A program made the translations under genes and the position numbers. This document shows positions 1 through 64,000 of a DNA stretch of 64,000 nucleotides, piece by piece. Numbering within the stretch: the first letter of the stretch is position 1; every line of letters starts with the position of its first letter. The stretch covers positions 137,558-201,557 of the IMG/VR virus record IMGVR_UViG_3300021399_000102; one strand, given 5' to 3'. Below the pieces are notes generated by a model. That model saw only the letters and a program-made list of their open reading frames with translations. It made no database searches and was not told where the DNA came from. The DNA is from a virus. Taxonomy: Duplodnaviria; Caudoviricetes.

Positions 1-245
1 GCGTCTCCATCCTTTGGAAGGACATAGATATTTTGCTGCTTTGTCCACTCTAAATAGTGCTTGTCCATGTTCCTTACGTGCCAAAGGACAAGTCCGCAAT
101 TGTTGAGATTCCATTTCTTGAGGATATTGACAATGAGCTGACTCTCGTTTACTGGACCCCAGCCCCAGTTGCGTATGTTTCCAACCTCCTGAAAGGTGAG
201 TGGAAATTCATTGTCTTCAAGGTCATGGCATGGGCTTTGTTTCAT
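1..245 (-). CDS. hypothetical protein, 3' end runs off the window
   Basis: ATG at 245, frame open to position 1 (MKQSPCHDLEDNEF...), continues the minus-strand gene run. Confidence 0.55.
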   Translation of the reverse strand, partial: MKQSPCHDLEDNEFPLTFQEVGNIRNWGWGPVNESQLIVNILKKWNLNNCGLVLWHVRNMDKHYLEWTKQQNIYVLPKDGD

Positions 246-259
246 TGTGCGAACCCCCG

Positions 260-655
260 TTAAATTGTGTTTCTTGTCTTCGTTGCGACTATTGCTTCCA
301 TCACTTCGGCGTCGATGTTGCTTGTATGGTCTTCTGATTCAACAAGTGCGACTTCAACTCCCATTCCCGGTATGTTGATTCCCACTATGGTATGCGTCAA
401 GGACAACTCCGAAAGGTCAGAAACAATCCTGTCCATCTTGTTGGGCATGATATACAACTGTTCTTGGCAGAACCAATCAATGCCATTCTGAAACAAGTAG
501 AATACCTTCACTACGCTACTGCACCTTTGCTTCTTGGCATTCAACTTCTTGAGCAATTCATCCCTCTTCATGGGCAAATGCGCACTTCCAATCCAACGCC
601 ACATTGGATTGTCACGTTCAACCAAATAATATAGTTCATTGTCCATGAAGACCAT
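260..655 (-). CDS. hypothetical protein, 'SLTH...ES.DG.TNI' paralog family
   Basis: C-terminal motif SELSLTHTIVG...ESEDHTSNIDAEVMEAI shared with six other ORFs. Confidence 0.8.
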   Translation of the reverse strand: MVFMDNELYYLVERDNPMWRWIGSAHLPMKRDELLKKLNAKKQRCSSVVKVFYLFQNGIDWFCQEQLYIMPNKMDRIVSDLSELSLTHTIVGINIPGMGVEVALVESEDHTSNIDAEVMEAIVATKTRNTI

Positions 656-656
656 T

Positions 657-1163
657 TTACTTGTTCCACTCCTCCCAAGCGATATAGTCGTCCTCGGACT
701 TGGCGTTGTCCTCGAACGTTCCCCACTTCAAGACGCAACCGGCGAGACCAGAGGCAATCCAAATGGGATAGCACCAATACTGATATGCGTCCCTAATGGA
801 CTCTGCGGAGAAATCAATGCCCATTCTCTTATCTTCTGGCTTGATGTCTTTGTTGTTGTCAAGTTCCACGATATGACGGGCGTTGAAGATTGCCACTTCC
901 CTGGGAGTAGGGGGTCGGATTTGATGCTCAGAGAACTGCTCATCCCAAATGTTGAGAAGGTAGTTAAGATAGTTGTTGTCGTCAATGAAATGCCCGTTGA
1001 GCCAACGAAGATACTGATAGGCGTCCGGATTGTTTAGCGGAAGGCGAAGATTGTGCAAGTCCTTGTCCTTCATATAGTGCAGAAACTCCATGTAGTCAAC
1101 GCTCTTGATGGCGTTGAACTCCTTGTCATCCTTCGGACGCCATTTGATTTCAGGTAATTCCAT
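657..1163 (-). CDS. hypothetical protein
   Basis: 168 aa ORF with GAGG RBS, downstream of a sigma70-type promoter at ~1195-1225. Confidence 0.75.
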   Translation of the reverse strand: MELPEIKWRPKDDKEFNAIKSVDYMEFLHYMKDKDLHNLRLPLNNPDAYQYLRWLNGHFIDDNNYLNYLLNIWDEQFSEHQIRPPTPREVAIFNARHIVELDNNKDIKPEDKRMGIDFSAESIRDAYQYWCYPIWIASGLAGCVLKWGTFEDNAKSEDDYIAWEEWNK

Positions 1164-1302
1164 ATCAACCTCGCTTTCCTTGGCTTCAACACATATATTA
1201 TCTCATATTCCGAACAGAATGTCAATAGACCTTTGGTCTATTCCTGCTATTCTTCAATACCCCCTTGGCATTCAATCAAACTTGTTTGATTTCAATATCT
1301 CC

Positions 1303-1728
1303 TTATGCGGATAGTTCAAGCCCACACGCTTCCCAATGCGCCAATGTTTGGTACTTTCTCTTGTCCTTCAACTCCATCAACCGATTGTAGGTGGAATCGA
1401 GGATGTCAAAGGTTATGTTGGTCTGCCCATCATTTGAGGGAACCAGATGCCATTCAAGGAAGAAGTTCCCGTTGATTTTGGCTATTGAGTGTGTAAGAGA
1501 CCACTTCATCATTTCTGCATAGAACAAGTCCTTGTCTTCATTTTTGCGAAGGTCAAGCTTTATTTCCTGCCGTTTGCATCCATTGTCGCAAATGTTTATT
1601 ACTATGTAGCAATTCTCAACCTTGAGTTTCTGTATTTCTGAGGACAACTGCCCCTCAGATGGAATCTCTGATGGAAGGTCTACCTTGAGGTAACTTCCCT
1701 TGTATTTGTTGTAGAATGGCTTTCTCAT
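1303..1728 (-). CDS. hypothetical protein, SLTH paralog family
   Basis: KWSLTHSIAKI...PSNDGQTNITFDILD. Confidence 0.8.
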   Translation of the reverse strand: MRKPFYNKYKGSYLKVDLPSEIPSEGQLSSEIQKLKVENCYIVINICDNGCKRQEIKLDLRKNEDKDLFYAEMMKWSLTHSIAKINGNFFLEWHLVPSNDGQTNITFDILDSTYNRLMELKDKRKYQTLAHWEACGLELSA

Positions 1729-2108
1729 ATCCTAACATTGAACTTCTTGAGAATTGATTCAATGAGCTTTCCATCCACGTTCGTGTTTCCGATGGATTCC
1801 CGTATGACTATAAGGAGATTTCTCTTTCCACATGGGTCGTTGTCCTTGGTTATTCCAATGATTTCGTGGGTCAAGGAAAGGTCGAACATGAACTTGACGA
1901 ACGATTCAACCTCCTCCGGTATTCCAAAGAATTTACGATAGCAGGTTTCCTTATCAACCGGATTGAAGATGTGTATGAACAAAGATTCCAATTTTATTGC
2001 ATCCAGAAGCGGAAATAAGGCGTCAGTGGTCAATGATGGCTTGTTCAACCACGTTTCGCGCTCTTTCAATGTTATTGGATTGAAATACATTTCTCGATCT
2101 ATGATCAT
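1725..2108 (-). CDS. hypothetical protein, SLTH paralog family
   Basis: FDLSLTHEIIG...RESIGNTNVDGKLIE; ATGA overlap with neighbours. Confidence 0.8.
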   Translation of the reverse strand: MIIDREMYFNPITLKERETWLNKPSLTTDALFPLLDAIKLESLFIHIFNPVDKETCYRKFFGIPEEVESFVKFMFDLSLTHEIIGITKDNDPCGKRNLLIVIRESIGNTNVDGKLIESILKKFNVRI

Positions 2109-2497
2109 TTTTCATACCTTTGCGACAGTGCATCAATCAAAGTCGGCGTTATGTTGGTGCATCCATTCTTGGATTCAACCAAGGTGATTACGTCAGCATA
2201 GATGTTCTCCCCCAAGTTGTCTGAGTAGATGTTCCTTCCTATGCAGTAGTCTATGATGGTGTTGTTCAAGGACATGTCGAACAAATGTCCTATAAGCTGT
2301 TCTGCTCCACTTGGAACAGTGAACGTCCATGCAGTTCCCCATCCATCGTTGGTCAATCTCCTGACGATTACGGTCTTGATGAACTGTTTGGTGTTGTGCT
2401 TGATGTAGTTCACCACCCAAGTTGAATCATAGGGTTGCCAAGTTCTGACCATCTTGTTCTGATAGAATTGTTGTCTGAATCTCTTTCCCTCAATCAC
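2105..2497 (-). CDS. hypothetical protein, SLTH paralog family
   Basis: FDMSLNNTIID...VESKNGCTNITPTLID. Confidence 0.8.
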   Translation of the reverse strand: MIEGKRFRQQFYQNKMVRTWQPYDSTWVVNYIKHNTKQFIKTVIVRRLTNDGWGTAWTFTVPSGAEQLIGHLFDMSLNNTIIDYCIGRNIYSDNLGENIYADVITLVESKNGCTNITPTLIDALSQRYEK

Positions 2498-2973
2498 CCT
2501 TCCACCACCATTCCATTCAATTCCTCGTTCAATGTCTTGATTGGCCGCTTGACAACCTCAAAGATAAGCTCCACGATTTCGTCAGTGATGTTCGTTGTGC
2601 CATCCTCAGATTCCACCACATAGATGGTTGCTGATCTTGGATTCACCCCAAGAATCCTATGGTTCAAGGACAAGTCGAACATGTCAGAGACAATCCTGTT
2701 TATGTTCATCGGCAACTCGTATGCCCTGGTGTTGAACAGGTATTTTGGGGGAACCCAGTTCATATGGGATGTTTCCGGATCCAGTTGCTTCACCTTCGAC
2801 ACGCAAACAACCCCACAGAACCACTCTTGGATTGGCTTGATGTCCAATATGTCATTCTTGAGTTGGGCTTCGTCATAATCCACGAAGAACTTTGCCACAG
2901 ACGAGAATTCCCCGGAATCTCCTGGCTTCCAATAGCCCCGGGTATCCATCATCATCTTTGTTGAACTTGACAT
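2494..2973 (-). CDS. hypothetical protein, SLTH paralog family
   Basis: FDLSLNHRILG...VESEDGTTNITDEIVE. Confidence 0.8.
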   Translation of the reverse strand: MSSSTKMMMDTRGYWKPGDSGEFSSVAKFFVDYDEAQLKNDILDIKPIQEWFCGVVCVSKVKQLDPETSHMNWVPPKYLFNTRAYELPMNINRIVSDMFDLSLNHRILGVNPRSATIYVVESEDGTTNITDEIVELIFEVVKRPIKTLNEELNGMVVEG

Positions 2974-3386
2974 CTTGGCTTCCTTTTGTTCAATTGCTTG
3001 GCAATCTTCTTATGAATGTCCATCATCGCCTCCATCACTTCATTGTCTATGTTGGTGCTTCCATCCTTGGACTCCTCCACCACCATCTCCAGGTATTGGG
3101 CATCCACCGCAATCAACTTGTGGGTCAGGGAAAGCGAGAACAAGTCAGAGCAAAGCTCGTCCAATCCATGACCTGACGTCATGTCGTAGCTTCCCAACAT
3201 GCGAACATTGAGATATTTTGATTGTCGAACCTCGTAGATGTTGATGGAGAACATGAAGTCCTCAACCACTTTCCTTCTCTTCGTGTCGTTGTATGACTTC
3301 TTCCAAGTGAGTTTCCTTCCCTCCTTCACAAGGTCGCTCATTCCCTTGCTGGCGTCACTCCAATCGTTGTTGTCTTTGATTAGCAT
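2952..3386 (-). CDS. hypothetical protein, SLTH paralog family
   Basis: FSLSLTHKLIA...EESKDGSTNIDNEVME. Confidence 0.8.
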   Translation of the reverse strand: MLIKDNNDWSDASKGMSDLVKEGRKLTWKKSYNDTKRRKVVEDFMFSINIYEVRQSKYLNVRMLGSYDMTSGHGLDELCSDLFSLSLTHKLIAVDAQYLEMVVEESKDGSTNIDNEVMEAMMDIHKKIAKQLNKRKPRCQVQQR

Positions 3387-3389
3387 TTC

Positions 3390-4382
3390 TCACAACCTCC
3401 AATCTGGGCTCAACTTCTCCAGCTCGTTCCAATCAAATGGAAGGTTGAAGAACTCAAGCAATTCTGTGTTCTCCTTCATTCCATTGAAGATTTTTGGTGC
3501 ATGGATGTATATGTAGATGAACAAGTCCATGACATCGAATTGAGTCTCAATCATATTCATCTCAAACACAATTTCCTCGAAAGTCCGAAGATCCTTGAAG
3601 AGCCTTTCACCAAACACAGATGGAATGCGCTCGAACTGATCAGACCACAGTTTCTCCAATGCTAGTGTGTTCGTGGAATTCAATTGAAGGACATTGACAA
3701 CCCAATTGAATGTGTTAGTTTCACCAGAGACGAGAAGTTGCTTGAGCAATGTGTTCACGGCGTGGGCAAGGTAGGGAACCGAGCTTCTTGCTGACCATCC
3801 AGTTACGCCAAAGATGTCTCCAATGGATGACAATATGACATATTGCGTCCTGGTGGAGAAGCCAAGGAAATTGCCAGCCATCAGCATTGACCTGGCGAGA
3901 TAGGACTCCCGAAGGAACATCTTGACATCCCCCTTGTCTGCCGAGATTGCCTCCACGAGCTTGTTGAAGTCAACGTCTCCTGACGCTACTTTGTCGTCTT
4001 CAATGAACCGACCCTTGTACCCATCGCTTCTGAACCTGATGAGGTTGGCGTTTCCGCGAAAATTGTCCCTCAGTTCCTTCATGATCTCTGGATAGATGTC
4101 CTCTTCCACCAGGAAATGTGCGAGGGATTCTTCTGCGAAGCACATGTCCAATGGATGAAGAGATTCCACATGTCTTGCGAGAAAGTCATTGACCCTGTAT
4201 GGATGGGCAGCAAGGTCATATAGGTCGTACACGAACGCACTGTGCTTGTAGATGTCCTCAATCTGACTTTCGTGGCTCTTAAGGAACGCCACAACCACCT
4301 TGAAGTCGGTTCCATCCATAAACATCTCGTCCAGAACCCTTGACAAGGACACTTCTGTCGATATGGAATGATCGTAGTTCAT
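3390..4382 (-). CDS. hypothetical early protein
   Basis: 330 aa ORF, AAGGAG RBS, directly behind a consensus sigma70 promoter. Confidence 0.8.
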   Translation of the reverse strand: MNYDHSISTEVSLSRVLDEMFMDGTDFKVVVAFLKSHESQIEDIYKHSAFVYDLYDLAAHPYRVNDFLARHVESLHPLDMCFAEESLAHFLVEEDIYPEIMKELRDNFRGNANLIRFRSDGYKGRFIEDDKVASGDVDFNKLVEAISADKGDVKMFLRESYLARSMLMAGNFLGFSTRTQYVILSSIGDIFGVTGWSARSSVPYLAHAVNTLLKQLLVSGETNTFNWVVNVLQLNSTNTLALEKLWSDQFERIPSVFGERLFKDLRTFEEIVFEMNMIETQFDVMDLFIYIYIHAPKIFNGMKENTELLEFFNLPFDWNELEKLSPDWRL

Positions 4383-4415
4383 GTGCCTATTTCTCCTTTG
4401 CTCAACAACACCAAT

Positions 4416-4451
4416 ATTATATCATAAACTGGCTTCTGATGTCAATACCCC
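4416..4451 (-). promoter_or_regulatory. early sigma70-type promoter
   Basis: GGGGTA-TTGACA-N18-TATAAT with TG before the -10. The same architecture recurs at 25324-25359, 36332-36368, 44198-44232 and ~1195-1225. Confidence 0.8.
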
Positions 4452-4551
4452 TTTGTAGGTATTCATGCCAACTTGCTTGGCAATCAATACCCCTTTGGAA
4501 CTTCACGAAATGGCTTGGAAGTGGTATAATTGGGAATAAAGGAGAATAGGA

Positions 4552-5601
4552 ATGATTGACTTTGAGGAAGATATATTGGAGAACTCTGGAACTGGGGAAT
4601 TCGCGCCAACAAGGGATGAGGGACTTTGGGTCACTAAATACCGACCAAGGACATTGGAGCATTTTTGCCTTGACCCAAAGTTGAAGGCTCTATTTCAGAA
4701 GCAAATTGACGCAAATGACGTTCAGAACGTGTGTTTGGTTGGGGGTCCAGGAATTGGAAAGACAACTCTGGCCCTGATTCTGGCCAATTCAAGCAAGGAT
4801 TCTGACATATTGTTCGTGAGTTGCGCATCTGGCGAGGGCAAGGTGGAGTCAATCCAGTCAAAGATTATCCCATTCTGCCAAAGCGCATCGAGTGGTCGCA
4901 AGTTCGTGATATTGGACGAATTGGATTCAGCGTCAGCAACGCAAGCCAACTCCTTCCAAAAGGCTTTGAGGAACGTAGTGGAGGCATTCCCAGATTGCAG
5001 GTTCATTGCCACTGCAAACTATCAAACCAACATCATCGGGCCACTTTGCCCTTCAAGGCTTCCTCCCAAGATGTTGAGTTTCTCGGTGTCAGAGATGATT
5101 TCCAATCTTCTCTATATCCTTGGCGAAGAGAACATTGAGATTGTAAGCGAGGCGACAAAGACAAAGCAGTTCCTAGGTAGCCTCATCAAGTCCTACTACC
5201 CAGACATGCGTTCGGTTGTGGGTCAATTGCAAGCAGCTTGCGTTGGTGGGACATTGGATGTGGAGAACATCACCATCAACAACAAGGAGGCAATCAAGAA
5301 CGCATTGGCTCAATTCCTCTCGCTCGTAAAAGGAGCGGGAACGCCACTTGAAATGCGCAAGGCGTACAACAACGAGATTCTGGCGTTTGGAAACAATGGC
5401 AATCTTTCCAAGCTTTACTCACCACTTGGTCTCGCCGAGGAAATCTTGAACTACTTGATTGAAAATTACAACATAGATCCAGAGGACTTGATGGTACTCG
5501 TGGAGTACATCTACAAGATTGAGCATTCTGTGGATGGCGAGACCCAGTTCTTTGGGTTCTTGCTCAAGGTAAAGACAATCGACTTCAACAAAGGAGCATG
5601 A
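4552..5601 (+). CDS. clamp loader ATPase subunit (T4 gp44 / RFC small subunit-like)
   Basis: LWVTKYRP box, Walker A GGPGIGKTT, Walker B ILDELD, FIATAN, YYPDMRS. Confidence 0.92.
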   Translation: MIDFEEDILENSGTGEFAPTRDEGLWVTKYRPRTLEHFCLDPKLKALFQKQIDANDVQNVCLVGGPGIGKTTLALILANSSKDSDILFVSCASGEGKVESIQSKIIPFCQSASSGRKFVILDELDSASATQANSFQKALRNVVEAFPDCRFIATANYQTNIIGPLCPSRLPPKMLSFSVSEMISNLLYILGEENIEIVSEATKTKQFLGSLIKSYYPDMRSVVGQLQAACVGGTLDVENITINNKEAIKNALAQFLSLVKGAGTPLEMRKAYNNEILAFGNNGNLSKLYSPLGLAEEILNYLIENYNIDPEDLMVLVEYIYKIEHSVDGETQFFGFLLKVKTIDFNKGA

Positions 5602-5602
5602 G

Positions 5603-5815
5603 ATGACGTTCGAGGAATACTACAATTATTGCAGAAGCAACAAGATTGACATTACAAAGTGGAAACTAAACACTCTCCATCAGAAGTTGATGGACAACAA
5701 CCAACCACTTACTGAATCTGAAGTATGCGCCAAGTTGTTTCTTGAAAAGGTTGGGTATGTCACTTGGCTATGGGACAATCCACCACAACCAATTGACGAC
5801 AAGGCAAAGAAATGA
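5603..5815 (+). CDS. hypothetical protein
   Basis: AAGGAG RBS, follows the clamp loader. Confidence 0.65.
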   Translation: MTFEEYYNYCRSNKIDITKWKLNTLHQKLMDNNQPLTESEVCAKLFLEKVGYVTWLWDNPPQPIDDKAKK

Positions 5816-5940
5816 AGTTAGGTTTGGGGCTTTGCACAAGGCAGACAATTGGACATTCGTTGGCATGGCAGATGGAAGCACGAAGACGAAACTGTGTGAG
5901 GAATACACATCTTCTATGCTATGATGTGTAAATACATGCA

Positions 5941-6354
5941 TTGAAAGCAACTATGGAAAATAATTCACCAATAGATTCAGGACTTCCAAGAAACCCAACA
6001 GAGTTCAAGGGGGCAATAACAAGGTTGAGATATTTTGGGGATTGCAGGAACACAGTTGATGTAGATGGCATGTGGGATGCAACCCAAATGGCAGGTGTTG
6101 TTGGTCAGTCAAGCATAGTTCCATTCAAGTCAATAGTCTGTGAGTTCATGGATGGAGACAGAAAGGTTCCTGCGAAAGTCAGAAAATGGATGGCAAAGAA
6201 CCAGAACTCCCTTGAAGATACCTCCAAGATAGTGTTTGGGCTTAACGAACATCAAGGTATATTCTTCGCGTACATAACTGACTTTGACATTCATTTCTTC
6301 TTTGACGCAAAGTTCGAGAACTGGAAGGAAATCCCAAAGCCGAAATCTGTATAA
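5941..6354 (+). CDS. hypothetical late protein (start may be ATG 5953)
   Basis: GTAAATA at 5928-5934 upstream. Confidence 0.7.
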   Translation: MKATMENNSPIDSGLPRNPTEFKGAITRLRYFGDCRNTVDVDGMWDATQMAGVVGQSSIVPFKSIVCEFMDGDRKVPAKVRKWMAKNQNSLEDTSKIVFGLNEHQGIFFAYITDFDIHFFFDAKFENWKEIPKPKSV

Positions 6355-6459
6355 TTGAATGTGTGAATAGCACGATAATTGCCTAAAAGAGAAACATCAA
6401 AGAACCGTAGGTGCTGGGTGGCATCTACGGTTTCTTCATCTTGTCATGTGATGTGGATG

Positions 6460-7308
6460 TCAGGAATCCATCGTGCAGTATGTCTCGCCATCTGATATGT
6501 TTGCGGCGAATATCCACAATGCCTTTTCGGCCAATTCCCTTGCATCCATCTCAGCAAGCTCCTCCTCGTCCCATGCTCCATATTCCCTCAACCACCTTCT
6601 GGCACGTTCCACTGGGAAGTTCTGGTCGAACTTAAGTTCATCCACCCAAACAGACACATCGTCGTCAACCCGTCCTGGATGCGAACATGCCTTTACGCAC
6701 TCGTCTGGAAGTGGTGACTTGTCTGGATCTATGCCAAACTCGTCTATTGCCCAATCAGGTGGAGTCAATTCCCCAATTTCGTTGAACCAACCGGATTCCC
6801 CATCTGAAAGGTAAGAAGAACCTTCATTCACGGCAGAGGAGTTCCTAATTTCATGATCAACTATGTCGATTGTGTCCAATGTGTCGCCGCGAAGAGACTC
6901 CACCCACGAGAACAAGTCACTGTCCTCCCCAAGTGCAGTCCTGACGTCATCTGACACATCCTATAGTCTTTGACCAATCTCGTCTAGTCTTCTCCTTGTT
7001 CTCTGAAGCAGAAACCTCTTCGCGTTGCCATTTATGCTTGGTGTGCCGGCGTCCCTGGATTCAGAAATATACTCATCATCGGTATCATCCGACCTCTCAG
7101 CAAGAATGCCCTTGATGTCGTCAATGGTGTCGCCAAGATCCATTGAATGTGAGTCGAGTCTTGCGAAAAGGAAGGTCTCGCCACGTGCATCACGTATTGT
7201 GTTCGCAGCATCGTCCAGCAGCTGCTTTGCCTTGATGGTCGCTTCCAACGCCTGCTTAATCAACATATCGTCATTGGAACTTCTTTCCTTGATTGTTCTT
7301 CTTTTCAT
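6460..7308 (-). CDS. acidic late protein, possibly head-internal; 1 in-frame TAG read as Gln
   Basis: ORFs 6961..7308 and 6460..6957 are in one frame joined by TAG at 6961; AGGAG RBS; GTAAATA at 7338-7344. Confidence 0.8.
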
Positions 7309-7344
7309 CTCGTATCTCCTATTCTAAACTATAGATATATTTAC

Positions 7345-8094
7345 TCAAATCTTCTACCCATATCTCCTCAGGAAGTCCTCCCTTGCAGCCTTTTGCATCT
7401 CCATCATCTTCTGCTGTTGCTCGTCTTGCGCCACCGGTGACTTCATTTGCGTTTCCATCCCGTTCTTGTCAAGCAACACGAAATGCGTATATGCGCAAGT
7501 GAAGGAATGTTGGATTTCATCTGCTTCAGAATAGGACAATTGAAGGTCAGAGAATGCCTTTATCCAACAGTTCTTGAACCTGAATCCAACTATGGGCTTC
7601 TTGTAGGGCGAGAGCAATGTAACATCTATGTCGCAGGCGTTTATCAAACCATTTGCCTCTACGTTTCCAGTATCAAGTGCATTCACACCCTTGTTTACAG
7701 GAGCGTTGTTCATGCACCAATTGTAAAGCGCACGGTAGTCTGTCCAATCCGCACTCACGAAGTAGTTGAATGTGATTTCCTTGCTGCCAGGAGACATTGT
7801 ATATGTCGGCCTTTCAATCTCAATGGAACGATACATAACCTTGTCAGTACCCATTTCAATTGAAGGAATCGTGAATGTTGATAGACGGAGATTGACATTT
7901 TGAAAATCTGGCCCGAGGCACAAATAAATCGGAATATCTGCCACCCATTTGTTTTTGGCAGCAAAAGCATTTTGATTAGAAATCCCGTCATTTGCATTGA
8001 CATTGATTCCAGGATACACCAACTACTATTTCCTGTTCAAGTTCCTAGTTTGGTTTGGATGTTGAAAGTGATTGACATTATTGGGTATAGACAT
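7345..8094 (-). CDS. tail completion protein, T4 gp3 / tail-tube fold; 3 in-frame TAG
   Basis: ATG at 8094 has an AAGGAGGT RBS, then tandem TAG TAG (8026, 8023) and TAG 7354 before TGA 7345. Pattern FTIPSI..RP..ITFNYFV..DWTDYRALYNW..FKNCWIKAFSDLQLSY..CAYTHF resembles gp3/gp19. Confidence 0.8.
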
Positions 8095-9520
8095 GCTTGA
8101 ATACCTCCTTTAGGTTATTGATGTCTTTTCCACGAAGTATAGTGACATTGTTGGCAAGCATGCATTGATGCTTCGCTTCAAACTTTGCACATTCTCTGGC
8201 ATATCGTTCATCGGACCATTTTTTGTTTCGATATGGATTGAACATGACTTCATGTCCCGATTCATCCACCTTGAAGAATTGATCTCCCTTGACTTCATAT
8301 ATCTTTCCATTTATAAGAAAGTCGGGTTGATATATCCATTTCCTTTCACAACATTCATATGTGAAAGATATATTTGGTTGATATTCACACGCTATATTGA
8401 TGTTCTTGCAATAGTCATATACCTTAATTTCCCATTTGGAATCAAACCACATCCCATCATGCCAATATCTTTTCCTTCTTCGCACATGACAGACATGAGT
8501 TTGTTGGTATAATATGCCTCCGTGGTTTCGTCTATTAGTTTCTTGGCATTTATTCACCAATTCTTTCTTTTCTTGTTCGGACTTTTGCTCCCATTTCAAT
8601 TTCCTGGCTTCAATGGCTTCTGGTCTGTTTCCTGGATCGGATGTTCCATATGTTTGCTGGAAAGCACATCGTATCTTTTCATTAGTCTCTTTTGATGCAA
8701 ACCCTATTCCATTGTATCTGTCCATCTGCGTTTCCATTGCCCTGTTAAGTATATCTTTTGATTGCATTGGATTCTTGACACCAATCTTCTCCAAGCAAGT
8801 TCTTTCCCTGGATTCGACTGTTTGTCTAATCTCTTCCTCGGTTTTCTTGCTCCAAGTTTCATTTAACATGTCCTTGAATTCTGGTCGTTGAGTTGGATAA
8901 TCCACATTCCATTTTCTTCTGCAGGTTGCTTTTCGCTTGGCCTTCCCTTCTTTTGTCTGGCATGCCAATTTTCCGCCATGATTCATCCTATCGTGCTTTT
9001 GTGTCAGTTCTATATTGTTGTAATTTTCGTTTCCATACTTCTCTTTCAAGGTAGCCTTGGACTTTCTTGTTCGTTCGTCAATTTCCTCTTTAGTCTTGTT
9101 CCTCCAAATCTGACGAAGATGTTCTTTAGCCTCTGGCAATTGACCCCAACAATTCACGCCATGCGCTTTCTTGAAATTGTCTCGCATTGTCTTTTTTGTC
9201 TCTTCTGACTTCATTGCGCAAGAGTTGCAACAATAATCGCAATAACCCCTCGGGACGGAATCTATGTTCTTCCATTCAAGCGGTTTATTGCATTCTGGAT
9301 TCTTGCATCTTGGAAAGTCTGTCAAGTCGTGGACAATCCAATACAGCTTTGTTCTGAAGGTATAGAATGGGTCAGAAAGATGTGTAGAGGTCTTCCACTC
9401 CACGAAGTCCTTGAGGTACGATTTCTTCTTGAAGATCATGCCATAGGACTTATACTTGGAGCATATGTCCTTCACTTCTGTGGTATATTTCTCCACCTCT
9501 TCTGGCGTATATTCTTCCAT
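8078..9520 (-). CDS. free-standing homing-endonuclease-like protein (repeats plus C-terminal PD-(D/E)XK domain)
   Basis: CKNPEC/CCNSC Zn motif, repeated KATxxEKYG/GVxNPMQ units, FDSKWE...YQPDFLINGKIYEVKG. Confidence 0.75.
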   Translation of the reverse strand: MEEYTPEEVEKYTTEVKDICSKYKSYGMIFKKKSYLKDFVEWKTSTHLSDPFYTFRTKLYWIVHDLTDFPRCKNPECNKPLEWKNIDSVPRGYCDYCCNSCAMKSEETKKTMRDNFKKAHGVNCWGQLPEAKEHLRQIWRNKTKEEIDERTRKSKATLKEKYGNENYNNIELTQKHDRMNHGGKLACQTKEGKAKRKATCRRKWNVDYPTQRPEFKDMLNETWSKKTEEEIRQTVESRERTCLEKIGVKNPMQSKDILNRAMETQMDRYNGIGFASKETNEKIRCAFQQTYGTSDPGNRPEAIEARKLKWEQKSEQEKKELVNKCQETNRRNHGGILYQQTHVCHVRRRKRYWHDGMWFDSKWEIKVYDYCKNINIACEYQPNISFTYECCERKWIYQPDFLINGKIYEVKGDQFFKVDESGHEVMFNPYRNKKWSDERYARECAKFEAKHQCMLANNVTILRGKDINNLKEVFKHVYTQ

Positions 9521-9528
9521 ATATTCAA

Positions 9529-9714
9529 TTATACCTTGTGTATTTCACCTGTTGCCTTGGTATTTTTATCGTCCTCAACAAAGAACAAGCTCCCCTCAAA
9601 CGCCTGGCGTCTTTCTTCAGCTTCCTCAGAACCATCTACGCCTTGTCCCATGGACTTGCGCAAACGGTCATATTCCTCTGGAGTTACTGAATAGAATCTA
9701 ACTGGAATTGCCAT
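9529..9714 (-). CDS. small late hypothetical protein
   Basis: behind GTAAATA 9742-9748. Confidence 0.55.
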   Translation of the reverse strand: MAIPVRFYSVTPEEYDRLRKSMGQGVDGSEEAEERRQAFEGSLFFVEDDKNTKATGEIHKV

Positions 9715-9803
9715 TGTCTCTCATCTTCGTTTCGTTTATGGTATTTACCATTCTCGCTATGCAAAGGTAAATATTATCCAACAACCAATACACAACACAT
9801 AAC

Positions 9804-9974
9804 ATGAGCTACAACCCAAGGAAAGACGACGTATATCGTCGGCTTCAGAATCTTCTTCAGTCAATTAAAATGGACAGTTTCAGCTTGACCAGCGACGATT
9901 AGTATTTTCTGGAGATGAAACTTGACGAATTCAAGAAACTGCTTGACGAGAAATACGACAACAAATCAAATTGA
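9804..9974 (+). CDS. small late protein (56 aa) with 1 in-frame TAG; absent from the ORF track
   Basis: GTAAATA 9767-9773; MSYNPRKDDVYRRLQNLLQSIKMDSFSLTSDD*YFLEMKLDEFKKLLDEKYDNKSN, TAG at 9900. Confidence 0.65.
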
Positions 9975-10054
9975 TTTACTACTACAAGTGAAATCAAACG
10001 GACTACCTCACATAGAAGAGGTAGCCGTTGTTCCTTTGACACATTAATAATGTA

Positions 10055-11875
10055 TCAATCTTGCTCATATTGGTATTTGACTTTAATGAGCTTGAGACCC
10101 TTTGCAACGATTCTGTTGTTGGCAATCTCGCTTTGAGTGAGTTCAACTGGCTTCCATACCTTGTTCCTGATTTCAATTGACAAGGCATCGGAAATTTCTT
10201 CGGAATCTCCCTCCAACGCATCTTCAGTGAATGAACCAACTCCACCAGTATGGCTGATGAAGAAAGAATATCCATCTGGGTCGAGAACGGTATATCTCTC
10301 GGTATAGGGGAATGCCCCGCCATAGTCGAACACGCGCCATCCATCTGATTCAGAATCAATGGACTCGTCATATTCCTCGCCCGCATCTTCATCTTCTTCG
10401 TCTTGGTCGTAGATGCTTTGATATCCAGAATTCACTGCGTCAGCCAAGTCAGGAGCATTGAGTTCAATGTCAATGATTCCAGCATAGTATCCGGAGGTCT
10501 TGACATCAATATGGTCTGCCACAATCTTCTCCCTTGGAAGATCTATATGCATCCATCCATATCCATAGCTGAATGTGATGTCAAGTTCCTGATTCTCAAC
10601 CTCATTCCTCAAATCTTGCTCGGACTCCTCGTCGTCTTCCCATTGCTTGGAATAGACCACGGTCGCCACACCACCATCAATCTGGGCTGTTGGCGTATCG
10701 CCAAACTCATGGGCTTGCCAGAAGAAGTCGTTCTCATAATCCTCTGCACCAATCTCGTATTCACTAGGAAGGATTTCAACTTTGCATTCGTAATAGCCAT
10801 AGTATTTGTCCGGAACGAGCTTCTTGCTCAATATCTTCCCGAACTTCAAGCCCTTGATTGTCACGGTATAGCCAGCGCCAGCTCCTTCCTTCACAAGTTT
10901 CTTGGATTCTTCCATGTTGGAGTTGTCCAAATGTACTGTCTCTCCCACATCCAATTCCTTCAACTGCTTGGTTGGAATATCCTTGAGACCATATGTTTGA
11001 AGGAATGCATGAATATGCGTCAAAGTAGTTGTAGAGAGGTAGTCGTTGAGAAGCGAGAAGTCTTGTCCGTTTCCACCTTCACATCTTTCAATTCTGGCAA
11101 CCGGAGTGTCGTATGAAAGGAGCGTGAAACCATCTCCATCGTCCTCTACATACGCCTTGCGTCCAAATGAGGCGCGTCCATTTGTGGGTTCAAGTTCGCG
11201 TCTCATTCCCTCGTTATACCTCATTCCGAGTCCATCGTCTTCCACCAAACCTTCGTCTGTCCAAAGCAACCAATCCTTGACTCGCTTCTTGTCCCTTTCG
11301 CTGGCTTCGCTTGGATAGACATCATCAACACTATATCCAAAGTAGTCCTCAATCATTCCAGAGAGGTTCATTTCCCCATCACCTTCGTAGATATATGAAG
11401 GAACTTTGATGTATACACTCGTTGGCAAGCCTTCCGGTGGCTCATCACCTTCTACATCCCAAGCAACGGAAACACGAAGGAAGGTATATTCCTCGTCGTT
11501 TGCGATTCTGTCATTGAGTTTAGATTCTTTAATTTTTTTCATGATTTTGCTCTCTTTTTTGCAGTTGTTGCGATCAAGGACGAGTTCACCAATCCTTATC
11601 AGTTTGCCAAGATATGAATTCAATCCAGCAAGGGAAGTGCGTTTTCCAATTCCAATCGCGGTTTTCAGGTCTTCGTCTGCGCCAGGTATCCCATCATAGG
11701 AGTCCAGAATGTCCTTTGCCAGTATGTCCAAAATATTGGCGTTCTATGTGTTCCCGCCAAATTGCATCTGATATTCGTACCATTTGCGAACATTCTCTAT
11801 CGTCTAGTCGTTCAGTTGCATGCCTTCAAGTGGCATGTCTCGCAAGCTCTCGTTGAATCTTGATATTGTCTTCAT
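10055..11875 (-). CDS. large acidic late protein (606 aa), candidate head-internal protein; 2 in-frame TAG
   Basis: frame extends from 11731 through TAG 11744 and 11804 to ATG 11875, 8 nt after GTAAATA 11884-11890; repeated KIKES/KLVKE/FNES motifs. Confidence 0.75.
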
Positions 11876-11901
11876 GATGTTATTATTTACAATAAACACC
11901 A

Positions 11902-12897
11902 TCAAAACATCGCTGAGGCCTTTACGCCAATGACAGTTACATATATCTCAGACTTCGCGTTCTGAGACATGACATTGAGATTGAGGTGCATGAGGTTCAG
12001 CTTTGATATGACAATCTCAATGTCCTTTGCCTTGGAGGTTGCCACAAAGCTTCGGCAGGTGGTTGCCAATGAGTCCAAGATGGTCTTGTTGCAAAGGAAC
12101 ACGAAGTTCAGGGCAGTGCTGTTGATTGGGCAGATGTCCTTGTAGTTCTCTGCTGCGAACGTAATCTTGCCAAACTCCACACTCACCTTGTTTCCAATGT
12201 TGGACTTGACGAGCTTTTGGTTGTCAGAGATTGTGGCATAGAGGGTGTTTGTCAATGGGTCTTTGATTACGTCATCTTCAATCTTGGCTTGCTCTGGCGT
12301 CTGAACCTTGATGGAGCTTTCTGTGGTCTCTGACAAGGTGGACATGAGATCGTTGATTTCACTGAACTTGTTGGCATTGACCGTGGCAGTCATCAAGAAG
12401 TTTGAGTTCAAGTCCTCAAGGTTGGCCGTTTGATGGACGACATTGCCATATTTTGATGGAACCAGAACCTTCTCGATGTTTCCAAGTTGGCTTTCCATTA
12501 TGGCGTTCGTGGATAGCTGGAACTTGATGTTGTATTTGGGCGAGGCGATTCGGATATAGCTTGCTTTGTCGCAAACCATCAACTTCACCTTACCTGAACT
12601 GAACAACGTGCTGTCCTTGATGTCGTAGTATTTGCCAATGTTCTTCAACACCACTATGAGCTTCTTCACGTTTGGGATGAACAACGTGATGTTGTCAGGA
12701 CAGCCTTCTTGCTCTTCCTCAATGTGTATTGATGATGTGAACAAGTCAGACTTGCCAGTAGCCCACTTGTTGAACATCGTGGTTTCCTTCAACCCAATCG
12801 TGGCTTGGCAACATGAAGCTGCCAAAGTCGTGTCAAATGTCGTCAATGCGCCGAGCAGTTGCTCGAAATCCTCTACCTTCAACTTGAATTCTGCCAT
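11902..12897 (-). CDS. hypothetical protein, possibly sliding clamp (gp45-like)
   Basis: 331 aa ORF near replication genes; alternating helix/strand pattern only, no diagnostic motif. ORF is solid, product is a guess. Confidence 0.45.
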   Translation of the reverse strand: MAEFKLKVEDFEQLLGALTTFDTTLAASCCQATIGLKETTMFNKWATGKSDLFTSSIHIEEEQEGCPDNITLFIPNVKKLIVVLKNIGKYYDIKDSTLFSSGKVKLMVCDKASYIRIASPKYNIKFQLSTNAIMESQLGNIEKVLVPSKYGNVVHQTANLEDLNSNFLMTATVNANKFSEINDLMSTLSETTESSIKVQTPEQAKIEDDVIKDPLTNTLYATISDNQKLVKSNIGNKVSVEFGKITFAAENYKDICPINSTALNFVFLCNKTILDSLATTCRSFVATSKAKDIEIVISKLNLMHLNLNVMSQNAKSEIYVTVIGVKASAMF

Positions 12898-12916
12898 TGT
12901 CTATACGCCTTTCCAA

Positions 12917-13609
12917 TCAGTATGAAGCAACCAACCAAAGCCTGTCTTCGGTGTCCATCGTCTCCTTTACGACTTTCCGTATGTTCTCCTGGTAGTGCTT
13001 CACGTCGATAAAATCAACAAATGGATCATTCACCTTCAAGTCCTTCAGACAATCGCCCAAGATTCTATATCCAATCTTCTGGGAGAAGTAGCCAATCCAT
13101 TTCGCAATTCCAAACTCCAACACCTTGCCATTCCATTTTTCCCCCATTACCCAAACCCTATATGGATCAATCTCCCTGATGAAGTCCCCGCATGGCTTGA
13201 GTGGCCGATTGTCCCTTCTGCACTCCTTGAACAAGTCATAGAGATTCCAAGAGCAAGAGTCGAATATGGTTGTTCCAGGGAGCTTGTCGCAGTCGAAATT
13301 CAGGTGCGTGTTTCCATCTTCGTGGCCAGAGATTGAATCCACAATCCACCTCAAATAGACATTGAAGTCTGAATCGCGCATCCGGACGAGGCACTTCACG
13401 AGATCTTCTGACCCCGATACATTCTTGAGAATGTCATCCTTTGTCAGGGTTTGGCACTTGTCCTTGAGTTCCTTCCATTTCTCTGCCCTCTTCTCCTTCT
13501 CGTCCCCCAAATACCAGCAAAATCCACTTTCTATGGCTTCTCTCAATGCGTAGATTTCCTCAAGGTCTATGCTTTTGGGTGTGCGAACCACTGACATGTC
13601 AAGTCCCAT
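12917..13609 (-). CDS. hypothetical protein (MGLDM-start phage family)
   Basis: 230 aa ORF, AGGAG RBS, TG-TATAAT upstream. Confidence 0.75.
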   Translation of the reverse strand: MGLDMSVVRTPKSIDLEEIYALREAIESGFCWYLGDEKEKRAEKWKELKDKCQTLTKDDILKNVSGSEDLVKCLVRMRDSDFNVYLRWIVDSISGHEDGNTHLNFDCDKLPGTTIFDSCSWNLYDLFKECRRDNRPLKPCGDFIREIDPYRVWVMGEKWNGKVLEFGIAKWIGYFSQKIGYRILGDCLKDLKVNDPFVDFIDVKHYQENIRKVVKETMDTEDRLWLVASY

Positions 13610-13735
13610 TCTCGTCTCTCCTAATTTGTTGTCTATTCAATTATACACCATCTTGGTTGTTGAATTAAGCGTTTACTTCCATTCGTGGGAATGGTATAAT
13701 TGAGAAGAACTGCAAGAGGATTTCACAGACGACCT

Positions 13736-15259
13736 ATGGCGAATTACAATGGCAAATCAAATGACGTGTTCAAGGAAGAATTGTCGAGCAAGACCCTTGA
13801 ACTTATGTTGTTTCGGGAAATGATTGTCAATCAAGAGTTTCTTGGGAGACTTTCAGATGTGGTGGATTTCAGATGGTTTCGCACCCCACACATACGCTTG
13901 ATGGCAGAGTTTGCAGTTGGATACTTCAGAAAATATGGTGGATTGGTCTCAAGGGACTTGATTGAGTCCATGATTCAGAGAAGGAACGAGAATCAAGTCA
14001 TTGAAGCGAACAAGATTGACCTCAATGTTGCATTATACGACTTCAACAAGGCGAAGGAGCTTGACCTTGGCTCAATGGAGAAGTCAGCACAAATCTCCAA
14101 GATTCAGGAGTACGTGAAGCAAGAAGCAATGAGGAATGCCCTTCTGGATTCAGCAACAAGCCTTGAAAGCAAGGACACAGATGGGTTGATTGAGAATACC
14201 CTCAAGAAGTTCGACGACATTCAGAGGATTCTGTTCGAGGAAATAGATTTTGGCGTGGAGATGTCAGCAGAGGAAGTTGATGCATCGCTTGAAGACCACA
14301 TCGACTTTCTCACAAATCCCTCAGCGAGAATTCCCACTCTTTGGGGATGCCTTGATGATGTCACCCACGGTGGATTTTTCAAGGATGGAAAGTTCTTGGG
14401 GGTGTTCATGGCTCAGGCTGGCCTTGGAAAGTCCAACATCTTGGCGAATTTGGGCTACAACTTCTTGAAGCAGAACCTCAAGGTGGCAGTGATCTCGATG
14501 GAGATGAGCCAGAATGTGTATCTTCGCAGATTCGACTCGCTCATATCCAAGATTGACATCGACGAATTGGGGTTGTCCAGCATGGTTGGGCAGTTGAAGG
14601 AGAAGGTTGAGAGGTTCTACAAGTTCGACTATCCGGGTGCAAGGCTCAACATCAAGGAGTTTCCACCCAACAGCAAGTCGGCGAAGAACTTGGAGCAGTA
14701 TGTGGAGGAATTGGTGGTGGCGAAGGGATGGAAGCCAGACGTCCTCATCATAGACTACCTCAACCTGCTCAAGCCAAATGGTGGTTCGTCAAAGGGTGAT
14801 GCCTCACTATATGAAGATGGCAAGATTGTGTCAGAGCAACTTCGCGCATTGTCATATCATCTTGAGATTCCAGTTCTCACAGCAGTTCAGTGCAACTCCA
14901 GTGGCTTCAACACAGCAGACATTGGAATGCAGAACATCGCTGAATCCAGGGGCATTGCCCATACTGCCGACTTCATCGCTGGTCTATATCAAACCGAAGA
15001 CGAGCAAGTTCAAGGCGTGTTCCACATGAAGATATTGAAGTCCCGTCTTGGCGAGAGCAAGAACTTGAAGTTTGAGTTCGACAAGCACACGATGGAGTTC
15101 AGAGACATCAATGACGTTGTGGATACCAATGAAGCGAAGGAAATTGTCGCAAGTTCCACAAACTCAAACCTCATCAAGAAGTCACTTGGATTGCCAAAGT
15201 GTCAAGTTGATGACATTGAAGCAGACATATTGTTCAAGAACGACTTGGGGATGCCGTGA
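13736..15259 (+). CDS. replicative DNA helicase (T4 gp41 / DnaB-like)
   Basis: Walker A AQAGLGKS, ISMEMS, LIIDYLNL, TAVQ, IAESRGIAHTADF, ILKSR. ATG 13736 preferred over TTG 13700. Confidence 0.92.
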   Translation: MANYNGKSNDVFKEELSSKTLELMLFREMIVNQEFLGRLSDVVDFRWFRTPHIRLMAEFAVGYFRKYGGLVSRDLIESMIQRRNENQVIEANKIDLNVALYDFNKAKELDLGSMEKSAQISKIQEYVKQEAMRNALLDSATSLESKDTDGLIENTLKKFDDIQRILFEEIDFGVEMSAEEVDASLEDHIDFLTNPSARIPTLWGCLDDVTHGGFFKDGKFLGVFMAQAGLGKSNILANLGYNFLKQNLKVAVISMEMSQNVYLRRFDSLISKIDIDELGLSSMVGQLKEKVERFYKFDYPGARLNIKEFPPNSKSAKNLEQYVEELVVAKGWKPDVLIIDYLNLLKPNGGSSKGDASLYEDGKIVSEQLRALSYHLEIPVLTAVQCNSSGFNTADIGMQNIAESRGIAHTADFIAGLYQTEDEQVQGVFHMKILKSRLGESKNLKFEFDKHTMEFRDINDVVDTNEAKEIVASSTNSNLIKKSLGLPKCQVDDIEADILFKNDLGMP

Positions 15260-15291
15260 AGACATTGTTGGCGATGTCATTTTCCAACAAT

Positions 15292-16674
15292 TCAAGTATA
15301 AAAATTGGAAACAGCAAGTCTTCTGCAGGTCGGAACCAATATAGTGGACTGGACCCAGTTTATCCCATCGGTCGAATAGAGAGTTGGGTTGTTTGCGTCC
15401 CTGTATTGATGTACATTCGCGGCCTATGAACTTGAATTGATTACTGAACGAAGAGCTAACACAAACATGCTTCCAGTAAATATAAGATGTGCTCCAGAAG
15501 TCTGGACAGTAACCGTTGGCTACTGTGATGAATATTGCGTTTCTTTATCAAATGTCACTGTTGGCAGTTTCTTGACTTGTCTCCATCCAGAAAGTAGGTT
15601 TCCATTTGCTGTTTTTGTATAGATATAGTCCTATGCGACAAGAACATAAACGCCATTGCCTTCCACTATACGCACCCTGTAATGATAATCCCATTCAATT
15701 GGTATTGAGTTCCCATTGGTGTCAGTTGGGTATTGGTCATATACCCATGAAATGCCATCTGAACCGAGTGTTCCAATGCAAAAGCAAACGGTGTGGTAGT
15801 GCATAGAATCTATCGAAGCACCGGCACATACTATTTGGTTGTTTATTATTGTGCAACTGTTGTAATCGAAATTGGTAGCAGATAGACGATTAAGTGCGTT
15901 AGTGAAAGTCTATCCCCCATCAATGGAGAAGTCCAATTTCCCTCCACCACATGTATGCATGACCAAAAACACGTCTTTCATCTCGTTTGATACGGTTATG
16001 CGTCCGTAGCAACAATCTTCAAACACATCAGTAGTCATGTAGACATCTGTCCCAGCAGTGTTAAGTTTAGACCGTGTCCAATTTATTCCATCGGTGGAAT
16101 ACCATGGACCCACGTAGTCTCCTGCTGTTTCCCCTGGATAAACTGGATCGCACACAACTATGTATCTTGGTGAGTTTTCGTACAGTCCACCACAGCAAAA
16201 TACCATTTTCTACATTTTTGTATTGCCATCTATCCAATTTATTCCATCGGTGGAATATTGGGGTCTTGCGCTGGTTCCAGTAGTATACACAGTACGTATG
16301 AACTTTCCTTCGGGTCCAGACCAGCACACGCTTGATACTGGCAATATGCTTGCATCTTCACTATCTCTCCAATTGAAGTTTGTTTCAGTTGCGTCGCCAA
16401 CATATTGGGTTGCTCCCATCGTGCTGCTATCATATCCATTTATTCCTGTAGATAGACCGAATGCTCCAACAACAGTACTATACTATCTCCATATGGCATA
16501 TAATGTCGTGTCTCTTGGAAAACCGGCTTCTACATAATCGCCATCTTGGTATTGCACATTGATGGCGTTTTTATCTGTATTCCAACCCATGAAGTCGAAT
16601 CCTGGACGAACAAATGTATTTGCGTTCAGTTTTGTCTTCAAGTTTCTCAGTGTTCTTTGTGTTTGCTTCGCCAT
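15292..16674 (-). CDS. tail fiber / receptor-binding protein (460 aa): Listeria-Bacteroides repeat plus YSTDGINW (Asp-box-like) repeats; 6 in-frame TAG
   Basis: fragments 16483, 16210 and 15910 share one frame; TAG at 16483, 16210, 15910, 15631, 15520, 15424; TGA at 15292; three YSTDGINW repeats span the TAGs. Confidence 0.8.
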
Positions 16675-16688
16675 GTTGATATTTGTCC

Positions 16689-17594
16689 TTATGCTATCTT
16701 TATATCCAATTTAAGTATTTTCATAGTTACAACATCAAACTGGCTCTGTGTCAAGTTGTAGCCAGTTGGTCCTTTGTAGTACAACCGGATCACATTGTCT
16801 CCAGTGGTTTTACTTACCAATTTGCTGTTCAATCCTGTCGCCCCCAAAGCCTTGAATTCTTTGTATTGGGGAAAAGACGATGGATACTAAAGCTATACCA
16901 CATAGTTTGTATTTGGGCAAAACCTGATGCCAAACTAACTATATGTGTTACTATCTGCGTCATTGTTTATAACAATCCAATTGTTAGAAGTTTGGGTAAT
17001 TCCAAACATTCCACTGCTAACACCACTACTAATTGCTGTGAAGTAATTTCCACCTGTATTCAGGTTGTCGTTGATGAACTATGTTATTTGTTGTGGCGTT
17101 TGGTTTTCAATCGTAACAATCCCAGATTCCATTGTATTTGCATACACAAGTGGTACGATACGCAAGGTATAGGAATATGACGTAGTTGTAGGATTTATTT
17201 TTATGACAGATCCAGATCCACAATAAAACCCTACATCCGAAAATCGTGCCGGTACCGAAACAGAATCCACAATACAAGGTACACTAGTGGAGTCACCACC
17301 ATTAATATTTGTGCGATAATACCACACAAAGCAATCACACGGAATGGTAACCGATTGTTGCGAAAGTATTGAACCTACCGTAATCGTAGATCCCCAATCC
17401 GGGATATTTCCATTGTATATGTTCCCGCTTGTATTTCCTAAGTTAGATATTCCTATTTTGGATCTCAGACTTGCAATGGATACCTTCTTCGACCTATTTG
17501 TTCTTTCGCTTGTGTCTACGATGTATAGGATGTCATCGTCGGCGATGTCATTTTCCTGCAACTCGGTCATTTCACTTACTTTTATGTTTGACAT
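16689..17594 (-). CDS. virion fiber-associated protein (301 aa); 4 in-frame TAG
   Basis: N-terminus IKVSEMTEL..DDILYIVD..SKKVSI typical of fiber attachment domains; TAG at 17079, 16935, 16893, 16887; TAA at 16689 followed by the RBS of the next gene. Confidence 0.75.
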
Positions 17595-17610
17595 TATTTG
17601 TTTCCCCCTA

Positions 17611-20600
17611 TTATTCGACGATTATGTTATCGTTATTTTCTGCTATTATTGGAATGTCGTCCTCTGTGACAAGAAACTCATCCCCATCGTTTGAGTCGAA
17701 TGTCAATGTCACAGGATCTTCAATCCACTTTGCATACAACGTTTTGTCTTCTGCAAAATCGCAGATGTGTGCGTTTTCTCCAGACGATGTGTAGTATTGC
17801 ACTCCTCCTCCATTTGGGTAAGAGTAGTATCCACCAAAGATGTATCCTGTCCTCGTTGGTGGGGTTATGGTTGGCATTGCCTCACCATAGGTTGCTGTCA
17901 CGCCTGATGTTCCACCAGTCCCGTTTTGCCTATTGAATGTCACTGTACATTGAATGGCTTGCCATGTAGGAGTCATTGTAATGTCACCGAATGTATTGGC
18001 AGGAATGTACAATTTTTCGGGGTCAGTGCTGATCACATAAGGACTTGTACCACTATACCCAGAAAATGTCCAACCAGATATTCTATATCCTGTTCTTTCA
18101 GGCAATGTAATTGATATGTTGCTTTGCAAACTTGAAGATTTGTAGTAGTGGTTTGGTGTAGTGAAGCCAGAAGAACCACCATTTGGATTGACAGTTATTG
18201 TATATCCATTGCGCCACCAAGCATATAATGTATGGTTATTCGGTGTAGTTACCGTGGTACTTGAATCCACCAATGTCCCAGATGAAGTGTCAGACTGGGC
18301 TTCTGTATACCACCCACTAAACAAGGTATACTATACATTGGTTGTTGGTGTTGGCAATTCTCCATATGGAGAACCATATGTAACCAACTTGGATGTGGGG
18401 GATACCGAACCATGTCCTGGATTGAAGGTCACGGTATATTTGGGAGATTCCCAAACAGCATATAAATCAACTGTCGCTCCATCTGTTGAAGTAAGATTCT
18501 TCACACTTTGTCCATTGTTGTATTCTTTGTTTCCATCTCTGCTCTTTGCCCAACCTTGAAACGTGCTGCCTGTTTTGGAGAAACCATTTGGACTCAAGCT
18601 CTATTCAATGCCATATGTGAAGTTCTATGGATCCATAGTCCCGGTTCCACCATTCGGGTTGAATCTCACCGAATAGGTGTTTGGTTTCCATTGTGCTGCA
18701 ATTGTTACCTATCCATCATTCAATTCTGTCAAGTTATTGAAACTCACTGCACCACTTGGACTTCCATTTGCGCATAGCATTGACGAAGATGTTATGATAT
18801 TATTGCACGATGATATGGATGTTCCATATTTTGCGGTAGTTGTATTCAATCCACTTTCCACACACCAACCCTTGAACTGGTATCCTGTTCTGACCAAGGC
18901 GTCAACAAGAAATGCGTTGTCAAATGTTGCAGATATGTCAGAGAGAGTCCCACCATATCCATTGCTTATATGCACAAAATATGTGTTCGCCTCCCAATTT
19001 GCGATTATCTCCATATCCTCTTCTGGGGCAATATCAGAGGAAACAACTTTCCTTTCCAACGTCTCATCATCAGTATACCAACCAGAGAATTGATATCCTT
19101 GTCTCACAGGAATTGGGAAATCTCCAGATGGGGTGTTTCTTTCGTAACTAAACGCCTGCCCTGTCCAACAACTCCTTGTCTATGGAACATCATCCTCAAA
19201 GTAGCCCAAGTTCGTATTGAAGGTAAGTGTCATCTTTCCATCCTTCCAATGGGCATAAAGCGTGTGGTTGCTTGGAGTTGTCACTATTGTGCTTGACTTT
19301 ACTTCAGAACCTCCTCCCTCACGTGTGAACCATCCAATAAAGGCATAATCGTCGTGAGTTGGCGTTGGCAATGTTCCATATTCCTGTCCATATGTCACTG
19401 ACTTTGTTTGATGCTCAACATTCCCCTCTGTTGGGTCAAATGTCACGACGTAATTGTTGGCAGTCCAATGGGCATACAATGTTGTTGGTGCTGATGGTTG
19501 ATATTCCTGTCCAGAACCATCTATCTCGATTCCATCATTGTTCGGGGAAGTCCACCATTTGGTGAATGTATATCCTGTCCTGTTGGCGTTTGGCAAATAT
19601 ATATTGCCCCAATTTCCCCATTTGGCATACAATGTTATGCTGGTTTCTGTTGTCAAGTTCTTGACATTCTATTGGTTGTTGTAGATCTTGTCCCCGGCGG
19701 CGCTCGTCGCCCAACCCAAGAATTCCCTATATGAAGTCAAACTGGATTCTGTTGGATATCCACCGTTTCCGTTGAAGCTTACCACCAAAGAGTTAGAGAA
19801 CTCGTTCTATCTCAACTTCTGATATACATCGTATGTGAATGTCTGATCTTCCATCGTACCAGTTCCACCGTTGGCATTGAACTTCACGATGTATATTCTG
19901 ATATCCCAATTCGCCACATAGGACTTGTTTCCTGTTGAACCTGTTGGAATGGATACTTCGGTTTGTGGCGTATTGCCATTGCTTCCTGTCCATCCAACGA
20001 ATTGACGGCCAACATATTCTGGCGTAAGCAAGTCATACTTGTTTGACTCTATATTATAACTTGCTCTTGGTGTTTGACCAGAACTCCAACTTCCACCATT
20101 GAGGTTGTATGATATGGTATAGTTGGTCAAGTTCCAATGTGCGTAACATTCAAAGCTATGCTCCACTGTCAAGTCACTTGTTATTTGTTCTCCATCTTCT
20201 GACCACCAATGGTCTTGGCTATATCCTGTTCGGTTTGCTATTGGAAGCGTACCAACTTTAGAGCCATATTCCCTCTCTGAGGTAAATGTCTCGCATCCAG
20301 GATAGTTTGGATTCCAAGTGATTGTGTATGTATCGGCTATCCACTGCTCATACAAGTTCAAGTCGTTATATACCTTCTTTGTTGCAAATACTTGATCACC
20401 ATCTGTCCTTGCAGTAAACCATCCCTTGAATGTATATCCCTATCTTGTTGGGTTTGGTGGAAGTTCCCCAAGTCTTGCACCCTGTCGTATTTTTGGGTGG
20501 CGTCCAGATTCACCATCCCATATTATGTATGGGGCCGTTTCGTTTTCTTTATAGAATCTAATGATATATTCAGGAACTTCTGGCTTGTTCCAATGGGCAT

Positions 20601-23088
20601 AATATGTTACGTTGTCGTTTATTACCTTCCACGATTCGTCAATCTTGCTTCCCTGATTTGGTCTATGGTCTGTATACCATCCATCAAATCCAGTAACCAT
20701 TTCTGGAAGTTCATCCGGAATTGGAAGAAAGCCAATCTCATCTCCATGATTGTATGTCCTCTTGAAAATCGTGTCTGAACCCCCAAGACCACAATTTGTG
20801 GATGCGCAGTTGTATTTTGCAGTATGTTCATTGACATTGAATGTCACTGTATGCTTGATTGTCTGCCATTGTGCGGTATAGTAGGAATTTCCCTACACAA
20901 TGTCGTTTCTTACATCAGTGTGGTTCTTTATGCTTCCATCCGGACATTTCCATCCAATTAATTCATATCCTGTTCTCTCTGGTTTCACGGGAGGAAATGG
21001 ATATTCACCAATAGTTTCGCCAATAGTCTTTTCACCCGCCCAGTTTCCATATGGGTCATGTCCAGCTGGCTTGAACATACCTCCATTTCCCAAGAAGTAC
21101 ACTTTGCACTTGTTGTCCTTCGGCTCACCTGTTATCTCGCGTTCTGCGTCAGTAAGTTCAGTGCACTCCCAAATATATACCTTCATGTAGGGGGGCAAGT
21201 TGTCGTGGGGCAACGTGATTTCATTTTCCTTTTTGCTTGGATATTCAAGAGGGCTTATTTGATAGTTCCTGTTTGTGTTCTCGATTTTAACAGAGTTTCT
21301 TGTGTCACTGCTTGCCAAGGCTGTATTGACGATTTTCGCGTCGCCTCCCTTGTTCTTTGCCATCCACTCCTGCTCTCGTGTCGTTATTTGACTTTCGTTT
21401 GATGGTAGAGTTTCTGAATGGGAATGGATAGGTATGTTGGATTCCCTCAATTCCACATATTCCTCGCCAAGCTTCTTACCTGGGATGTCTATAGTAATAT
21501 CATATTCCTTTACATGTGATTCATCCCATGCTCCTGGACTATGATGTTGTATGAATACATAAACAACATTATTATATCTTACCAAGTCCCCAATCTAATA
21601 TTCGTTTGATGTGTTAAATATGGATATTGTTGAAATGTCCATATTGACTCCCCTCAAGAAGTTCTCTATTCTGCGCCAAGATTTTCCACCATAGTTTGCT
21701 ATGACCTTTTGCTCTGTGTCGTCGGTGTATGATATTATGATTCGTCCAATGTAGTTCAATGGTGGAACTGACTTGCAAAGTTGTTCAGCAATTTCAATCT
21801 TCTCTTCTATGGCATCCAAACGCTTGGAAGCTTGGTTGTACCATTGCATGAATTCAGATACTGGCATGAGAAGACCATCAAGAAGCTTCATCAACAATTC
21901 ATTCATCGAGCCATCTTTGGTGGAAAGTTCCTTGTTGGTCTTGTCTGAGAATATGTCAAGGAGCATTTGCAGTCCCTGACGCCACAGTTGGATTTGTTGC
22001 TTTCCATCATAGGCTATTCTCAATATGCAGTCATGTGGAGTAAGATTCTCTTCAATGTAGTCCGGAAGCTCGCACACCATTGCTGAATCGTATCTGGATT
22101 CTGCTGCGCTATTTTGCCTTTTTCCGTCTTCGGCTTGTCCATCTCGGATTTCGGCGATTCGCTTGACGATTTCTTCGTATGTTTCAGTAGATTCAGTAAA
22201 TCCTCTTATGGTTGGTTGATTTGCATCCCAATATCTGACGTATATGTTCAAGGAAGGTGGGACATTGTTGTGTTCTTTCTTTGGATTTCTCCAATCCAAT
22301 ATGTTCTGTCCCCAAAGTGGATATGTCAATGCTTCATTTGTGGCGTGTTCCAAAGGGGTTGCCTTGCCTCCAATAGATGGTCCGTATTTTGTACCCTATG
22401 CCACCAACTCCTTGCTTCCAATCGTGAAGTCTCCAATCAATTGTCCACCACCAAACTTGTCAGAAAGAGGACCAGTGAGGGTTTCCGCCATTGTGTCCGG
22501 GTGTTTATGCTGCAATGGGAGACTGCCAATTGAAACGTCGTCTAAACCACCAATTGTGGCTTTGTTGGAATCCGTGGTCTTACACCATATTTGACCAAGT
22601 GAATAGGACATATTTCTGTAAATCGGGCCAAATATGCTATCGTCAGAAGGATTCAATTTCCAAGTAAGTTTCCTTGTGTTGTTGGATTGAAGTTCAACTG
22701 CTCCAGCATAATCCAGAACACCCTTGCGCCTCAATCCCAATATGATGTCGTCTAAGCCATCTTCAAGATTCTTCAATTTCTCATCAAAGCCATTCATGAA
22801 CGTTCTGGCTTCACTGCTCCTGACATAGTTCTTGAACTTCTTAGCTATATCAGTTTCATCAACCCCTGATGGACTTATCTTTGGTGGGTTCTGACTATAA
22901 TCCAACAATTCACCAAATATGGACTCTTTCAACTTCGTGAACAAATCACTCTATTTCAGAGCCATATATCCTCTGGTTGATGTTGATGTTGGGAAGAACA
23001 AGAAGCAATCGTTGTCATTGTCTGACAACGTGAGTTCATGCACCGAAATTGGATTGATTCTGAGGTACTCTCTGACGTCAATGTTCAT
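17611..23088 (-). CDS. giant baseplate/fiber adhesin (1825 aa) with many Listeria-Bacteroides (Flg_new / InlB B-like) repeats; 12 in-frame TAG
   Basis: nine track ORFs in one frame joined only by TAG (22951, 22396, 21595, 20893, 20440, 19807, 19669, 19180, 18709, 18625, 18601, 18331); ATG 23088 is 9 nt after GTAAATA; repeats VTFNxNGG..PTRxGYxFxGW..LYAxW; collar-like PHDNLPPYMKVYIW. Confidence 0.88.
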
Positions 23089-23097
23089 GGTAAATGA

Positions 23098-23104
23098 TAT
23101 TTAC
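23098..23104 (-). promoter_or_regulatory. late promoter motif GTAAATA (T4 TATAAATA-like)
   Basis: same heptamer at 5928+, 7338-, 9742-, 9767+, 11884-, 28869-, 30520-, 30553+, 46312-, 55130-, 57607-, 59632-, 61955-, in each case just upstream of an ORF start. Confidence 0.8.
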
Positions 23105-23107
23105 CAT

Positions 23108-23434
23108 TTATCGGCGGGTTCGTTCGTAGCATATCTTCTTGCGCTTGCTCTTCGGTAATGGCTTCTTAAGCGTTGAATTCTTCATATTGAAGAGCGTGGC
23201 ATAGATGTCCTCCGTGGATTCTCCAATAAATGTGGAATAGTCAATCAACATGGACATCATTTCCACTGGGCAAGCTTCAAACGCCTCGACATCATTCGCC
23301 AGTTTGGATGCCTCCTTGGACAAGGACTTGAGTTTGGAACGCATTTCCTTGAAGTGCCAATAGAGGTCGTCACTGTGCTTCTTGAACTTGCCGAATTTAA
23401 TCTTGAACTTGTTTATGGATTCTGTTTTCTTCAT
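23108..23434 (-). CDS. hypothetical protein
   Basis: 108 aa basic, coiled-coil-like ORF. Confidence 0.65.
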   Translation of the reverse strand: MKKTESINKFKIKFGKFKKHSDDLYWHFKEMRSKLKSLSKEASKLANDVEAFEACPVEMMSMLIDYSTFIGESTEDIYATLFNMKNSTLKKPLPKSKRKKICYERTRR

Positions 23435-23447
23435 GTTGTATTATACC

Positions 23448-23876
23448 TCATTGCCAGGACTTTGTGAATAGCACGCCCATCTTCTCTCTCTGTTTTCTCC
23501 ATATGGCTACCACATCCACGATTTGGTCTATGATTTTCCAGGTTATGTTGGTAGTGCCATCCTTGCTTTCGGTGAATGCAAACAGAACGCTTCTTGTCCA
23601 TGGCTGCTTCACCTCCACATATTCCATGGTATATGCCAACGACCACTTGGCGAGGGTTTCTATGAGTTGTTCCTTGTTGATTTGCCGAACATTCAGTGTA
23701 TCGCCAATTTTCCCATTGGACAGGTATATGGAATTGACATCCTCAGTTTGCACTCGTAGGAGGACTTGCCCAATCGCCTCCACAACGTCACTGTCGTCGT
23801 GTATCCAAATTACCCGTTCCATATTGGGAATTAGATGTTGCGGTAGTCGGGCTTGTAGACCATCTTCTCGCCCCAT
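23448..23876 (-). CDS. hypothetical protein, dispersed member of the SLTH paralog family (true start probably ATG 23822)
   Basis: AKWSLAYTME...TESKDGTTNITWKIIDQIV. Confidence 0.7.
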   Translation of the reverse strand: MGREDGLQARLPQHLIPNMERVIWIHDDSDVVEAIGQVLLRVQTEDVNSIYLSNGKIGDTLNVRQINKEQLIETLAKWSLAYTMEYVEVKQPWTRSVLFAFTESKDGTTNITWKIIDQIVDVVAIWRKQREKMGVLFTKSWQ

Positions 23877-25297
23877 TCCACGAAGTCCTTGGGCGCGTCA
23901 GGAGTGAGGACGAAGAGGGTCGGATAGGGCGGTGGGTAGGTGGGCATGGAAATGTACCCATCTGTGAAGGTAATGCAACAATTGAAGTCGTCGCCCAACT
24001 CGCGCAGCTTCTTGAAGGCTGGCCGGAAGTCGGATCCACCACCACCCTTCGCGTTGAACTTGTCGAACTCCATCGGCGTCTCGGCGTCATAGTTCTTGAC
24101 GTCCTGAACCTCCGCATCACACTGAACGAGCGTGATTTCGTACTTGCCAAAGGACTCAACGAGAGCCTTGAACTCAGCCAAGAACTTGGGCAAGTCCTGG
24201 AGGTATGAACCAGACGTGTCAAGGACGAGAGCTGCCTTGATTTTCATGTCGGTCTTCCCAGGGAGATAGTGACCACGCGCAAGAGCGTGACGGGAGCAAC
24301 GAGACCAGGAGTGTTCGCCACCAAGGGTCTTCGTCACGAACTGGGAAAGTGCTTCCTTCCAATTGATTTCGGGCTTGAGCATTTCCTTCACCAGGTTGTC
24401 GATGCCAGCCGGAAGGTGTCCCTGCTTGCGTTCGATGCTCTGAGCCACGGCAGTGACCATTTCCTTTATCTTGTTCTCAGCCTCACGGGCGTCACCCATC
24501 TTGGGGTTGAAGTCCGGGTCGTTTCCACGCTTGCCAAACTTGCCATCCTGCTCCTGAGCGTTTCCATTTCCATCACCCTCATATATGTGCTTGTCGAACT
24601 GATTTCCATACTGACACTTGTTGTTGCCATTGTTCTGACCCTTGCCATTCTGATTGCCCTTCTGCTTGCCACCATTGGAGTTGGAAGAGGAAGAAGAAGA
24701 GGACGAATCACCCTGACCATCCTGGGAGTCGCTATCCTGGTCACCTTCGCCACCACCTTGGCTCTGCTGACCCTTGCCACCACCCTGATTCTTCTGATTT
24801 TGCTGATTCTTCTGTTTCTGCTTCTGCATCTGCTTCATCAAATAGGCGTAGATGTCCTCGGCGTTCTTTCCTGCCACGATGGGATCAGGGAAACAAGCAT
24901 CCTTGAGAACTTCAAGACCCTCGTTCTGAAGCATGTGGTTGATTTCCATGTCAGTAGCCACGTTCCAAAGCATCTGGTCACGAGCCTGGCGCCGGATGAA
25001 GTGAAGGAAGATGTTGTGCCAAACCTCGTGGGCAAGGACGAACTCTCTCTGACCCTTCGTGAGGTTGGAGTAGAACTCGCAATCAAAGTAAATCTTCGAC
25101 CCATCGGTGGCTGCAGTCAAGCAGTTCTTGTCATAGGTGGGGATGATGGAGAATCGCAGAAGCATCTCGCCAATGAAGGGGTGCTTTTCCAGCAGGTTCC
25201 AACGGGCAACTTCAAGACCCTTGGCAACCTTCGTCTTCACTTCCTTGATATCAACTTCTGTCATGTTTCTGACTCCTATTGGCGAATTCATGGGCAT
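23831..25297 (-). CDS. HEXXH metallopeptidase-like plus VWA domain protein (DUF2201 type)
   Basis: TAATDG, FVLAHEVWH, ATDMEIN, Q/G/S-rich linker, LDTSGS MIDAS, GGGGSDFRPAF, TFTDGY. Confidence 0.88.
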   Translation of the reverse strand: MPMNSPIGVRNMTEVDIKEVKTKVAKGLEVARWNLLEKHPFIGEMLLRFSIIPTYDKNCLTAATDGSKIYFDCEFYSNLTKGQREFVLAHEVWHNIFLHFIRRQARDQMLWNVATDMEINHMLQNEGLEVLKDACFPDPIVAGKNAEDIYAYLMKQMQKQKQKNQQNQKNQGGGKGQQSQGGGEGDQDSDSQDGQGDSSSSSSSSNSNGGKQKGNQNGKGQNNGNNKCQYGNQFDKHIYEGDGNGNAQEQDGKFGKRGNDPDFNPKMGDAREAENKIKEMVTAVAQSIERKQGHLPAGIDNLVKEMLKPEINWKEALSQFVTKTLGGEHSWSRCSRHALARGHYLPGKTDMKIKAALVLDTSGSYLQDLPKFLAEFKALVESFGKYEITLVQCDAEVQDVKNYDAETPMEFDKFNAKGGGGSDFRPAFKKLRELGDDFNCCITFTDGYISMPTYPPPYPTLFVLTPDAPKDFVEWGEKMVYKPDYRNI

Positions 25298-25424
25298 CGC
25301 CTATTCTCCCTTGAAACACCTATATTATACCACATTCAGCTTCCGAAAGTCAATACCCCTTTAGACTTAATTTTTCATCCCCAAGGTGGTATAATTCCTT
25401 GAACGAAAATGACGAGGAAATGCA

Positions 25425-26417
25425 ATGAAAATACGCATATTTTCAGATATCCACGTGGATATAAACCAAAAGTTCCCTTTTTCCTTCAAGGAAGGGGAAA
25501 AAGACACTTTTACGCTTATAGCCGGTGACGTTTCCGGCAATGTCAAGCTCACCGCAAAGTGGATTCAGCAGAACATCCACAATGGCATGTTCATAGTCGG
25601 CAACCACGATCCATCCTACAACGATCTTGGATGGACGATTGGGAAGCAAAAGAAGTATTTGGCTCAGAAGTTCCCTGTGGATGCACCAGTGACTTTCCTC
25701 GACGAATCGGTTGGCGTGATGGCGAAGGAAATTCCTGGAACGAATGTCATAGTCGTGGCGTCAACCCTCTACACCGACTACAAGTATGTTTCTGAATGGT
25801 CTCAACGTTGCTTTGACGATGGCAACAGGAGACGTGAAGAGCATGGCGAGAAGAAGCTCACCATTGAGGAAATGAACATGAGCGCCGCAGGTCGGGGTCT
25901 CAACGACTTTCGATGGGGTCACGTTGAAGATGAGTTTGACGATAGGGGATTGAAGCAGAGGCTTGTGAGACCCGACGACTACAAGAAGTGGTTTGATATC
26001 ACCTTCAAGAAGATGACAGAAATCGTCGAATCCAACCAGAACAAGGACATAATCGTGATGACCCACCACTGCCCAACGCCAAAGTGCATATCAGAACGAT
26101 ATGTCAAGGATCATATGAACGCATCCTATGTCTCTGACTTGGAGAGGTTCATACTGAACCATACTAACATCAAGGTGTGGTGCTGTGGTCATGTCCATTC
26201 TCAGTTCATGGACAAGATTGGAGAGAACAACCAGTGGATAGTTTGCAACCCCAGGGGATACGAGAGGGAGATGGAGTCAGGAACTTGGAACCCCAACACC
26301 TTCATAGACACCGACACATGGGAATTGACCATCGAGCCATATGAGAATCAGAAGTTGGTGGAAGCAAGGAAGAAGTTCCACGACGACTTCATGAAATATG
26401 CTCCACTGTTCTTCTAA
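25425..26417 (+). CDS. calcineurin-like metallophosphoesterase
   Basis: SDIH, AGD, GNHD, THHCP, GHVH, NPRGY. Confidence 0.9.
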   Translation: MKIRIFSDIHVDINQKFPFSFKEGEKDTFTLIAGDVSGNVKLTAKWIQQNIHNGMFIVGNHDPSYNDLGWTIGKQKKYLAQKFPVDAPVTFLDESVGVMAKEIPGTNVIVVASTLYTDYKYVSEWSQRCFDDGNRRREEHGEKKLTIEEMNMSAAGRGLNDFRWGHVEDEFDDRGLKQRLVRPDDYKKWFDITFKKMTEIVESNQNKDIIVMTHHCPTPKCISERYVKDHMNASYVSDLERFILNHTNIKVWCCGHVHSQFMDKIGENNQWIVCNPRGYEREMESGTWNPNTFIDTDTWELTIEPYENQKLVEARKKFHDDFMKYAPLFF

Positions 26418-26418
26418 T

Positions 26419-26790
26419 ATGCGGAACATCCCCAGACTTTCAAGCAACGCGCTCCCAATCATCGTAAAGAGGTTGGGGAAAAAGGCGGCACAATCGAAGT
26501 CGAAGTACAGGATATCCGCAATGGGCTTCGACAAGCGGGGAGAGTTCATAGCTCAGGCATTCAATGGACTTCCACAAGATGGTGTCATTGGACCAGGGTC
26601 GGGAAGACACGCCGAATCCATATTGATGGCGAAATATGGAGACTTGCTCAAGACCATCGTGATTTCAAGGATTGGTCATAGTGGCGAGTGGAGACCAATA
26701 AAGCCATGTCAGAATTGCAAGAAGATGGCTGACAAACTGGGCGTGAAGTTGATTACCATAGATCAGTGCAAGGGAGAAGACGATGATTAA
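26419..26790 (+). CDS. zinc-dependent cytidine/dCMP deaminase-like protein
   Basis: HAE and PCxxC (KPCQNC) motifs. Confidence 0.75.
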   Translation: MRNIPRLSSNALPIIVKRLGKKAAQSKSKYRISAMGFDKRGEFIAQAFNGLPQDGVIGPGSGRHAESILMAKYGDLLKTIVISRIGHSGEWRPIKPCQNCKKMADKLGVKLITIDQCKGEDDD

Positions 26791-27076
26791 GAAGAGTTGC
26801 GTACACTACCGTTGGAATGGAGACTATTCCCAGGACTTGTGCATGAGGAATGGCGAACACGCAATCACCGACTTCAACTGCAAGGATTGTCAGGACTTCA
26901 TCACCCACAACAGGGGACTTAAACCATGCCCATTCTGCGGTGGAAAAGCGTATTTGGACAAGACCTACGAATTGAAGGATGAATGGGAGGTCTTCTGCCA
27001 GAAGTGCTTCGTCTCCATGAAGAAGCGTGGAATCAAGAAAGTTGTTGACGCTTGGAATTCTCGCAAGTCTCTTTGA
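26783..27076 (+). CDS. Lar-like restriction alleviation zinc-finger protein
   Basis: LKPCPFCGGKA...CQKC...AWNSR. Confidence 0.75.
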   Translation: MIKKSCVHYRWNGDYSQDLCMRNGEHAITDFNCKDCQDFITHNRGLKPCPFCGGKAYLDKTYELKDEWEVFCQKCFVSMKKRGIKKVVDAWNSRKSL

Positions 27077-27731
27077 TTATGTCCTCGCAGGACTGATATG
27101 GATTTGCGAATGGAGAGAACTCCCCATAGTGGATTCCTGCCTTGAATCTCCACCATTGATACCCCTCCTCGTATGTGTCGAAGGTCTCGTTGACAAAGCA
27201 TGTCCTATTCTTGCTCATGTATTGAAACTCACCTGACCTCAATCCTTCCTCCGCTTCTGCCATTGTTGGATATGACTTGGAGAATGTGAACTTCCACTTG
27301 CCATTCTTGAGTTGATGTCCATGCTTCTTCATCGAGTTCCACCCATTCTGAATTGAGGAACATGTGCGTAGATTCTGGATTCTGTTGTCAAGTCTATTCC
27401 TGTTCTTGTGGTCAATCACCTCGCCCCAATCTGGTATCATATCATTCAAGTATGCAACGACTTGATGCAATGGAACGCCAAAGCAAGAGACATAACCATT
27501 CTTGTTCTCACGCCAACCAGACCAAGGCAATTGAAGCCAAGTCGCGCCATCCAATATGAATTCGTTTGATTCTCCATTGGAACTGCATTGATAATTCAAC
27601 GGTTTTACGACCGCAATGCCATTTACGATATGGAACTTGTTCTCAATCCCAGGTTCCTTTATTTGTTGATAATGATTGCCAAATCTACGGATGAAGTTGT
27701 ATGTCATATGGCAATTATATTGAATTGTCAC
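27033..27731 (-). CDS. HNH endonuclease
   Basis: LHQVVA...VIDHKNRNRLDNRIQNLR...NGWN, AP2-like C-terminus ending HYGEF. Confidence 0.85.
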   Translation of the reverse strand: MTIQYNCHMTYNFIRRFGNHYQQIKEPGIENKFHIVNGIAVVKPLNYQCSSNGESNEFILDGATWLQLPWSGWRENKNGYVSCFGVPLHQVVAYLNDMIPDWGEVIDHKNRNRLDNRIQNLRTCSSIQNGWNSMKKHGHQLKNGKWKFTFSKSYPTMAEAEEGLRSGEFQYMSKNRTCFVNETFDTYEEGYQWWRFKAGIHYGEFSPFANPYQSCEDIIKETCENSKRQQLS

Positions 27732-28864
27732 TTGTATCTTCCAATCACTTGAACCCTAAACAGATTCTCCCATGGAACTCCTATATTGAACTTCTGCATT
27801 GAGTTGAAGTATGTATGTATGGGAAGAACTATGGTGAATCCAGATGCTCTTTTGTTCATCAGCATTGGTCTGGAAACCACGGTGTCGTAGGTTGGTTCTG
27901 CTCGGCTTTCAAGGTCAAACTTGTCGTATCCAAACACGAAATCACCAGAGCCATAGGTGTCGAAGAACACGCAATATTCGTCGTTTGCAAATGCCTCTGG
28001 GAACACAATCTCCCTGAAGAACACGTTTGTCCCATATCGCAAGTTGTTGAAGTTCTGGCCAGACTTCAACGCCACAGAGAACATATCGTCCTCAATGTAC
28101 TTCTTGGAGAATATGGTATCGTCAGACTCGTCCCATATTGGGGACTTTTGGTAGAAGTACCTCTTGTCCTTTATCTTGATTTCTTGGTTTGCCCTCATGT
28201 CGAAACCATATCTGATGTTGTACTCCATTATGCCATTGGTGCTTTTGGTCTTTCTCCCATTCCAACTGACCTCGTTTATCTTCTCTGTGGAATTGACCAA
28301 CGAATACTTTCCAACTTGCCAAGGCGTTTGCAAGTTGGAATAGTCTTTCTTGACCAAGTTGTTCGCTATGTTCTCAGAGCCAATGAGACCATGTTCGTTT
28401 CCAACGTGTTCCTCTATGAGATTCTTGAACACTTCAAGCACGACAGAACGCATCTCGTTGAGGTTCTGAAGCAAATAGGACAATGGATTCAACAACTGCC
28501 ACTTGGACTTCGTGAATACAGGTATGTGGTCAACGATGTCGTAGTTCGGAATGTTGGTGTTGTTGTTGGCCAGGGAAACCAATATGAACACGAATTCACG
28601 CTTCCCTTGCTCCACAGAGGTCTGTTTGCTCTCTTCCTTGAAATAGACGACCACATCACCTTCACTATATGAAATGTTTGGATCCCAGAGGGTCAATGAC
28701 AGGGTTTGCCCAGCAGCAAGCTCCTCCATCTCTGAGGTCAGTTGGGACATCTCGTTTAGAATCCTCTTCACCCCATATGTGGTCAAAGGCTCATTGGGCG
28801 AGAGAAACCTTACCTTCCCAAGTTTCTCCTTCAATTTCTCTATCTGATTGGTTGTAGTCATCAA
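27728..28864 (-). CDS. late virion structural protein (baseplate/fiber-associated)
   Basis: GTAAATA 4 nt before ATG; WDPNISYSEGDVVVY carbohydrate-binding-like motif; IVFPEAF H-lectin-like tail. Confidence 0.65.
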   Translation of the reverse strand: MMTTTNQIEKLKEKLGKVRFLSPNEPLTTYGVKRILNEMSQLTSEMEELAAGQTLSLTLWDPNISYSEGDVVVYFKEESKQTSVEQGKREFVFILVSLANNNTNIPNYDIVDHIPVFTKSKWQLLNPLSYLLQNLNEMRSVVLEVFKNLIEEHVGNEHGLIGSENIANNLVKKDYSNLQTPWQVGKYSLVNSTEKINEVSWNGRKTKSTNGIMEYNIRYGFDMRANQEIKIKDKRYFYQKSPIWDESDDTIFSKKYIEDDMFSVALKSGQNFNNLRYGTNVFFREIVFPEAFANDEYCVFFDTYGSGDFVFGYDKFDLESRAEPTYDTVVSRPMLMNKRASGFTIVLPIHTYFNSMQKFNIGVPWENLFRVQVIGRYK

Positions 28865-29334
28865 TGGTTATTTACCATCTTTGGCGACTTATCCAACTCG
28901 TAGTCAATCAAATGACGAACATCATCTTCGTATTCTGTCTGGAACGAACCAAACGAGATTTCCTCGTTCTTGAATATGCAGTAGAAGCACTGACCATAGT
29001 CGTCAAAAAAGATTGGTACGCATTGTCCGCGATATACTATGGTTTCAACGTACTCCAAACGCTCGAACTTCATCAAACTCTGGCCAACTTCCTCGAAAAG
29101 CTCAGAGAACTCTTGGTAGTTCTTGTACAAGTCCTCGCAATCAGTCCATTCGTTTCTGTCTTTGGAATATTGAGCATCGTGGGGATAGTCCATGCCAGAG
29201 AGGTCATAGGTTATTCTATAATACCCTTTCTTGAGCTTCTTGCCCTTCACTGTCATTGGCTTCTCCACCCAATAGATTACGTAGTAGGTGGTCTTCTGTT
29301 CCTCTTGAATAGATTTCTTGTTCTTGGATGCCAT
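28861..29334 (-). CDS. hypothetical protein
   Basis: AAGGAG RBS, 157 aa. Confidence 0.7.
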   Translation of the reverse strand: MASKNKKSIQEEQKTTYYVIYWVEKPMTVKGKKLKKGYYRITYDLSGMDYPHDAQYSKDRNEWTDCEDLYKNYQEFSELFEEVGQSLMKFERLEYVETIVYRGQCVPIFFDDYGQCFYCIFKNEEISFGSFQTEYEDDVRHLIDYELDKSPKMVNNH

Positions 29335-29368
29335 GATAATCTCCTTATATGGAAATTATACTACAACC

Positions 29369-30514
29369 TCAGTATGGCGTATAGTCGTCTGTCCCCATTG
29401 GATTCTGCGCTTGCAATTCTTCTTCTGTTGGAGATATGGTGTCATCCACGTCCAACCACGGTCGGGTCTCTATGGGCTTGTAGGGCATGCCATATTGATT
29501 CACATAGTTCTGAGATTGCAACGTCTGCGTCATGTGGTCTGGCGTGACCTCAACCTCTTGGTCGTACAACCTATGCTTCTAAGCAACGAAAGTCAAGCCA
29601 TCGCCAGCTTCAGGGACATAGCCAAATGGCTCGTTTGGATTCGTCCTTGGAACAAGCATCCCCGTATCAGGATCTCGTTCATAATCCAGAATCCAGTCTA
29701 TTTGCTCGTATTCAGGATAGGGGATTTTGCCATCATCCAACTTGCCAAGGTAGTTATCTATGGTCATTTCCTTCACTGCACCCAAATCCTAATCACCAGC
29801 ACCAAGATGCCCAGCTTGGTTTCTCTTGACATCATCTGAATCTGGCTCCAAATATGGCACTGCATGGATTTCAGCAGAGATCTTCGTGATTGGTGCAACA
29901 TATGGATTGATGGCAGTGAGAGGTTCTTGCTTCGTTCCACCAAATATGTGCGTCTTGTAGGTGAAAGAAAGCTCAGCAGTATGGATTTCGTCAGCATCCT
30001 TGGAAATCTCTGGCTCTGAAGATATGGATATGTCCGGGGACATCACCACCTATGATGTGTATTTCACGTTCGTGTATTTGGGATGTCTCGATGATACATA
30101 TACATCAGTGTTGAAGAATGGCAATATCTGCCCCAACATCATGTCTATGTCAGACAACCAACGAGACACCAAGCACACCTTGAACTATAGGTCTATTGGA
30201 GTTGGCGTGTAAAGGTCATAGTTTATCCTTCCCTCAATCTCCTGGTTCTTGATTTCGTTGTGCAGGTTCGTTATTCTTGAAGTCGCTATTGAAATGCCAG
30301 TCCTCTACACGGTAATCATTGGAAGCTGAAGCGCCTGCTGCTTCTCCAAGTTCTTGAATATGCGTGACCGATCACTGATAACTACCGGCACATCAATCGT
30401 AACCCTCGTCTTGTTCTCCTAATCCTATGAACGAGTTATCCTGAAGTTACGAAACAAGGATGCGAACAAGATGTTCGCTACCCGAAGTTCACTATTCCAA
30501 TTTCTAATTTGCAT
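29369..30514 (-). CDS. tail terminator / sheath stabilizer (T4 gp15-like, 381 aa); 7 in-frame TAG
   Basis: visible only with readthrough (TAG 30425, 30419, 30305, 30185, 30050, 29789, 29579): FASLFRNFRITR..IDVPVV..LPMITV..YTPTPIDL..DIDMMLGQILPFFN..AELSFTYKTHIF parallels gp15; GTAAATA 5 nt before ATG. Confidence 0.85.
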
Positions 30515-30594
30515 ATTGTTATTTACCATTATCGGTTTTCAATTCAATTTTGGTAAATATGAGATGACATCACAATCAAAGAAGGTGATATGAC

Positions 30595-31332
30595 ATGAAT
30601 CGAAATCTCAAAGTAAAGCACTTGATCACAGAATCTGACATGCACGACTACGACCTCATCAAGGAATCCACGAACGATGGTTCTACTTTGTTGAAGTTGG
30701 CGGGTCCATTTGCAGTTTGCGAGACCTTGAACAACAACAATAGAATGTACCACTTGGAGGAAATGGTGGAAGAATGCAAGAAGTATCAAGAGGTGATTGA
30801 TGCTCATCGGGCGTTGAGCGAACTTGAACACCCAGACGACATCAACATCAATCCTGACAGGGTTTGTGCCAGAATTACGAAGTTCTATCAAGATCCACAT
30901 GACGAAAAGACTTTCTTGGGCGAAGCCATCATCATGCAGGGAGACCCCAAGGCTGGCATCCCTGGCACTCCTTGTGGCATAATCGTAGGCTCTATGCTTC
31001 AATATGGCACGAAGATGGGATTCTCAACAAGAGGTCTTGGCAATCCAGAGGAAGATGAGGATGGAAACACCTATGTTGGCGATTATCAGCTCATCTGTAT
31101 TGACCTCGTGACCGATCCGTCAATTGGTCGGTTTTGCGATGCCAAGCAGGAATCCAAGGCTGTGAATGGCATATTGGAGTCAATTGAATATTTGGTGGAT
31201 TCCAATCAGTTGGTCGTCGAATCCCGTGTGGTTGATAAGTTCAAGAAGGACTTGAAGGTGTTGCCAAACGACAGCGCAGAGAGGTTCATGAAGTTGAAGG
31301 GTGCTGTTGACAAGTTTCTTCGTGGAATATGA
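30595..31332 (+). CDS. prohead core protease (T4 gp21-like)
   Basis: NNNNRMY, SELEHPD, GFSTRGLG, IDLVTDPS; GTAAATA upstream. Confidence 0.92.
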   Translation: MNRNLKVKHLITESDMHDYDLIKESTNDGSTLLKLAGPFAVCETLNNNNRMYHLEEMVEECKKYQEVIDAHRALSELEHPDDININPDRVCARITKFYQDPHDEKTFLGEAIIMQGDPKAGIPGTPCGIIVGSMLQYGTKMGFSTRGLGNPEEDEDGNTYVGDYQLICIDLVTDPSIGRFCDAKQESKAVNGILESIEYLVDSNQLVVESRVVDKFKKDLKVLPNDSAERFMKLKGAVDKFLRGI

Positions 31333-31373
31333 TTTATGTAGAACAATCTGCAAACAAAATGAGGTAAAGCAAA

Positions 31374-32123
31374 ATGGCAATATACATAAACAAACTTAAT
31401 GGCGGAAACATCACGATTGGATCTAGTGGTGGATCTGCTCCAACAGGACATCCAGAAACCAGATTCACACTTCAAGATGGAACTGTTGAAACATACAACA
31501 TAACAGGTACGCTTAATAAGCAATGGTTTATTGACAATGGGTATTTTGATGAAGATGCAGGCATGTGGCTAAAGTCCATAACCCAAGTTGACATCGGAAA
31601 TACCATAACGAGCATCGATAATGAGACGTTCAATGGCTGCAGCGGGCTTATGTTGTTCATTGTTAGTGATGACAACACCAATTATAAGTCTGTCAACGGG
31701 TTATTGTTGTCTAAGGATGGCAAGACGCTTATTGCGGGCGTAAATGGCGATGTGACGATCCCATCCGGCGTGACGACCATTGGAGATTATGCGTTCTACG
31801 ACTATAGTGGGCTTACGAGCGTGGAGATTCCCAACGGCGTTACGAACATCGGGAATGGGGTGTTCTCCGCATGCTATAGTCTTATGAGCGTGACGATCCC
31901 TGACAGCGTGACGAGCATCGGCAATTATGCGTTCTCTGGCTGCAGCGGGCTGACAAGCGTGACGATACCCGACAGCGTGACGAGCATCAGGTATGGGGCG
32001 TTCGAGGATTGTGGAAGTCTTACGACCATCACCGTCATGGGCAAGACTACAGCAGATGCTCAGACCTTGCTTGCTAATGCTGCGGTTCCAGCAGGCTGCA
32101 CGATAGTTGGCGAACTTGGCTGA
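31374..32123 (+). CDS. BspA-type leucine-rich repeat protein
   Basis: tandem LTSVTIPDSVTSIGxYAFxGC repeats. Confidence 0.9.
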   Translation: MAIYINKLNGGNITIGSSGGSAPTGHPETRFTLQDGTVETYNITGTLNKQWFIDNGYFDEDAGMWLKSITQVDIGNTITSIDNETFNGCSGLMLFIVSDDNTNYKSVNGLLLSKDGKTLIAGVNGDVTIPSGVTTIGDYAFYDYSGLTSVEIPNGVTNIGNGVFSACYSLMSVTIPDSVTSIGNYAFSGCSGLTSVTIPDSVTSIRYGAFEDCGSLTTITVMGKTTADAQTLLANAAVPAGCTIVGELG

Positions 32124-32780
32124 CGTGGCAATAATCAATGCCGAAGAAGAGACCACCAAGATGAACTGGTGGTCTCTTTCTTTATGCAACCATCTTGACA
32201 ACGACAATGCCCAAGCAAATCAACCAAGCAATCTCTACACCTCATAGGGTTGTTGCGAACATGAGCGTCTGAACAAATTGCTTGACGCTTTTCAGAAATA
32301 CCATTAGAAGTCCCTCCAAACCGACTTGTGCATAACAATGTCGTTGCCATAGGTCTTGTACAACCATTTCTCCACTTGCCAACTATCACAGAACAATGTA
32401 TGCTCTGGCCAAATATCCCTCCAGAAGAAGAGGCAAACCCTCATTTGGGGTCTAACATAAATCGGTCGTGCCCAACCTGCGTGGTGTTTGCTGCATCCTG
32501 TGGCAAGCCTAAAGTGCTTTCTCATTGTGTTTCCCTCAATGAAGGTTTCTATGTTCGTTTAGAACGTCGCCATATGGCTTTTCCCATTTCTCTGTCGGGT
32601 TCCAAAGCTCCATATATTCGCCAATTTGCTCCAAGAAGGTCTTGGCATAAACCTCTGACGCAGTAAGTGGAATTCCCATTTGACTCTTGTCGCAAAGGGT
32701 CAATATGTCCCAATCGCACATATTGAAGGAGAACCCCTTGGTGTTGCCAAGCAGCTTTATGTGCAGTTTCTCTATCCAGC

Positions 32781-34007
32781 TCATGTGATAATTAAGTCTT
32801 TGCTTTTTAAGTAGGGTGTTGGGTCAAGCAACCTCTTGTCCCTCTCGCCATCAAGTTTCCAACCATCCAGGTGGCAAGTCTCTGTTCGGAGTTCAAGATG
32901 GAGCATCGCAACTGAGTGGTTCCTGATGTCGGGTCTATACTTCTCTGGACGAAGAACAGGCGTAACTCTTCCAATCAATCCACCCGCTCTTACCTTGTCT
33001 CCAACCTTGATGTTTCGAGGCTCTTGAAGTTCCCCATATGTGACAACCCCCGACTTGCCATCGACCTTGACGCACCAAGTCTCGTTCCACCAATCGCAAT
33101 CTGCCTTCTTGCCAGTGAATTCGTATATGGCAGTGACAACGCCATCTTCAACTGCGAACACGTCAGCGCAATCGTGGGTGTAGATGTCCACTCCCTCGTG
33201 GATGTCGAACTTGCGTATTGCGCCAAACGCGCCAGGCTCGTAGAACCTTGGAATGTAGTCCCTGAACTTCTCCCTGCACTTTCCACGGACAAACTCGTTG
33301 AGCATGTCGTCGCAAATGAACTTTCCGAACATGCCCTTCGCTATCTCTGCTGGTTCATTGTATGTTGGCTTTCCAAGCAAGTCCTCCTGCTTGATTGGCT
33401 GATGCCAGACGTGGCCTTCAATGATGTTCTTGATTGTGCCTATGTCAGCAAGGCCACCAATGCCAATTCCTCCACAAGCCAGGTTCTTCACGGTTGGCTC
33501 TATGAACCTGACGAAGTCGAGGGAGTCAAGATATGTCCTGTTCCTTTGATATATCGGCCCCTGATACATCATTGAGTTCATTGACTCGCAAATGTAGAGC
33601 TTCTTTCCACACCCCATCCATGCGGCAAGGACGCTTGAAACGAAATCGTCGGCAATCCCATTCGCCATCTTGCCGATGATGTTGTAGTCTGCTGGGCAAA
33701 CAACGCAAACGTCTGCCCATCGGACAAGGTCTATATGCTGTACTGGATGTCCAGATTTGTCATGCCAATCTGCTATCTCATGATAGAGCGTGTAATAAGA
33801 AGAGAAATGGTCAGTATAGAAGGATTGGCAGAACGAAACATTGGTGTCATCTGTGGTAGATAGACTGCCTTTGCTGTACATCATCAACTCTCCAGCAGCC
33901 TTGGTCATGTAGTGCTTGACTTCATGTCCATCTTCCTTGAGATGATGCGCCAGCTTGTGGGAGAGGTAGGCAGAGACAGATCCAGTTGAAAGAAGAAGTA
34001 TGTTCAT
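32781..34007 (-). CDS. coaC: phosphopantothenoylcysteine decarboxylase (CoaC/HFCD flavoprotein) fused to an M23-like peptidase domain
   Basis: TGSVSAY, HIDLVRWAD, PADYNIIGKMANGIADD, SMNSMMY, LACGGIGIGGL; C-terminal HEGVDI..FAVEDG..VKVGDKV-like..LHLE..DPTPYL. Confidence 0.85.
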   Translation of the reverse strand: MNILLLSTGSVSAYLSHKLAHHLKEDGHEVKHYMTKAAGELMMYSKGSLSTTDDTNVSFCQSFYTDHFSSYYTLYHEIADWHDKSGHPVQHIDLVRWADVCVVCPADYNIIGKMANGIADDFVSSVLAAWMGCGKKLYICESMNSMMYQGPIYQRNRTYLDSLDFVRFIEPTVKNLACGGIGIGGLADIGTIKNIIEGHVWHQPIKQEDLLGKPTYNEPAEIAKGMFGKFICDDMLNEFVRGKCREKFRDYIPRFYEPGAFGAIRKFDIHEGVDIYTHDCADVFAVEDGVVTAIYEFTGKKADCDWWNETWCVKVDGKSGVVTYGELQEPRNIKVGDKVRAGGLIGRVTPVLRPEKYRPDIRNHSVAMLHLELRTETCHLDGWKLDGERDKRLLDPTPYLKSKDLIIT

Positions 34008-34762
34008 GCATTATGTTCCTTGAAGCACTCATCCACGACATTCTTCGCAAGTGGATACACAAGGAAGGGATGTTTATCCGGCTTCTTGTACTTCCTTGGA
34101 TTTGCATCATGTTTGGAGATGACAAGAAGTTGGTGGTCGTCGTTCTTGATGTCCCGAAGATCGTTTCCTATGACGAGATCGACATTGGATTCCGAAATCT
34201 GCTTCCTCATCGCGTCAAGCAGTTCGTCCTCTGTGGAATCGACAAGCAACTTGAATCCGCATATTGTTGCGATTGGGGCGAGCTTCCTCATGATGGGCAG
34301 AACCTTGGGGAGCTTGACGAGCTTGATGCACATATCGTCCTCCCTCGACCGGTACTTGCCATTGTAGTAGTTGGCAACGCCATAGTCAGATACTGCAGCT
34401 GCCACCACGATGATGTCATAAGTCTCTTTCTTGAGAAGTTCCTCTATGCCAGACTTGTAGTCGTCGAAGGTGGAGTAGCTGATGATGTCTATCGGCCGGT
34501 ATCCATCTTCATATGTCTCGTCGTTCAAGGACTGAGCTGTTGGAAGTTTGCCATTCTTTGCTGTGAAGAACGTGATTTTCTCTATGGGATTTCCGTGTTC
34601 ATTTCCTGTGCGAAATGCCTCAAGCCCCTCGTCGAAGAATGCATCAGCTATCCGTGAGCCGAATGTCCCTCGGCTCATGTTCGTAATGCTGCGTACACGG
34701 TCGATAGGGACTTTCGTTCCCCCAGATGTTATGAGTATCTTCATGGCGAATTTCTCCTTCAC
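34004..34762 (-). CDS. coaB: phosphopantothenate-cysteine ligase (CoaB-like)
   Basis: ILITSGGTKVPIDRVRSITNMSRGTFG, AAAVSDY, GFKL, VIGNDL. Confidence 0.9.
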   Translation of the reverse strand: MKEKFAMKILITSGGTKVPIDRVRSITNMSRGTFGSRIADAFFDEGLEAFRTGNEHGNPIEKITFFTAKNGKLPTAQSLNDETYEDGYRPIDIISYSTFDDYKSGIEELLKKETYDIIVVAAAVSDYGVANYYNGKYRSREDDMCIKLVKLPKVLPIMRKLAPIATICGFKLLVDSTEDELLDAMRKQISESNVDLVIGNDLRDIKNDDHQLLVISKHDANPRKYKKPDKHPFLVYPLAKNVVDECFKEHNA

Positions 34763-35178
34763 TTCGCAAGGTTGCGCGTGGATTCAAGTATGGGCAAGCC
34801 ACCCTCGGTCGGGATGTAGATGATGGTCTTGTCGTTGAGGTCGTTCTGCTGACGAACCCAAAGATACCTGATGTAGGTCTCTGTGAGCTTTCCATTCTCA
34901 ATCTCAATCGCGGCAGCGGCACCCTTTGCGCGTTCAACCTCGGCCTGAGCATTGAGCTTCTCTGCCTCCAGATTGGCTTTCGCTTCCTCAATCTTGATTT
35001 GGCGGTTCTGCTCGGCGCGAACGAACTCAGCACGTCCCTCCAACTCAGAAGTCCAAACCTTGTACTTCGGGAGGGCAAACATAAGCACAACAACCACCAG
35101 TACGATTGTCGCAACTATGCCAAATATGATTCCAATTTCGCTTGTACCTCTCCGGCTCTTGTATTCTTCGTAGTCCAT
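34759..35178 (-). CDS. membrane-anchored coiled-coil protein (band-7/SPFH C-terminal-like)
   Basis: N-terminal TM helix, AEVERAKGAAAA, YIRYLW..IYIPTEGGLPILE. Confidence 0.7.
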   Translation of the reverse strand: MDYEEYKSRRGTSEIGIIFGIVATIVLVVVVLMFALPKYKVWTSELEGRAEFVRAEQNRQIKIEEAKANLEAEKLNAQAEVERAKGAAAAIEIENGKLTETYIRYLWVRQQNDLNDKTIIYIPTEGGLPILESTRNLAK

Positions 35179-38100
35179 TTGATTATCACTCCTTTGATGT
35201 CATATTATACATCATTTGATGGCATTTGTAAACTGCTCCACCATTCCCCTGAAGCAACTGCCACACAGGTGGTGGTGCGTCATGCCTATGTTGAACATAT
35301 ACTCAGAGTCGTTCTTTCCGCATATCTCGCAAAGACCCTCCACAGCATTTGGATTGTGTTCAACATTGATGCCCTTCAGGTATCTTGATTCAACCTTTGG
35401 CTGCTCCATTGGAAAGTCCCATATCTTCATGGTGTTCTCCTTTCTATAGTCCCATTGGGGTTCCAGACAACAACAGAAGAAAGGGAGTTTGATGTCATGT
35501 TTAACCTTACTTGATACACCTCAATATCTTTCGACTGATTCTCTGGTTGCTGCAAATACTTGGTTATGGCATCCTCTGCCTCCGCTTTAGTCTTGTGATC
35601 GCCAAGAAAGCTCAAGCACCACCAACCATCCTTCCCAGGGTCGTAGGCGTAAACTCTATAAACAGACTCACAAATATCCGGACTGCCATCAATGTACCCC
35701 ATGTGGCTTGTTCTCCTTTGTTGTTCTCAATGTGTGAGAAGATACCATATCCCGAACCCAATTCCAACCAGCAAAATGATGCAGAACGCCGAACATACAA
35801 CTATGGCTTCTTCTATCTCGTCCTCGGTAATAGGGTCAGATTCGCCCTTTGGGTCTTTCTTGTACTCCGCTATTCCGTGGAGGAACCATTCATCCCCCGG
35901 CTTACATGTGGCATCGTGTGCAATAGCTGCTGCCAGTAATCCATTCATTGCGTCTTCTCCTTCTCCAGTTTTTCAAGGCTCTCAATTGCGTGTTTGACTA
36001 TTGCCTTGAACTTGTAGTCAAAGACATAGAGGTTTGTTCTGTCCAGCAAGTTCTCAAGCCAAAGGCAATCGTACCTGTCTATGTGGTATCTCCTGGCAAT
36101 CTCATAGTGCATGTCGTGGAGATCCTTGTCCTTTGACTTCCAATAGGCAGGATCTCGTGACACATCCTTTGGCATCCACCTTCTGTCGACGCCGCATACA
36201 TCAACAAATGTAGCAAGCCTGGTTTCAAGGTATTCCTCGACCAGTTGCTCTCGCGTATAGTCCTTGTAGATGTCCATATACATTGTCTCAACTCAAATAC
36301 ACTGCGCCCGAAGTTCCTCGGGGAGATATTTCTATTATCTCATATTTCGGTCAGAAAGTCAATACCCCTTTGGAGGAATTCTGCTTCAGTCTCTTGCCCA
36401 ATCTTCACGGGTGAATGGCTTGACCTGGATTGAATACCCATCTTCAAGCTTCTCCCTGACGAACTCCAATGTCGGGTCAATCCCAGTCCAAGGTATGGCG
36501 TTTGGGGGATTTCCTGGCTTGTTGTACAACACCATAAACTTTACGTATTTCCCATCCATTTCTCCCCCGTTCCTTTCAATTTGGATGCTTGTAGTCGATT
36601 CCAACATAGACCAAACCATCGTCAGAACCATCGTTGTAGTGTTGCACCCAAAATGGGCGTTCCTCGCAATCGTATTCGTCATGTCCATTTGGCTTTGACC
36701 CACACACCTTCGCGTCAATAGGCATCTTCCTCAATGCTGCCATCAACTCAGATACGGTTGTGACGTTCTCGCTGCCCTTAAGGTCGATTTCCTTCCCATC
36801 AAGCAGTTTGTCGCTTTCATCGTAACCCATTTGACCACAAGTGAAGTAGCAGGCGCGTTCGCCATCCAAGGGACAATTTGCGCAACTTGACAACTTGCTG
36901 TGACCGTATTTGGCGCATTGGTTGTCGAAACGTTGGCTTTGCTCGTCAGCAGAACCAACATCGCAATTTCTCAATGGGTAATCAAGAACGGAATTGCAAA
37001 TGGACATGATTTGGTCGAACTTCGCATCCATTGGATTGCAAAGTTCCTTGATTTGACGTATCGCTTCAATTGGATTCTTCGTCATATGGCATTCCCTTCG
37101 TTCTCAATTGCCCTCTGAGTTTCCTCACCTCGTCACAAAGCAACGGAACCACGTAGTCCCAAGCCAATCTGGATATGTCTCCAGTGGAAGCAAGCTCTGT
37201 CTTGGAACGTTCCTTGAACAAGTCAAGATCCTTGTCAGTTATTGGCATTTTCGCATCTCTCCCAGTTGTCACATACATAAATCGGATATGCGTTCATGCT
37301 CCATCCACGGTTTTCATATGGACTTTCATGCAATCCATCCCTATCATTGCTCTTCTGAAGCAGAGGATGAAAGCAGTCCGTTTCTCCATCAAAACCGATT
37401 CCATTGCCCCATTTGCAATTGCCGCAGCATTTTTCGCATCTTCGGTAGCCATATCTGGTCTTGAATTCGTTTGCATTCATTTGTCATCCTCGTCCAATTG
37501 ACTCAACCAAGCAGTTGCAATGGCGCGTTCAATGTCGTTGTAGCAATCCTTGCAAATGATGAACTTGCCATCGTCCTCCTTCATCCGACCCATCAATATG
37601 GCAAGTTGGGTGGCATCCAAGCCAGTTGGATGTACCTTCTTGCAAATCTCACATTGGCAAATCATCTTGACGTGTCCTCCGGCGTACCCCAAATTGGTGC
37701 TTCAACATTGCATTTCTTGTCGAACCTCATTGGACAAGGAATTACACCCCAAGCTCCGAATATGCGATTGCACTTCTCGCATTTTCCGCAGAACTCCTTC
37801 ACTGAATACCCATCCTTGCTGAACTTCAACTTGAACCAACAAAGAACATCCCTCCAATGCCACATTCGTATCTTCATGGTTCCTTCACCTTGTACTTGAA
37901 CTCTTGTCGGTTTGGCTCACAGAGAACCTTCTCCAATTTGATGACATCGACTTCCTCTATCTTGCGAACCTCTCTGCTCAACAAGCCAACATAGTAGTGG
38001 TTTCCCTTGGTGTCCTTGACAACATACGCAAACACACCATAATCGTCAGTGCAAGCCGCAACAATTTCTGTATTCTTGGGTATGGAATACATTGGTGTAT

Positions 38101-38468
38101 TGGCAGCAAGATGTCCAATTAGTTCATTGTTGGTAGTGGTATTCTTTGGAGGGATATTCTTTGGCTGGAAATTGAGGATGATGCCGAGGAATATGCCAAA
38201 GCCAAGTGCTACCATAAGAACAACATAGAGCAACCACTTGATGCAATTCCACATGTCAGTAGTGTCTATCATATCCTATTGCCCTTTCGGTCAAGAAGTT
38301 CCCGTGCGGAAGTTAGCCAAGATTCAATGTCCTTCACGAACTTGTCGTCTTGATAGCCCTCCTTGCTCTTCATTACTTCAAGAAGCAGAGCCATCGCAGG
38401 TTGCGCCTTGAACACCAATTCAATTGCCTTTGGTTTCTTCGCCATAGTCGTTTCCTTTCATGTACAAA

Positions 38469-38780
38469 TCACCTGCAAGCCGATGGAACTCCAAGGGCGT
38501 CAGATGCGTCAATTTCTATCTTCTCCAGCATGTACTTCTTCACGATGGTTTGTTCGCTCCACCCCAATATGTTTCTGACATATCCCAATATCCTCTCCAA
38601 CGCCTTGTTCTGAAATCGGGTGTTCCATTTCTGAACTGCCATTTCCACCGGATTCATTTCGTCTATTGCCTTTACAGATGCACCACATTTGCAACATTCT
38701 ACGGTTGCCATGCATCTCAAGCCACCATGGAGAATCCGAGCTTCCCCACCACAGAACGGACATGGTTCAATCTCAATCAT
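38469..38780 (-). CDS. second Lar-like zinc-finger protein
   Basis: IEPCPFCGGEA...CCKC...KWNTR; start approximate. Confidence 0.65.
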   Translation of the reverse strand: MIEIEPCPFCGGEARILHGGLRCMATVECCKCGASVKAIDEMNPVEMAVQKWNTRFQNKALERILGYVRNILGWSEQTIVKKYMLEKIEIDASDALGVPSACR

Positions 38781-41377
38781 CGTTTCCTTCCTTTCTGTCA
38801 AATTGAAACAACACTTGGATTCCATCATAGTCGTCAAGTCCAGTTCCATGGTTGTCCCACCATTCCTCAACTTTCTTGAGCATTTCCTTCTTGGTCAAGC
38901 GATCTTCCAAATGTCCTTGGATGAAGGAAGCCTCGCCTCCACGCTTGAATGTGGTTATTGAAACAAGCCGTTTGTTAGATGATTTCCCAAACATCACTTT
39001 TCCTCCATGTGATCAGCGACATATTTGTACATTTCGTGCATAACCTCTTGAATCTCTGCTTCTGCGTTGGACAACTTGCGCCTTGATTCATCTGAAAGCA
39101 ATTCATCCGCACCCAATCTGTATATGTGTTGGATTCCATCTGCCACATTTATCAAGTTTGCATATCCACCACACATCTTTCTCTCTTCATATGTCATGCC
39201 AAATCCCCTTACTGATTCTCGTCCACCAACTTCTTGAGTCGATTCATCTTCCTCAAAAGGCTTTCAGAAACCAGGTCGATGTTCCCATTGTTGATGTTGA
39301 TGATATAGTCGAAGGTAAGGCAAGCAGCCACAAATGGCGCAAGTTGCTTGTCGACCTCCGGACGTTCACTGACAGATTCCAGATGATCAAGAAACGTCTC
39401 CACGATGTAATCTTCACGCTGATCTTTGGTCATATCTCCCTCCATCCTTCAAGTCCTTGAGTCGTTGAAACTCGTTTGTTATCGTGGATGCGCATTTGGC
39501 GAGAGTCTGTTCAAACGTCTCGGCATACGGATCCATTGGAATTGGAAGGTTGTCAGTGATGTGCCTGGTCTCTGATGGTTCGAGACCATAGAGAGCTGCA
39601 AGCTCCTTGTGCAGATACACTCGGTCTTCGTCGTCCCTTCCCTGAATTACGGCGTAGCAATACTCCACTGCCTTGTCGTAGAGGGAGCAATGGCCAGAGG
39701 GAGACCAGGAAATTCCCTCTGAATTGTAGAATGTGTCACAATCTTCCATCACTCACTCCTCTTCTTCCACGCATCAACCCTCTGAATCTCCGATATGAGG
39801 GTATTCTCAAGATGTTCAATGCAATCTTCGCAAAGTTCCCAGGTCTTTGGAAGTTGCTTGTAATCACGCCATGTCCTCAATTCCCTCTGGCACTCGAACA
39901 ATCGGCCCTTGGCAAGCTCCTTGCCACAGCAATCGCAAACGTGTATTGTCTTTGTCATTTCATGACCTCTTTCAAGTCCACTGAACCAACCATCTTGGAT
40001 TCAATCACGCCAATCCACTTCTTCATCAATTCGTTGTAGGCTTTCTCAGCCTCTTCCTTGGTCTCGAAGAACCCAGTCCAACACCAACTGCAAGTTATCT
40101 TGTCTATGTAGCCACGCAATTCTAAATGTTGGTCGAATGGATCTGGTTCCGAAGATTTCACGAATATGCCCTCTTTGTCAGCTTCGGCCATTACAATCTT
40201 CACCTTCTTGAAGATGACCTTGTGATTCTCTGGCTCCCAAGGATTGAACTTGAATGCACAGACCCACATTTCGTCGAGAACTGGTGCGTATAGTTCCTTG
40301 ATGGTTAGATTCTTCTGCTTCTTGAATATGTTGAATAGTTTCATTTCCCTTCCTTTCTCCATTCCTCGTACTTGTTCTTGTTTCTGTTCCAATCGTGCTT
40401 GCAATTGGAGTTGAAGATTGCGTTTCTCGCCATCTGAAGTGGCTTGTTCATCTTGCACCACATCTGGTCGAATGCCTCGGCGTTCTTCTCGGTCTTTTTC
40501 TTCATGAACTTGAAGAAAGCCTTGTCGAAGTCGTCCATCACCATGGACATTGCAGACTTGGCAGAATTCCAATCGTGCGAAGTCCCATGCGCCGGAGTCT
40601 TTCTGTTGAGAATGTCATAGGCATAGACAACCGACTCGCGCAGCTCCATTGAATCGTTGTAGAACGCATCCAGTGGAGACGTGTGCTTTATCTTCGCCTT
40701 GTAGTAATCCCACATTGTCATTCGCCGTCCTCCTTGCCATCTCCTGACTTGTTGAATGAATTGTCCTTTACGTCCTGAAGCATGAATCTGATTGTGGATT
40801 CCCGTTCATCAATCGCAGACGAGCAATATCCCCTATCCTCATGGCAGGCTTTCTTCGCTTCCTCAACCGTATTATACACGTCGCAATTTCGGCTGCCAAT
40901 ATTGCTCCGAAGCATCTCAATGGTGTCGCAAAGAAGTTTCGCAGTGTCGTGGGTCGCTCCCCTCCAAGTGTCAGACTTCTGAAAGTCTCTCCCAATTTTG
41001 AGAATGTCATCCACACTCATCGTGTTAACGTCAAATGAGGCTTCCTTTGTTGCGTTTCTCTCGTTGGAAAGCTTGCCCTCGTATTCCTTGATCTTCGCCT
41101 TGTATGCCTCGTCCCGCTTCTCGCACTCGTTCAAGTGATTGCGATACAATCTGATGAAAGTCTCAACGTAATTCTGCTCCTTTGAGAACGCCCACCAACC
41201 AACGCCAGCGAGACACCAGCCAATTCCAGATATGAACCCACCATCAGCGAATTCCAACACTGCTACCACGAAATAGCCAAATGTGGAAATCCAGTTCCCA
41301 ATTGTCCCCCATATGGACTTCTTGGTTTCCTTGTTCTCGTCAGTTTCCATATTATTTTCCTTGTTTGCCATGTCATA

Positions 41378-42655
41378 TTATACCACATCGAGGTTAGCCT
41401 GTTCAAGACGGTTCTCAGCAATCTTGAAGTATTCTGGTTCCTTCTCAATCCCCAAGAATCTCCTCCCAATCTCAATCGCTGCCACGCCAGTAGTCCCACT
41501 TCCCATGAATGGATCAAGCACCAACGCGCCCTTTGGAGCGACAAGCTTCACAAGATACTTCATCAACTCAATGGGTTTGACTGTTGGATGTATGTTCTCC
41601 CGACCCTTCTCCTTCTTGCTTGCCTTTGGACAATAGAAGAAACGTGCGGCAGAGCCAATGGACGTGTCAGAGCCGGCAGAGGTGTAGTCCGTAGGCTCTC
41701 CATTGTTGTTGAATGGGCGCGCCCCATTTGTCCGATTCCAGGTTCCACCCTTCACATTGTCAGGGAACACTTCAAGAACCTCGTCAGAGCCATCGTGGAT
41801 GAGGTTTGCTGGGAAACGTCCCCTGTTCTCCATCCAAGTCCCCAAGTCCTTGTGACCACTGTCGTATATCATCTCTTTCTTTGGTGAATGTATCACCACT
41901 GGCTTGTCAGATTCCACCCTGCACTCGTCTATGTTCAGACCACCAACACCCCACTTCAGAACATTGTCGGCTATTGTCCCCTCCACTGGCTTCCTCGCAA
42001 GGACAATAGGCTCGAACGCTGGCTTGAGGCAAGTACCCCAACCACTCCACTTCTTGGCTTCCTCAGTAATCGGAATCAAGTCCTCTCTTGGACATGTGCA
42101 AGGGTTGGCCGAGAAGAATGGCTTTCCGCACTTCGGACATCTGTTCTTCATTCCAAAGTCAATCGTTCCCTCATGGTCTCCAACAGCAGCCCTTACTGCC
42201 CTTTGCGCACCCAACTTCTTGTCAATTGCCTTTGAGATGTCCATAGACTTCGGCATGCCCGAGCTGTAAATCCACCCAAGGCATTCTCGACATTCCCACC
42301 CAGCATCCTCTATGGCGCAAGTCAAACGATGATATGTCCGAGTTCCACCAAACGCCAGAAGATGCGCACCTGGTTTCGCAATTCGAAGCATCTCCTTGAA
42401 CAATGGGGTCATGTCGGCTTGAAACGCCTGATTGTCAGTCATTCCCTCCTTCTTGAAGGTGTCAAACCCCTTGCTCATGAACGAAATGCCATAAGGGGGA
42501 TCTGTAACGATTGCATCAATCGAATTGTCTGACATGCGCTTCATCACGTCAAGACAATCAGCATTCACTGCCCCATAGAGCTTTCCACCACTCTTACACA
42601 TCTCTGTTCTTCTCGTCTTTCTTCTTATCAGTTCCAATTGCCCTTCTAATGACAT
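41378..42655 (-). CDS. DNA amino-methyltransferase (N6_N4 family, beta class, probably N6-adenine)
   Basis: IVTDPPY, GRFPANL, HPTVKP, DPFMGSGTTG. Confidence 0.92.
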   Translation of the reverse strand: MSLEGQLELIRRKTRRTEMCKSGGKLYGAVNADCLDVMKRMSDNSIDAIVTDPPYGISFMSKGFDTFKKEGMTDNQAFQADMTPLFKEMLRIAKPGAHLLAFGGTRTYHRLTCAIEDAGWECRECLGWIYSSGMPKSMDISKAIDKKLGAQRAVRAAVGDHEGTIDFGMKNRCPKCGKPFFSANPCTCPREDLIPITEEAKKWSGWGTCLKPAFEPIVLARKPVEGTIADNVLKWGVGGLNIDECRVESDKPVVIHSPKKEMIYDSGHKDLGTWMENRGRFPANLIHDGSDEVLEVFPDNVKGGTWNRTNGARPFNNNGEPTDYTSAGSDTSIGSAARFFYCPKASKKEKGRENIHPTVKPIELMKYLVKLVAPKGALVLDPFMGSGTTGVAAIEIGRRFLGIEKEPEYFKIAENRLEQANLDVV

Positions 42656-45317
42656 ACCCTATTGTGGATAGAGCCATTCCAAACATCCCAAACAAAATGC
42701 CAATCAATACGACAGCACCACCGACCAGAAGCAGAAGGAGAACAGAAGGCCATAAGAACGCCAACATCCCAATAGGAATGTATAAATCAAACACGACATT
42801 CAAGTCCAACTCGTTCCACTTGATGTCTTTCCCAAACCACATTCCAACCAAGATTGGGAACAGAACCACACCCACCCAATAGATTATCCAAAGCATCGTT
42901 TCCATATCAGTTGTTCTCCCCTTTCTTTGTCATTCTGCGCTCATACCACCAATCAGAAATCTGATTGCACCAATCCTCGCCCTTGTACATCAAGAACTGA
43001 ATAGGCTTGAATACAAGAACAAACAATACTCCAATCACAAGACCGGCCACAATTGCGCAAGCCAGAAGAACTGGCCAGAACAATATCATGATCAAGAACA
43101 CCAAAATGTCAAAGTTGTCGAACCTGGCTCTCTTTGGATGCATATACGCTCCCAACCCAATAGTTGCAATCAATACTCCAATCAAGTACAATGCAATTGC
43201 TGCTTCAATAGGCATGATGATTCCCCCTCTCTTGATAATTATATATTGTCATCTTGCTTACCAACATGTCTCAATGCCCCTTCCTCTTCCTGTCATGCTC
43301 GTCCCTGGATTCATAGGTCTTCTGCTTCAAGACATTTACGCAATAGTCGTTCTCAGTCAATATCGCAGCAACCTTCCTTGAAAGTTCCCTCACCTTCTCC
43401 TCAGCATAGGCAAACACCCTGATGTCGGGCATTCGATCCTCTGGCCACTTTCCGGTCATCCAGGGGTAATTAGGGTCGTCCATGTCTGGGTTCTGCTCCT
43501 TCGTGGGCTTTGGAAGCTTCTTGAACAAGTCGTTGCGCTTCTTCAACTCCACTTGCATGTAGATTGCAAGTTTGCACCAATCGTGATCGGTGTCATGCGC
43601 CGGTCTCTCAGACCTAATCCTGTCCAAGAGCCACTTGTACCACTTCGTGGTCTTCTTCCACCGATCGTATTCAGACCCATAGGGAATGAATGGATATGAT
43701 TTTCTAAACTGGTCAATGGTCATTTCACAATCTCCTTCATCCCTTTATTTTTCTTTCCGTATTTGCGATTTTCCCCAAAATCTCGTTCGTCTCAATTTCT
43801 GTGACCGTAGCGAACCCATTGAGCAACATCATAGTTCCACCAAGGATGCAATAGAGGGCAATACTGTTCTTGCCATGACCCTTGGCGACCCCAGCAATGA
43901 AGCAGAATATTCCAAACGTCAAGATTGATGCGAACTTTATGAAACCCTTCATGTCATCAAAATCCTTTCTTGTGCATAATCCAAAGCCAACCACCAGCAA
44001 CTATGGCAGAGAACAATAGACATATTCCAAGGCAAATTGCGACATCTTTGCCATCTGGGGCTTGATTCTGCCTACAAGCGAGATCTTCGTTGTCATCCAT
44101 CAATATTGTATTGTAGATGTTCCCAGGAACTGCCATATATGCCGGACTTGTTAAGATATTGTTGTTCACAATTTCTCCTTGTTCAATATTCGACCCTATT
44201 ATATCACATCAGTGTCCGAAAGTCAATATCCCTTCGTCAATCTTCTGGAGACAACACGAATTGGGCAAAGCATTGAAGTATGTTCCCACACTTCCAACTG
44301 TCAGAATCCAGAAGCCCGATTATCTCGCCCCTTCTCCTAATGCATCCCATTGGACATCCTTGTTCGCAATAGTTGCAATGTTCCACAAACGCCTTGACCA
44401 ATTCCGAGGAACTGTTGACAACATCGCATTTCCGTTTGGACTTCCTCGCCACATTACCCCCTTCTGCCAAGAATTCGCTTGTACTCGGCGATGTCATTGT
44501 CCAAGTGTTTGTTGTACCTGTCCACAATGTCATAGTACATATTCTTCCAACTCTCCTTCTCCCTCCACAACTTGCAACAAGCGGAAAGAAGCGTCTTCAT
44601 GTCATTTTCAAGTGGTCTGCCATCCTTCATCTTGTCCACAACGCGAAGCATGAACGTCTCCAACTTCCCACGGTCTATGTTGCCGGAGGTTGAATCCAAT
44701 ACGTTCTCAATCATCACCTTCAGGATGTCGTCGAAGTTGTCGTCAATCATTGTCTTTCTTCTCCATTTCAATCTTGCATTTCCAATATTCGGTGGCATAG
44801 TCAAGCAAGTTCCCACGACACCTTTGGCACAAATCCACCAAGGATTCAATGCTTGTCGCGCCAGAGACATCAAGCCTGCCTGCTGTCTCTGCCATGACGT
44901 GTATGGCTTCTTCAGCCTTCTTCAAGAGGTCATTTTCATTCATAGGAATATCCTTTGCCATATTATACCACTTTTCCTTGAAATGGTAAAGTTCAATCAG
45001 AATCCAGATTGTATCATCTGCCGAAGACGACAAAAAGATGGTTCTTTTGTAACCAAAGAAACCATCAAAGAAGGATCGGGGTTTTCTCGCCAAGGACAAT
45101 CCCACATCGCACACCGATGGGAACATCTTTTAAGGCGAAGGACGCTGTGCTGCGCGTATATCGTCTATGCCAACCCCCATACCCGCATAGACACAACCCA
45201 CCGCCTGTCAATCCATTGCAATAGATGTTCCGGAAACACCAAGTTGGTGGATATGGCTGCGCATTGGGAAGATGATTGGGACCTATTGAACAAGCCAATC
45301 AGGATATAGAAGGAAAC

Positions 45318-45392
45318 TGGAGCCTCCACCCCGGGTCGAACGGGGACGAGCTGATTACAAATCAGCCATTCTACCATTACAATTATAGAGGC
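45318..45392 (-). tRNA. tRNA-Thr(UGU)
   Basis: GCTGA-tt TGT aa-TCAGC; CCA encoded. Confidence 0.9.
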
Positions 45393-45402
45393 AACTTGAA
45401 AC

Positions 45403-45477
45403 TGGTGGACCGCCGGGGAGTTCAACCCCGCTATCTGCCGTGCAAAGGCAGTGTAATAAGCGATATACGAGCAGCCC
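45403..45477 (-). tRNA. tRNA-Ala(UGC)
   Basis: CTGCC-tt TGC ac-GGCAG; G3:U70; ACCA. Confidence 0.85.
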
Positions 45478-45507
45478 ATTGTAAATCCTATTGTCAATTA
45501 TACGAAA

Positions 45508-46266
45508 TCATTTAAGCAGAAGTGAATCATTCAAAATTATTTTTCCATCTACAAAGTCTTTATATTGTTTCTCACCAATAAAGTAGATTCTTATTCCTGG
45601 ATTATTTTCCAAGACAAGACTCATCTTTTCCTTGTCTTTGTCTGAATAATAACCCTTTACTTCAATATACTCGTTTGTATCAGGTAAGTAGAAATCTGGA
45701 TTATAGGTCTTGCGTATTCCATCCTTAATGTATTTCAATGATTTGTTTCTGATCCAATTTATGTCGGTTGAAGTTAATTTGTTGGCAACATTCTCCTCCC
45801 AGTGACCCCGTACAGTATATTCAACCCCATCTAAGTTCTTCACTTTATACCAACCAACATCTTTGAATCCCCCTTTACACGAATCAAGATATTTAGAACG
45901 AATTTCAGAAAGTTTCTCTCGTGTTTCTTTGGTGTGAGTATGATGTAAAATTCTTTTTTGTGAGATTTTATTTTTCTCTGCTATTTGTCTTATTTTTATT
46001 GATGTCTCGCTGGTCAATCCCTTGTTCCATGCCATTCCCTTCTTAAATCCATGTTTCTCTTTTCTATGGATTTGCATTTCTTTTCTTGTACAGAAAATAC
46101 TTCCACAAATTGTACACTTCCAAGTGTGTTGTTGTCTATTCACATTAAAATTGCACACATGATGTTTGACTTGTTTGCCAATGAATACATGCCTACAATG
46201 ATTGGAGCAGAATCTTCCGCTCCCATATGTCCCATCATGGGGATTTCCACAATTCTCACATTTCAT
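45508..46266 (-). CDS. free-standing endonuclease (Zn fingers, NUMOD-like, PD-(D/E)XK)
   Basis: MKCENCG..GSGRFCS, C2H2 finger, AWNKGLT, YNPDFYL..YIEVKG. Confidence 0.8.
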   Translation of the reverse strand: MKCENCGNPHDGTYGSGRFCSNHCRHVFIGKQVKHHVCNFNVNRQQHTWKCTICGSIFCTRKEMQIHRKEKHGFKKGMAWNKGLTSETSIKIRQIAEKNKISQKRILHHTHTKETREKLSEIRSKYLDSCKGGFKDVGWYKVKNLDGVEYTVRGHWEENVANKLTSTDINWIRNKSLKYIKDGIRKTYNPDFYLPDTNEYIEVKGYYSDKDKEKMSLVLENNPGIRIYFIGEKQYKDFVDGKIILNDSLLLK

Positions 46267-46376
46267 AATTTTACCTTTAGTTTAATGTCGTTGTTCGCTC
46301 AACGACATCTTTATTTACAATTATACGAAAAGTTGTCCTCGAATCTGTTGGAGCGAACCATGAGTCCGAGGGCAAA
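46267..46376 (-). promoter_or_regulatory. kissing-loop leader motif, copy 1
   Basis: hairpin loop TTCGCT complementary to downstream hairpin loop AGCGAA; TATAAT-t-GTAAATA between them. Confidence 0.7.
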
Positions 46377-46378
46377 AT

Positions 46379-46471
46379 TGGTTGGGGAGGCGGGGCTCGA
46401 ACCCGCGATTGATGTAATCTCAAGAACCAACTACGTTTCTACGGCTTATAAGACCGCGTCGCTACTCCCCA
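46379..46471 (-). tRNA. atypical tRNA-Ile(UAU): no D arm, about 34 nt variable region
   Basis: acceptor TGGGGAG/CTCCCCA-ACCA, GCGGT-ct TAT aa-GCCGT, T arm GCGGG-TTCGAGC-CCCGC. Confidence 0.65.
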
Positions 46472-46496
46472 TTGAAATTAAAAGTTGAAGCCCAAG

Positions 46497-46752
46497 AAAT
46501 GGGTCAAATACATCGGTTTTCTTCCGAAGTGAAATCCCCATCTTCGCCGTTTAGACATTTCTGATTTATAACTCTTGGACTTCTGGGAGTTATACCCGGC
46601 GCGTTCAATCACTCCGCCACCATACCACAGGCTGCGATAGGGAGGGATTCAAACCCCCGGTCGAAGATTCGCCTTTCAGCAAAAGATAACACCCAACAGC
46701 AACCGGTTTGCGGTGGGTATTCTTCGACACCGAACACTGTTATCTCCCATTT
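46497..46752 (-). ncRNA. Y-RNA(YrlA)-like RNA with circularly permuted tRNA domain
   Basis: order T arm, closed acceptor stem, D arm (core 46596-46660); ends pair AAATGGG/CCCATTT. Confidence 0.55.
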
Positions 46753-46763
46753 AACTTGAAACC

Positions 46764-46840
46764 TGGAGCATCAGATGGAACTCGAATCCACAACCTCGTC
46801 CATGGCAAGGACGCGCTCTGACCAATTGAGCTACTGACGC
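46764..46840 (-). tRNA. tRNA-Gly(GCC)
   Basis: CGTCC-tt GCC at-GGACG; TCCA. Confidence 0.92.
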
Positions 46841-46922
46841 AAGATTGCCGTGCGATTTCACTGCCGACCGATGTGCCCGAAGCATCTATCATTCGCCCGA
46901 TCAAGCTTCAACACGGCAAAAG

Positions 46923-46997
46923 TGGATCGAATGATGGGTGCTGCTCCCACTTAATCCAACCTGGCAGATTGGTGTACTGCTGATGTACCACATTCGC
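46923..46997 (-). tRNA. tRNA-Gly(GCC), atypical T loop
   Basis: CCAAT-ct GCC ag-GTTGG; TCCA. Confidence 0.75.
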
Positions 46998-47004
46998 ATT
47001 AAAT

Positions 47005-47080
47005 TGGTGCGATGTGCCGGTGACGCTCCGGCCCGTTCAGCTTGGAAGGCTGACATCCTGCTAACATAAATGAACATCGC
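47005..47080 (-). tRNA. tRNA-Gly(UCC)
   Basis: TCAGC-ct TCC aa-GCTGA; CCA. Confidence 0.85.
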
Positions 47081-47119
47081 AAAAATCCTTAAACCATGAC
47101 GAAAGGGAAGCATTGAAAC

Positions 47120-47194
47120 TGGTTGTCCCGCCAGGATGTGCGCCTGGTCTAAGGGTATCAAAAACCCCTGTGCGGACTGATACACCACAGGACA
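47120..47194 (-). tRNA. tRNA-Gln(UUG)
   Basis: GGGGT-tt TTG at-ACCCT; U1-A72; CCA. Confidence 0.82.
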
Positions 47195-47884
47195 TACATT
47201 GAAATTGGGCAGGGTTTGCTTTTCCGGGGTCACCTGCGTTCTCCCCAACCGAAGACCCACGAGGGGCTTTTGATGTTTCTCGTTCGGCATCCACCTGGGG
47301 GATGGCGATACACGCAGTAGGCTACGCTGCTCCCTGGGTCTGCTGTTCCCCCAGCTCAGCCCAACACGTTCTTGGGACTTCACCAACGGTCGATTCGTCT
47401 ACGTCCTGTTGGCTTGCATATGGCGTTGTTCGTGATATCCCACAATATTGAACTCAAGCAACACGTCGGGATTCGGACCACGGTCTCCCCCCATACGAGA
47501 GGTATTCTGCCTTTTTGAACTATTCGTGTCTAATCCTCATGTGACGAACAACACCTAAAGAGGGAGTGTTTGCAGAGCAAGACTTCACCGGTAGCCACCA
47601 TCTTGCTTTTCGACTGCTGGGGTTTCTATCATTCACTCTTCCAGAATGCATCGAAACTAGGAACTTGCGCGTTAACCTACACACATCACATCCCCTGAAC
47701 ACACAACCCATATTGAAATTCTTGAAGCGGAGTTTGCTTGTGGATGCGTCTATAGCCACAGAGCCACCATGTTTACGGACCAGGAAAGAAGCTTTCTGAC
47801 CCCTGAATCCTATTTGTCCATTCATGACTGAACAACCCTCAGACGCTTATTATGTCTTCTCCGCACAATCTATCTGAGGGAAAT

Positions 47885-47960
47885 TGGTGTCCCAGACTTG
47901 AGTCGAACAAGCCACCTGATTCTTAGGAGGAATCCGCTCTTCCTGATGAGCTACTGGGAC
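47885..47960 (-). tRNA. tRNA-Arg(CCU)
   Basis: GATTC-ct CCT aa-GAATC; CCA. Confidence 0.92.
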
Positions 47961-48075
47961 ATTGAAATGCAGGAAGGAAGAAGAACGTAGTGGACTCGAA
48001 CCACCTCAGCCGTCGCATTCTCAATCAAGAGTGGGAACACCCATCCCAGATGTACGTTCTTGCTTCTCTCTCAAA

Positions 48076-48149
48076 TGGCGGGGTATCCGGGTGCTGCCCC
48101 CGGGACGCAAGTTAGACAGACTAACGTGATACTGTTTCACCAATACCCC
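48076..48149 (-). tRNA. tRNA-Asp(GUC)
   Basis: loop ct GTC ta, weak anticodon stem; GCCA. Confidence 0.75.
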
Positions 48150-48526
48150 CTTGAAATAGCAAGGTCTCATTTTTCAACCACTCGCCACCCATCCTACTCG
48201 GATTTTGAGATGTCTCCTGTACGGGGAGCCACGTATACTTTCGCTCGCCACTACTCGCGCACCGCCCATATTGGCGGCCTCTACTGTCCTTTCAGCCTTA
48301 GCCTTGTCCGTTGTATGAGACCCATATGTGAATCTGTTGCGTTCACGTGTTCTACGCAACTTCTGGCATGCCGAGGGGATGATCCACAATCCCCAAATCA
48401 AATCCATTCACTTGTCAAAGAACAACCTTTGTCTAATGCGCAAGCATTATTCAAAGAGCAATGTCTTTCCGGATGTTCTTGGACACATCCATCAAAGAGC
48501 AATAGCCATCAAAATTGGCATAGATA

Positions 48527-48555
48527 ATTATACAATACATCACGACCCAAGTAAA
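48527..48555 (-). promoter_or_regulatory. internal sigma70 promoter of the RNA array, followed by boxA-like sites
   Basis: TTTACT-N17-TATAAT; TGCTCTTTGA at 48492-48501 and 48451-48460; GTTCTTTGACAA at 48412-48423. Confidence 0.75.
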
Positions 48556-48573
48556 GGGAATTTTCAACAAAAA

Positions 48574-48651
48574 TGGTCTTCACGGAAGGAATCGAACCTT
48601 CGACCTCCACTATGTCAAAGTGGCACTCTTAACCTACTGAGCTACGCGAAG
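48574..48651 (-). tRNA. tRNA-Val(GAC)
   Basis: CCACT-tt GAC at-AGTGG; ACCA. Confidence 0.9.
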
Positions 48652-48653
48652 TT

Positions 48654-48728
48654 TGGTGGATGAGGAGAGAATCGGACTCCCAGCACATACCATGTGAAGG
48701 TATTGCTCTACCATTGAGCTACTCATCC
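48654..48728 (-). tRNA. tRNA-Val(CAC)
   Basis: ATACC-tt CAC at-GGTAT; ACCA. Confidence 0.9.
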
Positions 48729-48738
48729 ATATTGAAAT

Positions 48739-48815
48739 TGGGTTGTCTTGCTGGTTCTGCCCCAGCGATTTCCCCGTCCACAGCGGGGCGTCTTCACTAC
48801 TCGACCAAAGACAAC
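48739..48815 (-). tRNA. tRNA-His(GUG)
   Basis: CCCCG-ct GTG ga-CGGGG; G-1:C73; CCA. Confidence 0.85.
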
Positions 48816-48824
48816 ATCTAAATT

Positions 48825-48907
48825 CGGAGTGTGATAGATTTGCACTATCGGATGCTTTCACATCACAGATTTCCAATCTGACCCAATAACTACTCTGGCA
48901 ACACTCC
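48825..48907 (-). tRNA. tRNA-Ser(GGA)
   Basis: CAGA-tt GGA aa-TCTG, long variable arm, no encoded CCA. Confidence 0.82.
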
Positions 48908-48914
48908 ATAAATT

Positions 48915-49009
48915 CGGAGTTGGGTGGATTTGAACCACCACAGGGACTTTGACATCCCCTACTAACGGTTTAGCAAACCGTGGCCTTACCTGGTTAGGCT
49001 TACAACTCC
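48915..49009 (-). tRNA. tRNA-Ser(GCU)
   Basis: ACGGT-tt GCT aa-ACCGT, long variable arm, no encoded CCA. Confidence 0.88.
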
Positions 49010-49016
49010 ATAAAAG

Positions 49017-49105
49017 TGGAAGAGGGTATCCGATTCGGACGGATGGACGCTATTAACGCCACAGAGGTTCAAGCTCTGCTCAATAGACCACTCTGACAAC
49101 CCTCC
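49017..49105 (-). tRNA. tRNA-Ser(UGA)
   Basis: CAGAG-ct TGA ac-CTCTG, long variable arm. Confidence 0.85.
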
Positions 49106-49116
49106 ATTGAAATCTA

Positions 49117-49202
49117 CGGATGGAGCTGGACTTGCACCAACATGTGGCTTTCACCACCCTTGCTTTCGAGGCAAGACCTTTACTATTTAGGAGAATCCAT
49201 CC
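49117..49202 (-). tRNA. tRNA-Ser(CGA)
   Basis: CTTGC-ct CGA aa-GCAAG, long variable arm, no encoded CCA. Confidence 0.8.
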
Positions 49203-49776
49203 ATCTTGAAATTGAAAAGGAATATGGCGTTCCTGTTTCGCAAGGTTATGAGCCTTGAATACGACATGGACTCAGATGACTACTCGCTGTGGCTGGTCAC
49301 ATCTTCCGGAAGTTTTGCGGACTTGACTTTTTTAGTCCCGCCAGTTGGAGCATTGCTTTCGCACCACTTGTTGCTGTATCGCACAAGCATATTTCGTCAT
49401 TCAGGCTTGCCATCAAGCCTTGGCTTTTCTGCTACCCCCAGGGAGAGAAATGCCAACAAAGAGACATCGTTGAAATTGAACCAGAGACCAGAATTATTCG
49501 GCATGAACTTGCTTGGCATCGTCACACCAAGTATGTAGGTTCATACGTCAACCTTTAACGACTGCAAGAGTTGGACGTACACGAGGTTGCTATCCATTGG
49601 TACGTGTGGTCTTCTTCGGCGCTTATCTCTGTTCAGACCATCTTCATGCGAGTCTTATGACTGGAATGCGAATCCAATCAAAATGATGGAAGCAGTGGGA
49701 TTCGGGCCCACATTGGGGATTTCACCCATCCGCTTACCGAAGATTCCTTTCCTGTTCGGTTTCATGCTCCCATAAA

Positions 49777-49862
49777 TGGTCGGAGTGGAGGGATTTGAAC
49801 CCCCGAGGCTTTCGCATCTGCTCCCAAAGCAGACCCGGTACCAGGCTACGGTCTACACTCCG
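49777..49862 (-). tRNA. tRNA-Pro(UGG)
   Basis: TCTGC-tt TGG ga-GCAGA; C1-G72; ACCA; small extra variable hairpin. Confidence 0.9.
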
Positions 49863-49875
49863 ATGTAAATTGTAA

Positions 49876-50291
49876 ATGAACCATCCGACTGGGAGTTGCC
49901 CCACCTTGCGTCTAAACAAACGCTGCGCAAGCAACCATCGCAGGACATCCCACGAATTTTCACCATATCCCATTTATCTGCATCCACCTGCAACGGATGT
50001 ACCCCTCCACTTTTATTGTGTGAATCATTGGGATCCGCCAAGGCAGATCGTTATCTAGGACTTTCCATTGCTCATGGGTAGCCTTTCTTTCGGGTATGCA
50101 CCTTCGTTTATACGAAGCATCTCCTCTTCTCGGAGAAACCTTCGCAATCAGCATGAGTTTTGCTACTCTACTCACCACTATAGTGCGCCCATTCACTCAT
50201 TAAGGGGCTTGGTTTAACTTACTTTCCATTGTGGTGTAAGGCTGCCGTTGAAGCATTAAGCATACTGGGTTTCACTCCCCATCTGGTTCAT
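49876..50291 (-). ncRNA. candidate large structured RNA (~415 nt)
   Basis: closing helix ATGAACCA/TGGTTCAT, many hairpins, CAATGGAAAGT twice, no credible ORF, directly after a promoter and boxA. Confidence 0.5.
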
Positions 50292-50371
50292 AAAGTCGAT
50301 TGTCAAAGAGCAATCTTTGTCTATGCGAACTTGTCGCACATCAAAGATCTACGTTCAAATGAACGTATTCA

Positions 50372-50400
50372 ATTATACGCGCAATTGAACGTATTGTAAA
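50372..50400 (-). promoter_or_regulatory. internal sigma70 promoter plus boxA
   Basis: TTTACA-N17-TATAAT; TGCTCTTTGACAA at 50300-50312. Confidence 0.75.
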
Positions 50401-50402
50401 GT

Positions 50403-50477
50403 TGGCATCCCTGCACGGTAACGCTCCGTGGTCTGGTGGATGAAAACCACCCGATCTTACTTTTAATCTACAGGGAC
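50403..50477 (-). tRNA. tRNA-Glu(UUC)
   Basis: GGTGG-tt TTC at-CCACC; GCCA. Confidence 0.85.
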
Positions 50478-50521
50478 ATTGAAAGAGCAATGGTTGTTTG
50501 ATTTGCAAACACACATTGAAA

Positions 50522-50595
50522 TGGCAGCTCTGCACGGTATCGCGCCGTGTTCTCCTGCGTGAGAGGCAGGCGATCTGCTTCTAATCTACAGAGCC
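50522..50595 (-). tRNA. tRNA-Glu(CUC)
   Basis: CCTGC-ct CTC ac-GCAGG; GCCA. Confidence 0.85.
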
Positions 50596-50677
50596 ATTGA
50601 AATTGAAATCCAATTAAACGACATCGCTCTTTATTTGATGTGGCAATCACTGCCACATGGCAGTTTATTTTGTTTCG

Positions 50678-50761
50678 GACAGAGCCTTGCCAACCTCTTA
50701 ACCATCATTGGGAACGATGGATGGAGTCGAACCATCATGTTTGATTGCATAACCAAACGTC
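50678..50761 (-). ncRNA. second permuted tRNA-like (T-AS-D) domain, Y-RNA-like
   Basis: GATGG-TTCGACT-CCATC, CATCGTT-ccc-AATGATG, GAG-gttggcaagg-CTC. Confidence 0.55.
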
Positions 50762-50908
50762 TTGAAAATTGCTTGGCAATATTCAACCAATGTTCCAAGG
50801 GGGAATCGGACCCGTTGTTGCCTATCGTCATACTTCTCACCAGAGTAAGAACATCAATCATGGAATTGCCTTAACCATCTTGCAAGTTGGATAAATGAAC
50901 AAGTCATT

Positions 50909-50987
50909 TGGAGAGCGAGGTGGGAATCGAACCCACATTATCGCGGTTTTGCAGACCGCGCCCAGTGCCAATATCGAGAACTCGCCC
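50909..50987 (-). tRNA. tRNA-Cys(GCA)
   Basis: GCGGT-ct GCA aa-ACCGC; TCCA. Confidence 0.9.
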
Positions 50988-51111
50988 AAATTGACAAGCG
51001 ACACCCGGTCTGGTTTGACGGGGCAGAGCTGCGCAGATTGCACCCCTCCAGCATCTCGCCGTGCGCAATGGCGCGTTCTGATTGAACTACGTATGTGTCG
51101 CAAATTATCTA

Positions 51112-51795
51112 TTAAATTATACGGCCTTTTCTCCAACCATTTGGAATTGGATTTGTTTTTAGAATGACTTTGTTCTCACCAGTTAAATCATTACAAATCC
51201 ACATCTTTCCAAATTGATTGTTGTTTCTACCTTGTTTCTTTTCTGACATTTTTCTACGAGATTCGTTTGAATGATGCTTACCATACATGGGGTTTAATTC
51301 GCCCGTTTTAGGATGACTTTTGGCGTATTGTTTATTTGCCATTGAATTCTTTTTACGCCATTCTTCATATTTCTCAGGATTATTTTCTTTCAACCGTTTA
51401 GCCCACCCTTTTGATGGATATTCACCCGTTTCTTCAAAAATCCTTTTACATGTTTCAGAAAGTGGCTTAAAATTTCCACTATGATTTAATCCAGTTGTGT
51501 TCAAATAATCCCAACCACCTTGACCACCAAGTTTGATGTTATAGACATCATTACGATTCAAAAAATCTTCATTTACGAGTTCAGCTTCCTTTGCGTTCAT
51601 TTCCTCTTGTGAAGAACACTCAAATAGAATCTCTCGCTTGAAATTCTGTTCGCCATACTTCTCTATGGCGCGTTGGATTAGAATGCCCGAACCCAAATAT
51701 CCATCATCCAGGTTGTCCGTTTCATGTTTGCCAATGTAGATTTTACCATTGACCAGATTAGTGGTCTTGTAAACCAAATAATGTTTCTTCTTCAT
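51112..51795 (-). CDS. GIY-YIG (Seg-like) homing endonuclease with NUMOD3
   Basis: YLVYKTTNLVNGKIYIGKH..DGYLGSG..YNIKLGG; NPMYGKHHSNESRRKMSE. Confidence 0.92.
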   Translation of the reverse strand: MKKKHYLVYKTTNLVNGKIYIGKHETDNLDDGYLGSGILIQRAIEKYGEQNFKREILFECSSQEEMNAKEAELVNEDFLNRNDVYNIKLGGQGGWDYLNTTGLNHSGNFKPLSETCKRIFEETGEYPSKGWAKRLKENNPEKYEEWRKKNSMANKQYAKSHPKTGELNPMYGKHHSNESRRKMSEKKQGRNNNQFGKMWICNDLTGENKVILKTNPIPNGWRKGRII

Positions 51796-51910
51796 GTTCT
51801 TTTACCTTTAGATTTACGAGGTTGTTTGCTCCAACCTCATTACTGTTTACAATTATACTCAGATTAAGTCCCCACATCCCTGTTGGGAGCAAACCATGAA
51901 GGAGGGGGAC
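51796..51910 (-). promoter_or_regulatory. kissing-loop leader motif, copy 2
   Basis: loop TTTGCTC complementary to loop GAGCAAA; TATAAT-t-GTAAACA between. Confidence 0.7.
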
Positions 51911-51915
51911 AAATT

Positions 51916-51988
51916 CACGGTCTGGTGGAGTCGAACCACCCTCTTCGGATTTGGAGTCCGAGGCACTCTCCATGAAGACCAAGACCGT
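51916..51988 (-). tRNA. tRNA-Trp(CCA)
   Basis: TCGGA-ct CCA aa-TCCGA; no encoded CCA tail. Confidence 0.85.
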
Positions 51989-51995
51989 ATTGAAA

Positions 51996-52071
51996 TGGCA
52001 CTCCCACTCAGATTCCAACTGAGAATACAGAGTTCGTAGCCCTGGAGTTTATGCGATTAGCTTATGGGAGC
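51996..52071 (-). tRNA. tRNA-Arg(ACG)
   Basis: CAGGG-ct ACG aa-CTCTG; GCCA. Confidence 0.85.
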
Positions 52072-52081
52072 ATTCAAGAAA

Positions 52082-52155
52082 TGGCTGGGGATGATGGTAT
52101 TGCGCCACCTCTAAAAGGTTCAGAGCCTTCTGTACCACTTTTATACGAATCCCCA
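52082..52155 (-). tRNA. tRNA-Gln(CUG)
   Basis: GAAGG-ct CTG aa-CCTTT; TGGGGAT/ATCCCCA-GCCA. Confidence 0.88.
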
Positions 52156-52549
52156 ATTGTTAAAAGAGCTGAGCGTTTTTGCCGATGTTTGGTTATCTAT
52201 TCATTGATATCCATACATTGGGGAGTGGAGGATGTACACCATCAAAGCTCGTGTACCGACCCATGAAACACACAAACCACCTGGTCTTATGGTGATTCCA
52301 GGAACCAATCAATCCCACAATATCTGAATAAGTGGAGTCAAATCGTAAATTGAAATTGGCGGCAACGTCCGATTCTCACGGCACAAACAGCTCCCTGCTG
52401 CCATGCTCATATGGTTTCCCTATCTAGAGTCAAGAAACCACGTCCCTTGTTTCGGAGCAAGGCGAATTCAATTCCTTTGACTCCTTCGTGGATTACATCA
52501 TATTGCCAAAATTGGTGGAAGTGTCGCACAAGGGGACACGTACCATAAA

Positions 52550-52623
52550 TGGTGGACACGTCCGGTAACGCTCCGGAGTCTCCTCAATGCCATTGAGGTG
52601 TTCTACTATTGAACTAGCGGCCC
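52550..52623 (-). tRNA. tRNA-Ala(GGC)
   Basis: CCTCA-at GGC at-TGAGG; ACCA. Confidence 0.85.
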
Positions 52624-52625
52624 AT

Positions 52626-52699
52626 TGGTGGAGTCGTCGAGAATCGAACTCGGATCTCTTGAATGCGAATCAAGCGTTCTACCACTGAACTAACGCCCC
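52626..52699 (-). tRNA. tRNA-Ala(CGC)
   Basis: CTTGA-tt CGC at-TCAAG; ACCA. Confidence 0.88.
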
Positions 52700-52943
52700 A
52701 TTGTGAAATCTTGGCGTGAGAGGGAGTCGAACCCTCGTCTCGTTCATTGCCATTGAAATGTCCCGGCCGTAGAACCAATGACATTGAGTTGTTCTGCCGT
52801 TGAACTATCACCCCATCTTGAAATTGGTTGGAACAACCCTACCTTCAGTATCATGAACTTTGACCCGTTTCAATCAAGAAACTGTCGGTCCAATAGGCTT
52901 GCGTTCCCAAACAGGAAATCTTCACGTCGTCATTCCAAAATTA

Positions 52944-53019
52944 TGGTGGAAGAGGATGGGATCGAACCATCACCTTTGGATTTTCAGTCCATAGTACACA
53001 CCAAGTATACGACCCTTCC
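52944..53019 (-). tRNA. tRNA-Phe(GAA)
   Basis: TGGA-ct GAA aa-TCCA; ACCA. Confidence 0.88.
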
Positions 53020-53155
53020 ATTATGAAATTGGTGGCTGTCTTGTGGTTATCTACTCCACTGTCTCCCCAACGGGCGATGCATCAACCCATAACGTCAGGG
53101 AACCCGTTTTACGCACGGGACAAGACCAATTACTTGCGTATCAAGCCATTGAAAC

Positions 53156-53242
53156 TGGTTGTGAGGGTTGGAATTGCACCAACGTTGTTTCTAATGTGGC
53201 GGGTTTACAGCCCGCTGCGTTCGCTACTACGCTAACCCCACA
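53156..53242 (-). tRNA. tRNA-Tyr(GUA)
   Basis: GCGGG-ct GTA aa-CCCGC; long variable region. Confidence 0.88.
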
Positions 53243-53251
53243 ATAAAATCT

Positions 53252-53339
53252 TGGTTGGAGAGGTGGGACTCGAACCCACGACAGAATTACCATGCGGGTG
53301 TATCAGACCCGTGCGTTACACCAACTTCGCCACTCTCCA
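53252..53339 (-). tRNA. tRNA-Ile(GAU) with long variable region
   Basis: CGGGT-ct GAT ac-ACCCG; ACCA. Confidence 0.85.
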
Positions 53340-53359
53340 ATTGAAATCTCGAAATCGTT

Positions 53360-53434
53360 TGGTGTCGGATGGTGGAGTCGAACCACCTTATAACGCCGTA
53401 TGAAAGCGCACCATGACCGTTCTGGCAACCCGAC
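53360..53434 (-). tRNA. tRNA-Met or Ile2 (CAU)
   Basis: GCGCT-tt CAT ac-GGCGT; ACCA. Confidence 0.82.
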
Positions 53435-53437
53435 ATT

Positions 53438-53512
53438 TGGAGCTGGAAATTGCACTCGCAGCAATGTTATCCGTCTTACGAGGACGGCGCCTGACTTCTC
53501 AGCCATTCCAGC
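53438..53512 (-). tRNA. tRNA-Thr(CGU)
   Basis: CCGTC-ct CGT aa-GACGG. Confidence 0.85.
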
Positions 53513-53649
53513 ATACTTGAAAGGTTGCTTGCATTCACATGAGTGGTTGTTGGTTTGTTCTCCAACGAGGAATCGGGAACTCATGAAGAAAGAACCATAC
53601 CGAAGAACATCTTCGTGCAATGCAAGGCTTGAAATTCATCGTGAAATCT

Positions 53650-53724
53650 TGGAGCTGACGGAAGAACTCGCATCTTCGTGTTCCGTCATACCAAGACGGC
53701 ACCTAACTTCTCAGTCACATCAGC
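53650..53724 (-). tRNA. tRNA-Thr(GGU)
   Basis: CCGTC-tt GGT at-GACGG. Confidence 0.85.
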
Positions 53725-53734
53725 ATTGAATCGT

Positions 53735-53813
53735 TGGTAGGGATGATGGGATTCGGACCCATACTGTACACGCCCTGAACGTGTCGCCTGCTGCCAAATT
53801 GGGCTACATCCCC
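53735..53813 (-). tRNA. tRNA-Leu(CAG), short variable loop
   Basis: ACACG-tt CAG gg-CGTGT; ACCA. Confidence 0.88.
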
Positions 53814-53825
53814 ATTTGTCGAAGT

Positions 53826-53911
53826 TGGTCGCCAAGGAGGGACTTGAACCCTCACGTACTTTCGTACAATAGATTTTGAGTCTATCGCGGCTGCCATTAC
53901 ACCACTTGGCG
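53826..53911 (-). tRNA. tRNA-Leu(CAA)
   Basis: ATAGA-ct CAA aa-TCTAT; long variable arm. Confidence 0.9.
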
Positions 53912-53912
53912 C

Positions 53913-53989
53913 TGGTCCTGGTGGAGGGAGTCGAACCCACACTACACGGAGTTTGAAACCGCCGGCTCTGCCAATTGGTCTACACCAGG
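53913..53989 (-). tRNA. tRNA-Leu(CAA), short variable loop
   Basis: GCGGT-tt CAA ac-TCCGT by alignment to the neighbouring Leu(CAG). Confidence 0.72.
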
Positions 53990-54000
53990 ATTCTTGAAAT

Positions 54001-54093
54001 TGGTGCGGGTGAGAGGACTTGAACCTCCACGGTACTATGATTTCCCAACAGCCCCTCAAGCTGTCGCGTACTGCCAAATTTCGCCACACCCGC
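54001..54093 (-). tRNA. tRNA-Leu(GAG)
   Basis: ACAGC-tt GAG gg-GCTGT. Confidence 0.9.
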
Positions 54094-54280
54094 ATTTGAA
54101 GTCGCCGGACTAACTGCTCTATAAACAAGGTTCGCAATGTCCTTGCTGGTGAAGAGACTAACACCACGTCACCACGCAATGCGTTCATCCAGTAAAAATG
54201 GTACTTCCACTCGGAACTGCCCCGAGATATAGCCGGTAAGAGCGGCTGGTCTTCTAGTTGACTTATGGAAGCATTGAAGA

Positions 54281-54355
54281 TGGTACTCCGCGCGGGAGTC
54301 AAACCCGCAACCCAGGGTTTAAGAGACCCTTGCGCTATCATTGCGCCAGCGGAGC
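54281..54355 (-). tRNA. tRNA-Lys(CUU)
   Basis: AGGGT-ct CTT aa-ACCCT. Confidence 0.9.
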
Positions 54356-54362
54356 ATTGAAA

Positions 54363-55082
54363 TTATTCATCTATGAACTCTTTGGCAATCCGAATATACT
54401 TCTTTGGATTGTGGAATACATCTTTCCACTTGAGTCTCAACAATTGCCATCCTTCATCCTTTAAGAGTTCATTCTTTCTCAAATCCCTTTCTATTTGCTC
54501 TGGGAATATTTCGTGCTGCTTGCCATCAATCTCAATGCACTTCTTCTTGTGTTCCCAGGCAAAGTCCAACGAGAACCTATGAAACGGTCTTTCACGCACA
54601 TAGTTCTTGTCAGCAAATTCGTTCTCAATCACTTGCATGAACCACTTCTCGGGCCATGAAGGTTCATTGTTCCATCTGCACTCGCCAATGTTGTGCGCAC
54701 GGCCTTCTGCGTGAGCTTTCTTCATTGACTCAGAAATCTTCTTTCGCATTTCATCCGGGAGATGCTTTCCTTCCCAATGGAACTTTACCAATCCTTCTGA
54801 AATTCGTTGTTTAAGCGTTTCAACACCTTTGGCAATTCTTGGGTCTATGTCTTTCGTCAAACCCTTATTCCAACATCGTTTCGATTTGTGTGCTTCATGT
54901 TTGTGCTTATACATTAAGCTACGAGACTTAAATTCTTCGCCACATTGGTCGCATATCCAAGGTGTGCCTTTCTGGTGTTTTCGTTCGCAAGAGTGAGCAT
55001 ATGCTCCTCTACATTCCTTGGAGCAGAATCTTCCGCTTCCATACGAGCCATCATGCTCGTTTCCACATACTTCGCATTTCAT
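54363..55082 (-). CDS. free-standing endonuclease (Zn fingers, NUMOD3, DUF559/Vsr-like nuclease domain)
   Basis: MKCEVCG..GSGRFCS (same N-terminus as 45508..46266), GKHLPDEMRKKISES, LDFAW..IEIDGKQH..RDLRKNELLKDEGWQLLR. Confidence 0.82.
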   Translation of the reverse strand: MKCEVCGNEHDGSYGSGRFCSKECRGAYAHSCERKHQKGTPWICDQCGEEFKSRSLMYKHKHEAHKSKRCWNKGLTKDIDPRIAKGVETLKQRISEGLVKFHWEGKHLPDEMRKKISESMKKAHAEGRAHNIGECRWNNEPSWPEKWFMQVIENEFADKNYVRERPFHRFSLDFAWEHKKKCIEIDGKQHEIFPEQIERDLRKNELLKDEGWQLLRLKWKDVFHNPKKYIRIAKEFIDE

Positions 55083-55195
55083 AATTTTTGCCTTTAGTTT
55101 AGAGACGTTATTTACGGTAACGTCATCTCTATTTACAATTATACGAAAATTTGTCCCAGACCTATGTTGGCCGTAAACCATGATGGAATGGGACA
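55083..55195 (-). promoter_or_regulatory. kissing-loop leader motif, copy 3
   Basis: loop TTTACGG complementary to loop CCGTAAA; TATAAT-t-GTAAATA between. Confidence 0.7.
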
Positions 55196-55200
55196 TTAAG

Positions 55201-55478
55201 TGGCTGATGAGGAGGGACTCGAACCCCCAGTTGCTTTCGCCACGGATTACCTGCTACATTGGTTTCCCATTGTAGTCTGGACTATCTCATCATCCCATTT
55301 CTGGGAGCGTCCTCTATAGTCTCTACGCATTTACGCATTTCTGCGATTTAGTTCTGTGATTAGCATGTTGCATACGCAATTTAGCCTCTCCAGAGTTAGG
55401 GACGTGTTTCAATCAAGGTTGCCCTTGAAAGCTGCCATATAGGACAGTCCGCTGCCTTACCATTCGGCTCACTCATCA
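55201..55478 (-). tRNA. tRNA-Asn(GUU) interrupted by a group I intron (exons 55444-55478 and 55201-55249)
   Basis: spliced arm GCGGA-ct GT^T aa-TCCGT; U1-A72, G73, CCA. Confidence 0.88.
55250..55443 (-). ncRNA. group I intron (194 nt, no ORF)
   Basis: 5' exon ends in U paired to G in P1 (CTGT^C / GGCAG); R element GTAGAGACTATA, S element GATAGTCC (P7); terminal G. Confidence 0.88.
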
Positions 55479-55659
55479 TCAAATCGTTCTAAATTGACGT
55501 GTTGGGAAGGATTCGGACCTTCATAGGGCATTATGCTAACGAATGTTTCCATGCTTGGAAACCACCTCTCTAATGTCCAATCGGCGGCCTTTGCCGATGC
55601 ATAGCCCGTTCTATGCTGCTTCAACACACGAAACTTGTTTCAGCACTATTGAAATTCGC

Positions 55660-55731
55660 TGGGATGTGTTGGAATCGAACCAACCTAGTCACCCCTTATC
55701 ATAGGGCCGCCACACCAGTAGCTTACATCCT
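55660..55731 (-). tRNA. tRNA-Ile(GAU), divergent second copy
   Basis: GCCCT-at GAT aa-GGGGT; canonical T arm; no CCA. Confidence 0.65.
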
Positions 55732-56479
55732 TTATAGCATGTCTATTGTGCTTCGCCGCACGACCTTACACCCACGTCTGGGCATTTTGCGCAAAATTGA
55801 AAAGGTCTTTCTCAAAGGCAATCTATCATATTCTCGGCGCCAACTGGTCAATTACTCCAAATGGCGTTGTTCCTCAATATGAGGTGTGGGGTTTCTTTCC
55901 ACGGTTGTTCCAAACCAATCGCAGGCTACTTGTGGGTTTTCTGCCCAATCCGTGCTTCTTACACCATAGAGCAATTCGCCTTGCCTTTGATTCAATTGTG
56001 TTCCCCTTGGTCAACCACTCGCTGCCCATCGTCTCGCTAAAGATCTGACGCCGAAGCCTTGTCCGTTGCAGGGGAAATCTTGAAATTGTAGAAGTGGCTG
56101 GGCCCGAGGGTCATACCTATCATAAGAGAGTTGCATCCGGATCCACATTGCTCTCCCATATTTCAGCTGGGTCTCTCAGTCATGCCACATTGAAATTGAA
56201 CAAGGCACTATTTGGATGACAAGTATCCAAAAGATTCCCAGCTCCGAACCGGGCGTTTCAATAACTAAGGCATAGATTGTCCAACTTGTCATAATGGTCA
56301 TCTACACCCATAGCGGAGGCGTTTATCTCCTCAATCTTGTCGTGCCGTCAACTACCTAACCACCAAAAGATGGGCTAAGTTTTCCGTGAGTTACCTCCGA
56401 CGATTGGCTCGTTGACAGAGCCTGCCAATCAGATTGGGTTTCAGCAATTAGAAAACCAACGAGATTGGGTGTATGAAAT

Positions 56480-56554
56480 TGGTAGCGGGAATTGGAGTCG
56501 AACCAACCATCACCGGGGTATGAACCCAGTATGCAACCGCTGCACCGTCCCGCA
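56480..56554 (-). tRNA. initiator-like tRNA-fMet(CAU)
   Basis: 1:72 mismatch, GGG/CCC anticodon stem, tt CAT ac; ACCA. Confidence 0.85.
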
Positions 56555-56895
56555 ATCTTGAAAATGGTGTTGCTGAGGGAGTGCGCTACGCTCCAATGTT
56601 GGGTATTCCTTCACACTTGGCAAATTCTCCACCCCATCGGGCCCTATGAAATGGCGTCTTCCAAGATTCACTGTGAAGTTTAGTTGTATTTCCCAACTCC
56701 CTCATGCAAGAGGGTATGTTGCTTTCCATCACTCGCAACGAAATTGAATAGCCATTCGCTTTAGACCCAAGGTTCCCTAATGGGTTTCCTCCAAGGGCTG
56801 ACTCGCGTATGATGTTCCTTCCTCAGGAACAGTCTTTACTACATCGTCATTCAATTGTCAAAGATCCTATTGTCGCTTTCACAAACAACACCCAT

Positions 56896-56928
56896 AGTAT
56901 ATCACATCTCGGTGTTCTTGTAAAGGGG
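56896..56928 (-). promoter_or_regulatory. sigma70 promoter of the RNA array plus boxA
   Basis: CCCCC-TTTACA-N17-TATACT with extended TG; GATCTTTGACAA at 56855-56866. Confidence 0.8.
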
Positions 56929-56948
56929 GTTTCCAAACTTTTTCAGTT

Positions 56949-57025
56949 TGGTCACGGTGACGAGACTCGAACTCGCATCCCACGGTTTAAAAGACCGTTG
57001 CAGAAACCTATTTTGCTACACCGTG
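56949..57025 (-). tRNA. tRNA-Lys(UUU)
   Basis: ACGGT-ct TTT aa-ACCGT; ACCA. Confidence 0.9.
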
Positions 57026-57251
57026 TTGTTGAAATCCACTTGAACCGTCAGCTCTAGACCTATGGCTAATGACTTCCCCATAGGAAGACTCGCTCTGACT
57101 TCATGCAGTCTTTACTTCTGTATCCCACGATTGATTGTTTCTTTTTTTGTGAAACCATCAATCGGTCCTAATATTCAATTGTCAAAGATCCATGTCCTTT
57201 TGCCCCTGGACTTGGGGGTGTCTCAACTTCTTTTTCGTTTCAACACTGCAT

Positions 57252-57285
57252 ATAATATCACATTTCGTTCCGCTTGTAAAGGGGG
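57252..57285 (-). promoter_or_regulatory. first promoter of the RNA array plus boxA
   Basis: CCCCC-TTTACA-N17-TATTAT; GATCTTTGACAA at 57179-57190; upstream hairpin 57302-57332. Confidence 0.78.
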
Positions 57286-57702
57286 TTTCCTATAAAATTT
57301 TTGGGATGACCTTTTTCTTTTTAGGCCATCCCATCTTCCTCATTTCTTGAAGGATACTCGCTTTACTTGCTTCCCTTCACCCTTGGTCGATGGTAGACCC
57401 ACATTCAGATGCTTTCTCATTCGCCAAATTGCGCTTCATGCTGCCACAATACTGAAGTCGAATGCTATCGGTGGCAACGGGCAATACGCCATTGGCTATC
57501 TGAGACATAAATCTCAGATTTGCATGGCTTACTGCGCCAAATTGCTGTCTACCTAACTTCATCATCTGTTGTTGTATCTCCCAGTTTCCTTGGGTTGTTC
57601 ATTTCTTATTTACGCAGAAGTTCTGCGAAACTACAATCAATTATACCAGATTTCTGCAGAAAGTTAAGTCGTATAATTGAATCATAACGGAAAGACCCCA
57701 TT

Positions 57703-58536
57703 ATGCGAAACAAGACACTTCAGGACAACACCATAGTTCTTGGTTCTTGCCAGGATGTTGCACCATTGATAAGTGGCGTTGATGTCGTATTGACATCCCC
57801 CTTCTACAACACTTCAACCAAATCCAAGATTGTGCCAAGGGAGAAACTTGGCAATGCGAACCAGCGCGGAAGATACGACACCATAGTTGATACCTACACA
57901 CGGGAGGGATATTGCGATTTCATGGTTGATTTGTTCAACAAGATGCACGATGGATTGCAGGATAACGCAGTTGTCCTGTTCAACATTTCATATTCAACTG
58001 GCAATCCCGATGGCTATATGTTCGCGTTGTCTGACATAATTCGGAGGACAGAATACACCTTGGTCGATCAAATAGCGTGGAAGAAGCCAGTTTGCATACC
58101 TGACATATCAACCCCAAATCGGTTGAGCAGAATAGTTGAGCCTATATACGTGTTCTGCAAGAAGGGGTTTGAGAAGACGCACTATTGCAACAAGCCAGAG
58201 ATTTCGCAAGGGGCAGCTTCACATCGTTGCTACAAGCCAATGTACAACTTCGTGGAGGCAATGTGTGGAAACAAGGAGAAGGACGAGAAGAAATGTCCCT
58301 ACAATGCAGCGACATATTCCATAGAGCTTTGCGTCAAGTTGTTGAGGATGTATGCGCCAAAGAACGCCTTGGTGTATGACCCATTCATGGGAAGTGGAAC
58401 GACAGCAGTCGCTTGCAAGAGAATGGGATTGCGTTGGTTGGGTTCTGAGATTTCTGAGAACCAAGTGAAGTGGGCTGAGGATAGATTGAAGAACGCAATA
58501 TCCCCGTCAATTGTTGAGGGGAAGTTCGATGATTGA
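57703..58536 (+). CDS. DNA amino-methyltransferase (N6_N4 family, probably N4-cytosine)
   Basis: LTSPFYN (SPPY variant), IAWKK, DPFMGSGTTA. Confidence 0.88.
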   Translation: MRNKTLQDNTIVLGSCQDVAPLISGVDVVLTSPFYNTSTKSKIVPREKLGNANQRGRYDTIVDTYTREGYCDFMVDLFNKMHDGLQDNAVVLFNISYSTGNPDGYMFALSDIIRRTEYTLVDQIAWKKPVCIPDISTPNRLSRIVEPIYVFCKKGFEKTHYCNKPEISQGAASHRCYKPMYNFVEAMCGNKEKDEKKCPYNAATYSIELCVKLLRMYAPKNALVYDPFMGSGTTAVACKRMGLRWLGSEISENQVKWAEDRLKNAISPSIVEGKFDD

Positions 58537-58896
58537 GTTTGCGTTGGTCAGGACAAGGCTTCCATCGACATCCCTGAACAGCTTGACAATGTTGATCAAG
58601 TCCTCAAGCTTGATTGAAACTGCATTGGTTGGGGCTATTGAATGAAGTCCCCCAAGTTGGAAACACACTGTCTTGTTCGTGTTGATTTCAGCAGACATTG
58701 ATTCTATCGTGGTGCTGAATCCCCATTTTCTGTACTTTACCTTGTAGCCTTGATCAACGATTACATATTCAACTGGATTGGTCTTGCTTGATTCAGAGTA
58801 TATTGGAAGGGCGAGATTCGGACGCTTGTCCACCGTGACCGTGGCAAAGCATCCAGCAAGAAGGAGAGCGCATAGTATCAATGGGATTCTATTCAT
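58507..58896 (-). CDS. lipoprotein (possible spanin / lysis accessory)
   Basis: lipobox LLAGC after a hydrophobic signal; coupled to the upstream membrane protein. Confidence 0.65.
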   Translation of the reverse strand: MNRIPLILCALLLAGCFATVTVDKRPNLALPIYSESSKTNPVEYVIVDQGYKVKYRKWGFSTTIESMSAEINTNKTVCFQLGGLHSIAPTNAVSIKLEDLINIVKLFRDVDGSLVLTNANSIIELPLNN

Positions 58897-59540
58897 CGTT
58901 TGACCTTGGCCATGTTCCTAACATTGGCCGTGTTCCCTACATCAGACGCCACATCAAATGTCACCATCTTGATTTCCTGAGTTCCAAATATCTCTGACAT
59001 GAAGTCCTCGAACCTCTCTTTCACATCATGGTTGCCACCAATTGATGTATAGTACTGAAACTCCTCCTTGAGTCGCTTGTACTGCTTTTGCGTTATCTTC
59101 TTGGTTGCCTCGTGGAAGTCTATTGTCTTGATGATGTCGTCTCTCAGAAGCCAAATCGTCCCCTCCTTCGCTTGCTTCATCATTTCCTTGTGAGTCTTAT
59201 CAGATTTCTCCACAAGTTCCTTGTATTCCCTACCAGACTTTTCATGTGCTACTTGCTCTTGCTTGTTGAAATTTTCCAACTTTTCGGAGAATCTCGTGGA
59301 AATCTTGTCGAAGCCCCAAAGCATGGATACAATGATTACCACATCAAAGAGGAGAGACCATCCCATCCCAAGCAACGTAGATGTCATTCTGGACATTTCC
59401 CTTTGGTTTCCACAATTCTGATTGTATGTTGCCCCACTTCCAAGATTCACAGTAGTGCCTTGTTGATTGAAGGAATCATCAACCTTGGAATTGTCCTCCA
59501 AGTTTGCGCTCAGATGTGGATTCGTGATAGGTATTTCCAT
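58893..59540 (-). CDS. membrane protein, holin-like / lysis-cassette family
   Basis: single TM helix, coiled coil, LLRDDI...YTSIGGNH motif; GTAAATA 59632-59638. Confidence 0.6.
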   Translation of the reverse strand: MEIPITNPHLSANLEDNSKVDDSFNQQGTTVNLGSGATYNQNCGNQREMSRMTSTLLGMGWSLLFDVVIIVSMLWGFDKISTRFSEKLENFNKQEQVAHEKSGREYKELVEKSDKTHKEMMKQAKEGTIWLLRDDIIKTIDFHEATKKITQKQYKRLKEEFQYYTSIGGNHDVKERFEDFMSEIFGTQEIKMVTFDVASDVGNTANVRNMAKVKR

Positions 59541-59684
59541 TTGGCATCACCTCGTAGTTCAAGATTGGGTTATGTTTGGCTATGAACGTTACATGTTGTA
59601 TCTATGTGTTGATTCTATTTATGTCAATCTATATTTACATATAAGATGTCAGAAATTAAAGCCATATTGCATTTTTGGGGAGAT

Positions 59685-60416
59685 TCAGTTTGTTAATTTG
59701 GGGGACGTTTGGTTGAATCTCATTGACAAGGGCAATAAATGCCCATCTTGGCCGTAGATTGGTTCAAGGCTCTTCACTTGATTTGGCTTGAACACGATGT
59801 ATGAGGTTGGATCGTGTTCAACGTCAGCCTCATAGTCGTTTCTATATATTATGCCATCGTAACGGCTCTCCAAGCAACTCTTATGCAAGATTTCCTCATA
59901 CTATGGCTTCAATTGAACCCATTGTGGAGAATCAATGCACCTATGCCAATCAAGTGCGGTTTTCTTGTCAATTCCAACGGATTTCAGAAGCCTCCAAGCA
60001 TCCTACGCAACAGACCTTTGCTCGTAGAGATACATAGATTGTTGAGATTGATAAGGGATTCCGAGCAACTTCAGGGCTGCCTTCTGTACGATGCTTCCAA
60101 CATCCCAAGAATCAAGGTCATTGTTCAACATTATGGGATTGTGGAGCGAAATTGCAACGTGAATGAGCTTTCCATTTGGAAAATCGTGGCGTTCTGCTTC
60201 GTAATATGTGTCGTAGATTCTGTTCTATGCCACTTCCTTGTCCTTTGCGAAATGGAAGCCAATGTCGCCCTTGATGAACTCGTCGAAATCAACATATGTC
60301 CCGTGCCAAGCTTCAAGATTGTAGCCCTTGGACTATGCGACTTGAAACGCAAGATGGCTGCCTTGCTCCAGGCAACCACCTTGAATCAGTTGTTCATATT
60401 CTTGGTCGATGTTCAT
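59685..60416 (-). CDS. ADP-ribosyltransferase-like protein (ART-PolyVal type, 243 aa); 4 in-frame TAG
   Basis: readthrough of TAG 60333, 60225, 60003, 59901 joins AWHGT..FDEF..GFHFA..HNP with YDGIIYRNDYE..SYIVFKPNQVKS; ATG overlaps the upstream TGA. Confidence 0.8.
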
Positions 60417-60754
60417 CTGTACGCTTCTTGAACGAGTCTATAGTTTGCTTCGTCCCGCTTGGATTGCATTGCCAAGTCAGAAATATCCACAAGCAAGCAA
60501 GTGGATGAGTTGTCTTTCATGAAGCCATTTACGATGCAATACATCCTCAACGCGAACAGAAGTTCCTTTGAGTAGACGCAATCGCAAAGCCCAATGTAGT
60601 ATTTCGCACGGTTGAGATACTCTGTCTTCTTCTCCATGTGCCATTTCGTCAGCCACTTGATGATGGACGCAAGGCAGAAATCCACCTTGAATGCACGTAT
60701 CAGGTCTATTGGCTGAATGACCAACTTTGCATATGACTCGCCCATTATGCCCAA
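60413..60754 (-). CDS. DUF3310-like phage protein
   Basis: IQPIDLI..FCLASIIKWL..EYLNRAKYYI. Confidence 0.65.
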   Translation of the reverse strand: MGIMGESYAKLVIQPIDLIRAFKVDFCLASIIKWLTKWHMEKKTEYLNRAKYYIGLCDCVYSKELLFALRMYCIVNGFMKDNSSTCLLVDISDLAMQSKRDEANYRLVQEAYR

Positions 60755-61155
60755 TCCTCATTTGAATTAACTATCGTTAGATCCCAAATCACTAATTTTG
60801 TCGATTCTTTTGATGCCTGTATTCCAATTTTCACATTGAGAAGCCCATCTTTGGACAATGATGGAATCACCTTGGTCGAATATACGATTTCCTCTTGTTC
60901 AATTGGATACAAAATAGCCTCTATTCCATGTTTGATTTCGCTCAAATCTTTTTGAGTTAAATTATCTTCCCAAAGCCATTTTCTGATATAACCTTTTATG
61001 GCATATTGCAATCCTGGTTTGAGTTCTTCCAATGTTGGAGATGCATTCACCTTGATGCTCTCAACATTTTCTGCTTTTGACGACATTGGGATTGCAGATG
61101 CTGCAACGCCAGAAACCAACGCCCCCATGAAGTCTCTTCTTGATGTTGTGTTCAT
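60745..61155 (-). CDS. Tat-signal protein with a tail-sheath C-terminal-like domain
   Basis: MNTTSRRDFM + hydrophobic segment + SKA; WLWEDN..IKHGIEAIL..DGLLNVKIGI. Confidence 0.6.
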   Translation of the reverse strand: MNTTSRRDFMGALVSGVAASAIPMSSKAENVESIKVNASPTLEELKPGLQYAIKGYIRKWLWEDNLTQKDLSEIKHGIEAILYPIEQEEIVYSTKVIPSLSKDGLLNVKIGIQASKESTKLVIWDLTIVNSNEDWA

Positions 61156-61180
61156 TGTTGTTTTCCTTTAACCAAGTCAA

Positions 61181-61945
61181 TCATATCATCACAGTCTCAC
61201 GTAGAACCTTGATGTTGTCTTTGCCCTGCCACATTCCTCCATATATCCATTCAAGTTCAATGTCATAGACACCTTTTTGGTTTCCATGTGGCTTCACATC
61301 CAATTTCTTGCCAACACCGTCAATGAACTGCTCGTTGGAAATTGGGTTATATGATTTCTTGATTGCGCTGCAACATGCCTTTTCATTCCAACTTGGATCA
61401 AATTCCAAACCTTTTAGATCTTCAATCCATTTGTGGAAATTGCCAGTTACCATTCCATCAATGTCGTCATATGTTTTGCTGCTCCAATCTTTTGCAAAAT
61501 CATGCAACTCAGATATGCAAGTCATTCCTATTCTCATATATTTGGTTTCTGAGTCCGCAGTTCTCCTTGTTCCACATATGACACCAATCATCCCTGGCGT
61601 GGGAATCACCACCAAGAACCGTAGACTATGCAACTTTCCACCATCAACATAGCACTTTGTGTCCTCGTATAGATCATTCTCAAGATGCCAAGCGTCGTTC
61701 ATGCAAAATCCCCATTTGTAGGCATCTTCTGCATTAATCACGCCATTGTTCCTTTTCAGATGATAGTAGCCTTGGGTCGCTTTGTGAATGTGCTTTTTAA
61801 GATGTGTCAGCACCAATTCATAGATGGTTCTCTCAACATTGTCATCACATGGCACAATGTCAGATAGGCATGGTACTGCAACAAGCGATGCAAGTCCAGA
61901 TATGAAGTTTCTTCTTGATGTGGTGTTCATTTCAATAACCCTCAT
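61181..61945 (-). CDS. Tat-signal protein
   Basis: MNTTSRRNFISGLASLVAVP; GTAAATA 61955-61961. Confidence 0.65.
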   Translation of the reverse strand: MRVIEMNTTSRRNFISGLASLVAVPCLSDIVPCDDNVERTIYELVLTHLKKHIHKATQGYYHLKRNNGVINAEDAYKWGFCMNDAWHLENDLYEDTKCYVDGGKLHSLRFLVVIPTPGMIGVICGTRRTADSETKYMRIGMTCISELHDFAKDWSSKTYDDIDGMVTGNFHKWIEDLKGLEFDPSWNEKACCSAIKKSYNPISNEQFIDGVGKKLDVKPHGNQKGVYDIELEWIYGGMWQGKDNIKVLRETVMI

Positions 61946-62643
61946 TTCTTCACATATTTACCAATGTAGTCCGACCACAGGGAAATCGCACGTTCCTCAA
62001 GCGAGATGATGGCTTTTGCGTTCCTGAACTTGTCCAAGGAGTTTATCATCTTCGTGACGACATCTACTGCATACAAATCAGCAATGCGTCCAATTTCCAC
62101 ATTGATGTTGTCAGAAGCAAATGCCGCTGGCTTTTCAAGCGGTGAATTGCCTTGTGGCATGTCCTTTTCACCACCATTATCCATCTTCAACGCTGCTTCA
62201 TTTTCGTTTGGTTCCAGTTCTGCCTTATGAAGCAATTCAATTTCTTCAGGAGTCATGAGGTTGGACATCATGTGATCCCAGAACTTGCATTGTTCTTCCA
62301 CCGAATCAAACTTGATTGTCTGCTTGCTTTGGGTGAAATAGGAGTTTCCATGCTCGATGCGCATTTTTGATGGCGATTTTGTGTTGGGGAAGTCGCTATT
62401 CACAAACACATGGAAGCCTCTGCATTTGGACAATTGGATTGATTTGCTGTCGTCCATCCAACTTTCAAGATCATAGCGATTGATGCCAAACGCATGCAAT
62501 GAATCAGACATTTGGTCAGAGTCATCGACAAACCATTTGCATGCATCCATTTGCTTGAGAATCTTCTCTGAACGGTTCTTATCTACCTCAATCTCGTCAG
62601 CCTCCCCATTTTCGGGATTAAGCGCATTTACTATTAGTTTCAT
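61942..62643 (-). CDS. hypothetical protein
   Basis: 233 aa, AAAGGA RBS. Confidence 0.75.
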   Translation of the reverse strand: MKLIVNALNPENGEADEIEVDKNRSEKILKQMDACKWFVDDSDQMSDSLHAFGINRYDLESWMDDSKSIQLSKCRGFHVFVNSDFPNTKSPSKMRIEHGNSYFTQSKQTIKFDSVEEQCKFWDHMMSNLMTPEEIELLHKAELEPNENEAALKMDNGGEKDMPQGNSPLEKPAAFASDNINVEIGRIADLYAVDVVTKMINSLDKFRNAKAIISLEERAISLWSDYIGKYVKK

Positions 62644-62665
62644 TGTTGTTCATCCTTTCGTCAAA

Positions 62666-63166
62666 TCAATCCAATGTCCATTCTTCGTTGTCCCGAAGAT
62701 CCTTGACAACGACCTTCCCATCATCGTTTATCCTCGTGGAATACAAGTCGGTAAGCTTGGAGAAACCTTCATATGGATCAATGCCGTTTTCGAGGAACTT
62801 GAGGAATTGGTCTTCAAATTCACTGAAGTGCTTGGCTGATGTGGAATCCTCCTTGCCCTGATCGTCGTCCCTCTTCTGCAGCATGAACTTGACGCATCGC
62901 CACTCTCCTTCAGCCATGTCAGATGTGCGCCACTTTAGATGTAGGGACATGTCGTACATTGGTCTCATGTCTGTTGCCTCAACCTTGATGGACTGGAATA
63001 TGCCATGATTTTCCAGTGGATGTAAAAGGTTCAATATGCGCTTCGGTTCAGTAAGTACATCGCAGTTGGATTCATTGAGAATTCCAGTGACGGCAAGTAT
63101 CATGATCGTCTCGACGTCGGATAGATTTTTCTGACCATCTTGTATCTTGAATAGCGTGTCTGTCAT
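62666..63166 (-). CDS. hypothetical protein
   Basis: 166 aa, TGATG coupling to the upstream gene. Confidence 0.72.
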   Translation of the reverse strand: MTDTLFKIQDGQKNLSDVETIMILAVTGILNESNCDVLTEPKRILNLLHPLENHGIFQSIKVEATDMRPMYDMSLHLKWRTSDMAEGEWRCVKFMLQKRDDDQGKEDSTSAKHFSEFEDQFLKFLENGIDPYEGFSKLTDLYSTRINDDGKVVVKDLRDNEEWTLD

Positions 63167-64000
63167 CAGTCCATGTCCTCTCCAACGAGCTTGTCGAGGT
63201 TCTTGGCTGGCTTCTGTTCCTCAACTTCCCGCTCTTCATGCTCTTCCGGTTCTTCAACTGGCTCTGCGTCATCTGGAGCCGCGTCAAGTGGGGCTGGCTC
63301 GTTGCTTGGCGTCAGAATCAATTCAGTGACAACTGCAAGCATCTCCTGGTTCTTGGAGTTCTCGTGATGCTTGTCGCACTGCTTCTCAACGATATCTGTG
63401 GCTTTCTCAGCATCTCCATTCATCGACAATTCATCGGTTTTCGCCTGAAGTTCTGCAAGCGCACCAAACTGCGCTTTTTTGATGCCCTTGGGGTTGCTCT
63501 CAGAATACTTCATGTTGTCTGGAATGTTCTCGAAGATGACATCCTCAATCTCCGCGTTCTTCTCGAACATTTCGTTCTGAACGTCTGCCGAGCGTGTGAT
63601 GTACCCGGTGATGGTCTTCTGGTCGTCCTCGTTGTTCGCAAGGTCAAGATTCGTGATGGGCTTTGTGAAACGAAGCTCAATGCCAGCAGTTTCAAGCGCC
63701 CGACGAACCTCTGGGATTAGCCTTGATGCATAGAGGTTGGTGATGATGTCAAGTGCATATGTGTCTGCCTTTGGTGGCGTGTTCTCCTTTGGCTTTCCAC
63801 CCTTCTTGAGGTACTCGAAATCTGAACTCTTCTTGAACATCTTGCCAAAGAAGGACTTGAGCGCACCCTCAATCTTCTTCTCGCGTTTCTTCTTGTCCTC
63901 AACGTCTGCAAACCCATTGAACAAGCCAAGCCTCTCTGCTGTGGTCTTGAACTCGTCTGCCACGTTGTCGTACATAAACTCCGAGAAGTCAAGATCGGAA
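63166..64000 (-). CDS. hypothetical acidic protein, 5' end probably outside the window
   Basis: frame open from the window edge to TGA at 63166. Confidence 0.75.
   Translation of the reverse strand, partial: SDLDFSEFMYDNVADEFKTTAERLGLFNGFADVEDKKKREKKIEGALKSFFGKMFKKSSDFEYLKKGGKPKENTPPKADTYALDIITNLYASRLIPEVRRALETAGIELRFTKPITNLDLANNEDDQKTITGYITRSADVQNEMFEKNAEIEDVIFENIPDNMKYSESNPKGIKKAQFGALAELQAKTDELSMNGDAEKATDIVEKQCDKHHENSKNQEMLAVVTELILTPSNEPAPLDAAPDDAEPVEEPEEHEEREVEEQKPAKNLDKLVGEDMD

Follow-up and report, generated by a model that had tools for sequence, protein, structure and literature searches.

In-frame TAG codons, predicted to encode glutamine, in late-type genes of a T4-like phage of roughly 420 kb

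The window and its TAG-interrupted genes

The window, i.e., the whole 64-kb stretch of DNA analysed, is the end of a fragment of 201.6 kb that covers about half the genome of a T4-like phage, G0, compared here with the related phages G1, G3, G4, and G5, of which G1 and G3 are complete. Complete relatives are 414–434 kb in size and the phage itself roughly 420 kb; the contig comprises ~48% of its genome, and the major capsid, portal, and sheath genes therefore lie outside the analysis. Adapter remnants are present on both contig ends. The phage encodes T4-type gp15 and gp19, a prohead protease, a gp41-like helicase, and a clamp loader. No published description of this ~420-kb T4-like lineage was found, and the helicases of deposited phages are all at most ~28% identical. 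A Bacillota host may be suspected from the AAGGAGG ribosome sites, the TGnTATAAT promoters, and the Flg_new repeats.

Nine frames with 40 in-frame TAG codons had been reported in a preliminary description of this DNA, and exactly these are recovered when TAG is read as a residue. All nine start with ATG and end with TGA or TAA, and in coordinate order they contain 1, 3, 1, 2, 6, 4, 12, 7, and 4 TAG codons (sum 40; more than 100 genome-wide). Of the stop triplets in all frames taken together, 20% are TAG, giving a probability of ~2e-28 that all 40 interruptions should be TAG. With TAG taken as a sense codon, ORF coverage increases from 0.70 to 0.99 at 15.3–23.1 kb and from 0.17 to 0.97 at the gp15 gene. 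Moreover, the conservation of the proteins with those of relatives continues past the TAG positions, and relatives assembled independently from other samples carry TAG at matching columns.

The first frame (6460..7308, minus strand) codes for a protein of 282 aa with no assigned function and has a single TAG at codon 116 (position 6961); GTAAATA at 7338–7344 ends 29 nt before its ATG and is followed by an AGGAGA ribosome site. Its orthologous frame in G1 is of equal length (296 codons), with an alignment limited to the C-terminal 118 aa (33% identity). Next lies the gene of the tail tube protein (T4 gp19-like, 249 aa; 7345..8094, minus strand; phrog_45, E 9e-14), with a strong AAGGAGG before its ATG and three TAG codons, in tandem at codons 23 and 24 and alone at 247. 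The G1 orthologue is 85.5% identical from the N-terminus through the TAGs, with TAG-CAA at 23–24 and AAT at 247. A TAG-free homing-endonuclease-like gene of 480 aa (8078..9520, minus strand; phrog_3339, phrog_945) with its own GTATAAT promoter at 9528–9534 is inserted between the tube gene and a small leader gene (9529–9714); the G1 orthologue of this small gene, located behind GTAAATA, directly adjoins the tube gene on its upstream side. The weakest of the nine frames is an ORF of 56 aa (9804..9974, plus strand) with one TAG (codon 33), whose length alone is not significant (P 0.2); its support comes from GTAAATA at 9767–9773, 30 nt upstream, and a weak G1 match (44% over 52 aa). The gene at 10055..11875 (minus strand), coding for 606 aa with a phrog_4264 domain, has TAG at codons 24 and 44, and GTAAATA at 11884–11890 ends 8 nt before its ATG; its G1 orthologue (44% identity) has CAA at one of these columns and GAA at the other.

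Three frames on the minus strand belong to a fibre operon. A fibre-like protein of 1825 aa (17611..23088), with 12 TAG codons in its gene, comprises eight Listeria–Bacteroides (Flg_new) repeats (Pfam E 3.5e-82) and a CBM5/12 match that is weak (E 5e-4) and, at 20.4 bits, falls short of the Pfam cut-off of 26.2 bits. The probability that a frame of 1825 codons lacks TAA and TGA is ~8e-24. GTAAATA at 23098–23104 ends 9 nt before its ATG, and G4, which has the closest relative of this protein, has a CAA codon in five of these 12 columns and a TAG codon in another. The middle gene (16689..17594, 301 aa, four TAG codons; P 1.5e-4 for the absence of TAA and TGA) is lineage-specific, no relative having been found in G1, G4, or G5. 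The final gene of the operon (15292..16674, 460 aa, six TAG codons; P 1.5e-6) has a weak Flg_new repeat and, in G4 and G1, no more than weak matches to its N-terminal part.

The two remaining frames are also on the minus strand. The gene of the tail sheath stabiliser of the T4 gp15 family (29369..30514, 381 aa; PF16724, E 2e-21) has seven TAG codons, and GTAAATA at 30520–30526 ends 5 nt before its ATG. An ADP-ribosyltransferase (ART-PolyVal, 243 aa; PF18760, E 4.8e-10) is encoded at 59685..60416 by the fourth gene of an operon starting at GTAAATA 61955–61961; of its four TAG columns two are TAG also in the G1 orthologue (47% identity) and one is GAA.

Amino acid at TAG and stop codon usage

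The amino acid corresponding to TAG is indicated by the residues found opposite it in the orthologues from G1, G4, and G5 (n = 118), where Q occurs 41 times, K 17 times, and E 12 times, with others making up the rest. These residues mirror the substitution profile of glutamine (Q.58, K.08, E.07), which is ahead of the runner-up lysine by 101 log-likelihood units, or by 68 when G1 alone is used. In an eight-genome codon alignment of the gp15 gene, four of the seven TAG columns have CAA/CAG or TAG in the relatives, the other three being variable. The repeat strings from which glutamine had originally been proposed were all found (6 of 6), each within the 1825-aa protein. Taken together, the orthologue codon columns and the internal repeats argue that TAG is read as glutamine in this phage.

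Genes terminate with TGA (139) or TAA (63), and none in the window with TAG; no conserved window gene has TAG where its homology ends, which agrees with the earlier remark that none of the genes checked ended in TAG; three possible TAG terminators all lie beyond the window. The genes of presumed early type also never stop at TAG, so they fit both codes and are code-neutral rather than standard-code genes, and to speak of a genome with two codes goes too far. The genome reads as using a single code (15) throughout, with the extra sense codon kept out of the early genes.

Two promoter classes and the partition of TAG

Two short motifs precede the genes of this phage. GTAAATA forms a −10-only class, (T)GGTAAATA, located before virion genes, with 32 of its 62 sites 7–70 nt upstream of co-oriented starts (2.2 expected); G precedes TAAATA in 62 of 87 sites, and no conserved −35 was seen at the GTAAATA sites. 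GTATAAT (30 of 55 sites at the same distance, about 2 expected) belongs to a sigma-A-like class, TTTAC-N17-(TG)GTATAAT, found before replication, nucleotide, and methylation genes and tRNAs. The functions behind GTAAATA include the gp15 sheath stabiliser, tail tube, prohead protease, and fibres, and those behind GTATAAT the polymerase, helicases, topoisomerase II, clamp loader, a sigma-r2 protein, methyltransferases, and the tRNA array. Thus, the clamp loader gene (4552–5601; unit 4524..5601, plus strand) has TG-GTATAAT at 4524–4530, and the DnaB-like helicase (13694..15259, plus strand) is preceded by a TTTACT-N17-TATAAT promoter with GTATAAT at 13694–13700. Both are TAG-free, and in-frame TAG is likewise absent from the methyltransferases, as had been described, and from a flavoprotein gene.

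Of the nine TAG-bearing frames, all of which had been placed behind GTAAATA, five lie directly behind it, with the heptamer ending 5–30 nt before ATG, and the other four only as downstream members of operons; in one of the four, the tail tube gene, an additional GTATAAT promoter intervenes between the gene and GTAAATA, placing it downstream of both promoter classes. Over the whole contig, where class assignment followed the closest motif upstream and relied on simple gene calls (some units being mixed), GTAAATA units contain 115 TAG codons in 29,800 codons (3.9 per 1000) and GTATAAT units three, all doubtful, in 23,057 codons (0.13 per 1000), a roughly 30-fold contrast (gene-level odds ratio 16, Fisher p = 2.5e-9). 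TAG accounts for about 11% of glutamine codons in the former class and essentially none in the latter, and roughly one in three late-class genes carries it, compared with ~3% of those in the early class. Repeating the comparison more crudely in G1, which is complete, gave 2.38 versus 0.77 TAG per 1000 codons (p = 2e-7). The claim that TAG is recoded only in late genes is thus borne out as far as promoter units are concerned, TAG being found almost only in GTAAATA units, while the timing itself is deduced from promoter class and gene function. TAG is permitted and not obligatory in the GTAAATA class, since the prohead protease gene (30595..31332, plus strand; phrog_207, E 7.5e-34), located behind GTAAATA at 30553–30559, is TAG-free.

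In T4, which uses the standard code, the late promoter TATAAATA is read by gp55 together with gp33 and the sliding clamp. The GTAAATA class resembles the T4 late system in having an A/T-rich −10-like element with no −35 before tail and head genes, and by analogy with T4, as well as from the functions of the genes behind it, we infer that it is a late promoter class. It differs from T4 in the motif itself, as TATAAATA occurs once in 201 kb, and in the size of the sigma-like protein, 362 aa. GTAAATA would probably be read by this phage-encoded protein (genome 69889–70977), which contains only sigma-70 region 2 (Sigma70_r2, E 1.4e-7).

Decoding of TAG and its possible role

The window has no tRNA with a CUA anticodon, the array of 32 tRNAs at 45318–57025 included; an ordinary tRNA-Gln(UUG) lies within the array (47120..47194, minus strand). 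A candidate CUA suppressor tRNA of 79 nt is located 22.8 kb outside the window (genome 114646–114724, minus strand). It has a 7-bp acceptor stem with a U1–A72 pair, the anticodon loop CC-CUA-AC, G73, and an encoded CCA; neither ARAGORN nor Rfam gives a match, and its folding stability does not exceed that of shuffled sequences (z 0.96). U1–A72 and G73 are identity marks of E. coli tRNA-Gln. The candidate sits behind a GTATAAT-type, host sigma-A-like promoter and not behind GTAAATA, and canonical CUA tRNAs of G1 and G3 are preceded by a matching promoter, GTATAATTGAATGTG, the one in G1 at a syntenic position. The putative suppressor is thus placed, here and in two complete relatives, in the promoter class of the replication genes and the tRNA array, so the earlier proposal that the phage switches code late in infection finds no support in its strict form. 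The capacity to decode TAG is probably built up from early or middle infection.

Phages with code 15 (TAG to Gln) and late recoding are indeed known, as had been stated. They include the gut phages Lak, crAss-like, Garnet, Sapphire, Agate, and others (Borges et al., bioRxiv 10.1101/2021.08.26.457843), and in crAss-like phages the code has been confirmed by metaproteomics (Peters et al., PMC9523058). The early/late recoding model is already published (Borges et al., 10.1101/2021.08.26.457843; Peters et al., PMC9523058), and its change of code during infection is the same inference as that of the preliminary description. As in the phages of Borges et al., in-frame TAG clusters in structural and late modules dispersed over a large genome, and the replication genes fit the standard code; those phages encode a suppressor tRNA(CUA), for which there is a candidate here. 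RF2 and an aminoacyl-tRNA synthetase are optional in the published code-15 clades (10.1101/2021.08.26.457843); neither was found in this phage, the RF-1 domain (PF00472) and the Glu/Gln synthetase domain tRNA-synt_1c (PF00749) being undetected in G0 and three complete relatives with positive controls. The clades of Borges et al. average 22–562 kb and none matches the 414–434-kb T4-like lineage, in which, moreover, the partition can be read from two sharp promoter motifs, with the candidate suppressor behind the early-type one. Jumbo phages using codes 15, 90, and 91 have also been surveyed (Anim Microbiome 2026, PMC13037316), with code 15 in rumen and gut jumbo phages, IMG/VR records included, and recoding in hallmark regions (a T4-type Portal_GP20 gene is one case); the survey reports suppressor tRNAs with a CTA anticodon, and in many genomes no suppressor could be detected. 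That work is a bulk survey by coding density, in which we found no promoter classes, per-codon amino acid test, or this lineage.

The reading that we consider likely is that TAG means glutamine phage-wide, stops are TGA and TAA only, and of two promoter classes TAG is held to the late-type one. Of this, the recoding to glutamine, the two motif classes, and the partition of TAG between them are shown by the present analysis. TAG would most likely be decoded by the candidate CUA tRNA. If the host terminates at TAG, TAG-bearing messages would yield incomplete products until the suppressor accumulates; TAG would then add a translational condition over late transcription, provided that GTAAATA is late, the host stops at TAG, and the suppressor is needed. 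Because the suppressor stands behind an early-type promoter, a gradual change of decoding from early or middle infection is more plausible than a late switch.

Whether this arrangement serves a purpose is a separate matter. TAG could act as a second, translational lock, needed as early- and late-class units interleave, a suggestion that we make tentatively and hold to be rather doubtful. Host-type GTATAAT promoters, some on mobile homing-endonuclease genes, lie directly upstream of late genes, as at 9534 ahead of the gene of the tail tube, with its tandem TAGs near the start (codons 23–24), and at 23446 before the fibre gene, and read-through early transcripts of virion genes would be untranslatable until the suppressor accumulates from its early-type promoter. 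With such a lock, this 420-kb T4-like phage would possess a tRNA-dose timer on top of a dedicated late sigma system.

The TAG distribution may also be a by-product and not a means of control, carrying no timing information beyond late transcription, which we regard as quite possible, if short of an even chance. Given a suppressor, C-to-T and similar mutations would create TAG wherever glutamine is tolerated, and the codon would persist in late, fast-evolving fibre and tail genes, expressed when the suppressor is plentiful, and be selected out of early ones. Consistent with this, TAG sites turn over fast (the gp15 genes of close relatives have 7, 4, 3, 1, or 0), only nine of 51 G0 TAG columns are TAG in G1, and TAG columns are less conserved than ordinary glutamine columns (Q opposite in 35% versus 58%). 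There is no 5′ bias in the position of the first TAG (KS p 0.5), the base following TAG is as for CAG, and some late genes, like the prohead protease, are TAG-free. Tolerance fits these observations as well as regulation does. It also accounts for the identical partition, so the partition does not speak for it over regulation, and the early-type promoters at 9534 and 23446 do give a translational block something to act on.

It is improbable that the host or a resident element itself reads TAG as glutamine, with no code change during infection. The atypical G0 tRNA candidate and the lack of a phage-encoded release factor or synthetase would suit such a host, which, if fully recoded, would not require ~120 early-type genes to be nearly devoid of sense TAG; furthermore, a CUA tRNA stands behind a conserved promoter in three genomes of the clade. 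Still less probable is another amino acid at TAG, e.g., Lys, Glu, Tyr, Ser, or Ala. Opposite TAG, K and E rank directly after Q, and Ser or Pro codons are found at several columns of the window (29789, 29579), but K and E occur in the proportions expected at a glutamine column, the lead of glutamine is 68–101 log-likelihood units, and the candidate tRNA bears the U1–A72 and G73 marks. Assembly or sequencing errors, or pseudogenes, which the adapter remnants might suggest, can practically be dismissed, as the interruptions are never TAA or TGA, independent relatives share TAG columns, and protein conservation is unbroken across them.

The picture drawn in the literature is left unchanged by these findings; the published pattern of an early, standard-compatible and a late, recoded gene set is unusually clean in this genome. 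Annotation with table 11 would shatter the tail, fibre, and giant virion genes of the ~420-kb lineage, and its genes must therefore be called with code 15. Two short motifs, a candidate suppressor of early type, and early terminators that avoid TAG make the timing model testable in this phage, through its predictions on the time of suppressor appearance and on a block of read-through transcripts.

TAG-interrupted genes and the residue encoded by TAG

The nine frames and the 40 in-frame TAG triplets of the preliminary description are recovered exactly when TAG is read as a residue, and all nine start with ATG and end with TGA or TAA. They comprise a tail tube gene of the T4 gp19 type (7345–8094), a gene for a T4 gp15 sheath stabiliser (29369–30514; PF16724, 2e-21), a gene for a fibre-like protein with eight Flg_new repeats and a CBM5/12 match that is weak and below threshold (17611–23088), one with a weak Flg_new match (15292–16674), one coding for an ART-PolyVal ADP-ribosyltransferase (59685–60416), one carrying a phrog_4264 domain (10055–11875), and three without assignment (6460–7308, 16689–17594, and 9804–9974, the last on the + strand). 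TAG accounts for 20% of the stop triplets in all six frames, and the probability that 40 of 40 interruptions are TAG is ~2e-28, while that of a 1825-codon frame devoid of TAA and TGA is ~8e-24; the 56-codon ORF (9804–9974) is not significant by length alone. The six peptide strings quoted earlier are all present in the 1825-aa protein. With TAG read through, the crude ORF coverage rises from 0.70 to 0.99 over 15.3–23.1 kb and from 0.17 to 0.97 in the gp15 gene.

The encoded residue was deduced from orthologues in the complete relative G001 and in two short relatives; every stop-to-stop frame, left open at TAG, was compared by BLASTP, and each genomic position was given to its best-scoring frame. 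The unfiltered codon table, polluted by shadow frames (148 TAG–TAG columns, with TAT, TAC, and AAG prominent), was not used. In the filtered set, the residues facing TAG in either direction (n = 118) are Q (41), K (17), E (12), L (6), S (6), and others; ordinary Gln columns of the same alignments have Q, K, and E at.58,.08, and.07, respectively. The assignment of TAG to Gln is thereby upheld: the log-likelihood lead of Gln over Lys is 101 units, and 68 if G001 alone is used. In a codon alignment of gp15 homologues from eight genomes, the window TAG columns 30, 70, 110, and 155 face CAA, CAG, or TAG, and columns 2, 91, 129, and 324 have CAA or CAG in the window and TAG in relatives. Gln or TAG is found in at least one relative at 16 of the 26 real, alignable window TAG columns. 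The occurrence of TAG at identical columns in independent assemblies argues against assembly error.

Two promoter motifs and the distribution of TAG

Two putative promoter motifs are found in this DNA. GTAAATA occurs 62 times, a G preceding TAAATA at 62 of its 87 sites; TAAATA is present at half of its expected count, and TATAAATA was found once. GTATAAT occurs 55 times, often as TG-GTATAAT with TTTAC ~17 nt upstream. A position 7–70 nt upstream of a co-oriented start is occupied by 32 of the 62 GTAAATA and 30 of the 55 GTATAAT copies, against ~2 for random positions and 3–5 for the wrong orientation. A generic sigma-70 consensus scan did not exceed shuffled sequences (36 vs. 37.7), and it is the GTATAAT-specific analysis that is informative.

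Genes were classified by the nearest co-oriented upstream motif, the nine window genes being entered with their curated coordinates. The GTAAATA class (79 genes, 29,800 codons) contains 115 TAG, i.e., 10.8% of its Gln codons, while the GTATAAT class (123 genes, 23,057 codons) contains 3, or 0.5%, all of them doubtful: one is the last codon before TGA, one is codon 4, and one lies in a mixed unit. With uncurated assignment, TAG-bearing genes number 26 of 75 in the former class and 4 of 125 in the latter (odds ratio 16, p = 2.5e-9), and a cruder, uncurated replicate with the same motifs in the complete G001 genome gives 2.38 vs. 0.77 TAG per 1000 codons (p = 2e-7). TAG is optional in the GTAAATA class, as the prohead protease gene and ~15 other window genes behind this motif have none.

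The GTATAAT class comprises both DNA polymerase pieces, two helicases, both topoisomerase II subunits, the clamp loader, methyltransferases, a phosphoesterase, a protein with sigma-70 region 2, and the tRNA array, and the GTAAATA class gp15, the tube operon, the prohead protease, the fibre operon, several giant unassigned proteins, and a few mobile genes. T4 late transcription provides the background for reading an A/T motif limited to the −10 position, together with a sigma factor limited to region 2, as late. By this analogy, GTAAATA and such a sigma factor would serve late transcription in the present phage. Thus, of the proposal that TAG is found only in late genes, the concentration in one promoter class stands (115 vs. 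3), while the late timing of that class is something we infer. The sigma-70 region 2 protein (362 aa, with region 2 only; genome 69889–70977, − strand) is a candidate reader of the GTAAATA promoters; its gene is TAG-free and has an early-type promoter upstream.

The tube gene is an apparent exception, its nearest upstream promoter being the GTATAAT at 9534, which belongs to a 480-aa homing-endonuclease-like gene. This gene is absent from the G001 tube locus, where the order is GTAAATA, a small gene, and the tube gene, and the exception is therefore explained by a mobile gene inserted into a late operon. A strong AAGGAGG site precedes the tube gene, and conservation of the N-terminus runs across a tandem TAG-TAG at codons 23–24.

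The gap between GTAAATA and ATG is 5 nt in the gp15 gene (motif and gap at 30515–30526), 9 nt in the fibre gene (23089–23104), and 8 nt in the 606-aa gene (11876–11890), all on the − strand, and none of the gaps holds a ribosome site. These late messages would be leaderless or nearly so, provided that GTAAATA acts as a −10 element. Two endonuclease genes (45508–46266 and 54363–55196) share a near-identical upstream cassette, TTTTCGTATAATTGTAAATA (46300–46330 and 55110–55150, − strand), overlapping both promoter motifs, as if the mobile genes carried early- and late-type signals together. Another gene with an upstream GTATAAT promoter, TAG-free (32781–34007, − strand), codes for a 408-aa protein in which CoaC-type flavoprotein (PF02441) and Peptidase_M23 domains are fused.

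Of the 202 genes in the tally, 139 end in TGA and 63 in TAA, the frames being closed only at these triplets by construction. In the conserved window genes homology never ends at TAG, in agreement with the earlier observation that none of the genes checked terminates in it. The lack of any TAG terminator among ~120 early-class genes would be unexpected under a plain standard code of the host; the early genes are thus code-neutral, and the description of a genome with two codes was overstated. Outside the window, TAG lies exactly at the end of homology in three genes (genome 108636–109049, − strand; 81031–81423, − strand; 19748–21400, + strand) and is followed by an immediate TGA or by TAA 8 or 22 codons on. 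In these genes TAG may be a leftover terminator that is backed up by a second stop.

Decoding of TAG

No CUA anticodon was found among the 32 tRNAs and ~5 tRNA-like elements of the window by ARAGORN (default and relaxed, with and without introns) or Rfam; the 32 tRNAs include a Gln(UUG). A relaxed-threshold ARAGORN "CTA" call at 28923–29013 lies inside a gene and was provisionally discounted. The tRNA-like elements, detected by Rfam and missed by default ARAGORN, are located at 46382–46471, 48079–48149, 50525–50595, 52553–52622, and 52712–52814, all on the − strand; one is a Glu(CUC) whose T-loop is odd, another has a 31-nt insertion, and a third has a possible Gln(CUG) loop. The tRNA array is punctuated by ATTTCAAT, present in 43 copies in the genome.

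A candidate suppressor tRNA(CUA) of 79 nt is located outside the window (genome 114646–114724, − strand). It has the acceptor stem UGAUCCA/UGGAUCA, an encoded G73 and CCA end, and the anticodon stem GGCGG/CCGCC with the loop CC-CUA-AC and C at position 33; it is missed by ARAGORN and the Rfam tRNA model, and its fold energy is no better than that of shuffles. A syntenic 90-nt tRNA(CUA), detected by ARAGORN, is present in G001 (410487–410576, − strand) just downstream of the orthologue of a 1698-aa gene; the loop of its long extra arm, UUCUGAA, is a look-alike of a Gln(CUG) anticodon loop. The third complete relative, G003, has a 77-nt tRNA(CUA) behind the same promoter. In the present genome, G001, and G003 alike, the tRNA is preceded by a conserved string, GTATAATTGAATGTG, and by related leader sequence, which places the putative suppressor in the early-type promoter class, though its −35 is poor. 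This promoter itself lies downstream of a terminator-like hairpin with a T run in both G001 and G003. The string recurs at 6349–6440 (+ strand), followed after ~45 nt by a 14-bp terminator-like hairpin (6402–6433); this segment, flanked by two convergent genes, may encode a small RNA. Searches of four genomes for a release factor domain and for a Glu/Gln-tRNA synthetase domain found neither, and both were rejected as parts of the mechanism.

A lock formed by a first TAG close to the 5′ end is rejected: the first TAG has no 5′ bias (KS p = 0.50), and the positional histogram of TAG along genes is flat. A following base chosen to favour suppression is likewise rejected, the bases after TAG (A 45%, G 31%, T 16%, C 8%) being distributed as after CAG. 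TAG sites turn over fast among the relatives. Position, context, and turnover are consistent with TAG being a tolerated Gln synonym wherever translation is late; they are also compatible with a timing function but do not call for one. Early-type promoters interleaved with late genes would, hypothetically, give such a function a role.

The phage lineage and its relation to known recoded phages

The source is a single linear IMG/VR viral contig of 201,557 bp with a CheckV completeness estimate of 48%; the window spans its positions 137558–201557. Both ends carry Illumina adapter remnants (CTCTTCCGATCT at genome 1–12 and AGATCGGAA at window 63992–64000), so they are the ends of the assembly and may also be those of the physical DNA. 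With the gp15-like protein as query, seven related loci were retrieved, of which three lie in complete genomes that have direct terminal repeats (G001, 433,895 bp; G002, 414,060 bp; G003, 418,068 bp), which indicates a lineage of ~420 kb, roughly half of it missing from the present contig. By helicase, the nearest deposited relatives, at 25–29% identity, are T4-like myoviruses, among them Rhizobium phages, and an uncultured phage of 462 kb; gp15 matches only T4-like cyanophages among deposited sequences (24–26%), and a nucleotide search with the fibre gene against deposited phages gave no match. The DNA polymerase is encoded in two pieces (genome 26676–28784 and 30713–32059) with a gene for a 626-aa homing endonuclease between them.

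Borges et al. (10.1101/2021.08.26.457843) described eight phage clades with recoding of TAG and TGA. In their account the recoded codons occur in structural and lysis modules and are used variably in replication genes, suppressor tRNAs may escape detection tools, and an explicit model has the phage switch from the standard to an alternative code during infection. Code 15 was confirmed by metaproteomics by Peters et al. (PMC9523058), and a 2026 survey (PMC13037316) reported rumen and gut jumbo phages that use code 15, among them an example with a T4-type portal. The present finding is a known phenomenon correctly recognised, in a lineage that we did not find described; specific to this case are the partition of TAG between two promoter motifs, the code-neutral early genes, and the location of the candidate suppressor behind an early-type promoter.

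Follow-up and report, generated by a model that had tools for sequence, protein, structure and literature searches.

An uncultured rumen jumbo phage carries, on the minus strand at 45040–57190 of the window (the whole 64,000-nt stretch analysed, from a record that is 48% complete), a polycistronic tRNA/ncRNA array of 40 tRNA genes, about 30 non-tRNA cassettes and three endonuclease genes. We are highly confident that most of the cassettes are real, transcribed structured RNA genes, and consider it probable that they are released at or near a spacer that punctuates the array; that their role is mainly counter-defence or RNA repair is a tentative suggestion from sequence. All cassettes described below lie on the minus strand.

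Array layout and spacer

Curation raised the tRNA count from 32 (ARAGORN default) to 40, as the first-pass annotation had estimated. Non-tRNA, non-CDS sequence totals 6,824 nt, or 68% of the non-CDS part with leaders and intron counted in, somewhat more than the 'roughly half' first proposed. Its contents are heterogeneous: about 18 non-tRNA RNAs have no family match in Rfam and about 12 units resemble tRNAs; the rest are one group I intron, promoter/boxA-like leaders and a small number of tRNAs overlooked at first. Three endonuclease genes are inserted: phage endonuclease I-like (45508–46266, minus strand), GIY-YIG/NUMOD3 (51112–51795) and DUF559 (54363–55082). The tRNA-Asn(GTT) gene (55201–55478, minus strand) is interrupted by a 194-nt group I intron, identified by an ARAGORN intron call and an RF00028 match (33 bits, E 2.3e-5, under the gathering score) and kept in relatives L153 and G010; an Rfam scan, suggested earlier as a check, left most cassettes without a family match. 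No tmRNA was detected in the window by ARAGORN or Rfam at normal thresholds; the corresponding array of two of three complete relatives (G006 and G010) contains a canonical tmRNA.

The AUUUCAA(U) spacer, previously put at more than 20 copies, occurs as exact ATTTCAA 25 times on the array strand within 45.0–57.2 kb and once on the plus strand, against a chance level of 2.1 ± 1.4 (maximum 9 in 500 dinucleotide shuffles) and a same-strand density of 0.14/kb in the remainder of the genome. By our own unit assignment, 23 of the 25 copies lie at unit boundaries, seven separating two non-tRNA cassettes and nine a cassette from a tRNA; the two interior copies lie in the GIY-YIG coding sequence (51644) and a tRNA-Ala derivative (52759). 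The terminal stems previously quoted for cassettes were found in the sequence. The proposed delimiting spacer is missing from 46844–46920 and the 5′ ends of 49876–50291 and 48163–48322, which lack ATTTCAA and are bounded by a short U-rich linker or a promoter/boxA-like leader. Roughly 10 cassettes finish in an acceptor-like stem plus NCCA. Single-sequence folding gave mostly weak z-scores, below −2 in 8 of 35 segments, so the case for the cassettes rests on comparative data.

Conservation and exchange

For most cassettes an ortholog exists in related rumen jumbo phages, and whole units have been gained, lost or relocated between these genomes. Conserved structure in relatives, whose absence would have counted against the original proposal, was found: 19 of 21 non-tRNA segments tested have orthologs, and the best-sampled families covary. 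No ortholog was found for d, D1, P or the insertion in M. Ends of homology blocks fall within 6 nt of TTTCA in 25.6% of cases, against a background of 8.2%. When structures predicted from this genome alone were tested blind, pairing was kept in 10 of 11 double changes for tRNA-like cassettes (7 of 19 when slid) and in 6 of 7 for cassette e (2 of 10 when slid); the pooled non-tRNA-like cassettes gave a weak signal (19/32 versus 26/65 slid; coding control, 6/10), and covariation is weak in several lineage-restricted cassettes. The best-supported RNAs are the F/Y motif, with strong covariation, T, with its conserved core, and e, with its YrlA-type topology. No long antisense target was found in the phage record.

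A widespread motif

In cassette F (55999–56079), two covarying helices flank a near-invariant CAACGGACAAGGCU ... GCGAGUGGUUGACCA core. The motif occurs twice in the array, the second copy (48162–48324) following 5′ hairpins in cassette X+Y (48158–48410; model R1, 57 bits), and in at least 120 viral stretches, cultured Streptomyces phages among them; it has no match in Rfam. In the F/Y alignment 93% of cells are paired and double changes occur at 11 of 18 pairs; none of 500 shuffles reached the score and every slid control was lower. A tRNA or tmRNA is no more than 30 nt away from the motif at 39 of 84 loci (6.3 expected). The near-invariance of the unpaired core suggests a conserved host partner. 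The span 48163–48322, earlier delimited as a whole unit, forms the 3′ part of a longer RNA, as contigs of three RNA runs, from three studies, cover 48183–48389.

Large and multi-hairpin cassettes

Cassette T (49876–50291) is a large RNA of 218–420 nt in which four conserved core blocks carry hypervariable inserts; it has no Rfam match, and an alignment of eight sequences shows double changes at 13 of 39 predicted pairs. Cassette W (49212–49469), likewise a conserved core with an optional insert, has double changes at 7 of 28 pairs among eight sequences. The conserved multi-hairpin RNA G1 (55797–55987), with orthologs in six relatives, shows double changes at 11 of 34 alifold pairs, with 14 broken. 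In b2+c (47205–47545; double changes at 9 of 42 pairs) an anticodon-less tRNA-like domain is joined to a multi-hairpin domain with a CCCA end; 47205–47445, first listed as a stand-alone unit, is joined to the tRNA-like 47455–47545, with a single contig spanning 47209–47543.

Other cassettes are conserved to differing extents. V (49476–49680) has orthologs in L166 and G010, b1 (47545–47712) in L153 and a (47720–47880) in three relatives; f (45065–45312), the last unit of the array, is 85% identical to its G006 ortholog. D (56196–56472) is conserved in its 3′ part (56196–56346), its 5′ part occurring in this phage only. E (56087–56189) has a GUGGC/GCCAC stem with AUGA/ACCCA internal loops and is about 30 nt in relatives. 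J (53523–53628; z −4.1) is a stem-closed RNA flanked by two spacers, whose G007 ortholog keeps both ends, has its interior replaced and ends in ACCA. O (52165–52350) is conserved in its 5′ half, its structure being without support, and d (46844–46921) is a 77-nt stem. The supposed single cassette 54101–54262 resolved into a non-canonical tRNA-Lys(CTT) (54195–54272, minus strand; relaxed ARAGORN), whose CTT loop relatives keep, and a separate 90-nt unit; cassette I (54101–54192) has a partial L153 ortholog.

tRNA look-alikes and acceptor-stem cassettes

Several cassettes retain parts of a tRNA. K (53029–53148), an expanded look-alike with a large variable arm and an ACCA end, has four orthologs and seven double-change pairs, and N (52356–52507), with an acceptor, a T-like arm, a GCCA end and a rebuilt interior, has double changes at 8 of 41 pairs (SCI 0.94). 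H (55496–55630) likewise combines an acceptor and T arm with a rebuilt interior. An acceptor-like stem and ACCA end occur in C (56565–56741), which the stem closes and whose G010 ortholog is 94.5% identical, and in L (52824–52936), which adjoins tRNA-Met after moving in relatives; N0 (52512–52546) is a 35-nt mini-helix with an ACCA end and orthologs in G006, G007 and G010. U (49685–49772), relocated in L153, lacks an anticodon loop, Z (47968–48075) has an extended acceptor stem, and P (50990–51100), Q (50770–50892) and R (50610–50765) are tRNA-like or bear a T arm. M (52709–52815) is a possibly decayed tRNA-Ala derivative whose anticodon arm holds a hairpin insertion. G2 (55655–55796) is also a look-alike; relatives conserve no anticodon at the ARAGORN tRNA-Ile call within it (55660–55731).

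Promoters and leaders

Four candidate promoters lie on the minus strand, although the promoter scan taken whole was not above chance level. The sigma-70-like P1 (57252–57280; 10/12 match) is followed by a boxA-like motif (57179–57190) that relatives keep, and P2 (56896–56924) by another (56855–56866). P3 (50372–50400) heads a region (50292–50400) of leader hairpins and a boxA-like motif (50300–50311), and P4 (48527–48555) a leader (region 48411–48555) with repeated boxA-like motifs, the best copy at 48412–48423. Cassettes A (57039–57121) and B (56746–56845) form one family with invariant AAAGACU, C-AGUC and GGUCUA; among 13 copies from seven records, double changes occur at five of nine predicted pairs. 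A and B are invariably the first unit downstream of a promoter, mostly with a boxA-like motif, and G010 has a further copy upstream of a lone tRNA-Arg. The A/B family, X and the leaders are probably cis-acting parts of the precursor with no separate RNA life.

RNA-library evidence

RNA contigs, which carry no strand, end or level information and may include DNA carry-over, cover f, e, b2+c, X+Y, W, T and D in a same-sample run and three other studies. These include f at 45081–45249 (X15), D at 56249–56449 (X15) and 56272–56441 (X17), W in X15, X16 and X17, and short forms of T in X16 and X20; a relative's C is in X20. Contigs also link X with Y and b2 with c.

A YrlA-like cassette

Cassette e (46482–46752) is a 271-nt RNA with a circularly permuted tRNA domain (V arm, T arm, loop-closed acceptor, D arm) and a 3′ domain. 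It shares with YrlA (RF02553; PMC4201824) this domain order, a G15–C48 Levitt pair and a covarying 19–56 elbow pair, and complete relatives of the phage encode Ro60. It differs in length (80–130 nt for YrlA), in its extra 3′ domain and 9-bp bulged acceptor helix, in lacking an RF02553 match and in lying about 30 kb, rather than within 4 kb, from the Ro60 gene. In one rumen RNA library e was assembled as a circle (46752 joined to 46482, depth 49.7), a form not described in PMC4201824, with the junction close to two spacers; e is possibly a circular RNA resembling Y-RNA. Genes for TROVE/Ro60 and for an Rnl1-type ligase occur in each of the three complete relatives; Ro60 is absent from this phage's own record (48% complete), and G010 carries Ro60 yet has no detectable e.

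Processing and function

We tentatively favour an explanation in which processed cassettes mainly protect phage translation. The four promoters with their boxA-like leaders would drive long precursors, which host tRNA-processing enzymes may cut at the spacer. Its AUUU would be an RNase E-type site directly after CCA, and UUUCAAU the 5′ leader of the following unit, with A(−2) suiting RNase P; the NCCA-ended cassettes would mature as tRNAs do. Among tRNAs of six arrays, UUU immediately follows CCA in 72%, and the UUUCAAU leader has A(−2) in 113 and U(−1) in 101 of 142. The RNase E motif is RN^WUU (PMC5222698), its cut falls 1–3 nt after CCA (PMC2190699), and RNase P prefers A(−2) (PMC5602109), whereas position −3 is mostly A here against the U preferred by the holoenzyme (PMC5602109). 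The host may lack RNase E. Because the spacer makes units exchangeable, it allows the observed gain, loss and reshuffling. The original proposal of unknown structured RNAs co-processed through one spacer is supported by orthology, modular exchange, covariation in the best-sampled families, RNA contigs and spacer position, except that some cassettes are of known kinds (one YrlA topology, one group I intron, about 12 tRNA derivatives, and some missed tRNAs or leaders).

The processed RNAs could instead be positive factors for translation or host takeover, acting on ribosomes, elongation factors, synthetases or RNA polymerase. An operon shared with tRNAs and tmRNA, the F motif abutting such genes in diverse phages, its near-invariant unpaired core and the reported binding of GOLLD to ribosomes in pull-downs (PMC12286853) speak for this, but rapid gain and loss between close relatives resembles an arms race rather than a core function, and we rate it unlikely though worth serious attention. 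That many cassettes are merely cis-acting precursor elements, for antitermination, folding or end protection, would suit the promoter-first A/B family, its copy before a lone tRNA-Arg and the contigs in which X runs into Y and b2 into c; it is improbable overall, as most cassettes are internal, have their own closing stems and often an NCCA end, and move independently of promoters.

A reading of the cassettes as tRNA duplicates or remnants, along with neutral filler retained near selected tRNAs, is very doubtful. The tRNA derivatives, the rearranged tRNA-Ala appearance of M, the missing orthologs of d, D1 and P, and the mostly weak z-scores and group covariation agree with it, whereas invariant cores beside freely replaced inserts, compensatory changes and one family in so many viral stretches contradict it for F/Y, T, W, e, K and N, leaving few cassettes at most. 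Coding for small proteins deserves almost no credence: C, T and X+Y can accommodate ATG ORFs of 47–77 codons, but relatives lose or replace large interior blocks while keeping paired cores. Of the alternatives anticipated in the first-pass annotation, decayed tRNAs would account for a few cassettes at most, and the majority of cassettes lack an ORF above 25 codons. Ribozymes or self-assembling structural RNAs (GOLLD/ROOL-like cages or packaging RNA) among T, b2+c and W are highly improbable: the circular e and the size and core-plus-insert layout of T are suggestive, but the smallest T is just 218 nt and no Rfam ribozyme, GOLLD (RF02032) or ROOL (RF03087) model matched at E up to 10. GOLLD and ROOL are large, cage-forming phage ncRNAs beside tRNA islands (PMC12286853), a setting and a conserved-core, variable-periphery design that T shares.

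On the protective reading, the widespread motif and those tRNA look-alikes that lack an anticodon would bind or titrate host proteins directed at tRNAs or ribosomes. Cassette e would be a Y-RNA-type partner of phage Ro60 and, together with the RNA ligase of the phage, would serve RNA repair or quality control. We infer that such decoys or sponges would fit the Ro60 and Rnl1-type ligase encoded by relatives; the net effect may be that phage translation is shielded from stress and from host defences that attack RNA.

Phage T4 also produces non-tRNA RNAs from its tRNA cluster (RNAC/RNAD, species 1 and 2; PMC3014915), but these are two, whereas the present array has about 30, punctuated by a single motif and visibly exchanged as modules; searches of cultured phages with four cassette stretches gave no T4-like match. 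Phage tmRNA and group I tRNA introns, present in the G006/G010 arrays and in tRNA-Asn here, explain one cassette. Fremin et al. 2023 (PMC10690425) reported IMG/VR-derived candidate viral structured RNAs, some tRNA-like, with which the F motif or T may overlap. The architecture is already known from T4 RNAC/RNAD, GOLLD/ROOL and YrlA, whereas the RNA families and their density appear new.

Array organization in a gut jumbo phage lineage

The 201,557-bp linear virus record whose end forms the window comes from gut metagenomes and has relatives in samples of sheep and bovine gut; its estimated completeness is 48%, and its contig stops 6.8 kb upstream of the tRNA array. The array occupies 45.0–57.2 kb on the minus strand and carries three inserted endonuclease genes and 6,824 nt of non-tRNA, non-CDS sequence, the cassettes of which we lettered A to Z and then a to f. 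Syntenic arrays were found in three complete genomes of 414–434 kb (G006, G007 and G010), in fragments G009, L151, L144, L166 and L169 and in the Logan contig L153. Two homologues of flanking proteins led to non-syntenic loci. A jumbo phage in which TAG is recoded to Gln (L147 and L148) has a distant homologue of the array-upstream gene, with no tRNA array next to it.

ARAGORN at default settings reported 32 tRNAs in the array and curation raised the count to 40, because many array tRNAs have non-standard T loops. Loops such as GGCAGCA, GUGCAAU and AGCGUUA occur in many real tRNAs (for example, at 47005–47080, 48742–48818, 50403–50595 and 54195–54272), which therefore escape tRNA finders. In a tRNA-Ile(TAT)-like gene at 46379–46471, the D arm is nearly absent and the variable region is long; the gene is similar in G007 and G009 and canonical in G006.

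One conserved structured leader, which has a tRNA-like start and a TATAAT-containing block and lies at 46267–46372, 51796–51912 and 55083–55196, is common to the three endonuclease genes, although these belong to different families, and precedes other endonucleases in relatives.

A shared spacer marks unit boundaries

The first-pass annotation had counted a short spacer more than 20 times and taken it to delimit the cassettes, and both points largely held. ATTTCAA occurred 25 times on the array strand against 2.1 expected, and once on the opposite strand. By our own assignment of units, which makes the count partly circular, 23 of the 25 copies lie at boundaries; in an independent boundary test of the array against six relatives, 25.6% of homology-block ends fell within 6 nt of TTTCA, against a background of 8.2%.

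Across 142 tRNAs from six arrays, the 5′ leader consensus was UUUCAAU at −7 to −1, and UUU directly followed the encoded CCA in 72%. RNase E-type sites have the consensus RN^WUU (PMC5222698), RNase E cleaves 1–3 nt after CCA (PMC2190699), and RNase P prefers A(−2) in the leader (PMC5602109). The spacer fits an RNase E-type site that would overlap an RNase P leader, by enzyme rules that come from E. coli and Salmonella. Host enzymes of these two types would release the units at the spacer from polycistronic precursors.

Four promoter-like sites lie on the minus strand of the array, in a promoter scan that as a whole did not exceed chance. Each is followed by a boxA-like motif with the core TCTTTGACAA (57179–57190, 56855–56866, 50300–50311 and 48412–48423), which is kept in relatives and which we take to resemble rrn boxA. 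These motifs suggest use of host NusB-type antitermination and, as each promoter-like site has one, the array probably comprises at least four transcription units.

We rejected the spacer as a CRISPR repeat handle. The usual handle is AUUGAAA, of which the spacer is the reverse complement, so the strand is wrong.

Missed tRNAs, tRNA look-alikes and RNAs without an Rfam match

The cassettes had been proposed to be unknown structured RNAs, a description that fits about 18 non-tRNA RNAs without an Rfam match. The remainder resolved into missed tRNAs, an intron candidate, about 12 tRNA look-alikes and promoter leaders. Missed or odd tRNAs were found for His (48742–48818), Asp (48079–48149), Gly (46923–46997) and Lys (54195–54272), the last making up half of a supposed cassette at 54101–54262. 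A candidate group I intron (55256–55442) interrupts tRNA-Asn; it scored 33 bits against RF00028 (E 2.3e-5; gathering score 50), its flanking exons together form a tRNA, and the intron region is conserved in relatives. The Rfam scan that the first-pass annotation had asked for, run over the window at the gathering threshold and at E up to 10, returned nothing beyond tRNAs and this weak intron match.

The look-alikes (G2, H, K, L, M, N, N0, P, Q, R, U, Z and b2) retain an acceptor stem, T arm or NCCA end and have no conserved anticodon. The canonical combination of a conserved 7-nt anticodon loop, U33 and a standard cloverleaf was absent from G2, H, K, L, N, U, Z and b2: the anticodon loop is missing or variable in orthologues of all of these except K, which retains a GUA-containing loop, yet has a non-standard T arm and, in most copies, C33. 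In a blind covariation test, with structures predicted from the window genome alone and slid structures as controls, pairing was kept in 10 of 11 double changes in the look-alikes versus 7 of 19 when slid. For the non-tRNA-like group the result was weak, 19/32 versus 26/65, with 6/10 in a coding control.

The F/Y, T, W, A/B, c and G1 families are undescribed in Rfam and in the literature searched, a comparison that did not include the Fremin 2023 model set. BLAST against cultured phages with T, D–G1, a–c and V–W gave no real match.

Cassette T (49876–50291) varies in length between 218 and 420 nt and carries four conserved blocks. Double changes were seen in 13 of its 39 predicted pairs (8 sequences), in 7/28 pairs of W, 9/42 of c and 5/9 of the A/B family; as each structure came from the same alignment, the counts favour it, and we regard these four models as plausible. 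Like GOLLD and ROOL, T is phage-encoded near a tRNA island; the GOLLD and ROOL covariance models matched nothing in the window (E up to 10) or in relatives, and a short T pattern retrieved six unrelated loci only. A twister-like 14-mer in T was rejected as a ribozyme, being located in a non-conserved insert.

A and B are the first units after a promoter in every case. G010 has a third A/B-family copy (L315:1520-1740) between a promoter-like site and a lone tRNA-Arg; the RNA ligase gene lies some 2 kb downstream of this copy. Given the promoter-first position and the copy preceding a lone tRNA-Arg, A and B may act in cis.

The F/Y motif recurs in many viruses

Cassettes F and Y (55999–56079 and 48162–48324) are paralogues with a common core. 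Twelve of 12 viral loci retrieved with the 3′ half alone had the 5′ half upstream, and a pattern scan with the 5′ half found at least 120 viral stretches. Mutual information over 78 distinct sequences was highest for pairs that form two helices, with all four Watson–Crick pair types, around a near-invariant core. An alignment of 27 sequences has 93% of its cells paired and double changes in 11 of 18 pairs, shuffled and slid controls being far lower. At 39 of 84 loci (6.3 expected), a tRNA or tmRNA stood no more than 30 nt from the motif. Neither the window copies nor a minimal 76-nt member matched a covariance model of Rfam 15, and a text search of published papers gave unrelated matches only.

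When the matches listed from a pattern scan of GTDB for F were evaluated with R1, our model of the motif, 6 of the 80 loci gave a score, one of them weakly. With so few scoring loci among those matches, the motif seems to be mostly viral and rare in prokaryote genome contigs. Streptomyces phage Daubenski carries an unannotated copy beside tRNA-Arg, and phages related to it gave weak matches; the presence of the motif in cultured phages makes deletion and assay feasible now. In unrelated low-GC phages (L009:12821-13036 and L011), it stands immediately upstream of a tRNA with a CTA (amber suppressor) anticodon.

Cassette e is YrlA-like

The tRNA domain of cassette e (46482–46752; 271 nt) runs from a V arm through a T arm and a loop-closed acceptor helix to a D arm, the topology of YrlA (T arm, loop-closed acceptor stem and D arm, with an optional upstream V arm; PMC4201824). 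The acceptor helix covaries in three genomes; by the alignment, the Levitt pair can form as G15–C48 in the window, G006 and G007, and the elbow pair as A19–U56 in the window and G006 and as G19–C56 in G007. The GNCGAAN0-1G motif that YrlA has near its 5′ end occurs twice in the window copy; the 5′ occurrence, at 46728, falls in a helix, and its counterparts in G006 and G007 are imperfect, and the other, at 46548, belongs to the 3′ domain. YrlA RNAs measure 80–130 nt and are encoded no more than about 4 kb from Ro60, whereas e is more than twice as long and about 30 kb from Ro60 in G006 and G007. The YrlA model RF02553 did not match e, and no YrlA match was found beside the TROVE genes of relatives. 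Because size, distance and model all disagree, we call e YrlA-like and not YrlA.

Each of the three complete relatives has genes for a TROVE/Ro60 protein of 552–577 aa (G006:C1:393313-394242, G007:C1:342320-343069 and G010:C1:177487-178260) and a T4 Rnl1-type RNA ligase (L312, L313 and L314); RtcB, an Rnl2-type ligase and a CCA-adding enzyme were not found in the complete relatives. A Ro60 gene was not found in the 48%-complete window record, which stops short of the corresponding region.

A 302-nt contig from a relative (about 91% identity), assembled from RNA run X16, wraps from 46752 to 46482. This single contig, from one run without a DNA control, would fit a circle of 272 nt with its ends a few nucleotides inside the flanking spacers; it may instead stem from a tandem duplication or a library artefact.

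Cassettes are exchanged as modules

Orthologues were found for 19 of 21 non-tRNA array segments tested, and whole units were gained, lost or moved among the arrays of relatives. U and K are relocated in L153, L sits after tRNA-Met in L151 and G007, and E is reduced to a 30-nt stem in relatives. Within cassettes, freely replaced inserts separate invariant blocks. Relatives also have cassettes without a counterpart in the window, among them a canonical tmRNA (L171:10038-10370 in G006 and L309:11261-11596 in G010; none detected in the window array). Many more conserved cassettes missing from the window phage lie in arrays L172, L173 and L309, so the repertoire across the lineage exceeds 30. Indel lengths in cassettes were not multiples of three in 115 of 122 cases; this was not used because the coding control failed as well (9/12).

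Cassettes are present in RNA libraries

X15, an RNA run on what is probably the source sample, yielded contigs over f, e, b2+c, X+Y, W, T and D with no differences, and those of a second study cover c, X+Y, W and D, again with no differences. In RNA contigs from two bovine studies, e, T, W, X+Y, G1, E and others had diverged relatives. RNA sequencing had been proposed as a check for discrete ends at the spacers; contigs place at least seven cassettes in RNA libraries, and strand, ends and level are not readable from them. The seven listed X15 array contigs all lie clear of tRNAs and CDSs (permutation p 4.5e-5); as these are the longest pieces and a lack of coverage proves nothing, we do not count this result.

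Discussion

Non-tRNA RNAs in phage tRNA clusters have precedents in T4 RNAC and RNAD (PMC3014915) and in GOLLD and ROOL (PMC12286853). YrlA also belongs among the known precedents. The array cassettes are, like RNAC and RNAD, non-coding, non-tRNA units in a phage tRNA cluster.

Overall, the array could quite possibly protect phage translation, through decoys that mimic tRNAs together with a Ro60, Y-RNA and ligase repair module; our confidence in this reading comes close to even. We favour it because many look-alikes have no anticodon, because turnover is fast and because TROVE proteins and RNA ligases are known to be coupled in jumbo phages (PMC7824862). The main rival, that the cassettes are positive translation factors, we consider unlikely. 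Antisense control of phage genes was rejected, matches being 13–17 nt only, at chance level. A broader form of the protective reading, which we hold doubtful, would make the array an RNA-encoded repertoire for counter-defence and RNA repair: about 20 undescribed ncRNA families swapped through one processing signal, including a circularized Y-RNA variant that would partner the phage Ro60 and ligase, and a motif of many phage groups that would target a conserved host translation component.

The array demonstrates two errors of tRNA finders in such phages, real tRNAs missed and look-alikes mislabelled. With e, Ro60 and ligase in one lineage, the idea that a phage encodes a Y RNA, perhaps a circular one, is open to concrete biochemical testing. 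To the question of what the small stable RNAs of phage tRNA clusters do, which dates from T4 RNAC and RNAD, the array contributes defined families with orthologues, boundaries between core and insert, and a predicted processing signal.

Follow-up and report, generated by a model that had tools for sequence, protein, structure and literature searches.

Three homing-endonuclease genes in a giant phage are preceded by leaders in which two hairpins carry different loops from copy to copy, and within each copy the two loops are exact reverse complements. The window, by which we mean the whole 64-kb stretch analysed, covers a tRNA region of the phage and holds the three leaders on its minus strand (46264-46376, 51793-51910 and 55080-55195). 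Chance origin of the loop complementarity is excluded, and comparison of the leaders shows strong selection on it. The motif is best explained as a cis-acting structured RNA leader of homing-endonuclease cassettes.

A shared leader in front of endonuclease genes

The order of elements was the same in all three copies: a long hairpin 1, a promoter-like motif, hairpin 2, a ribosome-binding site and the ATG. This single architecture had been claimed in a sequence-only reading, and every element could be located on the minus strand. RNAfold predicted both hairpins in 3/3 window copies, with the A/U-rich linker between them single-stranded. In copy 1, hairpin 1 (46335..46373) begins a few nucleotides past the 3' end of a tRNA at 46382-46471 (Rfam tRNA, 32.3 bits). 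Above a long imperfect stem come a 2x2 internal loop (CA/AC) and three capping base pairs (TGG/CCA), and sequence and fold place loop 1, TTCGCT, at 46352-46357. The promoter-like motif GTATAATTGTAAATA (46312..46326) stands between this hairpin and hairpin 2 (46284..46309, 9-10 bp), whose loop 2, AGCGAA, lies at 46294-46299. Copy 2 is placed after tRNA-Trp (51915-51989), with hairpin 1 at 51868..51910 (loop 1 TTTGCTC, 51887-51893), a motif match, GTATAATTGTAAACA, at 51844..51858 and hairpin 2 at 51816..51840 (loop 2 GAGCAAA, 51825-51831). Copy 3 follows a tRNA 3' end terminating in CCA near 55201, with hairpin 1 at 55152..55195 (loop 1 TTTACGG, 55171-55177), a second match to GTATAATTGTAAATA at 55130..55144 and hairpin 2 at 55101..55128 (loop 2 CCGTAAA, 55111-55117). 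Spacing to the start codon was regular: the distance to the ATG was a constant 20-21 nt for the end of hairpin 2, 27-30 nt for the end of loop 2 and, in each window copy, 8-10 nt for AAAGG; hairpin 2 and the downstream ribosome-binding site were 6-8 nt apart.

All three leaders open into nuclease genes. Copy 1 (AAAGG and gene, 45508..46278; AAAGG 46274-46278, ATG 46264-46266) encodes 252 aa, with a zinc-finger/NUMOD-like N-terminal part and a Phage_endo_I-like nuclease domain (PF05367, E 4.8e-7). Copy 2 (51112..51809; AAAGG 51805-51809, ATG 51793-51795) encodes a 227-aa GIY-YIG and NUMOD3 endonuclease (NUMOD3 E 6.8e-10; SegE_GIY-YIG E 9e-5). Copy 3 (54363..55095; AAAGG 55091-55095, ATG 55080-55082) encodes 239 aa, with a zinc-finger/NUMOD-like N-terminal part and a DUF559 nuclease domain (PF04480, E 3.6e-10). 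The earlier description of three different families was thus somewhat overstated, since copies 1 and 3 have their N-terminal region in common and their nuclease domains are both of the PD-(D/E)XK superfold; HNH is added by relatives. A homing-endonuclease-like ORF (GIY-YIG, HNH, DUF559 or endonuclease-I-like) followed every copy found, and 13/13 ORFs scanned, including the three in the window, had Pfam matches to GIY-YIG/NUMOD3, HNH, DUF559 or Phage_endo_I-like domains. In the genomes examined, the leader occurred with endonuclease genes only. Some leaders were nearly identical, loop pair included, and stood before different genes (L309 vs L310, L312 vs L314, L302 vs L313).

The promoter-like motif lay between hairpin 1 and hairpin 2 in every copy, in agreement with the promoter position first proposed. 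Exact matches to the 15-mer GTATAATTGTAAAYA in the window were limited to the three leaders, and variants occurred upstream of many genes in this genome and its relatives. We looked for a sigma-70 -35 element for the leader motif and found none. In a small test of the GTAAATA motif against late, TAG-containing genes, the counts were 3/14 genes vs 2/11. We infer that the motif is probably an active, late-type promoter.

The leader corresponds to no known RNA family that we could find. Searches of Rfam 15 gave no family match at E<=1 for the three in-window leaders and chance-level matches only for five related loci, so that the Rfam check proposed at the outset left the motif unmatched. The sole related-locus match on a leader was BSnc120 at hairpin 1 of L051, with 27 bits against a 114-bit cut-off. 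We also found no published description of this leader motif.

Covariation of the two loops

Loop-loop complementarity was maintained across copies with very different loops. In the window, the pairs TTCGCT/AGCGAA, TTTGCTC/GAGCAAA and TTTACGG/CCGTAAA are exact reverse complements. Additional copies occurred elsewhere in the 201-kb record, in three relatives of 414-434 kb and in metagenome contigs, for a total of 29 distinct copies and 18 distinct loop pairs, 13 of the in-window type and five of a terminator type described below. The claim that the loops vary yet stay complementary held in 3/3 window copies and in further homologs. We note that some two-hairpin leaders (G002:16004, G004:393100, G001:409711) lacked loop complementarity. 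In an alignment of 21 leaders, 99.2% of cells in the loop-loop helix were paired and 5/7 positions had changed on both sides; one position was UA in 8, AU in 5, CG in 5 and GC in 3 leaders. The observed pairing was matched by 0/500 shuffles, and slid controls were 33-60% paired. The same alignment confirmed the suggestion that the stems covary too, as the hairpin-2 helix was 93% paired with covariation in 6/9 pairs.

In a metagenome scan whose pattern fixed the hairpin-1 cap and the promoter alone and left hairpin 2 and loop 2 free, loop 2 was the exact reverse complement of loop 1 in 18/19 distinct motif-bearing matches; the remaining one had a single U.G wobble in the loop-loop helix. An unbiased scan of three genomes for hairpin pairs with whole loops reverse-complementary returned 15 matches covering 8 motif loci, compared with 2-5 matches when direct, reversed or complement-only loops were used as controls. 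Compensated changes were also visible between close relatives. At the orthologous site after tRNA-Ile(UAU), the hairpin-2 stems of G000 and G002 are identical and the loops differ by three compensated changes (TTCGCT/AGCGAA vs TTCTAG/CTAGAA), and in G001 and G004 copies both hairpins agree fully in their stems, with two compensated changes in the loops. The partners were always on the same strand and 43-58 nt apart, with nearest-neighbour energies for the loop-only duplex of -4 to -8 kcal/mol; in the in-window type, complementarity can be extended by CAAC/GTTG. From this pattern we infer that the two loops probably form a physical kissing complex in cis.

Hairpin 1 and readings of the loop-loop contact

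Hairpin 1 was predicted in 20/21 aligned copies (RNAfold), and its folding energy favoured the sense strand in 18/21; hairpin 2 had no strand preference. All in-window-type copies are directly behind tRNA 3' ends. As an intrinsic terminator, the in-window hairpin 1 was rejected: its stem is imperfect, no T-run follows directly, and it was not called on the minus strand. Hairpin 1 was also found outside the cassettes. The ORF-less remnant reported at about 47083-47112 (minus strand, between tRNA-Gln and tRNA-Gly) is a genuine but truncated copy that keeps TCATGGTT (47092-47099) as well as the 5' half of hairpin 1 and lacks the CCAAC half along with the promoter, hairpin 2 and ORF. Complete hairpin 1 orphans lie between tRNA genes in the relative G002, again with no cassette. 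Since hairpin 1 occurs cassette-free between tRNA genes, it may be a part of the tRNA spacer and not of a mobile cassette. The idea of a mobile cassette with swappable nucleases is supported in so far as the leader behaves like a module before interchangeable nuclease ORFs, with hairpin 1 as a possible exception. In a second class, found outside the window, hairpin 1 is the terminator-like hairpin of the upstream gene, a G+C-rich stem of 10-13 bp followed directly by a T-run (G000:114626, G001:125304, G001:310603, G004:231426, G004:268492). In these copies complementarity is confined to the loops, ending exactly at their edges, and the two stems have no relation to each other.

We hold with moderate confidence that the loop-loop contact marks read-through transcripts and keeps nuclease expression down until the cassette's own promoter fires. 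Hairpin 1 would lie within the upstream tRNA's trailer or, in the second class, act as the upstream gene's terminator-like hairpin; next would come the cassette's own promoter, which has no -35 element, and then hairpin 2. Read-through transcripts from upstream would then have both hairpins and cassette-promoter transcripts only hairpin 2, so that full pairing of the 6-7 nt loops into an intramolecular kissing complex would mark read-through RNA. Such RNA would be poorly translated or short-lived, and nuclease would be made from the cassette's own promoter only. The effect of the contact is thus presumably repression, possibly through a bulky coaxial rod of hairpin 1, loop-loop helix and hairpin 2 abutting the 30S footprint, or possibly through nuclease cleavage. 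Silencing on read-through tRNA transcripts, as originally suggested, is consistent with these features but unproven; for the suggestion of a nuclease-bound RNA we found no evidence.

The ribosome-binding site and start codon were outside every covarying pair in the 21-leader alignment. Predicted SD-AUG accessibility (MFE and partition-function folds) averaged ~0.58 on read-through RNA vs 0.79 without hairpin 1, a modest and inconsistent drop with 2/9 copies opposite. We note that the unpaired initiation region and the weak accessibility change count against repression in cis. The strict form of the T4-type hairpin that sequesters the ribosome-binding site was rejected, as the 3' partner here contains neither a Shine-Dalgarno sequence nor a start codon.

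Hairpin 1 should stop most upstream transcripts in the terminator-type copies, so a device acting in cis may have little read-through RNA to work on. The contact could instead form in trans, with hairpin 1 RNA, as a released tRNA trailer fragment or the terminator 3' end of an upstream transcript, kissing in antisense fashion the hairpin at the 5' end of endonuclease mRNA that the cassette promoter has produced. Translation or stability of that mRNA would be lowered, with an own loop "address" for each cassette. The stem and T-run of the terminator-type copies imply that a terminated RNA would end in hairpin 1, and the cassette-free copies in tRNA spacers of G002 imply that hairpin 1 can be a resident, separately made element; a terminator loop that kisses an mRNA has a precedent in OxyS-fhlA (10.1101/2024.01.16.575843). 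Loop pairs within one genome or contig were all different (4 in G000, 3 in G001, 3 in L318), but with so many loop types chance alone would give this. The constant strand and 43-58 nt distance of the partners favour contact in cis, and the trans reading would require stable hairpin-1 fragments to accumulate; we judge it unlikely. A further reading, which seems quite unlikely, treats the loop pairs as address codes: tRNA processing or termination would set free large amounts of RNA from a resident hairpin 1, and loop-loop kissing would let this RNA specifically titrate the message of the selfish endonuclease next to it. On that reading, fast compensated loop turnover on identical orthologous stems would reflect selection for private specificities, and homing endonucleases would have a class of phage regulatory RNA of their own, one not described before.

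The kissing complex might also act in RNA processing or stability rather than translation, separating the tRNA precursor from the nuclease mRNA. The stems and loop helix could form a quasi-continuous helix of ~25-30 bp as an RNase III-type substrate, and they exceed 22 bp only when both hairpins are present; alternatively, RNase E cleavage could be directed to the linker, whose A/U-rich, predicted single-stranded character would suit it. Either version fits the in-window-type copies, which immediately follow tRNA 3' ends, a place that has to be processed. However, no cleavage site is identifiable from sequence, cassette-free tRNA spacers are processed without hairpin 2, and a hairpin 2 at constant distance before the ATG speaks for the ribosome, not a nuclease; we consider this explanation improbable. 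We give hardly any credence to a DNA-level element, with the short inverted repeats around the promoter used for binding a protein, extruding a cruciform or recombining the cassette. It is true that the loops are arranged as an inverted repeat across the promoter, that the CAAC/GTTG extension can lengthen it in the in-window type, and that hairpin 2 is indifferent to strand. Yet a protein site would be conserved, whereas the loops differ in every copy and 18 loop pairs covary with complementarity alone kept. Additionally, the one U.G pair would be an A.C mismatch on the opposite strand, hairpin 1 favours the sense strand, and terminator-type copies have no complementarity outside the loops.

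Significance and comparison with known systems

Homing endonucleases need the right timing and dose without harm to the carrier phage. To our knowledge, a stem of the T4 type, in which the ribosome-binding site is hidden, is the only RNA solution described for their control. In the leaders studied here, a covarying loop-loop contact provides a T4-like layout, with a promoter-like motif between the partners, and the ribosome-binding site stays unpaired; the 29 distinct copies span at least four nuclease families. Should the contact control expression, the leader would be a new and easily reprogrammable RNA switch, acting in cis (or trans), with specificity set by 6-7 loop bases. It would also provide a marker for endonuclease cassettes in uncultured phages, and loop swaps would give a handle on why selfish genes are tightly regulated inside tRNA arrays.

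By analogy, the leader would be a variant of T4-type endonuclease control with the ribosome-binding site left out of the pairing. Hairpins with an embedded late or middle promoter are documented for I-TevI, I-TevII, I-TevIII, segB and Aeh1 mobE (PMC2988022). Like those, our leaders precede homing-endonuclease genes within heavily transcribed units, have a promoter-like motif between the pairing partners, and have a long-range contact that would be limited to read-through transcripts. Distant homologues of the zinc-finger endonuclease studied here, in T4-like contigs, have the classical hairpin, with a TATAAATA promoter in the loop and the ribosome-binding site in the 3' arm. The T4 pairing is an ordinary stem with the Shine-Dalgarno sequence in its 3' arm, whereas the contact here is a 6-7 nt loop-loop helix of two independent hairpins and excludes the ribosome-binding site from its covarying pairs. 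A similar case is seg43(25) of Aeromonas phage 25, a free-standing endonuclease gene with a very stable hairpin directly upstream of, and not including, its ribosome-binding site (PMC2988022); that description mentions no second hairpin or loop-loop partner.

Among kissing RNAs, the OxyS terminator loop pairs with fhlA mRNA (10.1101/2024.01.16.575843), and the combination of an exposed terminator-hairpin loop and a hairpin loop near the translation start resembles the terminator-type copies. OxyS is host-encoded, acts in trans and pairs at the translation initiation region itself. In our leaders, the target loop is upstream of the ribosome-binding site and its partner is encoded just upstream. 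ColE1 RNA I/RNA II and HIV TAR/TAR* form fully complementary kissing complexes with 7-nt and 6-nt loops, respectively. The leaders share with them two stable hairpins with 6- or 7-nt loops complementary over their whole length. The ColE1 and TAR/TAR* contacts are intermolecular, and the ColE1 partners stem from antisense transcription of one DNA segment; here, in contrast, both loops are on the same strand ~50 nt apart, and their complementarity is kept by compensatory mutation.

Architecture and covariation of the leader

All leader elements in the window lie on the minus strand, and the three leaders (copies 1, 2 and 3, at 46264-46376, 51793-51910 and 55080-55195) share one architecture. In hairpin 1, the stem is long and imperfect and contains a 2x2 internal loop, which is conserved; it ends in a 3-bp TGG/CCA cap, and the loop is 6 or 7 nt long. 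Next comes the 15-mer GTATAATTGTAAAYA, whose only exact matches in the window are those in the three leaders. Hairpin 2 (7–10 bp, with a 6–7 nt loop) precedes an A-rich stretch with AAAGG and the endonuclease ATG, which stands at a constant 20–21 nt from the end of the hairpin. In all three copies, both hairpins were predicted by RNAfold (z-scores -2.3 to -3.5). Read on the minus strand, the two loops are exact reverse complements in 3/3 copies (TTCGCT/AGCGAA, TTTGCTC/GAGCAAA and TTTACGG/CCGTAAA), as the sequence-only reading had claimed.

Further copies show the same pairing. A covariance model built from leader copies, a check proposed in that reading, was used to search the phage's own genome outside the window and three relatives (G001, G002 and G004), and additional leaders were found in all four. 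We also scanned the own genome, G001 and G002 for all pairs of hairpins 30–140 nt apart with entirely reverse-complementary loops. This unbiased scan gave 15 matches, comprising eight motif loci (three also counted on the opposite strand) and four likely chance matches, compared with 5, 5 and 2 for the direct-repeat, reversed and complement-only controls. A metagenome scan, in which the hairpin-1 cap and promoter motif were fixed and nothing else, yielded 19 distinct sequences with the motif, plus one chance match. The hairpin-2 loop was the exact reverse complement of loop 1 in 18/19 of these and differed by a single U.G wobble in the remaining one, so loop–loop complementarity extends to further homologs. 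Two loose DNA patterns gave mostly chance matches, which were filtered by script: the first returned 34 loci, with real ones only in G001 and G003, and the second 117 loci, among them four real leaders and an AT-rich match due to chance. Across all sources, there were 18 distinct loop pairs.

Covariation was counted across 21 aligned leaders (A4), with the loop–loop helix encoded as a pseudoknot. The kissing helix was 99.2% paired, and both sides changed at five out of seven positions, with one column pair occurring as UA (8), AU (5), CG (5) and GC (3). None of 500 shuffles reached the observed values, and sliding the partner by 1–3 columns left 33%–60% pairing. The stems also behaved as first described: hairpin 2 was 93% paired, with six out of nine pairs covarying, and the lower stem of hairpin 1 was highly variable in sequence, yet a long hairpin was predicted in 20/21 leaders. 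The genome-scan controls and alignment shuffles rule out a chance or paralogy artefact, and the leader pattern is real, highly non-random and RNA-based.

Several further features of these hairpins were considered. Terminator-like calls on the plus strand (46285-46308, 51818-51838 and 55104-55124) coincide in each copy with hairpin 2 read in complement, with a T-rich tail supplied by the complement of the A-rich promoter motif; they could halt antisense transcription entering the leader. A conserved small ORF from the ATG within TCATGG was rejected because its frames and lengths vary between copies. Hairpin 1 as a mimic of a tRNA T-arm or minihelix was also rejected, since its loops are 6–7 nt long and the T-loop position lacks a conserved A. 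In an unrelated phage (locus L116, from the 243-kb contig G007), a homologous zinc-finger endonuclease has two upstream hairpins, ~110 nt before position 1201, with complementary 6-nt loops (CTTCCA/TGGAAG), which suggests that the kissing-loop design is present beyond this clade.

Nuclease genes and cassette modularity

By Pfam, the genes behind copies 1, 2 and 3 are Phage_endo_I-like, GIY-YIG with NUMOD3, and DUF559, respectively, and an N-terminal zinc-finger/NUMOD-like region is common to copies 1 and 3. All downstream ORFs that were scanned are homing-endonuclease-like, and those not scanned have similar N-termini, except for the short ORF of locus L308, which at 85 aa with two in-frame TAG codons looks degraded. 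In the four genomes, a search for NUMOD3 matched leader-carrying genes exclusively. In-frame TAG codons occur in several leader-linked endonuclease ORFs (G000:113550-114536 in the own genome, G001:125387-126130, and those of loci L302, L308, L309, L312 and L314). The first of these, outside the window (L052:515-1501, minus strand), reads as a 328-aa zinc-finger/PD-(D/E)XK endonuclease with TAG as Gln. These codons, looked at in the endonuclease genes alone, fit TAG recoding in the phage, which would be a second lock on nuclease expression.

Leaders fall into two sub-types. The in-window type has a TCATGG...CCAACA cap and is always a few nt behind a tRNA 3' end. The other type was found outside the window (G000:114626; G001:125304 and 310603; G004:231426 and 268492). 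In its hairpin 1, a T-run follows a perfect stem of 10–13 bp, hence the resemblance to an intrinsic terminator, and the inter-hairpin complementarity ends exactly at the loop edges. Loci L312 and L314 are hybrids, with a first-type hairpin 1 and a second-type hairpin-2 stem. At the orthologous site after tRNA-Ile(UAU) in the own genome and G002, the endonucleases are 89% identical and the hairpin-2 stems identical, with three compensated changes in the loops. The G001 and G004 copies are likewise identical in both hairpin stems, and their loops differ by two compensated changes.

In three cases, two leaders that are almost identical and share their loop pair stand before different ORFs: a GIY-YIG and a zinc-finger/NUMOD3 gene (L309/L310), a GIY-YIG and an HNH-like gene (L312/L314, the latter assigned from an N-terminal HNH motif), and an HNH and a DUF559 gene (L302/L313). 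The leader is therefore a module ahead of interchangeable nuclease genes, in support of the earlier idea of a cassette with swappable nucleases. G002 also has cassette-free copies of hairpin 1: behind one (loop TTCGTG) come a T-run and the next tRNA, and behind another (loop TTGCAG) a different variant of the promoter and an odd tRNA. Thus, tRNA spacers may contain hairpin 1 as a resident element. The ORF-less element at 47083-47112 (minus strand), first described as a remnant, is real, but it is a truncated form of this cassette-free hairpin 1.

We note that the copy 1 cassette is flanked by the 13-nt direct repeat TTTCGTATAATTG (46318-46330 and 45495-45507, minus strand). The second repeat copy lies inside the promoter variant GTATAATTGACAATA, just past the stop codon and ahead of tRNA-Ala, and G002 shows the same arrangement. 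If the repeats recombined, the cassette would be lost, and hairpin 1, a promoter and the tRNA would remain.

Genome setting and neighbouring tRNA genes

The window spans positions 137558-201557 of an IMG/VR viral record that is 201.5 kb long, with an estimated completeness of ~48%. The three relatives are complete contigs of 414–434 kb with terminal repeats, and we therefore consider this a jumbo phage. No GenBank phage matched the region by megablast, a protein-based locus search of IMG/VR with the GIY-YIG gene found no relative, and the leader DNA pattern had a single chance match, without the architecture, in prokaryote genomes and therefore gave no host clue.

The three window leaders are enclosed by a minus-strand array of 32 tRNA genes predicted by ARAGORN. 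Rfam added six tRNA-like genes that ARAGORN missed (46382-46471, 48079-48149, 50525-50595, 52085-52155, 52553-52622 and 52712-52814, minus strand), two of which are unusually long (90 and 103 nt). The tRNA-like gene directly upstream of copy 3 holds a group I intron-like RNA (55256-55490, with the 3' exon at 55200-55255, minus strand; RF00028, 33.1 bits, E 2.5e-5, below the 50-bit cut-off). A group I intron above the cut-off (54.2 bits) lies at the equivalent position before a leader and HNH gene in a metagenome locus (L302:3446-3639). Free-standing endonuclease cassettes adjoining intron-bearing tRNA genes recall "collaborative homing". In one stretch of G002 (G002:367853-368369, L050:1433-1949), ARAGORN calls a tmRNA-like gene just 5' of an orphan hairpin 1 and, just 3' of that hairpin, a "tRNA-???" whose abnormal anticodon loop contains the hairpin-1 loop hexamer TTGCAG as a direct repeat, not a complement.

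Proposed mode of action and comparison with T-even phages

Variants of TAAT(T/G)GTAAATA occur before many genes in three genomes, co-oriented and 20–45 nt before start codons. No sigma-70 -35 box was found beside the three in-window motif copies, and one leader copy contains an exact TATAAATA, the T4 late-promoter consensus. Therefore, we regard the motif as a promoter specific to the phage and probably of late type. A small test of the GTAAATA motif against TAG-containing (late) genes gave 3/14 versus 2/11 genes.

With a promoter between the hairpins, RNA entering from upstream would be the only form with both loops, while RNA begun at the cassette promoter would have just hairpin 2, located at its 5' end or close to it. 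Because of this difference, and because T-even phages use the same logic, we propose that the kissing complex serves as a mark of read-through transcripts and prevents the nuclease from being made off them. The end of hairpin 2 would lie at the edge of the 30S footprint, where a rigid rod of hairpin 1, loop–loop helix and hairpin 2 could impede ribosome binding; alternatively, the rod could form a nuclease substrate. Sequestration of the ribosome-binding site by ordinary secondary structure was rejected as inconsistent between copies: predicted SD-AUG accessibility falls from ~0.79 to ~0.58 on read-through RNA, but not in every copy. Pairing with AAAAGGUA is possible for a short UACUUUU located behind the promoter motif in some terminator-type copies; the in-window type has no equivalent.

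Other roles for the paired loops appear less probable than this block on read-through transcripts. Action in trans by a released hairpin-1 RNA is unlikely, and a pure processing or stability signal somewhat more so. A role at the DNA level is very improbable, because only complementarity and not sequence is conserved, one U.G pair is tolerated, and hairpin 1 favours the sense strand, being more stable there in 18/21 copies.

The leader matches no Rfam family, and a full-text search of the published literature found no description of it. Distant zinc-finger endonuclease homologues in T4-like contigs carry the classical T4-type hairpin with TATAAATA in its loop. In seven IMG/VR contigs with the homologue behind tRNA genes (L124, L135, L143, L144, L146, L149 and L170), a large hairpin with this type of loop motif lies ~100 nt ahead of position 1201. 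Pairing between its arms (TTCGAAC.../...GGAGGTTCGAA-ATG) includes the ribosome-binding site, and their sequence is similar to that of a tRNA T-arm. We rejected the classical T4 device for the leader described here, in which the ribosome-binding site and ATG lie outside every covarying pair. The same promoter-embedded logic is described in T-even phages for I-TevI, I-TevII, I-TevIII, segB and Aeh1 mobE (PMC2988022). We class the leader with the promoter-embedded controls of homing-endonuclease leaders, as a structurally new variant whose mode of action is a proposal.

Follow-up and report, generated by a model that had tools for sequence, protein, structure and literature searches.

Structured small RNAs with tRNA-like ends in the tRNA array of a TAG-recoded jumbo phage: a heterogeneous set made up mostly of genuine RNA genes

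In phage T4 RNAs C and D (species 1 and 2; rnaC, rnaD), the ends are paired and the 3′ end is of the CCA type. They are made from the T4 tRNA region and their role is unexplained (PMC3014915, PMC9697503). Allo-tRNAs, also termed 8/4 tRNAs, occur in phages and in rumen Clostridia and have been proposed to be suppressors or regulatory RNAs (Mukai et al., PMC5389517). Their shape resembles that of tRNA-Sec: the acceptor is longer and the T stem shorter, the variable arm is long and position 73 is G. They are delimited by a 12-bp acceptor branch which is split 8/4 or 9/3 in an RNA of about 90 nt (PMC5389517). RNase P is not restricted to tRNA precursors, as it cuts non-tRNA substrates which present an acceptor-like helix with RCCA (PMC11143913, PMC12710915).

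The window analysed here is a stretch of 64,000 nt from an IMG/VR record (48% complete) of a jumbo phage which is uncultured and known from metagenome sequence. In this phage, the stop codon TAG is a sense codon which is most likely read as glutamine: read-through ORFs extend up to 3622 aa as compared to a maximum of 819 aa, and 8 of 13 TAG columns are aligned to CAA or CAG. The window carries a 12 kb array on the minus strand, in which about 40 tRNA genes are interleaved with odd RNAs and which is interrupted by three homing endonucleases and one group I intron. Homologous arrays occur in three complete phages of 414-434 kb (G1, G2 and G3), with a helicase that is 75-77% identical. All three complete relatives also have a gene for a TROVE (Ro60) protein, and directly 3′ of this gene each of them has a candidate Y RNA whose ends are paired and which carries a U tail. 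The genome of the window (W) was compared to these three relatives, and the metagenome contig L200 adds a fifth sequence for the elements c1 and c6; there are only 4-5 distinct sequences per RNA family.

Eight elements of the window (c1-c8) had been grouped by the first-pass annotation into a single class of expanded tRNA-like RNAs. Its description of the individual elements is borne out by sequence and folds: all of them lie on the minus strand and have the terminal helices and ends that had been assigned to them. Their architecture is indeed shared, but homology is not, as a search with covariance models of c1 and c6 gave no paralogs. The set is heterogeneous and most of its elements are genuine RNA genes. 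Compensatory base-pair changes identify c1 (8 changes), c5 (5), c6 (4) and c8 (7) as real RNA genes and not drifting pseudogenes, while such support is lacking for c2, c3, c4 and c7. Selection acts on the sequence as well, with loops and junctions being invariant while stems change. The elements c1, c5, c6 and c8 are independent families of structured small RNAs, and c3 probably represents another one. Judged by the gathering score of the Rfam tRNA covariance model (RF00005, 29 bits), c4 is the only tRNA among the eight (41.7 bits). For c2, c3, c7 and c8 there is no match to this model at E≤1, and for c1, c5 and c6 no match to any Rfam family, tRNA included, even at E≤10.

The element c1 (52357..52507) is a 151-nt RNA for which a consensus fold was derived. 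An acceptor-like stem of 7-8 bp is combined with a 50-nt P2/P3 arm, a 10-bp P4 with an 11-nt loop and a 6-bp P5 arm; the 3′ part consists of a T-arm-like hairpin (CCG / UGAGAAU / CGG) and a GCCA end. There is one homolog each in G1, G2, G3 and L200, with identities of 72-95%. In the alignment, 96.5% of the cells are paired and eight pairs show double changes, most of them contributed by a single lineage (G3), as compared to 0-1 in slid controls. These pairs are distributed over four helices (acceptor, P3, P4 and P5). None of 500 shuffles was as good, a control which overstates significance for related sequences. The P4 loop (GACUCUAGAUA, 11 nt, 52421..52431) is identical in all five sequences while the P4 stem underneath covaries at four pairs. 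Upon A-U closure, the loop is reduced to the 7-nt CU-CUA-GA, which has the shape of an amber anticodon loop; it also holds the palindrome UCUAGA. No other conserved hairpin of the type YU-CUA-RN occurs in the four arrays, and the loop keeps its CTAG despite an 18-fold genome-wide depletion of this motif. Between c1 and a tRNA(GGC)-like gene, a 32-nt minihelix with an ACCA end (52513..52544, minus strand) recurs at the corresponding place in G1, G2 and G3, where its stem bases differ, according to an unscored comparison by eye.

The 118-nt RNA c6 (53030..53147) retains the order of a cloverleaf. It consists of a 4-bp terminal helix with ACCA, a D-like arm, a 5-bp arm with the loop GCGUAAA, a branched "variable" arm of 40 nt and a hairpin without T-loop. 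Its homologs in G1, G2, G3 and L200 are 86-89% identical, 99.3% of the cells are paired, and four pairs show double changes as compared to none in the controls. Like c1, it is present as a single copy in every genome of the clade. The 114-nt RNA c5 (52825..52938), closed by a 10-bp terminal helix with CCA, has a homolog in G2 which is found at another array position and is 77% identical; the two share an identical block of 30 nt, and all five compensatory pairs come from this comparison. The tRNA-shaped c8 (47980..48062) combines a 9-bp terminal stem, a hairpin with the conserved loop UGGGUGU and a canonical T arm, and CCA is not encoded. A short variable hairpin, with 5-6-nt loops that differ between the homologs, replaces the anticodon arm. 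The core is 76% identical to its homolog in G2, and five of the seven compensatory pairs are located in the terminal stem.

The remaining elements are either conserved without being informative or specific for one lineage. The 175-nt c3 (56565..56739), with a terminal helix of about 8 bp (GUUGCGAG/CUCAGCAAC) and an ACCA end, lies between a sigma70-like promoter (56924-56896) on its upstream side and tRNA-Met, which follows closely. Its homolog at the same place in G1 is 94% identical within a stretch that is 80% identical overall, but the differences are one-sided changes only and none is informative; in G2, this place is occupied by an unrelated element bearing a T arm. The orphan c2 (55495..55627, 133 nt) is closed by the helix GUGUUG/CAACAC and lacks CCA. 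Inside are two hairpins of 6 bp each, a long arm in the middle, a well-formed T arm (GAAGG-UCCGAAU-CCUUC) and the sequence AAAGGCC in the "anticodon" loop. The fold has a z-score of -2.3 with 5 of 200 shuffles being as good, and neither a homolog in G1-G3 nor a match to the c6 model was found. The 103-nt c4 (52712..52814) is present as described, but is better explained as a paralog of the tRNA-Ala family than as a rebuilt RNA: apart from its Rfam score, it can be aligned with 52553-52622 of the window and with the syntenic 74-nt genes of G1 and G2, leaving one 32-nt gap. This insertion beside the anticodon arm, which is found in W but not in the relatives, contains a second partial copy of the anticodon arm and the spacer-like AUUUCAAU, and the long stem of c4 is, according to the fold, the pairing between the two anticodon-arm copies. 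The 104-nt c7 (50998..51101), closed by GCGACAC/GUGUCGC, is likewise better explained otherwise, as part of a homing-endonuclease cassette. It is located immediately 3′ of the ORF for a GIY-YIG homing endonuclease (51112-51795) and has no homolog in G1-G3. As 927 nt separate tRNA-Trp from tRNA-Cys in W while the two genes are neighbours in G1 and G2, c7 seems to have arrived as part of the endonuclease cassette. Since c2, c7 and the c4 insertion are without homolog in the relatives, they are not distinguishable from drift; c2, c4 and c7 are lineage-specific by-products, functional or not.

The conserved elements are bounded like tRNAs: U-1/G+1 marks the 5′ end, and the 3′ end is NCCA followed by AUUU(CAA). 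The same punctuation is seen in the 124 array tRNAs, which have the 3′ flank consensus A-U-U-U and of which 101 encode CCA. The spacer CAAUUUCAA (one example at 52350..52358, minus strand) follows tRNAs and odd RNAs alike, and 10 of its 12 matches in the window are on the minus strand of the array as compared to 2.4 expected, the enrichment on this strand being given as 10-fold. The elements are placed and punctuated like the tRNAs, but NCCA itself is absent from some copies: in G2, c1 ends with GACA and c5 lacks an immediate NCCA, and c8 and c2 are without CCA. Four sigma70-like promoter matches occur on the array strand, and within the span from c1 to c6 this strand has only one, weak, terminator-like match (56253-56237).

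Most likely, the conserved odd RNAs are cut out like tRNAs and have a role other than decoding. We propose that c1, c5, c6, c8 and probably c3 would be co-transcribed with the tRNAs from the sigma70-like promoters. RNase P would cut at U-1/G+1, recognizing the acceptor-like helix plus the T-arm-like hairpin where present, and c6 would be a weaker substrate because its terminal helix has only 4 bp and a T-loop is missing. At the other end, an endonuclease would cut within the AUUU spacer, and NCCA would then be exposed by trimming or restored by repair. The "top half" kept from the tRNA would serve as a handle for processing and stability. The actual work would fall to the rebuilt interior, in which stems covary underneath invariant loops and which would act in trans by binding a putative partner. 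We consider it probable, if not firmly so, that this is the best explanation: structured RNAs processed like tRNAs, in which the tRNA-type top half is the handle and the interior the putative cargo.

An alternative, in a genome where TAG is a sense codon and most probably stands for Gln, is that these are unusual but working tRNAs, c1 being an expanded amber suppressor in which a 12-bp P4 stands for D stem plus anticodon stem, and c6 a Tyr acceptor with a giant variable arm. Indeed, c1 has U33, CUA, a purine at position 37, a T54/A58-type T loop and an 11-bp acceptor/T stack, and c6 has A73, CCA and GUA. However, all four genomes have a separate tRNA(CUA) gene (L202 in W, L192 in G1, L205 in G2, L203 in G3), 70-90 nt long, outside the array and with its own promoter, the anticodon loops being CUCUAAA, CUCUAAC and CCCUAAC, and thus c1 is not needed for decoding. 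All four also have a normal tRNA-Tyr beside the GUA-looped c6. Moreover, the "anticodon" stem of c1 (10-12 bp) is twice as long as normal and an arm of 50 nt stands where the D arm would be, while c6 has C at position 33 in four of five sequences, besides its short acceptor and missing T loop. A canonical anticodon arm (5-bp stem, 7-nt loop, U33, purine 37) is seen in none of c1, c6, c8 and c2, and neither c1 nor c6 scores as tRNA. In line with the initial proposal of a role other than normal decoding, the elements are unlikely to decode, and we rate working tRNAs as quite improbable. Slightly less improbable, but still doubtful for the set as a whole, are decaying tRNA genes and recombination scars without a function of their own. 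This would fit c4 as a tRNA paralog with an insertion seen only in W, c7 inside an inserted endonuclease cassette, c2 without relatives, and an array in which homing endonucleases and a group I intron are found throughout. For c1, c5, c6 and c8, decay is refuted by the compensatory changes, and their invariant loops, as well as the single copy of c1 and c6 in every clade genome, also argue against it.

The idea of decoys goes back to the first-pass annotation. By partial mimicry of tRNAs, the RNAs would sequester tRNA-binding proteins, among them host anticodon nucleases, synthetases and modification enzymes, with the amber-type loop of c1 and the Tyr-type loop of c6 as bait. This would be a specific function within the handle-and-cargo explanation, and we regard it as unlikely. 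Phage tRNA arrays are an established counter to tRNA-cleaving defences. The c1 loop resembles those of the phages' own suppressor tRNAs and is kept invariant against CTAG avoidance, and the GUA loop of c6 lies beside real tRNA-Tyr genes. On the other hand, the partner nuclease or binding protein is putative, c5 and c8 are without an anticodon-like loop, and by our own estimate a YU-CUA-RN loop occurs by chance among about 30 hairpins with a probability of roughly 5%. As UCUAGA is palindromic, the loop could equally well be kept for loop-loop dimerisation. YrlA-type Y RNAs of bacteria mimic tRNA, and with TROVE proteins encoded by the complete relatives, the elements might be Y-RNA-like partners of Ro60 with a tRNA-like module. 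We consider this very improbable: the YrlA match (52647-52766) has 22 bits at a threshold of 69 bits (RF02553) and straddles the junction of two adjacent tRNA-type genes, the element downstream of the TROVE gene is a better Y RNA candidate, and the free ends of YrlA are in the Ro-binding stem, not in the acceptor stem. Hardly credible at all is the suggestion of mini-tmRNA-like ribosome rescue RNAs, which had been made at first and finds no support here. Acceptor stem, T arm and CCA of c1 do resemble the tRNA-like domain of tmRNA, but ARAGORN finds no tag frame in the window, no Rfam tmRNA match falls on the candidates (the only one, 13 bits to permuted tmRNA, is off c1), and the arrays of G1 and G3 contain full tmRNAs (tags GNDYSMAA and GNDYRMAA) alongside c1.

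If the elements are indeed structured RNAs carried through the tRNA pathway, their construction has several parallels. In the tRNA-miRNA encoded RNAs of the gammaherpesvirus MHV68 and in engineered tRNA scaffolds, a tRNA-like module is only a handle for processing and stability; the MHV68 RNAs, however, belong to a eukaryotic pol III/RNase Z context and carry the cargo 3′ of the tRNA-like part, while here it is built in. The tRNA-like domain of tmRNA and YrlA Y RNA also reuse the acceptor/T module for non-decoding purposes, but tmRNA differs by its tag ORF and pseudoknots, and YrlA by its permuted topology and Ro-binding stem, with Rfam scores far below threshold. The phage biology is that of the code-15 phages with amber suppressor tRNAs (Borges et al., 10.1101/2021.08.26.457843), and c1 has a CU-CUA-GA loop, while the real suppressors of the four phages are encoded elsewhere in the genomes. 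The element c1 resembles allo-tRNAs in its acceptor (7-8 bp), T stem (3-4 bp), variable-type arm (20 nt) and G73. It is not an allo-tRNA, since its acceptor/T stack (8/3 or 7/4) has 11 bp and not 12, it has 151 nt instead of about 90, the V-type arm has 6 bp and an 8-nt loop, P4 has 10-12 bp and in place of the D arm there is one of 50 nt; also, allo-tRNAs work in translation while c1 is read as non-decoding. Closest are T4 RNAs C and D, which are small non-tRNA RNAs inside a phage tRNA cluster, just as the elements described here are non-tRNA RNA genes on the tRNA strand of such a cluster. This likeness is one of architecture, and sequence similarity is not expected. What distinguishes the TAG-recoded metagenomic jumbo phage is that at least five unrelated families are found in one array, several of them with cloverleaf order and a T arm.

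The tRNA arrays of phages are commonly seen as kits for codon supply or against host defences, and what lies between the tRNAs receives no attention. In the phage studied here, a single array holds at least four, and probably five, unrelated RNA families that are under purifying selection for structure and share the punctuation of tRNAs. The first-pass annotation had described a class of expanded tRNA-like RNAs in this region, and this observation holds in its particulars, beyond chance for four elements and probably for five. The class is architectural and heterogeneous. Self-BLAST of the array showed that the elements are not paralogs of each other, and covariance models of two of them (R1 for element c1, R2 for c6) found no paralogs. 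The families are absent from Rfam, and tRNA finders miss or mislabel them; with introns allowed, ARAGORN calls some of their relatives "intron-containing tRNAs". The RNA families are new and not yet catalogued; the kind to which they belong is known, if neglected.

The record has 201.5 kb and is 48% complete according to CheckV; the window is its last 64 kb. The tRNA array occupies the minus strand of the window (45318-57025), where ARAGORN finds 32 tRNAs and Rfam adds six further matches to the tRNA model. Homing-endonuclease-type ORFs are interspersed at 45508-46266, at 51112-51795 (GIY-YIG) and at 54363-55196 (DUF559). The last of these is located just downstream of, and outside the intron of, a tRNA that is split by a group I intron of about 194 nt (55201-55478, minus strand; Rfam 33 bits, below threshold). 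ARAGORN calls the split gene Thr(GGU). With P1 as CUGU/GCAG, a U.G pair at the splice site and an omega-G, its loop would be CUGUUAA, that of Asn(GUU), and Asn is the amino acid otherwise missing among the array tRNAs. Four sigma70-like promoter matches were found on the array strand, and the repeated motif UUGCUCUUUGACAA probably represents a set of promoter -35 regions. A scan for terminators on this strand gave only one, weak, match within the span of c1 to c6 (56253-56237).

After almost every array unit comes a spacer of the type (CC)A-AUUUCAA, and CAAUUUCAA occurs 10 times on the array's strand within the array, compared to 2.4 copies expected in the whole window. In this phage and its relatives CCA is encoded in 101 of 124 array tRNAs, and the bases after CCA are A-U-U-U in 56-75% of cases.

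Close phage relatives were not found in GenBank, nor did the neighbouring methylase retrieve any when used as a probe. Relatives were found via the DnaB-type helicase, namely the complete IMG/VR phages G1, G2 and G3 (414-434 kb; 75-77% protein identity of the helicase) and fragments. All three have a homologous minus-strand array and in-frame TAGs. Beyond these, helicase identity drops to 38%, in relatives that are fragmentary; R1 and R2 had no match in five such more distant relatives, an uninformative result. A 25-base pattern scan of metagenomes led to a single new variant, contig L200, while exact 14-mer scans of IMG/VR gave mostly chance matches and one duplicate contig.

The element c1 (52357-52507, minus strand, 151 nt) occurs once per genome, with 95% identity in G1, 91% in G2, 72% in G3 and about 92% in L200. 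In the consensus fold, an acceptor-like stem of 7-8 bp is followed by a 50-nt P2/P3 arm, by the 10-bp stem P4 with an invariant 11-nt loop at its tip, and by the 6-bp arm P5. The T-arm-like hairpin comes last and lies immediately next to the acceptor's 3' strand. Its loop, UGAGAAU, fits the T-loop pattern at positions 54, 57 and 58, while 55-56 vary. The 3' end is G-CCA, with A-CCA in the G3 copy and GACA in that of G2. In the five-sequence alignment 96.5% of cells pair, and eight pairs show double changes: four belong to P4, two to P5 and one each to P3 and the acceptor stem. The slid controls yielded 0-1 double-change pairs, and none of 500 shuffles was as good. The order of arms is that of a class II tRNA, although c1 obtains no Rfam tRNA score.

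The element c6 (53030-53147, minus strand, 118 nt) is present in all relatives with 86-89% identity, four double-change pairs and 99.3% pairing. It follows the cloverleaf order, with a 4-bp terminal helix and A-CCA, a D-like hairpin, a 5-bp stem, a branched middle arm of 40 nt and a last hairpin without the T-loop pattern. The loop on the 5-bp stem is GCGUAAA (GUGUAAA in G1), and C33 is found in four of the five sequences. A tRNA-Tyr(GUA) gene occurs in every one of the four genomes, in two of them (G2 and G3) missed by ARAGORN, and c6 is thus not needed for decoding; the idea that it is the only Tyr tRNA of G2 and G3 was rejected, as both have Tyr genes. Two further elements have homologs in G2. 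That of c5 (52825-52938, minus strand) shares 77% identity and occupies another place in the array; five pairs are compensatory while a 30-nt core is unchanged. For c8 (47980-48062, minus strand) there are seven compensatory pairs, five of them in the terminal stem, which differs in sequence but keeps its pairing. Its D-like loop and canonical T arm are conserved, while the hairpin at the anticodon position, with a loop of 5-6 nt, differs in sequence.

The remaining elements are of diverse kinds. c3 (56565-56739, minus strand) has 94% identity to its G1 counterpart, compared with 80% for the stretch in which it lies, and offers no informative substitution; G2 has an unrelated T-arm-bearing element at this position. 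c2 (55495-55627, minus strand) shows the helices and the well-formed T arm originally described; it has no CCA, no homolog in the relatives and no match to the c6 model. c4 (52712-52814, minus strand) scores as a tRNA (41.7 bits). Leaving aside one 32-nt insertion beside the anticodon arm, c4 can be aligned to tRNA-Ala(CGC) and to a small set of related G3:U70 genes with GGC anticodon; the syntenic genes in G1 and G2 have 74 nt. The insertion contains a second partial anticodon arm, which accounts for the long stem in the fold, and the spacer-like AUUUCAAU. We take it to be a product of recombination that is confined to this genome. c7 (50998-51101, minus strand) follows the GIY-YIG ORF within the 927 nt between tRNA-Trp and tRNA-Cys, two genes that are adjacent in G1 and G2, and presumably came with the endonuclease cassette.

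Annotation of the arrays revealed additional features. Several working-looking tRNAs with non-standard T or D loops are missed by ARAGORN (48735-48815 and 52553-52622, minus strand, and in the arrays of G2 and G3), such as a tRNA-His(GUG) with T loop GGCAGAA, the G3:U70 GGC-anticodon genes with T loop AGCGUUA, and the Tyr genes of G2 and G3. tmRNA genes are located inside the arrays of G1 (L041) and G3 (L043), with tags GNDYSMAA and GNDYRMAA; none was found in the window or in the G2 array. The leader between the promoter at 56924 and c3 (56740-56850, minus strand) is kept in G2 with a covarying hairpin GUUCC...GGAAC and is probably another structured RNA. Conservation in G1 and L200 extends to a stretch downstream of c1 (52230-52330, minus strand; GGUUCCUGGAAUCACCAUAAGACCAGGUGG...). 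On the minus strand, the array also contains five ORF-poor gaps of 325-750 nt (47195-47519, 48150-48573, 49204-49776, 49863-50402, 55732-56479). No Rfam family, among them ROOL and GOLLD, matches any of these, and two of the gaps have the motifs CAACGGACAAGGCU and GCGAGUGGUUGA in common. A further tRNA-ended RNA, with an insert of about 100 nt in the variable region, is absent from the window and occurs in the G1 array (L041, 4978-5154) and in L200 (1347-1535), where ARAGORN labels it an intron-containing tRNA-Gly.

The relation of c1 to decoding has to be seen against the recoding of TAG. When TAG is read through, the longest ORFs of the record have 3622, 2619, 1829 and 1704 aa, compared to 819 aa without. 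TAG interrupts structural genes, one for a tail-fibre-like protein with Listeria-Bacteroides repeats and one for a T4 gp15-like protein. When the gp15-like gene is aligned across the four genomes, 8 of the 13 columns with TAG have CAA or CAG as a counterpart, so that TAG is most likely read as Gln. Canonical tRNA(CUA) is absent from all four arrays, but a stand-alone gene was confirmed outside the array in each genome, behind a TATAATTGAA-type promoter: in our phage (L202, minus strand, genome position 114.7 kb), G1 (L192), G2 (L205) and G3 (L203). The gene of our phage (79 nt; U1-A72, G73, CUA anticodon loop) shares its upstream TATAATTGAA promoter context with G1 and has an ortholog in G3 (81% identity); both ARAGORN and Rfam miss these two versions. 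The G2 gene is called by ARAGORN and that of G1 was recovered by a whole-record Rfam tRNA search; those two are unrelated sequences in the suppressor role.

With an A-U closing pair, the invariant loop of c1 reads as an amber anticodon loop, CU-CUA-GA; across the arrays no other hairpin of this kind is conserved. CUCUAGAU is unchanged in all five c1 sequences despite an 18-fold depletion of CTAG in the whole record (43 found, 787 expected). As tRNA(CUA) is encoded in all four genomes, c1 is dispensable for TAG decoding and was ruled out as a required amber suppressor. Its stem has twice the length of a normal anticodon stem. Extended pairing of the loop with the in-frame TAG context was also rejected, since the context is A-TAG-A and not C-TAG-A (the preceding base in the record is A in 69% and C in only 4%). 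There is a slim chance that c1 is a bait for, or a regulator of, the amber-decoding system. It would then be an abundant early RNA that shows a suppressor-type loop on a long stem. As a bait it could titrate a tRNA(CUA)-attacking or tRNA(CUA)-binding host factor, e.g. an anticodon nuclease that spares the host and is lethal for recoded phages; as a regulator it could restrain premature TAG read-through. Less likely still, c1 would itself be able to decode as a suppressor, with one 12-bp helix in place of D stem and anticodon stem. The loop core UCUAGA is a palindrome, so that loop-loop dimerisation would explain its retention as well as anticodon mimicry would. With c1 there is a defined and testable candidate for how tRNA-ended RNAs might be connected to stop-codon recoding.

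The elements were also compared with other RNA families. The interpretation of the first-pass annotation is partly supported. It had proposed non-decoding RNAs with tRNA-type maturation signals, which agrees with our results, and possibly a mini-tmRNA-like role, for which we find no support: a tmRNA-type tag frame was not found, and true tmRNAs adjoin c1 in the G1 and G3 arrays. The decoy role that it also offered is hypothetical. With its long stem and an acceptor/T stack of 11 bp rather than 12 bp, c1 lies outside the definition of allo-tRNA (PMC5389517). Neither a Glu/GlnRS nor a CCA-adding enzyme was found in the four phage genomes. With respect to Y RNAs, a TROVE/Ro60 protein is encoded next to a GroEL-like chaperonin in the three complete relatives (G1, L289:3871-5523; G2, L290; G3, L291), and the gene is not in the window's incomplete record. 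A conserved RNA of about 85 nt is found directly downstream of it in all three (G1, L289, approximately 5556-5650), with paired ends AGCCAG/CUGGCU, a U tail and its own sigma70-like promoter. This RNA, which is not in Rfam, is a better Y RNA candidate than the array elements. An Rfam search around the TROVE genes gave no Y RNA match, and the only YrlA match in the window (22 bits) spans two neighbouring genes.

The conserved elements have a 5' G after U on a terminal helix, which in c1, c2 and c8 is stacked on a T-type hairpin, and most of them end in NCCA followed by the AUUU spacer of the array. RNase P, which measures the acceptor/T stack and favours RCCA, cuts several non-tRNA substrates (PMC11143913, PMC12710915). 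We therefore infer that the tRNA-processing enzymes also free these RNAs from their polycistronic transcript; the RNAs would then persist as stable small RNAs. The tRNA-derived ends may serve as a processing handle and the invariant internal loops as a functional surface. The presence of several such families in one array, with the punctuation of the tRNAs, suggests that the tRNA-processing pathway serves as a general small-RNA production line in giant phages. The closest described case is that of RNAs C and D from the tRNA region of phage T4, the role of which is still unknown (PMC3014915, PMC9697503); beyond these, our literature search found no paper on such arrays. If the pathway is indeed used in this way, T4 RNAs C and D, a puzzle for half a century, would be a single instance of a common phenomenon.
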